Origin: Scenedesmus sp. PABB004
Lineage: Eukaryota
DNA length: 64,000 nucleotides
NCBI GenBank assembly: GCA_014905635.1
Contig: JABVCE010000004.1
Location: forward strand, 434,001 to 498,000
Reading direction: 5' to 3'
Below, piece after piece: positions 1 to 64,000 of this stretch (the stretch's first letter is position 1; every line of letters starts with the position of its first letter). Under the pieces are notes generated by a model, which saw only the letters and a list, made by a program, of their open reading frames with translations, was not told the origin of the DNA and made no database searches. The translations under genes and the position numbers were made by a program.

Positions 1-3000
1 TTGCGCCCCGCCGGCGGCTGCTTCTTCACCAGCACCAGCAGCACCTGCACGGCAGCCGCGCCGCGCCGCGCGGGCGCCGCGGCGCCGGGGAGGGGAGGGG
101 GGCGGGTCGGGCGCCGCCACCCCGCACGCGGCGCATGGCCGGCGCGGGGGGCTGGCGGCGCGCGCGCGAATGCGTGCGCGCGTGGCCGCGCGGCGTGCCT
201 GCAGGACGCTGTTGCTGAAGCGCGGCCCGATGGCCACGTACTCGAGCAGCCGCTCGATGTCGTCCTGGCGGCGGGCACGTGCGGGCGGTGTGGGCGTGCG
301 CGGGCGTGAGTGTGTGTGTGGGCGTGAGTGTGTGGGTGTGGGTGTGTGTGGGCTTGTGTGGGTGTGTGGGTGTGGGCGGGTGCGCGTGGCGGCGCCGTCA
401 TGTGGCTCTCCAAGTTGCTGGGCAGCCGGGAGCGTCACCGAGTACACACGCGGGGCTGCCTAGCAACCCCGGGAGCTGCATCACAGCGCCGCCACGCACG
501 CGCGCGCGCGCGTTGTGCCGCGACAGCCCCCGGCGCGAGCCCCCGAGACCCCGCAACAGCAGCCCCCGCCGCGGGCGGCGCACCAGGATGACGATGCTGA
601 GCGGCGACTTGTAGGCGTCCTCAAACACCTTGGTCACTGTGCTGCCCTTGGCGTGCTCCGCGTAGCCCACCATGTCCTCGGGGCTCACCACCTGGCGCGC
701 GGCGCGGCGCGGGGGCCGGGCGGGCGGCGCGGGCGGGCGGCGGCGCGGGCGGCGGCACGCGGGGGTCGGCGCGTGCGCGCCGCGTGCGCGGCACGTGCGC
801 CGCCGAGCCCAGCCAGCGCGGGCTGGCGCAGCCGCTCCTCGTCGGCCGCGCAGCCGGCCCGCGCAGCCTTGCCAGCACAGCCTCCTTCCCAGCACGCACA
901 CGCCGGCGCCCGCCCGCCCACGCGCGCACCTTGACAAACGGAAAGCCGCTCTCGATCGCCGCCGCGGCGGCGAGCGCGGTCTTGCCGCTGCCGCTCGGGC
1001 CCTCGAGCAGCACGCTCAGCAGCGGCGTCTTTTCGCTGTTCTGCACCTGCGCGCGCGCGCCGCGCACGCCGGGCGGAGGAGCCAGGCGGCGGCCGTCGGC
1101 GTGCGCTCCACGGCCGCGCGCGCCGCGTGCGTCGCGTGCGCAGCGCGCCGCGTGCGCCGCGCGCGCCTGCGTGACGAGCGTGCGCAGCGTGGACGCGAGG
1201 TGGCGGTACGCGTCGCCGTAGTCGATGACGCCGTGCACGAGGTGCCGCGACAGGCCCTCCGTGTTGGCGCCAAACGCGGGCACGACCTCGCCCAGCGCGG
1301 CGGCAAAGTCGGCGGCCGTGACCTGCGGCGCGCGCGGCCGGCGCGTCGGCGGGCGCGGCCGGACGCCGCGCGCGCGGCGCGCAAAGCTCCCTCGCCCCCA
1401 AAGCGGCCCGAGCAGCCCGGCACGCAGCCCCGCCGCGCGGCGCAGCCACGCCACACAGCGCAGCCCCGCGCGGCGCAGCCAGCCCGCGGCCAGCCAGCCC
1501 GCAGCCAAGCGGCGCAGCCCCGCGCGGCGCAGCCACCCCAGCGCGGCGCCGCCAGCTGCGCGGCCGCGCCTTGACGTTGTCCTCGTCGAGCGGCTTGTGG
1601 AGGTCGTTGATGTCGACGTTGCGGTTGAGCGCGTAGCTCGCCGCGCTCTTGACGAGGCCCTCAATCTCCGCGCCGCTGAAGTTGCGCGTCGCCTCGGCGA
1701 GCGCGGCGAGGTCGACGTCGGGCGACAGGAACGAGTTGGCCGACATCTGCGGCGGCGGCGGGCGCGGCGGCGGCGGTGGCGGGGGCGGCGGCGGCGGCGG
1801 CGGCGGCGGGGAGTGCTCAGAGCGCACGGGGCGCCGCTCGTGCGCGCGCCCCGCCGCGCCGGCCGCGCGCCCCGCGCCGCCGCCGCCGCCGCCGCCGCAC
1901 CCGGCTGGTGTGGATGGTGAGGATCTGCAGCCGCCCGCGCTCGTCGGGCAGCCCGATCTCGATCTGCACCTCCAGCCGCCCCGGGCGCAGCATCGCCTCG
2001 TCCAGCATGTCCTTCCTGCAAGCCGCGCGGCGCGCGGCGCGGCGGGCGCGCGCCTCCCTCGGCGCCGGCACGCGGAGCGGCGACGCAGCACGCGCAGCGC
2101 GCGCCGCACGCAAGCCTCTCCCCGCCCCGCCCCGCCCCGGCCGCCGCGCTGCGCGCGCTGTGCGCGTGCTGTGCGCGTGCTGTGCGCGTGCTGCGCGTGC
2201 TGCGCGCCTGTTGGTCATGCCGATGAGCAGTATGTTGTTGAGCGCGTCGACGCCGTCAATCTTGGTGAGCAGCTGGTTGACGATCGTGTCGTGCGTCGCC
2301 GTGCCGTCGCGCACGCTGCCGCGCTGGCGGCAGATCGCGTCGATCTCGTCAAAGATGATGATGTGCAGCTCCTGGCAGGGAGGGACGCACGCCGCAGCAC
2401 ACGCACGCACACGCGGGTGCGGGCGGGTCGGCGCCGGCGGCGGGCGGCGGCAGCGACAGGCGGCGGCGGCCCCGCGCGCGCCGCGCCGCGCGCCGCACCG
2501 ACGCATCGCCCTTCTCCTTGTACTCGGCCTCGGCCTCGCCGAAGAGGGCACGGATGTTTTCCTCGGCCTGGCCGACGTACTTGGACAGCACCTCGGGGCC
2601 GTTGACGACCTTGGGCTCGCGGCCGTTGAGCATCTTGCCGATCTGCCGCGCGATCAGCGTCTTGCCCGTCCCCGGCGGGCCGTGCAGCAGCATGCCCTGC
2701 GGAACAAGGATGTGGGTGGTGCGTGGCGCAGGCGGGCGCAGAGGGCGCGGGCCATCGCGGCGGGCGGTGGCGGCGGGGTGCGGGCGGCGGGCGCGGGCGG
2801 GCGGCGGCGCGCGCGCGAGAGATAGAGAGAGAAGGCGCGCGTGCTCGCCTTGACGTGCTGGATGCCGAGGCGCTGCACGATGCTCGGCGGGAAGACGCGG
2901 CTCGCAAACGCGCGGCGGAAGATCGCATCAAACTGCTTGTCGAGGCCGCCGATGCCGAGGGACTCAAAGTTGAGCGTCTTGGCCTTGAACAGCTGCGTCG

Positions 3001-4180
3001 TGGCAAAGCCCTTCTGGCCCGTGATCTTGATGTTCGAGTTGTCTGGCACGGGGCAGCGGGCGTGGGCGGGGCGTGGGCGCGCGGCGCGTGGGCGGGCGCG
3101 CGGGCGGGGGCGCCCGCCGCCGCTGGCTGGCAGCTCGCGAGGCAGCTCGCGAGGCAGCTCGCGAGGCGGCTCCCCCCCCCCCCTCCGCCCCGCGTGCTGC
3201 GCGCGCCGCGGGGGCAGGCTCACTGGCGTTGGTGAAGATGAAGGCGGTGTTGGCCGCGAGCGTCGCGCGGTGGACGTCGCGATTTGCGCCGTCCACGTCG
3301 ATCTGCAGGCTGCCCACCTGCAGCTTGTAGCTCGCGCCCTGCAGCTCAAACGCGAGCTGCTGCTCCGGCGTGAACACCTGCGCGGGCGCGGCGCGCGGGC
3401 GCGGCGTCGAGCCCCCGGCCGCCGCCCCGCCGCCGCGGGCAGGCCGCCGCGCCGGCCGCCGGCCCGCCGCCGGCGGGCCGCGCCGCGCGCCTGGCCCTTG
3501 AACATCTGCAGCAGGCGCTCGATGATGTCGCTGGCCGACAGCTCCGCCTTGACGTGGTCCTTCAGCCCCAGCACCTCTGCGTATAGCAGCCCCGCGCCGG
3601 GGAAGTGCGGCGGCGGCACAAAGACCGCCGCGTTGACCCGGTCCTGCACCGACACGCGCAGGCACTGCGCGCGGCGCGCGGGGGCAGCCGCGGTGGCGGC
3701 AGCGGCGGCGGCGGGTGAGCGCAGAGCCGCACGCGCCGCGCCGCCAACTGCCGCCCGGCCCGCTTCCCGCGCCCGCCGCCGGCGCAGCGGCGGCCACGCG
3801 CGCACCCGGCGCTGGATGGCATTGAAGCCGATCGAGCCAGGCGCGACTTGGGGATGCGGCGCGGCGGTGAACACGCTGCGGCGGCGGCGGCGGCCATGGC
3901 GGCGGTCCCGCGTCGGCCGCCGCGCGGGGCCGGCGCGGGCGGCGGCGCGCCAACCGCCGCGGCCGCTGCTCTCACAAGGGCCCAATCTCCAGGAACTGCG
4001 CGCTCGCCAGCGGGTCGTCGGGAGCCAGGTAGACGCAGTTGGTGAGGCTGGCAGCCTGCGGGCGTGATGCGGCCGCGGCCGCGTGGGCGGGCGCCGCGGC
4101 GCGGCGCGGCGCGGCGCGGCGCCGCTGCTGCGGCGCGCCTTGTCCGGGCAGTTGTCGGCGACGCGGGTGGTCTGCGCCAT
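1..4180 (-). CDS. NSF: Vesicle-fusing ATPase NSF/Sec18 (15 exons in window; 3' end lies beyond the window start)
   Basis: Spliced exons give [24 protein letters not shown]..., [25 protein letters not shown], Walker A GPPGTGKT, Walker [42 protein letters not shown]2 Walker A GPSGSGKT and [18 protein letters not shown], all diagnostic NSF motifs. 7 of 14 introns have GC donors. Confidence 0.97.
298..385. repeat. (GT)/(GGGTGT)-rich microsatellite inside an NSF intron
   Basis: gtgagtgtgtgtgtgggcgtgagtgtgtgggtgtgggtgtgtgtggg... read directly. Confidence 0.8.
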
Positions 4181-4567
4181 GGCGGCGGCGGCCGCGTGGG
4201 GCTCAGCCCCACGGGCGCGCTGCGCGGGACCCCGCTGCTCTCGCGCTGGCCCGGCGCGGCGCGGCGCGAGCAGCGGCGGTCGGTCCGGCGCGCGGCGCGG
4301 CGGCGGCGGCGTGCGTGCCGTCAGCGGCGTGGCGAGCGTTGTGGTGGGAGGGCGGGTGACGCGGCGCGGCGAGCACGCGGTTGAGGCGCGCGGCCAGGCC
4401 CTGCGACTGCGCGTCTCCTGCTGGCGCGCCGCGCACCCGTGCGTCGTTGCCGGCGTCGACGCTCACTCGCAGCACACACACGGCCCACACAACAACAACT
4501 CCCAACAGCTCGCTGCTCCCACGCGCCCGCGCGGCGCAGCAGCGCTGGGCTCGATGGCGCGCCCCTG

Positions 4568-4926
4568 ATGGCGCCCCGCGCCCCCGGCGGGCGCACCGCC
4601 GGGCCCGGGACGTGCAGTTCGCCGGCTCCGATCCGCACGACAGCCGCAGCGGGCCGCAGGGGCGCCCCATGCGCCTGCGCGGCGGCCGCCCGCGCTGGCC
4701 ACGCAGCGGCGCCGCACGCCGCCGCCGCCGGGACGGCGCTGTGGCTGGACCCGCAGCCCTGGCCGCTGGCGCAGCCGCCAGGCGAGCCGGTGGCAGGCAG
4801 CAGCGCGGCAGCAGCTCGGCGGCGGTCGCCGGCGGCACGCGGCAGCAGCGGCGCCGCCGCGCTGCCATCGCCGCCGCCGTGCGGCTCGGTGCAGGTGCCC
4901 CATCTGCTGCAGCAGCAGGAGGTGCA

Positions 4927-4984
<58 letters not shown>

Positions 4985-6720
4985 CAGCAGCAGGCCGCCG
5001 AGGCCGCGCACGCGCGCATGAAAGGCGTCATGCGCAGCCTGGCGGCCTGCGCGAGCCCGGCGGAGTTGGAGGCGCTGCTGACGGCCCACGGGCCGGACCT
5101 CGACGTGCGGGCGATCACGGCCAGCTGGACGGCCGCGGCGCGGCTGGCGCAAGCGCGCCAGCCCGAGCCCACGGGGCTGCCCGCTCGGGAGCAGCAGCAG
5201 CAGCCGCCGGGGCAGCGGGAGAACCTGCCGGGGCAGGCGCAGCAGCTGCGTGTACAACGACTAGAGCAGTGCGCGGCGCTGGCGGAGCGGCAGCTCGTGC
5301 CGCTGCTGCGGCGCCGGCTGCACCAGTTTGACGGCGCGGGGCTGGTCCTTGTGCTGCACGCCATGGCGGTGCTGCGGCTGCGGAGCGAGGCGCTGCTGCT
5401 GGAGCTGGTGAGCGGCGGCCGCGCGGCCGGCCGGGTGCGCAGCTGCCGGCCGCGCTGCGGCGGCGCCCGCGCCAGCTGAGCCGCGCGCCGCCCGCCACCC
5501 CCGCAGGCGCAGGCGGTGCTCGCGTGCGCGCACACGCTGTCGGCGCGCCTGCTGAGCCAGCTGCTGTGGGCGCTGTGCGCGCTCGGCGAGGCCCCGCCGC
5601 CGCAGCTGCTGGGCCAGGTGCTGCACCACAGCCACCGGCGGCTGCCGCTGGCCAACGGCCAGGACGTCGCGATGCTGCTGCAGGGCCTGGCCCGGCTGGG
5701 CCAGCCGCCGCCGCCGGAGTGGCTGCACGCCTGCTGCACGCGGTTAGACCAGGTGCGCGGCGGCGGCCGGGCGGCAGGGGCGGCGGTGCGCAGCCGCCGG
5801 CGCGCAGCCGCCGGGCCGTGCCTGCGCCCCCACCCACGCCTGCCCCGCGCTGCCCCGCAGCTGCTGGGCACGCGGCAGCTGGCGCCGACCTCGCTGTGCA
5901 TCGCGCTGCACAGCCTGGCGCGGCTGCGCGCAGCGCCGCCGCCGGCGCTCCTGGCGCGGCTGCTGGCGGCCGCGCAGCAGCAGCTGCCGGCGCTGCCGCC
6001 GGCGGGGCTGAACATGCTGGGCAATGCCCTCCAGCTCCTGCGCACCGACCCTAGCCCCGCCTGGCAGCAGGCGTACGCGGCGGCCGCGGCGCGGGCCATG
6101 CCGCGCTGCGACGCGCGCAACGCTGCCGTGCTGGCCGCGCCGCTGCTGCGCTGGCGCACGGCGCTGCCGGGGGCCTGGGCGGAGCGGTACGCCGCGGCCT
6201 GTGCGCCGCACCTGCGGGACATGACGCCGCAGGGCCTGGCGGTGCTGGGCCACAGCCTCGCCGCGCTGCAGGCGTCGCCCGGCGCCGACTGGCTGGCGCG
6301 CTACCTGTCCGCCGCCGACGCGACCGGGCTGGCCAGTAGCCCGGCGGGCTGCAGCTACCTGTTGCACTGCCTGGGCACCTGGCAGTGCCTGGCCGTGCAG
6401 CAGCGCAGGCGTGGCGACGGAGTGGCGCAGGAGGCGGCGGCGTCGGCGGCGGCGGCGGCGGGGGGCGCAGGCGAGCCGCTGCAGGAGCAGCAGTCGCAGC
6501 AGCAGGAGCAGCAGCAGGCGCAGCTGGGGGCGCTCGTGGACGCGCTGGCGGAGCAGTGCATCGCTTGCTTCATGCGTGACGGTGGCGCGTTCACCGCCGA
6601 GCAGCTGGGCATGTTCTGCAAGGGCCTGGCCTCCCTGGGCGTGCAGGGCAGCGCTCCGCTGGCCAGGCAGCTGTGCAAGGTGGGTCGTGGCGCACCGCGG
6701 CCGCCGCCGCCGCCGCCGCC

Positions 6721-6752
<32 letters not shown>

Positions 6753-7607
6753 TTGCGGCGGCTCCGCCGCAGGCATCCAACCCGCGCGACCCGCTTCCGC
6801 CGCGCCGCGCAGGTGGCGGGGCGCCTGCTCGGCCCGCAGCCGCGCGGCAGCCGGCGCCAGGCCACGGCGGCCACGCTGACGAACCTGCTGCTCGCGCTGG
6901 CGGTCAGCTGCCCCAGCGCGGCCAGCCCCGCGCTCATGGCGCGTGTCTGGGCCGCGCTCGCGGAGGCCGCGCCGTCTGCCAGCCCCGCGCACGCCGCGGC
7001 GGTCGCGTGGGCGGCGCAGCGCCTGCGCCTGCGCCCGCCGGCGCGGCTGGTGCGGCGGCTGTGCGGCCAGGTCGCGGTGCTGGGCGACGAAGCGTCGCTG
7101 CAGCAGCTCACGGTGCTGCTGCTCGAGGGCGCCAAGGCCGGCTGGCAGCACCAGCTGGAGCCGGGCACCGCGCGCACGCTCGTCGCACACCTGCGGCACA
7201 AGCAGGCGGCGGCGCTGCGGCAGCGCCGGCGCGGCGGCGGCGGCTCAGCGGCCTGCAGCGCGCCGGGGCGGGGCGCCGCGGCGCCTGCGGCGGCGCCGCG
7301 CGGCGGCGGCGGCCAGGAGGCCGGCGCGATGGCAGGCAGCAGCAGCAGCGGCAGGGGCAGCAGAGGCGGCTGCAGCAGCAGCAGCAGCAGCAGCATCAGC
7401 AGCAGGAGCAGTGGCAGTAGCAGCAGCAGCGACGGCAGACGGAGCAGTGCCCTCTTGCTGCTGGCAAACCACCGGCTCAGGGCCGCCAGCCTCGCAGCGA
7501 CCGCTGCCGCGATGGCGTGGGCGGGCGGCAGAGGCGGCGCGCTGCTGCGGCGCGGCGACGACGACGGGCCGCCAGGCGCGCCGCGCGAGGCGGTGGCCGC
7601 GGCGTAG
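4568..7607 (+). CDS. Octotricopeptide-repeat (OPR)-like organellar RNA-binding protein, 4 exons, with a polyQ tract
   Basis: Repeated helical units such as LLQGLARLGQPPPPEWL, LHSLARLRAAPPPALL and LQLLRTDPSPAWQ (PPPEW-type OPR signature). GT-AG introns at about 5408-5506, 5754-5860 and 6680-6812. Stop TAG 7605-7607, TGTAA downstream. Start codon uncertain. Confidence 0.75.
4908..4993 (+). repeat. (CAG)n polyglutamine tract in the OPR gene
   Basis: About 17 uninterrupted CAG units within a longer CAG/GAG run. Confidence 0.9.
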
Positions 7608-7662
7608 GGTTTTTGAGGGACGGCCAACCCCGCGCGCGCGTGCCGTGCGCTTCAGGCCTGTT

Positions 7663-7667
7663 TGTAA
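7663..7667 (+). terminator. TGTAA polyadenylation signal of the OPR gene
   Basis: Chlorophyte poly(A) signal about 55 nt after the stop codon, in an AT-richer patch. Confidence 0.65.
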
Positions 7668-8036
7668 CAAAATCACAGCCTCGCAAGGGCGCCGCGCATG
7701 CGCTCGCCGCGCGACGCCAGGGGCCGCGCCGTGCGCCGCGTCCTGCGAGTCCGCGCGGCGCTGAAGACCGTTGGGTCGCGGCCCCGCGCGGCCCCACCGC
7801 CCGCCGTACGCTCGCCCACACACTAATTGAATCACGGTGGGCGCCTGCGCGTGCGCTGACCACCCCGCGCCGCGCGGACCCTCGCCGCCGCTGCTGCGCG
7901 CGCGCCGCTGCGGCTCAACGCCGCGCCGCGCCGCCGCGCCACTCCCGTCATCGCGGAGCAGGTTTTCGGGATGTCGTGAGACGGCGCCACGGGCCCAGCG
8001 TGTCGGCGGCAGCCACGCGGCGCGCTGCGCGAGAGC

Positions 8037-9334
8037 ATGGCCGCGCCGCCACCGCCCGGCCAGCTGCCGTGGGGCGCCTGGGCCGCGGACCACGCCGGGA
8101 GCGGCCCTTCCGGCTACTACGACCTGGCGAGCGCGGCGCATGCGGCCGGACAGGGTGCACCGGGCGCGCCGCCGCCCGCCGGCGCGGCCTGGTGGCCGCC
8201 CGCGGCGCCGCTGGCTCCTCGGCAGCTCCACGGCGGCCTCGCCTTCGACTCCCTGCACCAGTCCTTCGCGCCGCCACCCTTCGCGGGCGGCGGCCCTGCG
8301 TGCACGCCAGGCTGCTACATCTCTGGCGGCCCTGCGTACGCGCCGCCAGGCTGCTACACCTCCGGCGGCCCTGCGTACGCGCCGCCGCGCGGCTACGGCT
8401 ATGGCGGCGGCCAGGCCTGCGCGCCGCCGCCGGCCGCCGCCTTCGCGGAGGCGCCGCCCTGGCCCCAGGGCCTGCCGGGGCGGCCGCCGCGCCGCCGCAC
8501 GCGCGCGCCGCCGCCGCCGGTCGTGCCGCCGAGCGGCCAGCCTCTTGGCAGCGCCCTGTGCTCGCCGCCCGGCGCGCTGTGCTCGCCGAGTGCGGAACGG
8601 CTGGCCGCCCTGCTGGCCAGCCTAGAGAGGCGCATGCTCGGAGGCGCCGCCGCGACGCGCCAGCCCCAGCCCCTGGACGCGCCGGCGCCGGCCGCGGCGC
8701 GGCCGGCCGCCTCGGGGCTGGCGCCCGCGGGCCTGCTGCCAGAGGGCCTCGAGGCGCTGCTGAGCGGCGCGCCGTTTGCGTTTGACGACGACGTGGCGGC
8801 GGTGGTCGACGACCCGCGCAACGCGGCCGCGGCGCCGGCCGCCAGTGCCGCGGCCGGCGCCGCGCCGCGTGGTGCCGGCGCCGCGCCGAGCGCCAGCGCG
8901 AGCATCGAGTCGTCGGACGCGCTGCTGCCTCTTTTCTCCAACGCCGCGCTCGCGGCGGCCGGCGAGCTGATGCCCAGGCCGCCCGCGCCCGCCAGCGCCT
9001 GCGCTGGCTGGGGCGGCCTGCCGGGCTGCGAGGCGCTGCAGGCGCAGTCGCCGTACTGCGCGGCTGATGCGCCGCCGCGCGCTGCGCACGCCCGCCCCTC
9101 GTCCGCCGGCCCGCTGGCGCACCTGGCTGCGGCGGCGGCAGAGCTGCCGCGCCTGGCGGCCGCGCTGGCGGCGGGCCGGTGCCTGGACCTCAGCACCACC
9201 CCGCCGGGCGCGCGGCCGCCCGCCGCAGAGGCCAGCCGCGCGCCCAGCGAGGTGGCGCTGCCGCCGGCGGAGCCGGGCGGGCGCGCGGGCCAGGTGCCGG
9301 CGCCGCCGGCGCTGCCTGCGGCGACCGCCGACGC

Positions 9335-9392
<58 letters not shown>

Positions 9393-11321
9393 ACCGGCGA
9401 GCTGCAGGCGGCGGGGGCGGGCCCGCGCCCGCCGCAGCGCGGCGGCCGGCGGCCGCGCACCGACTTCACGTCGTTTCTTGAGCTCATCAGCTCGGCCATG
9501 CAGGGCGTCGCCAGCCCGCCCGAGGCAGCGCAGCGGGACGGCCAGCACGGCGTCGCGCCGGCGCGGCCGGCCCAGCCTGTGCTGCCGCCGCCACCGCCGC
9601 CAACACAGCTGCATCAGGCCATGGAGGCCGTCGCGGGGCTGCCGGACGGAAGGCGTTGCGGACGGCAGGAGCACAACGCGGAGTCGCTGCCGCCGGCCGC
9701 GTGTGACGCCGCGCGCTGCTGCAGCCCTGGCCACGAGGCGCGCGTGCTGAGCGAAGCGCTGCGGCTGCAGGAGCAGATGCTGGCGGCCGCGGCGGCGGCG
9801 CTGGCGGCGCCGCAGGCGGCCGCCAGGCTGGCATATCCTCTTGCCTGGGCGGCTGACGCGCCGGGCGTGGGCTTTGCCAGTGCCGGCGGCTGCTGGCCCT
9901 GCGACGCGGTGCCGCCGCCGCGCGGCCGCGCCACGACAGGTCGCGCCAAGGGCGGCGGCCGGGCGCTGGGCGCAGCGATGGCCCGCAAGCCCCGCGCAGG
10001 CAGGCCTGCGGGCGCGCGCGCCAAGAGCTCGGCGGGGCGCGCGTCGCAGGCCCCAGAGGACTGGCTGGCGAGCGAGGTGGAGCCCGCAGCCGCCACCCTG
10101 ATGCGCATCGCGCTGGGCCTGAGGCCGCTTGCCAGCAAGGCCGCCGCCGCCGCCGGCGCGGCCGTGGCCGGCAGCGGCGGCCTGCGGGGCCTCGCCGCGC
10201 AGGCCGCGAGCAGTGCCGCGCAGAGCGGGGAGCCTCCCAGCAGCGGGGCGGCTGGGCAGGCCGGGCGCCCGCTGCGCAAGGCGGCGCTGGCGGCCAAGCA
10301 GCTGTCCGCGGGGCTGGCGAGCGGCAGGCGGGCGCCTGTGCAGGCCGGCCGCGCGGCGTCGCCGGCCGCCAGCGGCGGTGAGAGGCAGGCGCAGCAGCCG
10401 CACCAGGCGGCGGGCGCCGCCCGGCCCGCTCGCAAACGCAAGCGGGCGCAGGCGGCGGACCCGGACGGGGAGCACCGCGGCGCCCCCCAGCGGCGCCTGC
10501 CCAAGGCGCTGCCAGCCAGCCTGGCCAGCCCGGCCACCACCATTGCCAGCCTGTCACAGCAAAGCCCTGCCGCCGTGCCCGAGGCGGGGGGCAGCGAGCA
10601 GCAGCAGGTGGCGGTGGCGGTGGTGGCGGCTGCTGACGCGGCGGCGGTGGTGGCGGCTGCGGACGCGGCGGCGGTGGCAGCCACGGCGGCGGCGCCGGCG
10701 GCGGCGGCGCACGCTGCCGGCGCGCAGCCTGCTCGTGGCGGCCGGCGCTGCGCTGCGGCCGCCGCGGCGGCCAAGGTGCGTGCGGTCATGGCCGCGGCGA
10801 GCTCGGACAGCGGCCCTGAGGACCAGAGCTCTGGCGAGGACGAGGAGGCGTGGACCGCCACGGGCACCGACGGCTCAGCCAGGCCCGCCGCAGCGGGCAG
10901 CGCCGCGTCCTCGGACGACTTTCAGCCGCCGCGGCGCACCGTCCGCGGCGCCAACGGCGCCAACGACGGCGGCGCCGTGGCGAGCCGCGCGGGCGGCAGC
11001 AGGGGCGGCGGCGTGCAGGGCCCCGCGACCGCGCGCGTGCTGGCCAACCGCGCCGCCGCGGCGCGGAGCCACGTCAGGCGCAAGGAGCAGATTGCGCGGC
11101 TGGAGCAGACCACCGGGGCCGCGCGCACGGCCAACGCCGAGCTGGAGCGCCAGCTGGCGGCGGCCAACGTCGAGCTGCGCCGCCACCAGCGGCTGCAGGC
11201 GGCGCTCGGGGCCCACGTGCGCGCTGGCCGCGCGCGGCGCGTGCCGTTCCCACAGGCGCAGGTCGCGCGCGCGCTGGGCGACGGGGGCGCCGGCTCGTCG
11301 GACGACTCGGGCGGCGAGTGA
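8037..11321 (+). CDS. Large low-complexity protein with a C-terminal bZIP-like domain (putative transcription factor), apparently single exon
   Basis: 1094-aa ORF. C-terminal RVLANRAAAARSHVRRKEQIARLEQTTGAARTANAELERQL matches the bZIP N-x7-R basic region plus heptad zipper. Confidence 0.7.
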
Positions 11322-11396
11322 GCTGCGGCGGCTGCGCTACGCGGCGGCTGAGATGTGGGGCTGCGGTCGTGGGGGCAGGGACCGGTCTGTTAGTGG

Positions 11397-11401
11397 TTAC
11401 A
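11397..11401 (-). terminator. TGTAA poly(A) signal of the sulfotransferase gene
   Basis: ttaca on the + strand, 8 nt past the minus-strand stop codon. Confidence 0.5.
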
Positions 11402-11409
11402 AGGCCCTC

Positions 11410-13254
11410 TCAGCTGCGACGCGTCACCGCGTGCTCCGCCACTTCCGGCGCGGCCGCGCTGGCTGCGTCGGCCGCGCCGGCTGCGTCGGCCGCCGGCGCG
11501 GCCTCCGCCCACGCGGCGCGCGCGCGCTCCGCCACGTCCGCGAAGCCCTTGGCGCGGAGCAGCGCGAAGAGGCGCTCGTTGTGGGGCGCGTAAAAGGCGC
11601 GCATCGCGCGCGTGAGCGCGGGCGGCGCGGCCGCCTCGTACGCGCGCACGTGCACGGGCCGCAGCGCCGCGCCGCCGGGGAGGAGCTTGGGGCTGATCGC
11701 GGCGGGGTCGAGCCCCAGCCAGGCGACCAGGGCGCGCATGTGGGCGGCGGGGTCGGCGCGAAAGTCCTCGCTCACCCACACCATGACCTGGTCCGAGGGG
11801 AAGACTGACAGCCAGCGCTCCAGGCCGTCCGCATACACGCCCTGCCACACGACCGCGTCCGCCCACAGCGCGGCCTTGTAGCCCGGCGCGTAGGGCTGGC
11901 CCACGCCCATGCAGGCGCCCAGCTCCGGCTGCGCCAGCGCGCCGCCGCCGCCGGCGTCGCGTGCCCGCGCGTAGCAGCCGGCCAGGCGCGCCATCTGGCG
12001 CGTCGCGTTGGCCGTCAGCGCCTCGACCCACGCCGCCTCGCGCGCGGCGGGCGGCGCCGCAGCGAGCGCGTCGCCGCCGGGGCGCGCCGCCGCCGCCGCG
12101 CGCAGCTTCTGCCAGCGCATGTTGAAGTTGGACACCGCGCGGCTGACCGGCTCGCGCAGGATGACCAGCACGCGCGCCTCGGGCAGCAGCGCGCGCGCCC
12201 ACAGCGGCGCGAGCGGCTCAAACAGGTAGCTCGGCGTGATGTCCACGTGGAAGCGCGGCGACGCGAGCAGGCCCGCCGCGTCCGCGCCGGCGCCCGCGCT
12301 GCTGCTCGCGCCGCCGCTGTTGGCGGCGGGCGGCGCGGCGGACGCCGCCGCGGCCGCGGCGGACGCCGCCGCTGGCGACGGCGGCGCGGCCGCGCCGTCG
12401 CGCCCGAACGCGGCGGGGCTCGCGGCCGTGCAGGACTGCCAGCCGCCCCAGAACCACCACCACGGCCGCGGCGGCGCCGGCTGCGCGCAGTCGCGCGCGG
12501 GTGCCGCGCTGATGCTGCCACCGCCGCTGCTGCTGCCGCTGCCGCCGCCGCCGCTGCTGCTGCTGCTTCCGCCGCCGCTGCTGCTGCTGCTGCTTCCGCC
12601 GCCGCCGCTGCGGCCGCCGCCGCCACCGCCGCCGCTGCCGCCGCCGCCGCCGGTGGCCGCGCGGGCCGCGTCCAGCAGCTGCTGCCGGATGCTGCAGCTG
12701 CCCGACGGCCGCAGCCGCGCGGCGCTGTCCGCCCACGCCCGCCCGGACGCGCCGGGCGCGGGGCACAGCGGCGGCGCCGCCGCGGCGCCGGCCGCCGCGC
12801 CATCTCCGGCGCCGCGCAGCAGGGCAAAGTAGTCGGCGAGGCCGCAGCCCTTGTAATTGCCGGCCAGCTCGTCCCAGAATCCCACCTCCTTGTCCGCGCT
12901 CACCGCGAGGCCCGGGTGCGCGCCGTGCTTGATGTACGCGAACGCCGCGGTCGTGCCGCCCTTCTGCGTGCCGACGCCCAGCAGCACGCCCGTGCAGCTC
13001 GGCGCCGGCGCGGCCCCGGCACCGCCCTGTCCCGCTGCGCCGGCGGGCAGGTCCGGGACGCCGCTGTCGCTGCCGTCCCAGGCGCCGCGCGACGCGAGCC
13101 GCCGCCGCTGCTCGTGCTGCCCGCCGCCCCTGCCACCGCTGCCGCCGCTGCCGCCTGCATGCTCAGAGCTCGCGGCTGCTGTCAGGGTCAGCACCGCGAG
13201 CAGCCCCACCGCCAGTGCGGCCGCCCAGCGCGAGCCGGCCGGGGCGCGCGCCAT
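11410..13254 (-). CDS. Sulfotransferase, heparan-sulfate 3-O-sulfotransferase-like, with N-terminal signal/anchor, single exon
   Basis: 5'-PSB motif GVGTQKGGTT, KEVGFWD, DITPSYL, 3'-PB motif VILREPVSRAVS, GVYADGLERWLSVFP and FYAPHNERLFALL. Hydrophobic N-terminus AAALAVGLLAVLTLTAAA. Confidence 0.88.
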   Translation of the reverse strand: MARAPAGSRWAAALAVGLLAVLTLTAAASSEHAGGSGGSGGRGGGQHEQRRRLASRGAWDGSDSGVPDLPAGAAGQGGAGAAPAPSCTGVLLGVGTQKGGTTAAFAYIKHGAHPGLAVSADKEVGFWDELAGNYKGCGLADYFALLRGAGDGAAAGAAAAPPLCPAPGASGRAWADSAARLRPSGSCSIRQQLLDAARAATGGGGGSGGGGGGGRSGGGGSSSSSSGGGSSSSSGGGGSGSSSGGGSISAAPARDCAQPAPPRPWWWFWGGWQSCTAASPAAFGRDGAAAPPSPAAASAAAAAASAAPPAANSGGASSSAGAGADAAGLLASPRFHVDITPSYLFEPLAPLWARALLPEARVLVILREPVSRAVSNFNMRWQKLRAAAAARPGGDALAAAPPAAREAAWVEALTANATRQMARLAGCYARARDAGGGGALAQPELGACMGVGQPYAPGYKAALWADAVVWQGVYADGLERWLSVFPSDQVMVWVSEDFRADPAAHMRALVAWLGLDPAAISPKLLPGGAALRPVHVRAYEAAAPPALTRAMRAFYAPHNERLFALLRAKGFADVAERARAAWAEAAPAADAAGAADAASAAAPEVAEHAVTRRS

Positions 13255-13683
13255 GCAGCCCCGGCCTCGCGCGCTGGCGCTGCGTGAGGTCGCCACCGCC
13301 CGGCAGCGCGGCCGTACGACCAGCTCGAGTGAGACGGTGGCCACCGCGCACCGCCAGCTCTACGACGCGTAGAGCGAACGTTGGGGCTGCGCGGGACGCC
13401 CGCTCCCGGCGTCCCCTCGCGCCGCAGGCGGACCGGCGGTGCTGGAGCGTGCACAGCTGCTGCCCGGGAAGCGCCTGACGTCGCGGCAACAGCAGCCGCG
13501 GCGGCGGCGGCGCGGCGCAACAGCGCACGCGGCGGGTGCCGACACCGTGGTTCAGCCGACGCCTGCGTCCCCCTCCATTTGCGCCCTGCAGGTGGGTGGG
13601 GCAACGGAAGAGCTGCCTGGAGGCTGAGCCAACGGCTCGCGCCCGGCCGCCGCCACGGACGGCGGCGAAGCGCTCTCATCACC

Positions 13684-14944
13684 ATGCGCCCGCCCCAGCT
13701 GGCCACCGAGCGCTCGTTCGCGACAGGGACGGACGGAGAGGACGTGCTGCCGCCATCTCCTGGCACGCGCGCGCTGGCAACCGCGAGCTTCCTGCTGGTG
13801 CGCGCCGGCGCGGCGCGCGGCGCCGTTCGGCGCTGGCTCGGCTGCGCGCGCGGCCCACAGGCCCCCCGCTGCGCGCCGCCATCATGCAGGCTCAGGACGG
13901 CGCCCCCGCGCCGGCGCCGCCGGTGCACCGCTGGGACGCCGCGACCAAGCGCGTGGAGGAGGTGCCGCCGCTCACCGCGCGCCCGCGCTCGCGCGCCAGG
14001 CGCCTGCCGCAGCTGCGCGCCGCGAGCCGGCTCAGCAGCTGCAGCGGCGGCGGCGGCGGCGACGGCAGCGGCGGCAGCGGCGGCGGCGGCGGCGCCCCGC
14101 CGCGCCTGCGTCGCGGTCTCACGCTGAGCCGCTCGTGCGCCGAGCTCGCCGAGCGCGCGCTGCCGGACCTGCTGCCGCCGCGCACGCCGTCGGAGGGGCA
14201 GCTGCAGCAGGGCTCGGTCGACGGCGCACTGGAGCGGCTGCGGCAGCTGCAGTTGGGCAGCACCAGCGCCGGGCCGATCCCCAGCCTGCGCAGTGGCAGG
14301 GTGGCCAGCCGGCGGCTGGTCGCAGCAGTGGGGCAGCACGTGCACCTGAGCCGCGCGAGCTCGCTCGCGGGCGGCGCGGCGGGCCTGCGCCACGCCGCCA
14401 GCGCGCCCGACCTCCTGGGCGAGGCCATCAGCCAGGCAGGCGGCGAGCGCGGCACCGAGGAGCGCGACCACAGGCACGGCCTTGGGGCGCGCCGCGTCAG
14501 CTGGGCGAGCACCGGTGGCGGCGCCGCGCCGACCAGCGACGCCGGCGGCGGGCCGGGCCCGCCCGGGCCCGGCCCCCGCCGGCGGCGCCGGCGCACGTGC
14601 GCCTGCCGCCGCTGGCGCTCACGCCGGCGCCGCCGGAGCCGCCGACGACGGCCTGCCCGCCCCGGGCCGGCTGGGCCGCGGGGCTGGCGCGCCGCTTGAG
14701 CTCGCGCCGCGCGAGCCGCGCGGGCAGCGACGTGAGCGGCGACTTGAGCACGTGCACGCCGCGCAGCGGGCTGCTCTTCACCTCGCTCCTCGTCGCGCCG
14801 ATTGCGCGCCTGGAGGGCCGCGGCCTGTGCGGCGCGGGCGGCCGGGACCGGGGCCGCGGCGGCGCGACCGACTATGCCCGCGTGCTCGGGGGCCGTGGTC
14901 GCGGCGGCGCGGCGGCCCTGCAGCGCTCGCGGCGCAAGGGGTGA
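13684..14944 (+). CDS. Hypothetical low-complexity protein (2 exons; probable 1-nt frameshift near 14575)
   Basis: ATG 13684 and a GT-AG intron at about 13798-13889. Protein-like reading (VHRWDAATKRVEEVPPL, LRHAASAPDLL) switches frame at the C-run 14573-14577 into HVRLPPLAL...LLFTSLLVAPIARLEG. Confidence 0.45.
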
Positions 14945-15409
14945 GGGCGCGCACACCTCTTGTTACACCTGCGCGGCCGGCCGCGCGTGACCGCACCCCG
15001 GCCGCCAGGCAGCGCTCGCAGCTGCCCGCCGCGCGCCGTGGGGCCGTCTGCGCCCAGTCGCTGACGGCATCCCCGACCACCACTCAGGGGAAGCAAGATA
15101 CACACGATGCGAGCCTCGCTGCCCGCACAACACTCGCGGACCAGTCGCCCGCACAACGACACACTCGCGCCGCCGCCGCCGCCGCCGCCCGACGGCGGCC
15201 GCGGCGGGCCAGACACAGGCTCACACGCTGCCCGCTCCGCGGCGGCACCAAAACGGCGGTGTCCCGCCATCAAAGGACCGGGGCCCGCGCCGGGGCGCGC
15301 CGCCGCCGGCCCGCGCACGCGGCCGATGCAGGGCCCACGCGCGACTGCAAAAAGATGCCCTGCCGCGCCCCAAAGCGCCCCTGCGTTCGCCCCTCGCCGC
15401 CGGGCGCGC

Positions 15410-17249
15410 TCACTCGCGCTGCGTGGTGCCGCCCCTGCTGCCGCTGCCGCCGCTGCCGCCGCCGCCCGGGCGCTGCTGCTTGTGCGCCCCGCCGCGCCCG
15501 CCGCCGCCGCCGCCGCCGCCGCCCGAGCTGGCCGCGGCGCCGCGCCACATGCCATGGTAGTCCACCGCGGCAGCGGCCAGCGCCGCGACGCACGGGGCCG
15601 TCATGTCGCGCGTGAGGAACCAGAGCCCGCCGAGCCACAAAAAGTCCAGCACCTGCGGCCCAGGGGCGCGGGCGCTGCGGGTGTTGGCGCCGCTCTCGCT
15701 CGCACGGCAGCCGCGGCCGCTCCCGCGCCGCGCGTGCGCGCGCGCGCAGCGGCGCTGCAGCTCCCGCGCCGCGCGCGCGCCTGCAGAGTGACAAAGAGGC
15801 TCGTCATCTCCTGCTCCTGCTCGCGCCAGCTCACGGCGACGGCCTTGAACGCGCGCGACGCGCGCGCCGCGTCGGCCTCCGCGTTGCCGCCCGCGCCGCT
15901 CGCGGTCAGCCGGTAGAACCTGGCGGCGCGTGCGGCGCGGAGGGACAGCGGGCTCGGCGCGTGCGCCGCCCGGCGTGGCCGCGCCGGCCACCACTCGGCG
16001 CGTCGCCGCCGGCGCTGGCTGCGCGCCGCGGCGCGGCGCGGCGCGCCGTGCCGCGCGCGGCGCCGCGCCGCGCGCCGCGCCGCGCCGCGCGCCGCGCCGC
16101 ACCTGTCTGCGTTTGCGACGGCATCGCCCACCACGCTGACCTGCTCCGGGTCGGCCATGAGCTCGGTCGAGCGCACCGCGCCCGACAAAAAGCCGGTGAA
16201 GAGCAGCGCGAGCGCAAAGCCGACGCCCTCAGGCATGGACACGCCGGTGGACCGCCCGATCGCGGCCGCGCTCCAGCCGAGCGAGGCGGTGAGCCCCGCC
16301 TGAGCGGCGGGGAGCATGAGGAACAGCGGCGGCAGCGTGTCGAGCACGACGTGCGCCGCGAGCTGGCCGGGGGCCATGCCCACGAGCCACGGCCGCGAGC
16401 TGTCCACGAGCGCGCGGTGCAGCGCGCCGACGGTCGGATTGGCCTCGTGCGTCGACGGCCGCCACGCGGCCCACTTGTACGCGACGAGCGGCAGCGCCGC
16501 GGCTGCGCCGGCCGCGGCCGCGCCGGCGCTGTGCAGCGAGAGCGACGCGCCGCCTGCGGGGCGGCCGGGCAGCAGCCGGTCAGGGAGAGGGGGGGGGGCA
16601 GGGTCGCCGGCGCGCGGCGCGCAGCTTCCTCCCGCCGCCGGCGCGCGGCGCTGCAGCGCCGCTCGCGAGCGCTGCTCGCGCGCAGCTGTCCTCTGGCGCG
16701 GCGCGCTGCGGGTCCTCCCGCCGCCGCTTGCTGCGCGGCGCGCACCCGCGGGGTCCTTGCCGCAGAGCCAGCAGATTGCTGTTGACGCGGTCATGAGCAC
16801 CGCGCCGAGCACGAGGTTGACCTGCAGCTTGTGCGCCGGCTCCTCCTCGAGCAGCATGTTATAATAGAGCTCCTCCTCGCCGTCGCTGCGCGGCGGGGCG
16901 GCGGCGCATGGGCGGGCGCGCGGGCGCCGCTGCCGCCGCCGCTGCTGCTCCGGCGGCCGCGCGGGCCCCCATTGCGTGCATGCGCCCCCCGCACGCACCC
17001 CACGCCGTTGATGAGCGACTGCAGGCGGTGTGCAGCGAGGAGATAGACGTCCGGCTGCTCTCTGCTCACGCTCGCGGCCCCATCCTGCTGCTGCTGCTCT
17101 CTGCTGCTGCCCTCGCCGGCGCTCGCCCGCATGCGCGTCGTCCGCGGCGCTCGCCGCAGGCACGGCGCTCCTGGCGGCGCGCCGCGGCCCCACGGGGCCT
17201 GGGGCGCGCGCGGCAGCTGCGAGCGCGGTAGTAGCGCGCTCGCACACAT
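15410..17249 (-). CDS. Putative plastid-targeted multi-pass membrane protein, degenerate CPBP/Abi (CAAX-protease)-like, 5 exons
   Basis: Transit-peptide-like N-terminus MCASALLPRSQLPRAP and several TM segments. FLWLGGLWFLTRDMTAPCVAALAAAAVDY resembles the CPBP C-terminal motif, but the catalytic EExxxR and His residues are absent. Confidence 0.6.
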
Positions 17250-17742
17250 CTCGCGCGGGCTGCAGCGAGGGAGGCCTGGCCGCGTCGGGCGGAGAGTGCC
17301 CGGCGCTGGGTGGGACGCGCAGCGCCGACGCCGAGCAGCGCCGATGCCGAGAACCTCGGCGGCGCAGCGCCGCTGCCGCGCGCTCCGTGCGGCGCACGGC
17401 GCACGGCGCCACCGACGCTCGCGCCAGCAGCAGCCGCCTGCCTGGAACCCCGTCCACACCGCCGGCGCGCAGGCACCACCGCGGCCACCGCCGTCGCAGC
17501 GCGCTCGTGCCGCCGGGCCGCGCGCCGCCGCCGCCGCCCGCGGTCGGCCTGCCGATCGTCGCGCAGCAGCGGGCCCGTCCGTGCCGCCCGGGACGCCGCC
17601 CGCGGCGGCGGATCTGCGGCCTCTGCGGCGGGCGACAGCAGCGGTTGGCGCCGCCATCACGCGGCCGATGCCGGCTGCCCCGCTCGCCCCGGCGGCCTGA
17701 GGCACGCCCACGTCGACGCTCCAGCCACCGCTCCGTCCACCG

Positions 17743-30813
<13,071 letters not shown>

Positions 30814-30984
30814 GCTCGAGGCGGCGCGCGGCGAGTCGGGCGGCCGCGGTCGGTCGAGAGTTGGGCGGCGGCGCCGAGTTGACGCGCGGCACGCGTGTGA
30901 CGGGGTCCACGTGGCACGGTGCACCGTGCCGCCGCGCGCCGCGGACCAGGCCGCGCTGCGCGCAGCACTGCGGCGCCCTGGGCT

Positions 30985-31092
30985 CCCTCACGCGTGCGTG
31001 CACGTGGCGCCAGATCAAATGTGCCAGAACGCCGGCTGGGTGCCGGGGTTCCGGAGCATTTGATCTGGCGCCACTGCACGTGCGCGCGAGGG
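30985..31092. other. Intergenic fold-back / inverted repeat (candidate pre-miRNA or MITE core)
   Basis: Perfect 18-bp arms GTGGCGCCAGATCAAATG (31004-31021) and CATTTGATCTGGCGCCAC (31057-31074), with pairing extending both inward and outward. Confidence 0.7.
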
Positions 31093-31675
31093 CGAAGCGC
31101 GCCGCAGAGCCCGCCCTGCGCCGCAGCCGGCAGTCGCGCGCGTCCGCGGCGGCGCACCGCGCGGGCGTGGCGGCAGGGCCCGGGGTGCACCTGCGTCGGC
31201 ACTGGCTGCCGCCCAACCGCCTTTGCTGCCACAGACGGTGCCGTTCATGACTGCCTTTCTTTGGTAGCAGAGGCGGCCGGGGCGGCGGGGGCAGTGCGAC
31301 CATGCCCAGTCTGTGCGCGCGTGCGTCAGCGGCCGAGCGAGCCGGTTGCCATGACCGGCCCTGCGGGACACACACACACACGCACGCACCCTGCTGCAAG
31401 TCCTCCTGTACCCAAGCGCCCCCCCCCCCCCCAAAAACGCCCGCCTGCGGCCAGAGCGCACACACAGCAATCGCTGCGACAGTCAACGCCCGTTCACAAC
31501 GCCCGCCCGCCACACACTCCCCGCACGCTGCACAGATATATCCCCGCAGCTCCGGAGCTGCGCGCCCACCACCACGCTCCGGTCAACGCCGCCCCCGCAC
31601 GGCCCACCCACACGGGCGCCGCGCGCCGCGGACGCCCCGCGCGCCGCCGCCGCCCCGCGCGCCCCCGCCGCCGTC

Positions 31676-31804
31676 ACACGTACATGCGCGGGCGGGGCGC
31701 GTCGTGGGACGCGAGGAAGGCGTCACAGGCGGGGGCGCGGCGCGTCGTGTGACGCGAGGAAGGCGTCACAGGCGGGGGCGCGGCGCGTCGTGTGAGGCGA
31801 GGAA
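31676..31804. repeat. 43-bp tandem repeat (2 near-identical copies plus 1 degenerate) spanning the hydrolase stop codon
   Basis: ggcgtcacaggcgggggcgcggcgcgtcgtgtga(c/g)gcgaggaa at 31719-31761 and 31762-31804, with a degenerate copy at 31676-31718. Confidence 0.9.
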
Positions 31805-34800
31805 AGAGTGTATGAGGGGGAAGGCCTCGCGCTCGACGCGCTTGCCCATGAGGATGTCAAAGTGGCCTGCCGGGACGTGAGGGTGTAGGGTTAGGGTTCA
31901 GGGGGCGGTGCGGCGGGGCGGGGCGAGGAAGGCGGCGCCGCGCCGGCCGCGGGCGCGGGCGCGGAGCGGCTCGGCGGCGGCGCGGCAGCGGGCGGGGCGG
32001 CGGGGCGGCGCGCACCGTAGTGGTCGGCCGTGCCGGCGGAGGGCCCCAGGCACACGAAGCGCTTGTCGGGCGAGCCAAACATCTGCGCACGGACCGCGGC
32101 GCACGCACCGCGGCGGGGCGGCGGGGCGCGACGCCGGCTGGGCGCAGGCCGGCGGCGGGCGCGCAGGCCCGCGCGAGCTCCCCGCGGCCCCGGCGCGGCG
32201 CGCCTGCCAGGTGCGGCGGCAGCCCTCGGCGGGGCACATGCGGTCGCGGTCGCCGACGAGGAAGAGGGCGGGCGCGGAGACCTTGGCCAGGCGCGCGGGG
32301 TCTGGCGCGCGCGCGCGGGCGCGCGGGCGCGGCGGTGTGGGCGCGAGCGCGAGCGCGCGTGCGCGCCGCGTGGGCCGCCGCTGAGCGAGCGCCGGGGCGG
32401 CGTGGGCTGGCTGGCACACGCAGCGCCGCACCAGCGTACACCATGCGCTTGTCGGCCGAGAGCAGGCCCTGCGGGCCAAACGCGGTCGCGATCTGCGGCG
32501 GCGGTGGCAGCAGGGGCGGTGGTGCGGCGCGGCTCGCGCGCAGCACGCAGCGCACCGGCTAGCGCCCGCCCGCCCGCGCTGCTGCCCGCCCCGCCCGCGT
32601 CCGGCGCCCCGCGCCCGCGCGCCTGCAGGATGACGCCGACGCTGATGTTTGAAAAGTTGCGCGCCATCATGGCCCGCCCAACCTGTGGGCGCGCGGCGGC
32701 GCGGCGGCGCGGCGGCGCGCACGTCGACACGCGAGCAGATCCAGCACGCGCCGCGCCGCGCCGCGCGCCTGCTGTGCGCCCTGTGCGTGCTGTGCGCGCC
32801 GTGCGCGCCCTGCGCGCCGCGCCTGGTGGTCCACGTTGCTGGGCCAGAAGTAGAGCATGTCCAGGAAGGGCAGGGCCCAGGGGCCAAACATGAGCCGGCT
32901 GTAGCCCCGCAGCAGCACGCCCGACGGCACAATCCACAGCGCGCGCGAGAGGAAGCGTGCGCGATCAAACAGACGCCACCACGAGTCTGCGGCGGGGGGC
33001 GGGCGCACGGGGGTGGGCTCGGCGGCCGCCGGCGCGCGGCGCGCGGGGCTCGGGGGTCGGGGCTCGGGGGTCGCCCGCTCGCCGCGCTGGCGCCGCCCGC
33101 CGCGCCCGCGCCCGCGCCCGCGCCCCACGCCGCGCCCGCGCCCCCCGCCGCGCCGCCGCGGCCGCGCCGCCGCGCCACAGCGCCGCCCCGCCGCGCCGCC
33201 GCGCCGCCGCGCCGCGCGCCGCGCCGCCGCACCCTCGAGGAAGAGCCCGCTGCCGACCGCGACGCACGAGCGTATCTTGGCCGTGGTCGTGTCGACGCGC
33301 GCCATGACGCCGCAGAGGATCATCCCGCCCATGCTGTGCCCCAGGAAGTGCACCTGGGGCGCGTGCGTCTCGCGCAGCACGAAGCGGATGACCGCGGGGA
33401 CGTCCTTTTCAACGTAGTCGTCGATGCTCCACCAGCGGCTGCGCGAGAAGAGCTTGGGCTTGTCGCTCGCGCCGTTGCCTGGCGGCGGCGCCGCGAGCGA
33501 GCGCGCGGGCGGGCGGGCGCGGCGGCACGCGGTGGCGTCGGCGCCGGCGCGGCGCGGCGGGCAGAGGGACCGCGGGCAGGGGCTGCGGGCGGGGCCGCGG
33601 CGGGCAGGGCCGCGGCGGGGGAGCGCACCGCGCAGCTCGCACGTCCACACGTCCCAACCCTGCCCGGCGAGGTAGTCTGCGAGGGAGACGTTGGGTGAGA
33701 GGTCGAAGCTGTACGCGCCGCTGCTGCCCAGGCCGGGGCAGAGGATGACCGGGTGGGTGTGCACCGGCGGCGTGTTGGCGACCTGCGTCCTGCGGGGCGA
33801 TGGACGCCAGCGGCGCCAGCCCGGCGGCGGCGGCGGGTCGGCAGCAAGTCGGGGCGGCAAGCGGGGTCGCCGAAGGGTCCGGCCGCCCGGCGCGGTGCGT
33901 GTGAGGCGGGGCGCGTCCGAGGCGGCGCGCGGCGCGGGCGCACCGGATGAGGTGCAGCTTCCAGCCGTCCACGGTGGTGGTCTTGAAGTGCGTCTTGACG
34001 TGGCGCGGCTTGAGGTACAGCGGGTGCGGCCGCGGCGCCGAGTAGCGCAGCCGCGGCGGCGGCCGCGGCTGCTGCTGCGCCTCGCCCCCCTTGCCGCGCC
34101 GGCCGCCCGCGGGCCGGGCGCCGGGCGCCTGGCCGGCCGGCCCCGGCGCCGGCTGCGGCTGCTGGCCGCGCCCGGCCGTGCGCGGCTGCTGCCGCGCCTC
34201 GCCCTGCTGCTGCTCCTGCTGCTGCTCCTGCTGCTGCTCCGCATCCTGCTGCTCCCCGCCCGGCTCCTCGCCGATCGGCTGGCCCACGTCGTGGCTCACG
34301 CTTTTCTGCGAGGCGGCGGCGGCGGCGACGCGCGGGTCGCGCGTCGCTCGCGGCGCCGGTCGGCCCCGCCCCGCCCCGCCCCGCCCCGCCCCGCCGTGGC
34401 CGCACGCCGGCGCGCGCCGGCGGCGCAGGCGCCGGCCGCCGCTGCTGCTCACCCGGTGCTCCATGAAGATGCCGTCGAGGTTGAGGTGCCGCACAAGCTC
34501 CAGGCCCCCGCTCGGAAAGTCAGGCATGCCGCCGCCCACCGGGCGGCCCAGCAACAGCGGCGAGCGCGCGCCTGGCGCCGGCGGCGCCGGCGGCGCCGGC
34601 GGCTGCTGCCCCTGCGGTGCCTGCTGCTGCCCCGACGGCACCGGCGAGTCGCCGACGCGGACGCCGTCGATGTCCAGCTCGTTGCTGGCCTGCTGCGCGC
34701 GGCCCCGCTGCTGCGGGTGCTTCGCCGACGCCGCCGCGCCGCGCTGCTCGCTGCGCGCGAGCTGCTCGTACGTCACCGGCGCGTCGCGGCGAGGCGCTCC

Positions 34801-34965
34801 CAGCACTGCGTCGATGTCCAGCGCGTTGCTGCCGCCCTGCGGCCCCCCCTCCGGCGCGGCGCCGATGCCAGCATCGCTGCCGCGTCCGCTGCCGCCACCG
34901 CCGCCGCCGCCGCCGCAGCTGCCGCCATCGCCGCTGCCAGCGGCGCCTCCGCTGCCTTGCGCCAT
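31766..34965 (-). CDS. Alpha/beta-hydrolase (lipase/PhaC-like fold, resembles the plant At1g15060 type), 10 exons, C-terminal PRL
   Basis: HPVILCPGLGSSGAYSFDLSPNVSLADYLAGQGWDVWTCELRG. Nucleophile elbow GHSMGG, acid GDRDRMCP and His HYGHFDILMG complete a Ser-Asp-His triad. Confidence 0.88.
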
Positions 34966-35496
34966 GCTCAGCTCGCTGCTGGGCGGGCGGCGCCTGGGGC
35001 GCGATCAGCGCGCCGCGGCGGCGCCCGCTGCCCGCCGCTGCCCCCGCGCCGCCACGGCGCCCTGCGCGGCCGCCGCTCCGCCTGGCGGACGCTCCGGGAC
35101 GCTACGGGTGCCGGTCCCGGCTCCGGGGCCGGCGATCGGGGCCGGTGGAGCTGCCGGCGGGGCGCCGCGGCGGCGGGCCTGCTGCTGCTGATGCTGTGGG
35201 GCGCGCGGCCGGCCAGAAGTGGTCGCGGTGGGCTTGCGGGATCGATCCACGGCACGCGAGCGGCGGCGAGAGCGTGCGGCACCGGCGCCACAGCTGCAGT
35301 TGTCGGAGCGGGCGGCCGACGTGGCGCGGTTCAGCGCGTTCGCCCTCCTGGCCCCCAGCTCGGCCAGGGACCCAGGAGGGCGGACCCGGGAAGCTCACCG
35401 CGGCCCAGCCCCGGCGCACAAGCCCCAGCGCCCCGCCCCCACGCGCGCGCGCGCCGCAGCACGCCGCGGCGCGTCCGGCCCCCCTCGCTCGCCCGA

Positions 35497-35557
35497 TCAG
35501 ATGGCCCCGGCCGCGGCGCTCAGATGGCCTTGGCCTTCTCAGATGGCCTTGGCCTTC
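35497..35557. repeat. 19-bp tandem duplication (plus a degenerate third copy) spanning the stop codon
   Basis: tcagatggccttggccttc at 35520-35538 and 35539-35557; tcagatggccccggcc at 35497. Confidence 0.9.
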
Positions 35558-38500
35558 TTCTTGAACAGCGGCGCCACCAGCACCACCGCCACGGCGAGCC
35601 CCGCGGACGCGCCGGTGCCGTACATCGCGGCCACGAGCAGCGGCGGCAGCCCGCCCGCCCGCGCGGCGCAGTGGTGCGGCCGCATCGCCGCGACCACCTG
35701 CGGCGCGGCGCGGCGGGGCCCCGCGCGGCGCGGTCGGCCCGGCCCGGCGGCAGCCGCAGGCGTGCGCCCGCGCCCGCGCCCGCGCTCGTGCTCGCCAACA
35801 CGCGCACGCGCACGCGCCTTGTGGGCCTGCCCCAGGAAGGAGCGCGCGAGCGCCTCGGCCGTGGGTATGACCTCCGCGGCGGCGTGGTACTCTAGCGCCG
35901 CGCCGTGCGCGACCATCGCGCGCCACACGTTGACCACCTGCGCGTACATCTGCAGCAGCTGCTGCAGCTCGCCCTGGCGGCGGGGCACGCGGGCGCGCAG
36001 GCACGGGACGCGGGGTGCAGGGCAGGGGCAGGGGGCGCGGCTGAGCGTGCGCGCGGGGCGGCGCTGCGCGGCGGGCCGGCAGCGCCGGCCGCGAGCCGGA
36101 CGCGCCGCCCCACACCCGCATGGCCGCGAGTTGCTTGAACGCGCCGGGGTGCGGCTTCGCCTCCTGCGGCGCGCGGCAGCGGCGCGGTCGGCGGCGCGGT
36201 CGGCGGCACGCGCCGGCCGTGCCCGGCGCTCGCGGGCGTGCCCTGGCAGGCGGCGGCGCCGCGCCGCCGCGGCGCGTGCCTGCAGCGCGAGGATGCCGTC
36301 GTTGACCAGGTCAACGCTGGAGTCGATGGCATCGAGCACGTATGACCGGTGCAGCGCGTCGATGTGCAGCTGGCTGAACGCGCCGCCCCAGCTCGTCCAG
36401 CTCAGCGGGTGCGCGCCGACGCTCCAGAGCCAGTCGTGCTGCACGAGCCGGCGCCCGGGGTTGTAGCCAAGGTGCGGCGGCAGCACGCCGCCGAGGTGCT
36501 GCAGCACCGCGCTCAGCGCGTGCTTCAGCGGCGAGAGCGGGCGCTGCAGCAGCATGCCGTCGCACATCATGCCCGTCGGGTGCTCGTCCCTGCGGCGCGG
36601 CGCGGCGCGCCGCCTGAGCCCGCCGCGGCCGCGGCCGCCGCCGCCGCCCGCCGCGCATCGCCGCGGTCCGGCCGCGGTCCGGCCCGCGGTGCGCACGCAC
36701 TGGTTGGCCGCGTTCTGCACGACCAGCACCAGGTCCTCGAGCGCGCGCGCGTTGTAGTGCTCGTCGATCAGCACCGGCACGTCGCGGTCGAGCTCAAACA
36801 CGAACACGGGGACCTCCAGCACCGCGTGCGGGTCGGCCGCCGCCGCGGCGCGCGCGTCGCCGAAGCGGAAGCGCTGCTTCAGCCGCAGCGCGAGCTCGCG
36901 GGAGTCGAGGTACAGCGCCTCGTTCTCTGCCCGGACGGGGAGGCCGGCAGACGGGGAGGCAGGGCGGGAGGGTGAGGGAGAGTCAGGAGGGACGGGAGTC
37001 TCCGGCGAGCGAGCTCGGCGCGCGCGGCCGGCGGCGGCGAGCCCTGGCCGGCGGCGCCCGCGGCGGCCGCGCGCCGCGCGCACCGACGGGGTCTGCGACG
37101 GCGTGCGGGACCTGCGCAAACGCGGTGCGCAGGCTCACTGCAAACGCGGCGGCGAGGGGCGGGTCGTCGAGGAGGTTGAGTGAGACCGCGTTGAAGGAGA
37201 AGGCCTGGTGCGGCATCGCGAGGCGCTGCAGCTGCGCCTTGAACGCGTCGTGGTCAAAGTGGATGCCTGGGGCCGGCGCGGGGCGGCGCGGCCGCGCGTG
37301 GCGCGTTGTGTCACGTGCGCGCGGCGTGCGCGCTGCGTGCGCGCGCACCGGCGCTCGGGGGCGCGGCGGGCGCGGCGGGCGCGGCGGGCGTGGCGCGGCG
37401 CGGCACGGCGCGGCGGCGCGGCGCGCGCACCGCGCAGGCGCCAGGGCCCGAGCACGCGCGCGGTGTCGGCGATGGTGTAGATTGTGAAGTGCACGCGGTG
37501 CGCGTAGGGGCTGGCGGTGTCGTGGAGGTAGCCCTGCGGTTTAGGTTTGAAGGCGGTGGCGCGGCGCGTGGTGGGCGCGCGCGCGGTGGGCGCGCGGTGG
37601 GCGCGTGGGCAGCCCGCGCGCGCGCGGGCGCGCGCGCCTGGTGGTGCCACGTCGCCGAGGGCGGCGCGATGACGTGGCGCAGCCCCCGGCTGAGCGCGTG
37701 GGAGAGCTCGCTGAAGAACACATCCTTGGCCGCTGAGAACGCCGCCGACGACTGTGGCGGTGCGGCGCGGCGCGGTGTGTGGCGAGGCGTCCGCGGCGGG
37801 GCGGGTTGAGTTCAGGAGCCCGCGCGGGCCGCGCGCCGCGCGGCGCGTGCCGCGGCGGCCGGCCGCACCTCCTCGCTGTCCTCCTCGCGGCCGAATATGT
37901 CCCAGTGGTGCTCCGGGTGCAGCGGCAGCTTGCTCCCCTGCGCGCGGCGGCGCGGCCGGGGGCGCGCCGTCCGCACGACGACGCGCCCGGCGCGGGCGCG
38001 CGCCGCGGCCTCCACCGCGCCGCGCGCCGCCGCCGCGCTGCAAACGCCGCGCCGCGCCGCGGCGCCGCCGCACCGAGGCCTTGCTGAGCAGCTCGAGGTT
38101 GTGCTTGATGTCCATGACCGCCTCCTCGGCTTCCGCGCACACCGCCGGCGGGTTGGTCCGCCCCGAGCAGTGCATGCTCGCAAACTCCTCATACACGTTC
38201 AGCTCCGCCTGCGTGGCCGGGGCCCGGCGGCGGCGGCGGCGGTGGCGGCGTTGGGGTGGCGCGGCGCGCGCGGCAGCCGCGGCGGCGGCGGCGGCGTTGG
38301 GGGTGGCGCGGCGCGCGCGGCAGCCGCGGCGGCGGCGGCGACAGTGGCGGCGGCGGCAAGGCGCTGCCCACGCGGCGGCGGCGAGGCGCGCCCGCGCTGC
38401 CGCGCGCCTGCAGCGTGGCCTCCTGGTGGTTGCGGTCAAAGTCCAGCTGCTCCTGCTCGCTGAGGCCGCCCACGGGGCGGCCGTCCGGGTCGACCGCGAG

Positions 38501-41310
38501 CGGCGGCGCCTCGCCGGGCGCGAGGCCGTGCACGACATGCCCCGCCGCCGCGGCCTGCGCCTGGGAGCCAGCGGCGGCGGCGGTGGCGGCGGCAGCGGGG
38601 GAGCGTCAGTGGCGCACGGCGTGGCGCGGCGCGCCGGCAGCGGGGACGCGCGGCGAGGCGCGGCGGCGGCGCGTCGCGCACCATCGCGCGCGCGTGCTGC
38701 TGCTGGTTGGCGACCGCAGCGAGGCGCTGGCTGCGCATGCTGCTGAGCTTGTCGCGCACGTCCACCTCTTCCGGCTCGTCCCCGCGCGCGAGGCGCTTCT
38801 CTGCGCGTTTGGCGGCGCACGCGCACGCGCGGCGGCGCGGTCGGCGCGCCGCCCGGCACGCACGCTGCAGGGGCCGCCGCTGCGCAGATGCGCACGCCCG
38901 TGCACGCGCGCCGTCCGCGGGCGTGCCCCCACCCGCGCGCTTCTCCTCGGCGGCGCCAAACGCGTAGCTCACGTCCGGCAGCGTCGTGTGGACCACCACG
39001 CCGTCGCCGCCGAGCGCGGGGCCCAGTCGCTGCGCCGCGCAGTGAGGTCGAGCAGCAGCCAGCGGCTCTGGCTCACCCACAGCGGCGTGGGGCAGTCCTC
39101 GAGCGGGTGCGTCGCGCGGAAGCGCGGGTTGTGCACTGCGGCGCCGCGGGGCGGTGGGCGGCCGCGTGGGCGGCCGCGGCGCGCCGCGTGGGCGCCGCGC
39201 GCGGCGCGCCGCCCGCCCGCCCGCGCGCCGGCGGGCGCCGCCCGCGCGCACTCACGGTGCTGGGGCTGCAGCCGCAGGTGCGCCGCGACGAGCTGGCTCA
39301 GCTCGGTGCGCGTCTGCAGCACCGTCGCGGCGCGCGCGAGCGCAGCGGTGCCCTTGGTTCGGGGGCCGATGATCTTGAGCACGCGGCGGCTGAAGTCCTC
39401 AACCTCTGACAGGTACTGCGTCGCGGTCTTGGCCCAGTTGGACGACTGCCACGCGAGGTCGGAGATCTGGCGGCGCGCGTGCGTGTGTGTGTATTCGGGG
39501 GAGGGGCACGTCAGGTCAGGGAGGCCGGCGGCGGCGGCCAGCGCAGCGGCGTGGCGCTGCGCCCGGCCGCCCAGTCCGTGGGCCAGCCGGGGCGCAGCCG
39601 GGCCGCCCCTGGCCTCCTTCTCACGCACACCTGGTACTTTTTGATGCTGAGCGGCCAGCCCCCGTGCAGGCGGCCGCCGCCGTACACGGGCGCCGCCGGC
39701 TCCGCGCCCCACGCGGGGTTGGCGTAGCCGGGCTGCAGCTCGGGCATGTTGGACTGCCCGGCGAGCAGCTTGAGCTCGTGGTCACTGAACCCTAGGCGGT
39801 ACCCGTAACTCGGCAGGCTGGGGGACCACTTGGGGTTGACGACCAGCATCGTGTACCCGCCGTCCAGCGCGAGCGCGCCGACAAAGGAGTCAACAAACGG
39901 CTCGAGCTTCAGCACGTCAACCTGGGCGCGGCGCGGCGCGGAGCGGGCGGGCGGCGGCGCGGGCGGGGGCGGTCGGAGAGCGGGAGAGCCGCCGCCGCCC
40001 ACGCCGCCGCGCCGGGCCGCCGCGCGTGCCGCCGCGCCCGCGCGTGCCGCCGCGCCCGCGCGTGCCGCGCCTGCTGGTCGCCCTCCTCGTAGTCCGGGTC
40101 CACCGGCCGGCTGAACGCGGTGATCGCGCGCTCAAACGTGGCCAGCACCTCGCCCTTGGCCACGACCACGACGTTGACGCTCACGTTGAGGTGCACGTAG
40201 CTCGGCAGCGGGCTCGGCGGCAGCAGCGTGACCGCGGCCGTGCCCGCGCAGTGCCCTGGCGGCGGCGGCGCGGCGGCGGCGGCGCGCGGCGGCGCGCGTG
40301 GGCGGCGCGCCCGGCGGCGCTGCGCTGCCGGGGGCGCTGCCGGGGGCGCTGCTGGCGCGGCGCGGCGCTGCTGGCGCGGCGCACCGTCGAGGGAGCAGGA
40401 GAGCTCGCTGAGCGCGACGCGCGTGTGCGGCAGCACGTGGTCAACGTGCCGGAACCAACCGATCAGCTCCTCGCTGCTCACGTCCACCTGCGCTCGGCGC
40501 GCCCGCACGTCAGTCAGCGCCGCCGCGGCGGCGGCGCTGCGCGCGCGCGCTGCTCGCCCTCTCCCTCTCGCTCGCGTTCCCTGCCCCGCCGCCGCGCTCA
40601 CACCTTTGCGTTGCCGTCGCCCTGGAAGCCCACGAACACGAGGTTGAGCGGCACGCTCATGTGCAGCGCGTCGACGGGGTGCAGGCCCACGTACGAGGCC
40701 AGATTGGGTGCCGCCACGAACTCCTGCAAGCGGCGCGGCGTGTTGCGCTCCCCGTGCGCGCTTGCGCGGCTGGCGTCGCCGCCACCGCGGCTGCGGGGTG
40801 GCGTGCGCCCCGGCCGGCGCCGCGAGCGCACATCGAGGCTTTTGAACTCGCGCAGGTGCAGGTTCTGTATGCGCGTGAGCTCGTCGTTGTCCCACGACAG
40901 CGCGTTCTCGCCCTGCGCGCGGCGGCCGGCCTGAGCGTGCCGCGCACACGGTCCGCGCCCGCGGCCCGCAGCCCGCCGCGCGCACGCCGCGTGGCCCTGC
41001 TGCGCGCCCGGCCGCTCACGTCGTGGAACAGCTGCGATCCGGCGCCGGCCGGCGGCGGCGGCGGCCGCCTGCGGGCGGCCGCGGGCGGCGCAGCAGCGGT
41101 TGTCGGCCGCGGCCGCTGCGGGCGGCGCGGCTGGCAGCGCAGCACGATCGGCCGCCGGTCACACCTCCAGCGTCCTCGCTTCTCGTCCCTCGGCTTGGCC
41201 CCCGCGGCGCCCGCCGCCAGCAGCGCCAGGCCCAAGAGGAGGCAGGCTGCTGCTGATGGGCGCCCCCTCCCCGCCCGCCGGCGCCCCTGCCCGCGGTGCC
41301 GCCGGTCCAT
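35539..41310 (-). CDS. Large type-I ER/Golgi membrane protein, KNS3/At4g16180-family-like, 21 exons
   Basis: Signal peptide CLLLGLALLAAGAAG, VPLNLVFVGFQGDGN...LIGWFRHVDHVLPHTRV, VPVFVFELDRDVPVLIDEHY, LQHLGGVLPPHLGY...HDWLWSVGAHP. C-terminal TM followed by KKKAKAI* (KxKxx ER-retrieval motif). Family assignment is from memory of the motifs. Confidence 0.72.
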
Positions 41311-41754
41311 GCTTCACGAAAACCTCATGACTGATCGAAAGGGCGTGCTGCGGGGCCGTTTGCTCGACGCTAGCAGTGGGCAGCAGCAGCTGCTGCTCTG
41401 GCGCTCGGCGCTTGCTGGTTATCGGCCTGGCGACGGTTCGGGACCGATGTTGTGTGTCGGCGCCACAATCCGCGGCGCGGCAGGCAGCGGCGGCGGCGGC
41501 GGTTGAGCGCCCGCCGCGCCGCCCGTCGCGCCGTGCGCTCTGCCCCGCCTCCCGCACCCCCCAGCCCCATACCCGCCGCCCGGACGCCAGCCGCCAGCCC
41601 GCGCAGTCCCGAGCGCCGCCAGCAGCCGCACACGCACACGGCCGCGCCGCCGCTGCTGCGCCGCATGCACGGCTGCCCCCGCACCTAGCCGCCGCCCGCG
41701 CCAGCCCCGTCTGCCGCCCCGCCTCCCCGCCTGTCCTGACCGACGCGGGGCAGC

Positions 41755-43003
41755 ATGCGGCGCATCTTTGGCGCGCCGAAGAAGAAGGAGCCGGCGCCGA
41801 CGCTCGAGCAGGCGGGCGACCGCCTGACCGGCCGCGGCGACCGCCTGGACGAGCAGATCAACAAGCTCGACGCGCAGCTGGTCAAGTTCCGGGAGCAGAT
41901 CAAGAAGACGCGCCCGGGGCCGGGGCAGGAGGCGCTCAAGCGCCGCGCGCTCACGGTGCGGCGCTGCACGCCGGGGCGGCGCGGGCGGGCGCTGCCGCCG
42001 CCGTGCGCGGCGGCGCGCCGCGCCTGCCGGCAGCGCTTGCAGCGCCCGACGGCGCGCCGACCGGCGCCCTGGCGCCGCCGCCGCCGCCGCCGCAGGTGCT
42101 CAAGCAGAAGCGCATGTACGAGCAGCAGCGCGAGACGCTCTACGCGCAGCAGTTCAACATGGAGCAGACGCGCTTCACGGTCGAGTCGATACAGGACACG
42201 GTGCAGGTGCGGCGCCCCGCCGGCCGGCGGACACGACGCACGCGACGGCGCAGGGCCTCCCGCGCGCAGAAGCCGCGCGCCGCGCCGCGCGGCGCCGCGC
42301 CGCGCCCCGCCGTCGCGCCACGCCGCCCCCTGCCCGCTGCCGCGCGGCCGCCCGCCGCCGCCGCGCGCAGACGGTGCAGGCGCTCAAGGCGGCCAACACC
42401 CAGATGAAGGGCGCAATGAAGGCCAACAAGGAGCTGGACCTCAGCTTCATTGACAAGCTCCAGGCGCGCGCGCTGCACACGCGACGGGACAGCGGCGCCG
42501 CCCGCCCGCGCGCGCAGCCCACGCCGGCTGCGCCGCGCGCCCGCCCAACGCCGCGCGCACCCACCCGCGCCGCGCCGCGCGCAGGAGGACCTGGCCGACA
42601 TGGCCGACCTGACGGGCGAGATCAACGAGGCGATGGGGCAGAGCTACGCCATCCCCGACGACGTCGACGAGGCAGACCTCATGGCCGAGCTCGACGCGCT
42701 CGAGGGAGACCTCGCGCTTGAGGACGCCGCCGGCGCGGGGCCGTCCTACCTGCAGGCGCGCCGCACGGGGGCGGGGCGCGCGGGGCGGGGCGCGCGGGGG
42801 CGGGGCGCGCGGGGGCGGGGCGCGCCGAGCGGCGTGTCCTGGGCGGGGCGCCGCGCCGGCCGTGCCGCGCCGCGCCGGCCGCGCCGCGCCGACACCGCGC
42901 CTGCCGCCGCGCGCAGGAGCCGGAGCTGCCGGAGCTGCCGGCGGCGCCGCAGGGCGAGGCGGAGGAGGAGCTGGGGCTGCCGGCGGTGGCGCAGAAGACC
43001 TGA
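41755..43003 (+). CDS. VPS60: ESCRT-III SNF7-family protein VPS60/CHMP5, 5 exons
   Basis: MRRIFGAPKKKEPAPTL, LDEQINKLDAQL, KRRALTVLKQKRMYEQQRETLYAQQFNMEQ, EINEAMGQSYAIPDDVDEADLMAELDAL, PSYLQ. Confidence 0.93.
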
Positions 43004-43070
43004 GCGCCGCGCGCCGGGCGGAGCTGCTGGGCACGCGCGCGCGCAGGCGGCGGCGCATGGCGCATGTACA

Positions 43071-43075
43071 TTACA
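43071..43075 (-). terminator. TGTAA poly(A) signal of EXO1
   Basis: ttaca on the + strand, about 53 nt past the EXO1 stop codon. Confidence 0.6.
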
Positions 43076-43091
43076 CCGCCGGTGGCGTCGC

Positions 43092-43096
43092 TGTAA
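43092..43096 (+). terminator. TGTAA poly(A) signal of VPS60
   Basis: TGTAA about 90 nt downstream of the stop codon. Confidence 0.6.
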
Positions 43097-43127
43097 ACCC
43101 TCGGCGACGGCACCCGCGGCGAGCCCC

Positions 43128-44819
43128 CTAAGCGCACGCGAAGCTGCCAAACGCGCCAAAGCCAGCCGCGCCGCGTTCGTCGTCCTCCTCGCCCCCGCTG
43201 CTGGCGGCCGGCGCCTGCCTGGGCGCCTTGAACTGCCGCCGCGCCACGGGCGCGGGCGGCGCGGCGCCCCCGCCGCCGCGGCCCAGCAGCGCGGCCGCCG
43301 CCGCGGCGCGCCCTCGCGGTGGCGCGGCGCCGCCGCCAGCGCTGCCGTTGGCGCTGTAGCCCAGTCCGCACAGCTCGTCCGCCAGCGAGGGCCGCCGCCC
43401 GTTCGCCGCCGCGCCGGCGGCGCCCAGCGGCGCGGGCGGCGGCGGCGGCGCGGGCGCCTGCTGCAGCTTGCCGACGCAGCGGTGCGCGAGCCGCGCGTAG
43501 CGCCGCATGTGCGCGATGCTGGCGATGCCGCCGGGCTCCGCATTCTCGTCGTTGCTGCCGCCCAGGCTGCTGCTGCCGCCGCCGTCGCTGTCGCCCGCGG
43601 TGCCCGCGCGCTCCGCGGCGGCGGCGCCACCGCACCCGCCGCCGTCGCGCGCGCCGCCGTGGCCCAGCTGCTGCGCGGCGCACCCGCCCGGGCCGGGGCT
43701 CGGGCTGCCGCCGAGGCCCAGCACGTCGTCGCCGGCGTCCACGCCGCCGGGCCGCCGCTGCCCGATGCCCAGGCAGCGCGGGGGTTGGCTGCCGCCGGCG
43801 CCGCCGTGCCGCGCCGGCGCCGGGCGCCAGCCGTCAAGGAGCTGCTGCCGCTGCTCCTGCTGCTGCAGGCCGCGGCGCAGCACGTCCAGCGGCCTGCGCG
43901 TCTCGCCGGCCCCGGCCCCGGCCCCGCCGCCGCCCCGCAGCGACTGCTGCAGCTGCCGCCAGCTCTGGCTGCCGCCGAGTGCCAGCGGGTGGGGGCGCGG
44001 GGGCGAGACCACCTCGTCGTCGGCCTCCTCCGACCCCGGCCCCGCGGGGCTGCCCAGGCTGCCGAGGCTGCCCAGGGGGTCGCTGCCGCCCAGCGCGCCC
44101 TGCGAGCCGCCCAGGCCGCGCTCCAGCACCAGCACCTGCCCGCCGCCCCCCGCGCCGCCGGCGCTCGCGAAGAAGCGGCTGCTGCTGCTGCCGCCCAGCC
44201 GCGGCCAGCACAGCGGCACGGCGCGCTCCGGCGGCGGCGTGGGCAGGCTGCCGTCCGAGCACGCCGGCGACGCCTGCTGCGACGCGCCGTTGATGAGTGC
44301 GGCCAGCGCGCTCACCGCCGCGCCGCGCCCGCCGCCGGGCGCCAGGGACGCCAGCGGCTGCGTCAGCTGCGTGCCGCCGCCAAAGCCGCCGCCGCCGAGG
44401 GCGGGCTCGGCGCCCAGGCTGCAGTCGGCGCCGAGGCTGCCGAGCCCGAGGTCGCTGCTGGCGCCGGGCAGCGCCTGGCTGCTGGCGAGGCTGCCGCCGA
44501 GGCAGCCCGCTCCCGCGCCGGACGGCCCGAGCAGGTCCGAGCTGCCGGCGGTGCCGCACAGCGTGCTGCTGCTGCCGAGCGGGTCGGCGCTGCCGCCGGC
44601 CGGCAGGCCCTGCTGCGGGTCGGTGAGCTCCATGCTCATCGCGCTGCCGCCTTCCTGCTGCAGCTGCAGCTGGTCGTCCAGCGAGCCCGGGGTGGCCAGG
44701 CCGTCGCCGACACCGTCGTCGCCCAGCGAGCCGGCCGCGGCGCCGGCGCCCGGCTGCTCGTCGCGCAGGCGCAGCTTCTTGGCCGGCGGCAGGCCTCCGT
44801 CGCCCGCGGCGTTGCGCGG

Positions 44820-44871
<52 letters not shown>

Positions 44872-47300
44872 GCCGGCTCGCGCAGCTCCGCCAGCAGCGC
44901 CCGCTTGTCCGCCTCCTCCTGCTGCTGCCGCTGCGCCTGCTGCTCGCGCAGCGCCGCCAGCGCCTGCATGATGCTGTCGTGCATGCGCTGCACCGCGGCC
45001 TGCGGCGGCTCGGGCGCGGGCTTGGGCGCCGGCGCCGGCGCCGCGTGCTGCGGCGCGCCCGCCGCCGGTGGCTGCTCCCTGCCCGCCGGCGCCGGCACAA
45101 AGAAGCGCGCGATGCCCAGCCCGGACTTGCGCCGCGGCCCGGCCGCGGCGCCACTGCCGGCCGCCGGCTTGCTGCTGCCGCTGCCGCTGGCCGCGCCGCC
45201 GGCCGCGCCAGCACCCCAGGCGAGCCGCTGCTGCTGCTGGTGCTGCCCGCCCGGCTGCCGGCGGCTCATGCCGATGCGGGGCCGGCCGCCGCTGGCGCCG
45301 TCGCCGCCGCCGCCGCCAGAGGCGCCGGGCGCCGGCCCGCCCGAGCCGGCGCCGCCGCCTGCGCCCAGCGCGAGCGGGTGCGGCGCCGCCGCGAGCGGCC
45401 GGCTCAGCTGCGCCGCGATGTGGGGCGGCGGGTTGCGGCAGCCGGCAAAGATGGCGTCCAGGTCGTACGGCTCGTGTCGGTTGGGGTCGAGCCGGCCTGG
45501 ACGGGCGCGCGCGGCAGCGCGGGGCGTCGGCCGGCAGGGCGCGCGCCCCCGCGCGCAGCGGTTGCGCGGCGGCAGGGCCGCACCCTCTGCGATGCCGCGC
45601 GCCACATCGGGCGGCAGGTCGGGCCCCAGGAAGTCCAGGCCCGCCGCCTGCTGCGTCGCCTCGAGGTGCTGCAGCGCGGCCGGCACGTCGACGTCCGCGC
45701 CGCCCACGCCGCCGCCGGGGAGCGGCGAGAGGTGCACCAGCGCCTGGCGCGGCGGCGGGTCAGGCTGGGCCCGCGCCGGGCTGCGCGGGCGCCCCTCACA
45801 GTCCAGGCCGCGCCGCTGCCGCACCTTGGCCGTGGGGCAGTACACGCGGCAGTGCCGGAACGCCCAGAGCGCGAGCTGGAAGCGCACCTCGTACTCGGGC
45901 GGCACGCGCGTGCCGTTGAAGCGAAGCATCTTGAGCACCTGCGCAGCCGCGCACGCACGCACACAGCGTCGGACGCGCGCGCCGCGCCTGGCGCCGCGCC
46001 GCTGGCGCCGCGCCGCTGGCGCCGCGCCGCTGGCGCCGCGTTTCGCGCCGCCGCGCCTTGGTGAAGGCCCGGTACTTGCGCAGCAGGCCGTGGGCCTTCT
46101 TGAGCCCGATGCCGGGCAGCTGCGGCAGGTAGTCGCAGCCGGCCATGATGCAGAGCTGCGCAAACGTGTCGGCCGTGAAGCCGTCGAGCGGCAGGCCGGC
46201 GCAGCGCGGCAGGTCCTCGAGACACACCTCCTCGCCCGCGCCCGCGCGGTCGAGCTTGTACAGCACGCTGCGGCGGCGGCAGACGCGGCGGCGCAGCGCG
46301 GCGCGTCAGGCGGCGCGGCGCGCCCCTGGCTCTCTCACTGAACGGCGTGCCTCGCCGCGCGGGGCGCACCGCGGGCAGCTGTACGCGAGCAGGTCCGAGT
46401 CCTCGGTGATGACGAGGCCCACGTCGCCGCGGCGCGCCAGGTAGGCCATCTGCGCGTCCGCCTCGTACGGCGCGACGATGAAGGCGACGCCCAGCGCCTT
46501 GAGCTCCTGCGCGGCAGCACCCCGGCGGCGCCGCGGCGCGGCGGTCGCGCCGCTGGCTGCGCTGCGCGGGGGGCGCCGCGCCTCCGCGCGCCCTCCCGCG
46601 CGCGCCGCGCCGCGCCGCGCCGCGCCGCGCCTCGATCACGTGCTTGGCCATGGCGGGCGTGACGTCGACGCAGCGCTGGTAGCACTCGACCGCCGCGGCC
46701 ACGTTGCCGGCCGCGAGGTGCGCCGCCGCCTTCTCGCGCGCCTCGGCGCGCGCCCTGCGGCGCGGGCGCGCGGCGCGCGGGCTCGGTGCGGGCGCGCGGC
46801 CGGCGAGCGCGCCGCGGGGCGGACGGCGCACCTGTGCCGCGCGCTCTCCTCCTCGCCCTTGATCGGCAGCCGGCCGCCGTCAAACACCACCACCGGCTCC
46901 ACGCCATGCCCGCGCAGCAGCTGGACGCGCGACACAAAGTACGCCACGTACCTGCGCCGGCGCCGTCAGCGGCGGCAGTGAGGTGAGCGCCGCCGCGGCA
47001 GCACGCGCGCGGTCGGGTGAGCGCCGCGCTGTCAGCGGCGCGTTCTGCCGCGGCGGCGGCGCGCCGCGACCGCGGCGCGCGGGCGCAGCGCCCGCCCCCC
47101 GCTCCCACGCAGCGCGCTGCCGCGGTCGGCGCGGCGCACTTGTCGGTCCACGCGCCCTCGCACAGCTCGCGCGCGCAGCAGTACGCGCCCTTGTGCAGCC
47201 ACGAGTAGCCGTCCACCGCCGCACGCTGCCCCGCGTACTTGCTCAGCTGCACCGGCCGCGCGATGGGCTTGAGCGCCGGGAGGAGGCCGTTGATGCCCAT
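43128..47300 (-). CDS. EXO1: Exonuclease 1 (XPG/RAD2 family), 8 exons, long disordered C-terminus
   Basis: [84 protein letters not shown]. Confidence 0.96.
44823..44870 (-). repeat. (CAG)n polyQ tract in the last EXO1 exon
   Basis: About 16 CTG units on the + strand. Confidence 0.9.
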
Positions 47301-47932
47301 CGCGGCGCGGGCCGCGGCGGCGGCGCGGGCGCCCGCCGCTGCTCACGGCGCCGGCGCCGCCCGCCGACGGCTCGCCGCAGCGCGCCGGGGCATTCAGGGC
47401 CGAGGCAGGACGGTGGCTGTGCGCTGGGCGGGCCTGGCCGCGGCCTGGGCGCCCCTGGGCGGCCGGGGCAGCTCGCAGGAGCGCGCAGCTGATGGGCGGC
47501 CTGGAGCGGGCCCTGGGGCGCCGGGGGGCGTGTGCGGGGCCCGCGAGCGACACACGGTGCGGAGGAAATTCGAGAGAGGGGGCGGCGCGGGCTGCCGGCG
47601 TCAGCTGTCGAAGAGGTTTGGCCGGCGCCTCCTCGCCTGCCCTGCCCCATCAAACGCGCGGCCCGCAGCCCCGCAGCCCGACCCGGCGGCGCCCAGCCGC
47701 GCCGCGAGACCAAGCGCACGCGCGCAGCCCCGCTCGCCAGCCCAGCTCGCCCAGGGGGCGTCTGTTGTGAGCGGCCTTGACCCCGAGCCCCCGCTCTCGC
47801 CCCGCCCGCTCGGCGCGTCCTGCAAGCATCATCTCGCCGCGCGCGGCCCGGACCGCGCTCGCGGCAGCCCCCCGGCGCCCCAGGCGCCCGCATCGCCCGG
47901 CCGCGCCCGCATCGCGACCGCGGCGCGCCACC

Positions 47933-49737
47933 ATGGCCAGCTGGCGGCTCATCAGCGAGACGGCGAAGCAGAAATGGGGCATGAGCATGGAGAAGAACTT
48001 CAGGGTGCGGCGGCGGCGGCCGGGGGGCCCCGGGGGCGCGGGTCGGGGCGTCCAGTACAGGGCGGGCCGGTCGCGCGGCCCTCCCGGCCGGCCCCGGCCC
48101 CGCAGCCGGCCGGCGGCCCCCTTCCGGCGGCAGCTTGCCCGCCTTAGGCCTCCACGCGCCCTGGCGCAGGTGACCAGCAACACGAGGAACGAGGCGATGT
48201 TCAGGGAGGCGACGACCTTCGCCGGCTTCCTGCAGATCGTTGAGAAGGAGCTCACGCAGTGGCAGCGCGACATCGACTGTGAGCGGGGGGCCGGGGGGAG
48301 CTGCCGCGCCGGCGCGCGTGGCGGGAGAGCCCGGCCGCCGGCGCGCGCGCGGCGCGGCGCGGCCAGCGCCGCGCGCGCGCGAATGCGCGCGCCGCCCCAC
48401 ACACACCCGCCGCCCCTGCTGCCGCCGCCCCTGCTCTGCCGCCGCCCCCGCAACTGCGCAGCGAGCTTCACCAACATCCGCACCATCATGCTCTCCCCGC
48501 TGCCGCGCGTGTACGAGGAGGGCCACAACGGCGCGGCGGTGCCGAGCGAGCCGGAGCCGACCATGGTCGGCGGCGACGTCGCGGTCGAGCAGCTCGTCTC
48601 GGCGGCGGTGGAGACGCGCAAGCGGCTGGACGTGGAGGTCATCCAGCCCATCAAGCAGTGGATGGTGGCCTACCGCACCATCGCGGTGCGCGCGCCGCGC
48701 GGCGCGGGCCGCGAGGCGCCCGCGGCGCCAGCGCCAGCGCGCGCCAGCGCGCCAGCCGGCGGCGGCGCCCCCCTGAAAGCGCGCGCGCGCGCGCGCGCGC
48801 GCGCCCGCTGCGCAGGAGCGCATGCGCCGCCTGGAGGCGCTGCGCCTGGAGCTGGACTCGCGCCGCCGCACGGTTGCGGACCTGCAGGGCCGCTGCGAGC
48901 GCGTGCGCGCCAACCTCGGCACCACGCGCGCGCGCGGCGAGGTCGACATGGAGCTCACGCTGCGCAAGATGCAGCACAAGGAGGACAAGATGCAGCGCAC
49001 CGCGTCCCAGGCACGCGCGCGCTCCGTCGGCGGCAGCCTCGGCGCGCGTCGCCTTTAACCTGTTCCCCGCCCGCGCCTCGCCGCGCCTCCCCGCTTGCTT
49101 CTCACCTCGCCCCGCCGCCGTGGCGCCGCCGCCGTGGCGCCGCGCAGTTCCAGGAGATGGAGCTCACGGTGTACAACAGCCTCTTCACGCTCATCAAGGA
49201 CACCAGCGTGCTGCGCGACTACGCCGCGGCCGCGCTGCTCATCGTCAACGTGCGCACCGCGCACCGCCGCCGCCGCGCCGCCCGCCCTCCTGCCGGGCTG
49301 ACCAGCTAAACCTGCGCCGCCCGCTCGCCCGGCTTCGCGCCGCGCGGCCGCAGGAGTGCTTCTCCGCGGGCTACGCGTCGTTCAACAGCCTCGAGCAGGC
49401 GCAGTACAGCACGACCGCGGGCGCCGCGGGCGTGGCGGCGGCCTACGGCGGCGGCGGCGAGGCGAACAAGTACGACCCCCGCCTGCCGGGCGGCGAGAAG
49501 GCCGGCGGCGGCAAGGGCGGCGGCCGCACGCCGCGCGGCGGCGCGTACGCCGCGAGCGCCGGCGGCGACGGCGACACCGGCGCGGCGGGGCGCGACTTTG
49601 ACCAGGCCGGCGGCGGCGGCGGCGGCGCCGGCTACGACCCGTACCACCACGACACGCGGCTGGGGTCGCAGGAGATGGACGGCGGCGGCTACGCCGCGGG
49701 CCGCGCCAACTACTGGGCCACCGCCGCTGCGCACTGA
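47933..49737 (+). CDS. Coiled-coil, BAR-domain-like hypothetical protein, 6 exons
   Basis: Clean spliced ORF MASWRLISETAKQKWGM... with long helical segments LDVEVIQPIKQWMVAYRTIAERMRRLEALRLELDSRRR, reminiscent of BAR helix 2. Confidence 0.65.
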
Positions 49738-50027
49738 GCCGGCGCGGCGCGGCGCAGTGTGAGCGCGGCGGCCGGCGCAGTGGCGCAGGCTCTTGACGGC
49801 GCGTGCGCGCGCGCATGACGGCGACCATGAACCAGCTGCAGCGAGGCGCGCGCAGCACCTCGGACGCGGTAGGGAGCTCCTCGTAGGCCTAACTCTGACG
49901 ATTGATTGAGCCGCTGCCGTGCTAGATAGGCGGGCCGGGACGGGGCTGGGGCGCGGGGAAGGGCTGGGCGCGCGACGGGCGTGTGTGCTGTGTGCGAGCG
50001 GCGCGAGCGCGCTGGCAACCTGACGGT

Positions 50028-50032
50028 TGTAA
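50028..50032 (+). terminator. TGTAA poly(A) signal of the BAR-like gene
   Basis: TGTAA about 290 nt after the stop codon. Confidence 0.5.
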
Positions 50033-50178
50033 CCGAAACCTTGGTCACTCCATGCTCTGGAGCACGCGTATCGCCGTGCCAGACCAGCTCCTGTGCAGAC
50101 GTGCGTCGCTCGCCACTTGCGGGCCGGCTGGTTGCAGCCTGTGCTGATGCAGTCCCCCCCCCTGCTCACAGGTCATGT

Positions 50179-52012
50179 TCACAGCTCCTGCTTGCCCGCG
50201 GCGTGCGTCAGGAAGATCAGGCCCAGCGCGTGCACGCCCCCCTCGCTGACCCACGCCGCGACGCCCACGGGCAGGCCGACGCCCAGCGCCGCGCCCGACA
50301 GCGCGAGGCGCGCGGCGCCGGGCGGCTCGGGCGCGCCGCCGACCGCCCAGGCGGCGCGGCGGCTAGTGAAGAGGCTGAACCCGCCCAGCAGCGGCGTGAG
50401 CGCGGCGCCGTCCATCGCGGCGGTGCTGCTCCACAGGTTGAGCGCGACGACGAGCTCGCCAGCGCCCAGGCGGAACGCGGCGCTCGGCGGCGACGCCAGC
50501 ACGTGGCTGGCGTTGCCGAGCACCTGCGAGGCGGGGGCGTGGAGCGGCCAGCGGCGGCGCGTCATGCGTGGTGGGTCGGCTACAGCCGCCGACACTGCAG
50601 CTGGGCGCCGGCGCGGCGCGCACCGTCGTTGGCGCGTCGCCGTCCGAGGTGAAGGTGAGGCGCAGCGCGAGCAGCGGCCCGCCGGACGGGTCCGGCCCGG
50701 GCGCTGCCGCCCCTGCCGCCGCCGGCCTCTCCCACCAGGCCTCGACGCCGCGGAGCACGCCGCCCTGGCGCAGGCTGCTGCGCACCTCGAGGCGGGCGCC
50801 GCCGCAGCCGCCGTGCATGCTGAGCGTGAGGGGGCAGCCCGCCGCGCCGCCGCCAGGGGCGCCAAAGCCCTCGCGCTCGCACGCGGCGGCCAGCGCGGCG
50901 CTGCTGCGTTGCGCCAGGCTGCACGCTGCGCGTCGCGGGCAGCGGCACGGCGGCGCGGTGAGGATGGGGCCTCGCGCGGCTGGCGAGCCGGCGCTGGCGC
51001 CGCAGCGCTGCCGCCGCCGCAGGCGCCGCGGCGGCGCACCGTCTGGCGGGGGGACCGGGCAGAGCACCTCGGCGACGCGCGAGCACGGCATGGCCGGCAT
51101 GTGGCAGGCCCCGCCGCAGTCTACCAGCCACGGCGGGCACACCTGCGGCGCGGGCGCCGGCCGCGGGTGCGCGCGGAGCTTGCAGGACGGCGCCCGTGCT
51201 CGCAGGACGGCCGCCGCGCTCGAGGCCCTCGCTCCGCCGCACACCTGCACGCAGCGCGCGCCAATACCAGGCTGGAAGGGGCTGCTGTTGGTGAAGCCGG
51301 GCGCGCACGGCGGCTGCGCGGCCTCGTCCTCCGCATCTGCGCAGCGCCAGCCGCCGTCGTAGCCCTTGACCAGCGTGCCGCCGCACGGCGGAGCGCCCGG
51401 CTGCGCCCGGCCTTGGACCGCCTGATAAGACTGCTTGGCGCAGGCGCCTGGCCGGCAGGCGCGGGCGGGCGGTGGGCGGGCGGTGGGGGTGAGCTGCTGC
51501 GACGCGGGTGCCGTGGCGGCGCGCACGACATTGCGGCGCGGCCGCGCAGCGCCGCGCCGCGCACCCAGCACGCCGTCGGGCGCAGGGCAGGCGAAGCGGA
51601 CCTCGTCCGCCGCCGACGGGCACAGGGCGCCGCCGCGCACGCAGGTGCGGCTCGGGGCGCAGAGCTGGGGCGGGCCCATGCCCGCGCGCGGGCACTGCTG
51701 CACGCAGAGCGCGCCGGCGAGCTGCGCAAAGCCGGGCGCGCACGGCGCGGGGCACGCGCTCGAGCCGTTGCAGCGCACGGCGGCGTCGGTGAAGCTCGGC
51801 GGCGCGGCGTCGTAGAACCCGAGCCGGCAGGCGCCCCGGGGCGGCACTGGCTGCAGGTCCTCGATGCCGCCGCCGCCGCCGAGCGCGCGCCAGCGCCGCC
51901 AGCCCGCGCTGCCGGCAGCGCCGGCGCTGGCGTCCTCAACGCGCCCTCCCAGGGACGGCGGGGGGCCGCAGGCGAGCCAGGCGAGCACCAGCGCGACCCC
52001 GTGCTTGCGCAT
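50179..52012 (-). CDS. Secreted Cys-rich protein with a C-terminal jacalin-like lectin domain, 5 exons
   Basis: Signal peptide MRKHGVALVLAWLA and two C-x-PGF...C-V-Q-x-CP modules. C-terminal LLALRLTF...FRLGAGELVVALNLWS...LGGFSLFTS...GVGLPVGV...VHALGLIF fits a jacalin beta-prism pattern. Confidence 0.62.
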
Positions 52013-52259
52013 CGTGCAGCGCGGCGGCGCGGCGCGCGTGACCAATTCGGGGCGGCGCGTGCTCGCCGCGCCCGCTGCGGTGGGCGGTGCTGGGCGGGCG
52101 GGCTGGCCGCGCGTCTCTCTCTGTGGACGCCGCCGCGCGGCGCGCCCAATCGAACGGCGTCGCGTCCGCCGAACCGCGGGTCGCACGACGGCGGCGCCCT
52201 GATCTGTGGCACGCGTTGGTCGCCCCAACCTCGCACCGCCCCACCGCCGACCAGCAGCC

Positions 52260-52604
52260 ATGCTCGCCCGCCTCGCGCCCGCGCGGACGCGCGTCGCCGC
52301 CGCCGCCGCCGCCCGCGCCGCGAGCGGCGCCGCTCGCGGCCAGGCCGGCCTGGCGGGCAAACTGAGCTCCGAGGCGATCGGCCTGGACGAGCGCGCGATC
52401 GACGCCATGCCCGACGCGGTCGTAGCGGCAGGCGCGGTTCGCACGCCGGGGCCGCCGCCCGCCCCGCCGTGCGACGAGGCCACCGGCGGCGACGAGGCGG
52501 CGCGCAGCGACAACGGCGAGGGCCCAGCGGCGACGACGGTGGCGCCTGAAGAGCCCGGCGGCGCGGCCGACGACCCGCAGCGCCGGCCGTTCTGGGCCAG
52601 CTGA
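52260..52604 (+). CDS. Small hypothetical protein (114 aa) with an Arg/Ala-rich organellar-presequence-like N-terminus
   Basis: ATG in gccATG context. MLARLAPARTRVAAA... is followed by an acidic region. Divergent from the lectin gene. Confidence 0.45.
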   Translation: MLARLAPARTRVAAAAAARAASGAARGQAGLAGKLSSEAIGLDERAIDAMPDAVVAAGAVRTPGPPPAPPCDEATGGDEAARSDNGEGPAATTVAPEEPGGAADDPQRRPFWAS

Positions 52605-52634
52605 CCGCGCGGCGCCCAGCTGACCGCGCGGCGG
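52597..52634. repeat. 19-bp tandem duplication spanning the stop codon of the small ORF
   Basis: ccagctgaccgcgcggcg(c/g) twice. Confidence 0.85.
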
Positions 52635-52855
52635 CCCGAGGCTGCGCGCGCACTCGGCGAGCAGGCGCGCGGGGCTGCCTGCGCCGCCGTGTCACACAGA
52701 GTAACTCCGCACACTCGCCGCCCACAAATAGCAACAAGTGCCGCCGACGCACGCGCGGGCGTTCCGTTCGGCCGGCGCACAACGCAACAGTGCTGGCAAC
52801 GCTCCCGCCCCGCCCAGCGCCCCAGCCGCCCCAGGCGCCCGCCGCGGCCCGCGCG

Positions 52856-54965
52856 TCAGTCCTCCTTGGCCGCCGCGCCGCCGCCCGCGGCCGCGCCCGC
52901 GGCGACCTCGGCCGCCGCCGCGGCGGCGTGCTCGGCCGCGCCGCTCGGCGCGCCCGGCGCGGGCAGGCGGTCGCTCTCGGCCTTGATCACCGCAACGGCG
53001 CAGGCCGCGTTGTGGACGGCGTAGTCGCTCACGCTGCCGAGGCCGACAAAGCCCATCAGCGAGCTGCGCCGGCGCGGCGGCGGGCGGGCCGGCGGGCGGT
53101 TCGGCGGCCGGGTCGGCGGGCCGGCGGCCGCCGCGGCAGGGCCGCGCGCTGGCGCCGCGCGCCGCACCGCTTGAAGCTGCCCATGCCGCGGCTGCCGAGG
53201 CACACCAGGTCGGCCTGCGCCGCGGCGGCGGCGGCGGCGGCGGCGTGGGCGCGGGCGGTGCTGGCGCCGAGCGGCGCCGTGCACCCCTGCCCCCCTCTCT
53301 GCCGCCCTGCGCGCGCAGCACTCACCTTGTGGTCTGCGGCGTACTTGCAGACCGACGCGCCCACGTCGCTCGCGCCGCCCTCCGGCAGCAGCGCGGCGCT
53401 GACCGCGCTCACGCGCTCGTGCCCCGCCGCCGACGCGGACGCCGCGACCGCGACGGCCGCCTTGGCTGCGAGCGCCTGCGCATACTCGACGCTCGCCTCG
53501 GCGCTCGCGCGCCACTGCTGCGCCTCCAGCGCCGCGACGGCGGCGGACGTCTCGTCCAGGATCTGCGCGCCGGCGGGCGCGGGGCGGACGCGGACGCGTC
53601 GGCACCGCGGCGAGCCCCGGCGCTGCGGCCGGCGGCGGGGCGGGGCGGGGGCACGGCGGGGCGCGGGGCGCACCGGGTAGGGCACGGGCAGCGCGACGAC
53701 GACCACGTGCACCTCGTCGCCGCTGCGCAGCACGTGCTGCTGCACCCAGGCGAGCGCGTACTGGCTGTGCACGCTGTCGTCCAGCGCCAGCACCACGCGC
53801 CGCGACGGGCCGCCCTGCGCGCGGCGCGAGGTCGGGTCGAGGCGCGCACGCGGGGCTGGCGGGCGGGCGGGCACGCGGCGGCGGCGCGGCGCGGCCGCGC
53901 CGCTGAGCCGCACCTCCTCGGCCGCGGCCGGCGTCGTGCCGTCACCGTGCACGACGAGCACGGGGACGTGGAGCTGATGGATGACATAGTCGCTCACGCT
54001 GCCCAGGCCCACAAAGCTCATCAGCGAGCTGCGCAGCGCGGTGCCCGCGGCGCCGCGGCGTGGGCGCGCGCCCGCGTCTGCCGCCCGCGCTGCCGCCTGT
54101 TGCCCGCGCCGCGCCGCCGCGCCGCGGCCCGCCCGCGCCGCCGCGGCCGCGCCGCGCCGCGCCGCCGCCGCACCGCTGGATGCTGCCGAGGCCGCGGCTG
54201 CCAATGACGACGACGTCGACGCCCTTGGCCTTGGCAAACTCGACGATCGAGTCGCCCACGCCTGCGCGCACGCGGCGGCGGCGGGGGTGGGCGGGCGGGC
54301 GCTGCGGCAGGGCGAGCAAAGGGGCGTGGAGAGCGTGCGCGGCGCGGCGCGGGCCGCACCCGACGCGCCGCCCGCCGCCGGCAGCGCGTGCGCGTGCAGG
54401 CACGACTTGGTGACCTGCGCCGGCGGCGGGTCGGGTCAGGCGGGGCGGCGCGCAGCGGGCGCTGCGGCGGGCGCCGTGCCCCGCGCCGCGCCCCGCGCCG
54501 CGCCCCTCGCCGCGCGCACGCACCCCCGCGTCGAGCGCCTCCGCGACCGCGGCGCGCAGGATCTCGGTCGCGTGCGCCTCGTCGGCGACCTTCTGCGCCT
54601 CCCACTGGTGCGTGACCGCCGCGACCGCCGCCGCGGTGGCCACGGGGGCGACCGGGTACACATTCATCGCCACCGGCGGCAGCACTGCGCGGGGCGCGAG
54701 GCCGCAGCAGCGCAGGGGCGGAGTTGCGGCGGAGTTGCGGCCCCGGGGCCGCGCGACGGGGCGGCGCCCGGCCGCTGACGGCAAGCGCCTGGCCGCCGCC
54801 TGGCTGGCGGCCGCAGCGGGCACACGTGCGCGGCGCCGGTGCGGCCGCAGGCGCACCGGTGACGACGTCGAGCGAGACGCCCTCGCGCCAGAGCTGCCGC
54901 GCCGACCACAGGAGCGCGTCGGTGCCGTGCTTGCTGCCATCCACCGCGACCAGGACCTTGGCCAT
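52856..54965 (-). CDS. Universal stress protein with two tandem USP domains, 9 coding exons
   Basis: Domain 1: KVLVAVDGS...DVVVIGSRGLGSIQRSLMSFVGLGSVSDYVIHQLHVPVLVV. Domain 2: RVVLALDDS...DLVCLGSRGMGSFKRSLMGFVGLGSVSDYAVHNAACAVAVIK. Confidence 0.93.
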
Positions 54966-56312
54966 GGCGCACGGGGAGCGAGGATCTGCGGCACCGGCGG
55001 CGCTGCGTGTGCGGCGCGGCCGCTGCTGCCGCCAGCTCGCGCGCCGCCGCCGCCGCCCGCCGCGCTGCTGCCGCCAGCCCCACGGCTCGGCCATCACCTG
55101 CAGCCGCTCCTTCCGGTCTCGGGGCGCGATGCGGTGGCGCCCTCGCGCTGCGGCGCGGCCTGCTGCTCGTTGCCCGGCTCTCGGGACGCGGATGCTGCGT
55201 GCTTGAGCGAGACGGCGTTGTCAGCGTGCTCACGAGCCTCTCGATCACGTGCCGGGCAGCGCTCCGACACGCCACGACGCGCAGGGCAGTCGTGCGGGCT
55301 GGCAGATTGGTCGTCACTTTTGCTGCCACAGCGCGCCGCCCGCTGCGTCCCCGAGCACTCCCGCGCCGCGCGGGTGGTCGGAGCCCGCCTCGCAGAGCGC
55401 CTGTGGCCTTTTCAGACGTCGCCGCCCGCCCTGCTCGCATCTGCACCGGTGCGTCGCCGCCCCGCCCCTGGGCGGCCTGCCGCGCCGCGCACGCGGCCGC
55501 CCCGGGGCCCCCCGAGGCGGGGGCCGACGCCGGGCGGGCCGCGGCAGCGCGGCGCGGCCCGGCCTGCCCGCAGCGGCGGCTGCTGCCGGCGGCGGCGGCT
55601 GCTGCCGCTGGCGGCCGCGTGGCGGCCGGCTGGCAGTCCCCTGGCAGTCGGTCGCCAGCTGCGCCAGCTGCGCCGGCCAGCGGACCACCCACCCACACAT
55701 CCAGCCTCTGGCCCGCCCTGCGCGGTGGCGGCCAGAGTCCTATTCTTTCGTGTGGCAGAGCGATCGGGTGCAGCCTATTCCCGCCGCGGCCCCGCCAGTG
55801 CCGTGCGCGGGAAGATCAGCCCGCACAGCTGTGTGCTCGCGGCACGCTGCGGCGACGGCCGTCGGCGCGCGCCGCGCCACACGCGCACACGCCGCCGCGC
55901 TCACGCCTCCTCCCGCCCGCCGCCGCCGCCGCCGCCGCACAGGTGCGCAGCCGTCCGGAGCCTGGAGCTGCTGCTCGGGGCGTCCGCGCCTGCACTGCCA
56001 ACCCAAGCGCGCCGCGCGCTGCCCGCCGCGCATGCCGCGCGCGCCGCACCCACCGCACACCACCCCCAGCACTACTAGCAGTGCTTCCATCCCCGGGGCC
56101 CCACGGTTGGCACCGCGGGCCATACGGCTGCGAGAGCGAGAGCAGCCGCCCGCGGCGGGCCGGCGCCAGCCGGCCGCAGCGGCCCGGGGCGCGCCCGCCG
56201 CCCCGGGCCCGCCGCGGGCGCTGCGACAAACCGCGCACTTGCTGCTGCCACTCCCTCCGGTGCGCGCCTGTCCAGTGCCCCTCACCTAGCTAGCTAAGTC
56301 CCTTTAGCAGAG

Positions 56313-56593
56313 GCGCAGCGGGCGTCGAGCAGCGAGCAGCGCCGCCGCCCCTCCCGCCCCAGGTGCGCCGCGCACGGGCGCGCGGGTCGTCTCACAATCA
56401 GTCACAGCTTACTGGCCGAGCGGCCCAGGGCGCTGCCGGGCCGTCAGCGGCTCGCGGCGCGCGGGGAGCGCGGGCGATCGATGCCGGGAGCAGCCGTGGC
56501 TCATGGCGCGGAGTGTGGCCCCCGCGCGCCGCGTGCAGGGTCGCGACAGCAGGCTGCAGCTCCACGCAGTGCACAGGCGCAGAAGCAGCATGC
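56313..56593 (+). repeat. Direct repeat copy 1 (promoter/5'UTR of the EF-hand gene)
   Basis: About 95% identical (manual alignment) to 57788-58071. Confidence 0.95.
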
Positions 56594-56645
56594 ACAGCGG
56601 CCGGCAACCACGCCAACTGCCGCGCTGCGCGCCGCCACCCGCAGC

Positions 56646-57579
56646 ATGGGCATCAAGGACAGTCGCATGTTCAGGCGCTTCGCGCGGCGGGCGTTTGACG
56701 AGATCGACATGGACAAGAGGGGCTCCCTCGACTACAAGGAGGTGCGCGCGCGCGGCCGGGGCCGCCGCCGCGCGGAGCTGGCCGACCAGCGCTGCGGCCG
56801 ACGCGCGGCCCCGGCGCTTTGGGCAGGTTGTGATCGGCATCCTGAAGATCTACGACTCCCTCAACGCCAAGTTCCCCGCGCACGTGCTCGCGCCCAAGCG
56901 GTGCGCCGCGGCGGCCGCGCCGCGCGCTCGCCAGCGCCGGCGCCCGCGCCCCGCCCGCCCGCCCCACGCCCGTCACCGCGCGCGAGCGGGCATCATGCTA
57001 GGCGCGCCCACGCCCCCCCCCCCTCGCTGGCGCCGCGCGCAGCGTCGAGATCGTGGCCCTCTGCCGCAAGTACGACGCCGACGAGAGCGGTGCGCCGCGG
57101 CGCGCGGGCGGGCGGGGGCGCGTGCGGCTGCCGCGCGCGGGGGACCTGCGGCGGGCCGAGCGCGGGGGACCGGCGGCGGGCTGAGCGTGGCGGGCTGAGC
57201 GCGGGGGACCTGCGGCTGGCACACACACACACGCAGGCACGCTGGAGTTTGACGAGTTCCTTGAGCTGTCAAAGGTGCTGGTTGGCAGCCGCAGCAACTT
57301 CCGGGAGAGCCTGGTGTGGAAGTACGGCTCGGGTGCGGCGCGGGCGAGGGCTGATCCGACCTGCGCGCCGCGCGCCTGCAAGCTCGCGCGCCGCCGCCGC
57401 TGACAACCGCCGCCGGGGCAGTGCTGGTGCTCAAGGTCGTCATCTGCCCGCTGGCCGCCATGTGGCTGCTGCGCGGCCTCGCGAGCTTGAACACGCCGTA
57501 CGCCGACCGAGCGTTCGTCGCCGCGCCGGTGGCGTCGCTCATAGAGATGGCCATCAAGTTCGCCGTCAAGACGGACTGA
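56646..57579 (+). CDS. Two-EF-hand calcium-binding protein with a hydrophobic C-terminus, 5 exons
   Basis: EF loops DMDKRGSLDYKE and DADESGTLEFDE. All four introns are GT-AG. Confidence 0.85.
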
Positions 57580-57787
57580 GGGCTGGTGGTGGCGCGGGTG
57601 GGACTGCGCGGTTGGGGGCAATTAAGGCGCGCGCGCCGGGCGCGCGCCTCTGGCAGCTTCTTCTTCGTTGCGCGCCCCCCGCAGTGCCACTGACCTGCTG
57701 ACCGCCCGACCGCGCACACCGTCACAAGTAGCGTCGCAGCACCCGCGTCGTGAGCCGCTCCCGCCCAGCCCCAGGCTCGTCCGCAGC

Positions 57788-58071
57788 GCGCAGCGGGCGT
57801 CTAGCAGCAGCGGGCAGCGCCGCCGCCCCTCCCGCCCCAGGTGCGCCGTGCACGGGCGCGCGGGTCGTCTCACACACAGTCACAGCTTACTGGCCGAGCG
57901 GCCCAGGGCGCTGCCGGGCCGTCAGCGGCTCGCGGCGCGCGGGGAGCGCGGGCGATCGATGCCGGGAGCAGCCGTGGCCCCTGGCGCGGAGTGTGGCCCC
58001 CGCGCGCCGCGTGCAGGGTCGCGAACGCAGGCTGCAGCTCCAAGCAATGCACAGGCGCAGAGGCAGCATGC
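57788..58071 (+). repeat. Direct repeat copy 2 (promoter/5'UTR of AHA1)
   Basis: About 95% identical to 56313-56593. Confidence 0.95.
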
Positions 58072-58154
58072 GGTGGCGGCGGCGCGCCGAGCGCGGCGGC
58101 CGAGCGCGGCGGCCGCGCCGCTGCTCTGCGCCGCCGCCCGCAGCGGCCGTCGCG

Positions 58155-59558
58155 ATGGCCAAGTTTGGGGAGGGCGACCCTCGCTGGCTGGTGGAGAAGC
58201 GGGAGGACGGCACCAACGTCAACTCCTGGCACTGGAGCGAGAAGGATGTCATGGAGTGGAGCCGGGGCCGCCTGGGCCAGCTGTTCGGCGGCATGGTGCT
58301 GCTGCCGGCGGGCGGCGCCGGCCCGAGCGCGACGGTGACGGGCCTGCGCTCGCTCGAGGGCGACGCGGTGCTCAACATGCGCAAGGGCAAGCTCATCGCG
58401 AGCTACGAGCTCGCGGTCAAGCTGGACTGGGCCGGCACGGCCGCCGACGGCGCGGCGGCGTCGGGAGTGCTCGAGCTGCCGTGCGTCGCGGGGCGCGGCG
58501 TGCGCGTCCGGCCGCGCCCGGCAGCCGCGGCGCCGCCGCCGCGCAGCTCAGCCCGCGCTGCGCTGCGCCGCCGCTGCGCTGCTGCTACAGGTACGTGGCG
58601 GACGAAAACCACGACGAGGCGCCCGAGCTGCGCGTGGTGCTGCCGGTCGACAGCGCCGCGGGGCAGGCGGTCAAGGCGGCCATCCTCGCGGGCGGCAAGC
58701 AGGCGCGCGGCGCGGCGCGGCTCGCGGCGCGCGCTCGCAGTGGCGCGGCGCAGCCAGCGTCCGGCGGCCGGCGCGGCGCGCCGACGCCTCGCCCCCGCGC
58801 CGCCGCCGCCGCAGCCGGTGCTGGGCGCGATCGCCACGTACGTGAGAGAGCTGCGCGAGGGCGTGCCCGGCAAGCCCGGCACCGCCGGCGCGGCGGCGGC
58901 GCCCGGCGGCGGCGCGGCGGCCAACGGCGGCGCCGCGCCCGCGGCGACGCCCGCGGCGGCGGCGCCGGCGGCGGCGCCGGCGCGGCCGAGCGGCGCCGCG
59001 CCCGCCGGCCGCAGCAAGCGGTCGGTGGAGCTGACCGAGCGCTTCTACTGCCGCAAGGAGGATGTTTACAGCTGCTTTGTCGACGCGGGCCGCATCCAGG
59101 CGTTCACGCAGAGCCCCGCCGTCGTCGACGCCGTGCCGGGCGGCAAGTTCAGCCTCTTTGGCGGCTCCATCACGGGCACCTACGAGGAGCTCGCGCCGGG
59201 GCAGCGCCTCGTCATGGCATGGCGCTTCAGCAGCTGGGAGGACGGCTGCGAGAGCAAGGCGCGGCGCGCCGCGGGGCCGCCGCCGCGCGCGCCCTGAGGC
59301 GGCGGCCGCCGCCGCCCGGCCCGCCGCGCCGCGCCGCGCCGCGCCGCGCCCGACCCGGCGCGCCCCCCGCCGCCGGTGCCGTCGCAGGTGGAGCTGTTGT
59401 TTGAGGAGCCGGAGCCGGGCAACACCGTGGTGCGGCTGAAGCACACCGGCCTGCCGGAGCACGACCGCTTCGGGCACGCCGTGACGGAGCAGGTGGAGGC
59501 GGGCTGGCGCGGCCAGATCTTCAGCCGCCTGCGCGCCGTGTTCGGATACGGCGTGTGA
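58155..59558 (+). CDS. AHA1: Activator of Hsp90 ATPase (Aha1_N + AHSA1 domains), 4 exons
   Basis: MAKFGEGDPRWLVEKREDGTNVNSWHWSEKD, LNMRKGKLIASYEL, GGKFSLFGGSITG, WRFSSWEDG, GWRGQIFSRLRAVFGYG. Confidence 0.96.
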
Positions 59559-59892
59559 CGTAACGACGGCGGTTTAAGCTTTCAGCCGCGGCGGCGGTGC
59601 TCCCGCGCTGGCAGCGCCGTCAGCTGGCGGCCGCAGTCGCCGTGAGGCCCGCGCGCGCCGACGCGCGGCGTTCGAACAGCACCGCCAGCCGCGCCCGCGC
59701 ACTCGCGCGATGGCCGCCGACCGCAGCAGGGTGCGTGAGCGCCCGGCCGTGGCGCTGTGCTGCGCCAGCGGGGCGCAGGGAGGGGAGGGGGGCATCAGCG
59801 CTCGGCCGCCGGCGGCGGCGCGCGCGATCCGCGCCGCCGCCGCTGCTCCTGCGCGCCAACCGCCGCAGGCGCAGCGCCCGCAGCCGACAGGG

Positions 59893-62800
59893 ATGACGGC
59901 CGCTGCATCCGCGATCGGCGCCGTGGCCGGCCACGTCGGCGCGCTGCGAGCGCAGCTCGAGGTACGCGTCCAGCCCAGCCGCCCCGGCCGGCGCCGACGG
60001 CGCCGCGCGGTGGCCCAGGGACTCACAGGCTCCTGCTCGCTGCCCCAGGCGCTCAAGGCCACGCGCGCGGCGCTCGTGAAGGAGACCGCAGCCGCCTGCA
60101 AGGCGACGATCCTGGCGGCGCCCGTGCCCCCGCCGGGCAGGGCGGCGCGGGGGCGCAAGCCGCAGCCGGCGGCGCCCTCAGGCGGTGAAAGCAGCGACGG
60201 CGAGGGCAGCGGCGGCGAGGGCAGCGCGAGCGAGGGCAGCGGCGGCAGCCGGGGGCGGCGGCGCAAGCGCGCGCGCGGCTCGCCGGGCGGCGAGGGGGGC
60301 GATGACAACGAGCACGCGGGGGGCAACCCCGACCAGCAGCCCTGGGGCGCCACGTGGCAGCTCTTTGCCGCGCTGCAGCAGGGCGCGGCCGTCCCTGGTG
60401 AGGGCAGCGGCGCTGCACCTGGCAGCCGGCCTGGGGAGGGCGCCGGCAGCAGCCAGCCGCCGCAGCAGCAGGTCAGCCCCGACGGCGGCGGCAGCGGTGG
60501 CGGCAGCGCGACGACAGCTGCCAGCCCGCTGCGGCCGCTGCACGACCTGATCGCGCGGGCGCCGCCGGCTGCGTATGCTTGCGCCGACGCGTCCAAGGCG
60601 CCCGCCGCCGCCTGGGAGCAGCGCGACGACTGCCCGCCGCTCGGCTGCGCGCTGCTGCCCGACCTGAACGCGCTGCTGCTGGAGACCGCGGCGCCCGGCG
60701 AGCCCGCAGCGGCAGAGCCCTTCCCCGGCCTGGGCGCCATCCTGGCGCGCTGGGAGGCCGGGCAGCCGGCGCGCGGCTCGCAGGCCGACCCCGCGGCGCC
60801 GGGCGCGGGCGCCGGCGAGGCGGCGTCGTGCCTCATCGCCGGGCGCTTCATGCTGGTGGGCGCGGCGGAGCAGGTCGACGCGCGCGGCGGCGCCGGCTGC
60901 GCACGCGGCGCGGACGGCGAGGGCGACGGCGAGGGCGAGGACGGCGGGGAGTGCGTGGAGCTTCCCAGCTACATGCTCCCGCTGCTCTCGCGCCGCCCGC
61001 TGCCGCCCGCGGCCGCGTCCGCCCCCGAGCGGGCAGGCCCCGGCGGCGAGCCGCGGCCCGCAGGCGGCGCGGCCGCGGCGGCGCCTGCCAGCCCCGACGC
61101 CGCCGGCGCGGCTGCACTGGCACAGCACGCCGGCACGGGCAGCGGCGAGCTGGAGCTGGAGCAGCTGGCGCGCGCGCGCGCCGAGGCGGCCGCGGCGGCG
61201 GCCACCGTGCAGGCGCGCGCGCTGGAGCAGCTGCAGGAGCTGCTGGGCGGCAGCTGCGACACCGAGGAGGGGATCGGCGGGATCCAGATTCTGGGCCCAG
61301 AGGACGAGCAGCTGGTGGCGGCGCAGGGCCCAGGGCCCGTGCCAGGCGGTGGGTGCCGTGCCGCGCCGTACGCGGCAGCGCCAGCGACGCCCGACGACCC
61401 GCCAGCGTGCGCCAGCAGTCAGCTGGACGTGGCGCCGCTCGAGGGCGGAGTCCCGGTGGCCTGCAGCAGCAGCCAGGGCGCCCGCTGCGAGGCGGCCGCC
61501 GTCAGCGGCAGCGCGCGGGCGGAGGAGCGCCCGCCGCCCGGCGTCGCGCCGCCGCCGCCGCCGCAGCAGGAGACGCGGCCCGCGCCCGCAGCACCGTTTG
61601 CGCCACGCTTTGCCAAGCGGCAGCAGCGGTACCGCGCGCTTGCGCAGAGCTGCGCGGCGGCAGCGGTTGCGGCGAGGGGCAGCAAGGACGGGGATGCCAT
61701 CATGGCTGATGACGACGGCCAGCGTGAGGGCAGCGAGGAGGCCCCGCCGCTGGCGGCGGCGGCGGCGGCGCCCGCTGGCGCAGCCCAGCTGGCGCAGCCC
61801 CAGCCGCAGCGCCGCGTGCCCGTGCTCAGCAGGGGCGCCAGCGGCGGCAGGGGCGCGCTGCAGCTGCTGGCGAGCCGAGGCAGCCGGGGCAGCCGGGGCG
61901 GGGCAGCGAGCGACTGGCAGCCAGCGTCGGACGGCAGCGGCTCCGGCTGCAGCAGTGAGGAGAGCATTGACGATGACTCTGACTGCAGCGGCGGCAGGCT
62001 GGCGCAGCCGCGCGCGGCGGCGGGCGGCCAGGGCGCCGTGGGGCGCGCGCGCGGCGCGGTGCCCGTGCTCGGGCGCCGGCAGCAGCGCTGCGCGCCGCCG
62101 GGCTCGCAGCCCCTGGGCGCCCGCGCTCGCGTGCTGGAGGGCGGCGTCGCGGACGGCTCCGGCAGCGACAGCGGCTGGAGCAATGAGGAGCTGGAGAGGC
62201 ACCGGCGGGCGCGGGTCAGCCAGGTGCCAGGTGCACTGCAGCCCCCTCGCGCGGGCGTCGGCCGCAGGCCAGGCGGCACGCAGGCGCAGGCACAAGCCCA
62301 GGCAGCGCCGCTGCTGCTGGCGCCGGCGTTCAGCGCCTCCACGGCGTGGCAGTGCAGCGCCGCCAACCTGGCGCGCGCGCTGCAGGGTGCCGCGCCCGGG
62401 GGCCGGCAGCGCTTCAAGCCGGTGCTGCGGCCGGAGGCGCTGCTGCGCCCGCCGCTGGACGTGCGCGAGCTGTCCGCCGGCCGGGACCTGTGCTTGCAGG
62501 TGGGTGCTGCGAGCTCCCGAGCCGCGCTCCTGCAAGCTCCTGAGCCTCACGCGCGACCCGCCGCCTGCGCCGCAGCTGCCGGAGCCTGGCTCGGGCGGCG
62601 CCCGCCTGCTGCAGGCCCTGCTCGGCGACCAGCTGCCCACGTTTGCCGCCCGCTGCTCGGCAGCCTCACAGCAGCAGCAGCAGCCAGCCTGGGCTGCGCG
62701 GCAGCAGCCAGCCTGGACTGCACAGCGGCCAGCTTGGCCCGCGCAGCAGCTGCAGGCAGCGGCCGTCGCCGCAGCGCAGAGTGACGACGAGTTCGATTGG

Positions 62801-64000
62801 GATGCTGTGGACGCGCTGGAGGCTCAGCACGCCGGCGGCCCCGCGGCGGCGGCAACGGTGGCCGGGTCCGTTGTGGCGGCGCCGGGTGCCGGCGGGCGCG
62901 CCACAGCGCCCGGCGGCTGCATGGCGGGCTTGGCTACGGCACTGGAGTGCCTGCGCGACCAGCCACAGCGTGGCCTCACGCCTGCGCCGGCCTGGACGGG
63001 CGCGGGCGCGGGCGCCTGGGCGCCGCCAGCTGTAGGTGCCTGGCCGCAGCAGCACCACCCGGGCGCGGCCCAGGGCGCTGACCGCGACGCGCAGGGCGGC
63101 GAGCCCCTCATCATCACAGGCCTGGACGAGGAGGACGAGGAGCAGGCGCTAGGCGAGGCCCGCCTGCAGGGCTGGCAGCAGCCCGCCGCGCCTCTGCAGC
63201 CGCTGCAGCCGCCGGGCTGGAGCTGCGAGCCGGCGGCGCCGCCGGGTGCCGCCGCGCTCGGGCACCCACCTGCCGGCGCGGCGGACGCGCAGGATGAGTG
63301 GGACGCGCTGGGCAGCATGGACGTGGTGATGCTGCCTGACCAGGACCAGGCGGGCAGCGCGCCGGCGACGTCGCCCGGCCGCGGCGGCGATCGCGGCGCC
63401 CAAGCCTGCGGCGTCGCCGCGCTCATCACTGGCTGGGACGACGGCGCGGCCCACGAGGAGTCCTGGCGGGCGCCGGACGCGGGCGCGGCCGGCTGGCAGG
63501 CGGCCGGCGGCGACGGCGACGGCGCGTGCGCAGCCCCGCCCCCGCCGCGCGACGCCGGCGGCTGGGCGGCGCTGGCGGCGGCGGAGGGCTGGGACGAGCT
63601 CGACGACGCCGACCTGGTGTGCCTGGTGTTTGCGGACCAGCTGGACCTGGAGGAGGCCGGCACCGCGGCAGCGGCCGCGCCCGCCGACGACGGACGCGAC
63701 GGTGACGGCACGGACGCGCCGCACGACGCGCCGCGCGAGGAGCGGCAGGGCGAGGCGGCGGCGGCGGCGCGCGGCGGCGGCGCGCCGGGGTGGCGGCGGC
63801 CCGCGCTGCCGCGGCCCGGCGGCGCGCGCGGCCCGCGGCCGCGCTCGCGGGCATGGCGCCGGCGGCGCGCGCCGCGTGGCTCGCGGGCGCGCGGGCGCGC
63901 CAGGCGCAGCTCTACACTCGCTTCATCTCTGCCGCGCTGCAGAGCCAGAGCGCGCTCGCGGGCGGCGCGGCGGGCAGCTGGGGCCTGCGCCAGCTCATGG
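59893..64000 (+). CDS. Large, mostly disordered hypothetical protein (runs off the window end)
   Basis: ATG 59893 and GT-AG introns at about 59962-60048 and 62500-62575. Long open exons with protein-like content (LHDLIARAPP, CLIAGRFMLV, EFDWDAVDALE). No recognisable domain. Confidence 0.55.

What the first reader, a model, noticed from the sequence alone, without database searches (positions are those of the whole stretch)
198..59260. About a quarter of introns use GC donors, and only after exon-terminal AG: an apparently re-tuned 5' splice-site rule
Seen in sequence: hand-splicing the intron-containing genes gives about 121 introns, about 31 of them GC-AG (NSF 7/14, PI4KA 7/27, ER membrane protein 5/20, hydrolase 3/9, VPS60 2/4, EXO1 2/7, AHA1 2/3, others 3). 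Every GC donor follows an exon ending in AG, with consensus AG|GC(G/A)(C/A)G. After AG-ending exons, GC (~31) is about as common as GT (~26); after the ~64 other exon ends it never occurs. Many cases are forced by conserved motifs: [20 protein letters not shown] (donor 2848) and GMTNR|KD (2207); PI4KA VLAIQ|VI (26911) and [12 protein letters not shown] (27347). Further donors: 4138, 3490, 1569, 1166, 198, 27706, 28178, 42464, 42756, 58703, 59259. Established: GC-AG is about 1% of introns in most eukaryotes and usually needs a near-perfect U1 match; high rates are known in a few protist lineages such as dinoflagellates. Here the intronic part (GCGCGC) matches canonical U1 poorly. Inference: a relaxed or variant U1/U5/U6 recognition makes +2 T/C nearly neutral when -2/-1 is AG, allowing GC pressure to convert donors.
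Basis: partly seen in the sequence, partly recalled or inferred. Interest (0 to 1): 0.8.

Follow-up and report, generated by a model that had tools for sequence, protein, structure and literature searches.

The report
Many GC-AG introns, only after (C/A)AG
In this extremely GC-rich green-algal DNA about a quarter of the introns begin with GC instead of GT, and only where the preceding exon ends in (C/A)AG; this looks like the ordinary compensation rule of splice-site recognition pushed to an extreme by GC pressure, as already seen in a few other GC-rich algae.

Summary
With protein-to-genome spliced alignment against homologues, four genes (NSF, PI4KA C-terminal part, a DUF7906 protein, an alpha/beta hydrolase) give 52 well-placed introns: 19 GC-AG and 33 GT-AG. 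All 19 GC donors follow an exon ending in AG. The table is AG-ending 19 GC / 9 GT, other endings 0 GC / 24 GT (Fisher p = 1.4e-7). When all 16 donor dinucleotides were allowed at equal cost, the closest homologues still chose the same GT and GC sites. Twelve more AG|GC introns rest on an ab initio parser, Pfam or PDB coordinates.

No RNA-seq run and no whole genome were available, so splicing itself and the snRNAs are untested.

The "re-tuned spliceosome" reading is not needed. GC donors follow CAG or AAG in 30 of 31 cases, although GAG makes up 42% of NAG codons. They have as many pairs to a canonical U1 5' end as GT donors. Among GT donors, +4A also compensates for a missing -1G. Two orthologous introns are GT in less GC-rich relatives.

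High GC-AG shares are published for Emiliania and pelagophytes. This is a new member of a known kind.

The parts
1..4180 (-). NSF (vesicle-fusing ATPase) gene, 3' end cut by the window edge. 14 introns, 7 of them GC-AG: 4056-4138, 3378-3490, 2697-2848, 2016-2207, 1323-1569, 1047-1166, 45-198.
   Evidence: Spliced alignment to P0003, P0004, P0022, P0023 and P0011, including the 16-dinucleotide control. Intron coordinates.
17743..28418 (+). PI4KA (phosphatidylinositol 4-kinase alpha) gene, about 27-29 introns. Validated GC-AG introns: 26911-27073, 27347-27558, 27706-27843, 28178-28316. Probable only (poorly conserved N-terminal part): 17888-18022, 20184-20320, 21430-21540.
   Evidence: Homologue P0129. 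Ab initio models. In the N-terminal part the homologue supports an intron within 6-15 nt of each of the three sites but cannot fix the boundary.
35539..41570 (-). GC-AG introns: 39922-40070, 38209-38407, 37534-37637, 36164-36279, 35698-35817.
   Evidence: Homologues P0272, P0273, P0278 and P0279 carry precomputed PF25483. Spliced alignments and control.
31766..34928 (-). Alpha/beta-hydrolase gene, 9 introns. GC-AG introns: 32683-32822, 32493-32622, 32083-32203.
   Evidence: Abhydrolase_1 hit on exon 33234-33476. Homologues P0306, P0308, P0309 and P0311.
41755..43003 (+). Snf7-family (VPS60/CHMP5-like) gene, 4 introns. GC-AG introns: 42464-42584, 42756-42916.
   Evidence: Ab initio model. Snf7 profile positions of flanking exons: up to about 82 before, from about 111 after, with a 31-aa exon between; consistent within about 3 residues. 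No in-frame GT within 30 nt.
43128..47300 (-). EXO1-like (XPG_N / XPG_I) gene, 7 credible introns. GC-AG introns: 46507-46630 (after GAG) and 45939-46056.
   Evidence: Pfam. Human EXO1 chain numbering abuts across 46630: exon 3 ends at residue 135 and exon 4 starts at 136. 46056 rests on the ab initio model only; the downstream exon had no PDB hit.
58155..59558 (+). AHA1 (Hsp90 co-chaperone) gene, 3 introns. GC-AG introns: 58703-58814, 59259-59387.
   Evidence: Aha1_N and AHSA1 hits. The AHSA1 profile is continuous across 59259: 74 plus 4 residues, then 79. 58703 is ab initio only.
15653..15780 (-). Probable GC-AG intron (ctgcag|GCGCGC) in an unnamed gene at 15410-17132.
   Evidence: Ab initio parser, predicted with and without use of the exon side. 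Length 128, not a multiple of 3.
30059..30230 (+). Probable GC-AG intron (gccaag|GCGCGC) in an unnamed membrane-like gene at 28536-30813.
   Evidence: Ab initio parser. Length 172.
49011..49147 (+). Possible GC-AG intron (tcccag|GCACGC) in an unnamed gene at 47933-49737. The least certain of the 31.
   Evidence: The restricted parser picks 49011. The unrestricted run picked an in-frame non-AG GC 33 nt downstream, at 49044. Sequence shown.

Best explanation
These are ordinary major-spliceosome (U2-type) introns of a chlorophycean green alga related to Scenedesmaceae, whose nuclear DNA here is about 80% G+C.

A strong GC-directed mutation or biased-conversion pressure erodes every T and A that is not needed. 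Introns are 87% GC with 7% T, and codon third positions are 95% GC.

The 5' splice site has to keep roughly 4-5 Watson-Crick pairs with the 5' end of U1 snRNA, and later contacts with U5 and U6. Where the exon ends in (C/A)AG, the exon side supplies two or three of those pairs. The +2 U:A pair then becomes dispensable and drifts to C, giving (C/A)AG|GCGCG. Where the exon does not end in AG, +2 T is indispensable and is kept.

Because third codon positions are almost never A, AG-ending exons occur almost only at phase 0 (codons CAG, AAG, GAG) and occasionally at phase 2. GC donors are therefore confined to those phases.

Shown: the donor positions and the conditional table; the MAG preference; equal U1 complementarity between donor classes; the exon/intron seesaw among GT donors; GT at two orthologous positions in less GC-rich relatives.

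Inferred: that U1 has the canonical 5' end, that the sites are spliced as modelled, and that the direction of change was GT to GC.
For: Placement by homology:
- 52 validated introns give 19 GC, all after AG, and 0 GC among 24 non-AG exon ends (p = 1.4e-7).
- The 16-dinucleotide control returns GT or GC only at 14 of 14 NSF junctions with P0003 and 10 of 10 with P0023, at 9 of 10 junctions from 25651 onward in the PI4KA C-terminal part, and at 8 of 9 hydrolase junctions with P0306.
- Allowing only GT lowers alignment scores by 284 (NSF), 253-279 (DUF7906) and 117-136 (hydrolase).
- 15 of 19 GC introns are not multiples of 3, so retention would break conserved downstream frames.

Decoy test with a parser that ignores the exon side:
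- A second donor dinucleotide directly after AG is used 32 times for GC, against 0-10 times for each of 14 decoys.

Compensation:
- Position -3 of GC donors is C 22, A 8, G 1, although GAG is 41.6% of NAG codons (p = 1.6e-6).
- Mean Watson-Crick pairs to the canonical U1 5' end are 5.05 (GC after AG), 4.62 (GT after non-AG) and 5.22 (GT after AG).
- Among 104 GT donors, +4A occurs in 9 of 28 when -1 is not G and in 7 of 76 when it is (p = 0.011).

Phase: 0 of 10 phase-1 exon ends are AG; 18 of 19 GC introns are phase 0.

GC pressure: composition. Orthologous DUF7906 introns in contigs of 53-70% GC are GT where the window has GC, at alignment columns 236 and 593.

Precedent (passages read):
- 56% GC-AG of 241 curated junctions in E. 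huxleyi (PMC4028052).
- About 14-17% in pelagophytes, attributed to GC content (bioRxiv 10.1101/2024.10.30.620910).
- A GTGCGTG donor consensus in the green alga Ostreococcus (PMC2483917).
Against: - There is no RNA evidence; no RNA run was listed.
- The U1, U5 and U6 genes of this organism were not seen, so 'canonical U1' is assumed from general knowledge.
- On the intron side GC donors are not closer to the U1 complement than GT donors. +4 is C in 30 of 31 and A in 1 of 31. This differs from the classical mammalian AG|GCAAGT pattern, and the budget model explains it only indirectly: with AG present, +4A is also dispensable.
- The pair-count difference between classes is small, and it was computed on sites partly chosen by programs of my own.
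- The Spearman correlation (rho = -0.53) includes ab initio sites for which GC was restricted to AG, so it is partly circular. Only the GT-only seesaw test is independent.
- One homologue each preferred a non-AG GC site at two junctions: P0272 chose 41007 instead of 41019, and P0306 chose 31943 instead of 32015.
- Two DUF7906 junctions (39076 against 39017, and 38681 against 38687/38693) remained ambiguous and were left out of the table.
Confidence: 0.75

Rival explanations
1. The spliceosome of this lineage has changed: a variant U1 5' end, U6 ACAGAGA box or U5 loop, or altered U1C/Prp8-type proteins. As a result +2C costs less than in other eukaryotes.
For: - The share of GC donors after AG (19 of 28) is far above the roughly 1% usual in plants (PMC6310983, passage).
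- The intronic part G(C/T)GCG(C/G) pairs poorly with a canonical U1 at +4 and +6 in all classes.
- +4C is enriched above intron background, 30 of 31 GC donors against 47% C in introns.
- Irimia and Roy raised the same possibility for Ostreococcus GTGCGTG donors (PMC2483917, passage).
Against: - The exon-side requirement is exactly the canonical U1 complement, (C/A)AG.
- +4A, the canonical partner of U1 psi5, is what compensates for a missing -1G among GT donors.
- Total complementarity to a canonical U1 is the same across classes.
- GC pressure alone gives high GC-AG shares in unrelated GC-rich algae.
- No snRNA gene could be examined.
Confidence: 0.12
2. The GC donors are artefacts of gene modelling. 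The true donors would be nearby in-frame GT sites, or the segments would be retained coding sequence.
For: - 18 of the 31 GC donors have an in-frame GT within 30 nt.
- My ab initio parser produced false AG|GC introns, for example 34197 (108 nt), which the Tetradesmus homologues read through.
- It also produced many non-AG GC 'introns' at decoy level, 32 of 47 with lengths divisible by 3.
- No RNA data are available.
Against: - In the four validated genes the GT alternatives delete or insert 2-10 conserved residues and cost 117-284 score units.
- The equal-cost 16-dinucleotide control still picks GC.
- 15 of 19 GC introns are not multiples of 3.
- 13 of 31 have no in-frame GT within 30 nt.
- AG|GC use is 32, against 0-10 for the decoys.
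Confidence: 0.04
3. The GC donors are deliberately weak sites kept for regulated splicing or intron retention, as proposed for some animal GC-AG introns, rather than a neutral by-product of GC pressure.
For: - GC donors have been linked to alternative splicing in animals (PMC2490688, passage).
- In E. huxleyi high intron retention accompanies GC donors (PMC4028052, passage).
Against: - The GC introns sit in housekeeping genes and inside conserved catalytic motifs, such as the NSF P-loop and the PI4K catalytic loop.
- They make up two thirds of all AG-ending junctions. That is too many and too uniform for gene-specific regulation.
- Orthologous positions are plain GT in relatives.
Confidence: 0.08

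Closest known systems
GC-AG introns of Emiliania huxleyi (haptophyte; PMC4028052)
   Same: A GC-rich algal genome in which GC donors are a large fraction of all donors, with canonical AG acceptors. The authors attribute the shift to genomic GC content (passages).
   Different: The Emiliania share is higher (56-61% against about 23-25% here) at lower genomic GC (65% against about 80% in this window). It is a different eukaryotic supergroup. In the passages I read, no dependence on the last exon bases is described. GA donors are also reported there, and none was found here.
GC-AG introns of pelagophytes (Aureococcus anophagefferens, Pelagomonas calceolata; bioRxiv 10.1101/2024.10.30.620910)
   Same: About 14-17% predicted GC-AG, explained by high GC content. 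A lower-GC relative has 0.32% (passage). This parallels the window against its less GC-rich relatives.
   Different: Stramenopiles with few introns per gene. The values come from gene prediction. No exon-context rule appears in the passage I read.
Classical GC-AG donors of animals and plants (about 1% of introns; compensation rule)
   Same: A U2-type intron in which the T to C change at +2 is tolerated because the rest of the site fits the U1-complementary consensus more closely (PMC2490688, passage). Here that means (C/A)AG before 30 of 31 GC donors.
   Different: The frequency is about 20 times higher here. Compensation is wholly on the exon side, and +4 and +6 are C rather than the A and T of GCAAGT.
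GTGCG(T) donor consensus of green algae such as Ostreococcus lucimarinus (Irimia and Roy 2008, PMC2483917)
   Same: The intronic +3 to +5 'GCG' signature with +4C, described there as atypical (passage), is the same as in both GT and GC donors here.
   Different: Ostreococcus is intron-poor, with very strong signals and GT donors. 'GC-AG' has 0 occurrences in that paper's main text.

Membership tests
U2-type (major spliceosome) GC-AG introns | The intron starts with GC and ends with AG, at a position where homologous proteins are continuous. | tested here: met
   19 introns in 4 genes were placed by spliced alignment, including an equal-cost 16-dinucleotide donor control. Acceptor AG was imposed by my aligner, not tested.
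U2-type (major spliceosome) GC-AG introns | The other donor positions fit the U1-complementary consensus at least as well as in GT donors (compensation). | tested here: met
   Exon side: AG in 19 of 19 validated donors, and C or A at -3 in 30 of 31. Mean Watson-Crick pairs 5.05 against 4.62. Intron side: not closer to consensus, +4A in 1 of 31.
U2-type (major spliceosome) GC-AG introns | Not U12-type, that is, no (A/G)TATCCTT donor box. | tested here: met
   All 31 donors read GC(G/A)(C/A)G. The U12 box as a criterion is recalled knowledge, not taken from any call.
U2-type (major spliceosome) GC-AG introns | The intron is removed from the mRNA at exactly these sites. | not testable with these tools
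   No RNA run was listed for the window. No protein of the same species appeared in the searches; best identities were 97% (NSF exon), 89% (DUF7906 exon), 87% (PI4KA exon) and 85% (hydrolase exon).
GC-rich algal genomes with a high GC-AG share (Emiliania, pelagophytes) | High genomic G+C and GC-AG at 10% of introns or more. | tested here: met
   79.5% G+C. 31 GC-AG of about 135 modelled introns in the window, and 19 of 52 in the validated set. Window only; the genome-wide rate is unknown.
GC-rich algal genomes with a high GC-AG share (Emiliania, pelagophytes) | The GC-AG share falls in less GC-rich relatives. | tested here: inconclusive
   One gene only. DUF7906 orthologues on metagenome contigs of 53-70% GC show at most one credible GC donor each (L002 gcacag|GCAAGG), against 5 in the window. 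Other GC calls there lie at poorly aligned spots.
Lineage with altered U1/U6 recognition | Changed U1 5' end or U6 ACAGAGA box. | not testable with these tools
   No Rfam family reached threshold in the window or in the related loci. No genome is held.

The most novel reading that the evidence does not exclude
This chlorophycean lineage carries a real change in 5' splice-site recognition, in an snRNA or in a protein such as U1C or Prp8. The change lowers the cost of C at +2 and of C at +4/+6, so that exon-side CAG plus +1G, +3G and +5G suffice. That would make it a natural reduced-code 5' splice site in an intron-rich organism.
Probability: 0.12. Interest if true: 0.7.

Novelty: new member of a known kind. 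Interest (0 to 1): 0.45.

Why it matters
Gene prediction. Predictors that allow only GT donors will mis-model roughly a quarter of the introns of this organism and of similar very GC-rich algae. In NSF and PI4KA that would delete or shift residues next to catalytic motifs.

Splicing evolution. The near all-or-none dependence of GC donors on (C/A)AG is a clean natural read-out of how many U1 contacts a 5' splice site needs. C at +2 is at 68% after AG, against about 88% expected if neutral, and at 0 of 24 otherwise. It also shows how codon usage (GC3 of 95%) indirectly restricts which intron phases can carry GC donors.

Prior reports. In four literature searches I found high GC-AG shares described for a haptophyte and for pelagophytes, and none for a green alga. 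The library does not hold most subscription journals, and supplementary tables of plant-wide surveys were not read.

Tried and rejected
- RNA evidence. The look-up of sequencing runs (kind rna, window 26000-35999) listed no RNA holder.
- Whole genome. None is held, so there is no genome-wide tabulation and no snRNA search.
- Rfam. Nothing reached threshold in the window or in six of the seven related loci (L005 not scanned).
- Earlier notes of this scan on this genome: none.
- PI4KA N-terminal two thirds. The best homologue, P0129, is too diverged, and the aligner over-fits with many short GC or other 'introns'. These junctions were not counted as validated.
- First ab initio parser, without antisense states. 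It chained the whole window into giant genes and was replaced. One search was an unfinished draft that computed nothing.
- Unrestricted parser. It predicted 41 non-AG GC introns. I rejected these as a class because they do not exceed decoy dinucleotides (47 against 15-70), 32 of 47 have lengths divisible by 3, and one known case (2812) contradicts homology (2848).
- Four further AG|GC predictions (7206, 19704, 34197, 43457). I set these aside as doubtful: three of the four have lengths divisible by 3, three lie in weak or low-complexity regions, and 34197 is read through by homologues.
- Pfam on 97 single exons. It named only 8 genes, and most short exons gave nothing. At E up to 10, exons 58592-58702, 42371-42463, 42917-43000 and 45825-45938 still gave nothing.
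- PDB search with EXO1 exon 45825-45938: no hit, so donor 46056 lacks homology support.
- U12-type introns: rejected from the donor sequences.
- Paper PMC55748 (Thanaraj and Clark) is not held. Burset et al. 2000 was not read. Both are cited only through PMC2490688.


Full report
WHAT THE WINDOW IS

The 64-kb window has 79.5% G+C and no N.

Its genes are nearest to those of Sphaeropleales green algae:
- An NSF exon is 97% identical to Tetradesmus obliquus and 95% to Scenedesmus sp..
- A DUF7906 exon is 88-89% identical to scenedesmacean transcripts and proteins.
- A hydrolase exon is 85% identical to Tetradesmus.
- The Tetradesmus NSF and hydrolase homologues carry neighbouring locus tags, OEZ86_001171 and OEZ86_001173, which suggests conserved linkage.

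No protein of the same species turned up. No whole genome is held. No RNA run was listed. Everything below therefore rests on DNA, homology and statistics.

In the NSF gene, exons are 67% GC with 95% GC at third codon positions. Introns are 86% GC with 7% T.

CHECKING THE OBSERVATION BY HOMOLOGY

I wrote a protein-to-genome spliced aligner in which the set of permitted donor dinucleotides can be chosen. The acceptor is always AG.

NSF (window 1-4180, minus strand):
- The Tetradesmus homologue P0003 gives 14 introns, 7 GT and 7 GC.
- The key control allows all 16 dinucleotides at equal cost. P0003 (14 of 14) and P0023 (10 of 10) still return only these GT and GC sites. P0004, P0022 and P0011 each deviate at one junction, and the distant P0008 at four.
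- Restricting donors to GT lowers the score by 284 with P0003. It uses GTs 6-9 nt upstream that delete conserved residues.

PI4KA (best homologue P0129):
- In the conserved C-terminal part the same control picks GT at 25651, 26008, 26307, 26644 and 27922, and GC at 26911, 27347, 27706 and 28178.
- The one other pick there is a 36-nt in-frame skip, a gap-fitting artefact.
- The N-terminal two thirds are too diverged, so the aligner over-fits. I did not count those junctions as validated.

- GC donors 40070, 38407, 37637 and 35817 are chosen with P0273, P0272 and P0278 in the control. 36279 is chosen with two of the three.

Hydrolase:
- There are 9 introns, with GC at 32822, 32622 and 32203, in the control with four of five homologues.

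What I left out, or decided by majority:
- Two DUF7906 junctions where GT and non-AG GC alternatives lie 6-60 nt apart (39076 against 39017; 38681 against 38687/38693), and the 5'-most junction, were left out.
- 41019 (GT) was preferred over 41007 (GC), which only P0272 chose.
- 32015 (GT) was preferred over 31943 (GC), which only P0306 chose.

The validated set is 52 introns:
- After exons ending in AG: 19 GC and 9 GT.
- After other exon ends: 0 GC and 24 GT.
- Fisher p = 1.4e-7.
- 15 of the 19 GC introns have lengths not divisible by 3, so retaining them would destroy the conserved downstream frames.

EXTENDING TO THE OTHER GENES

I wrote an ab initio parser. It uses codon usage against an intron Markov model, keeps frame across introns, has antisense-coding states, and has a donor signal built only from intron positions +1 to +6. 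It does not see the exon side.

Accuracy:
- After self-training it found 12 of 14 NSF donors and 9 of 9 PI4KA C-terminal donors.
- It predicted 27 GC donors after AG and 41 GC donors not after AG.

A decoy experiment shows what these numbers mean. I replaced GC by each of 14 other dinucleotides (both strands; genes scoring 60 or more):
- The second dinucleotide is used after AG 32 times for GC, but only 0-10 times for the decoys.
- It is used after non-AG 47 times for GC and 15-70 times for the decoys.
- The non-AG GC 'introns' are also mostly multiples of 3 (32 of 47), against 11 of 32 for AG|GC. This is what in-frame low-complexity coding segments mis-called as introns would give.
- One of them, 2812, contradicts the homology result (2848).
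- So only the AG|GC class rises above noise.

Restricting GC donors to AG contexts makes the NSF model exact, 14 of 14.

The parser also makes false AG|GC calls. 34197 (108 nt) is read through by the Tetradesmus homologues. I set aside that call and three other doubtful ones.

Single-exon Pfam searches named these genes:
- Snf7 (41755-43003)
- XPG_N / XPG_I, EXO1-like (43128-47300)
- Aha1 (58155-59558)
- alpha/beta hydrolase
- Usp
- a sulfotransferase
- an EF-hand gene

Support for individual junctions in these genes:
- The AHSA1 profile is continuous across donor 59259.
- Human EXO1 chain numbering is continuous across the GC intron at 46630: exon 3 runs to residue 135 and exon 4 starts at 136.
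- Donor 46056 has no homology support.
- 49011 is ambiguous against 49044.

My tally is 19 validated plus 12 probable, giving 31 GC-AG introns. The total is about 135 modelled introns.

WHAT THE RULE LOOKS LIKE IN DETAIL

All donors, GT and GC alike, share +1G, +3G (87-100%), +4C (A second) and +5G. The same 'GTGCG' signature has been published as atypical for Ostreococcus (PMC2483917, passage).

GC donors need more than AG:
- Position -3 is C in 22, A in 8 and G in 1 of 31.
- GAG is 41.6% of the NAG codons in the modelled coding sequence (binomial p = 1.6e-6).
- (C/A)AG is precisely the exon part of the U1-complementary consensus (PMC2490688, passage).

Watson-Crick pairs between -3..+6 and a canonical U1 5' end (assumed from general knowledge):
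- GC donors average 5.05.
- GT donors after non-AG exons average 4.62.
- GT donors after AG average 5.22.

Independent of any GC donor, among 104 GT donors +4A is present in 9 of 28 when -1 is not G and in 7 of 76 when it is (p = 0.011). This is the usual exon/intron seesaw, and it points to the canonical U (psi) partner at +4.

The overall negative correlation between exon-side and intron-side pairs (rho = -0.53) is partly circular. That data set used the AG restriction for GC donors.

Phase:
- None of the 10 phase-1 exon ends is AG. Position -2 would be a third codon position, which is A in only 1.3% of codons.
- 18 of 19 GC introns are phase 0.

Position +2 is C in 68% of AG-ending junctions, against C/(C+T) = 0.88 in intron interiors. 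It is close to neutral there and strongly constrained elsewhere. This step is inference.

RELATIVES

One scan of metagenome contigs with a DUF7906 alignment returned seven loci of 53-70% GC.

Mapped onto the common alignment:
- Column 236: the window's cagcag|GCGCGG corresponds to cagcag|GTGCGG in L006 and gatgcc|GT in L002.
- Column 593: the window's ctgcag|GC corresponds to ctcaag|GT in L003 and gccagg|GT in L005.
- The donor at 35817 probably matches an AG|GTGAGT site in L003. I inferred this by eye from a 4-nt shift.
- Conversely, L002 has gcacag|GCAAGG where the window has GT.
- Most other GC calls in those loci sit at poorly aligned places, and I do not trust them.

This is one gene and a handful of positions. 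It fits T-to-C turnover at AG-ending exons under GC pressure but does not prove the direction of change.

COMPARISON WITH WHAT IS KNOWN

High GC-AG shares have been reported elsewhere:
- Emiliania huxleyi: 56% of 241 curated junctions and 61% of Cufflinks junctions; genome 65% GC (PMC4028052, passages).
- Aureococcus and Pelagomonas: about 14-17%, attributed to GC content (bioRxiv 10.1101/2024.10.30.620910, passage).
- Across 121 plant genomes, algae included, the average is about 1.2% (PMC6310983, passages).

That GC donors compensate by fitting the consensus more closely is textbook knowledge (PMC2490688, passage).

In four searches I found no report of a high GC-AG share in a green alga. 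In the passages I read I also found no near-absolute dependence on exon-terminal (C/A)AG. I did not read supplements or the figure logos.

VERDICT

Near-neutrality of +2 after AG, and conversion under GC pressure, fit the data. A re-tuned or variant snRNA is not needed, and the (C/A)AG and +4A compensation patterns speak mildly against it. It could not be tested directly.

I file this as a new member of a known kind. It is of moderate interest, chiefly for gene annotation of very GC-rich algae and as a clean natural measure of 5' splice-site pairing requirements.

Noticed in passing
whole window; NSF 1-4180 as example: G+C is extreme for nuclear eukaryotic DNA, 79.5% overall. Introns (86-87% GC, about 7% T) are more GC-rich than exons (67% GC), and third codon positions are 95% GC. 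Stop-free frames are therefore everywhere, and ORF lists are useless for gene finding here.
   Followed up: partly
window 1-4180 and 31766-34928: The best Tetradesmus obliquus homologues of the NSF gene and the hydrolase gene carry locus tags OEZ86_001171 and OEZ86_001173. This suggests conserved linkage, although about 27 kb and several genes, including PI4KA, lie between them in this window.
   Followed up: no
The named homologues listed are all green algae, mostly chlorophycean. None of its 18 scanned exons gave a Pfam hit on its own.
   Followed up: partly
window 19393-19560; 2149-2200; 300-380; 3120-3160: Short tandem repeats lie inside introns or low-complexity coding sequence. They include a 3-nt-periodic run that gives dozens of staggered tblastn hits around 19393-19560, and 10-12-nt units such as those at 2149-2200 in an NSF intron.
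   Followed up: no
e.g. 34090-34197, 43233-43457, 58838-59014, 45000-45098: In-frame GC-rich, low-complexity coding segments (Ala/Gly/Arg/Gln-rich linkers) are compositionally intron-like. My parser mis-called them as introns with lengths divisible by 3. Any automatic annotation of this genome is likely to make the same error.
   Followed up: partly
L002:14602 (metagenome contig, 65% GC): A related alga has what looks like a classical strong-consensus GC donor, gcacag|GCAAGG, at a DUF7906 intron position where the window and three other relatives have GT.
   Followed up: no
acceptors throughout, e.g.: Acceptors are almost uniformly (G/C)CAG. Position -3 is C in 51 of 52 validated introns, and there is no visible polypyrimidine tract in introns with about 7% T. 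Branch-point signals were not examined.
   Followed up: no
window 59893-63999 (+) and 5018-11321 (+): Weakly scoring ab initio gene models with no Pfam hits and many doubtful short introns. It remains open whether these are real, fast-evolving low-complexity proteins or non-coding sequence.
   Followed up: no
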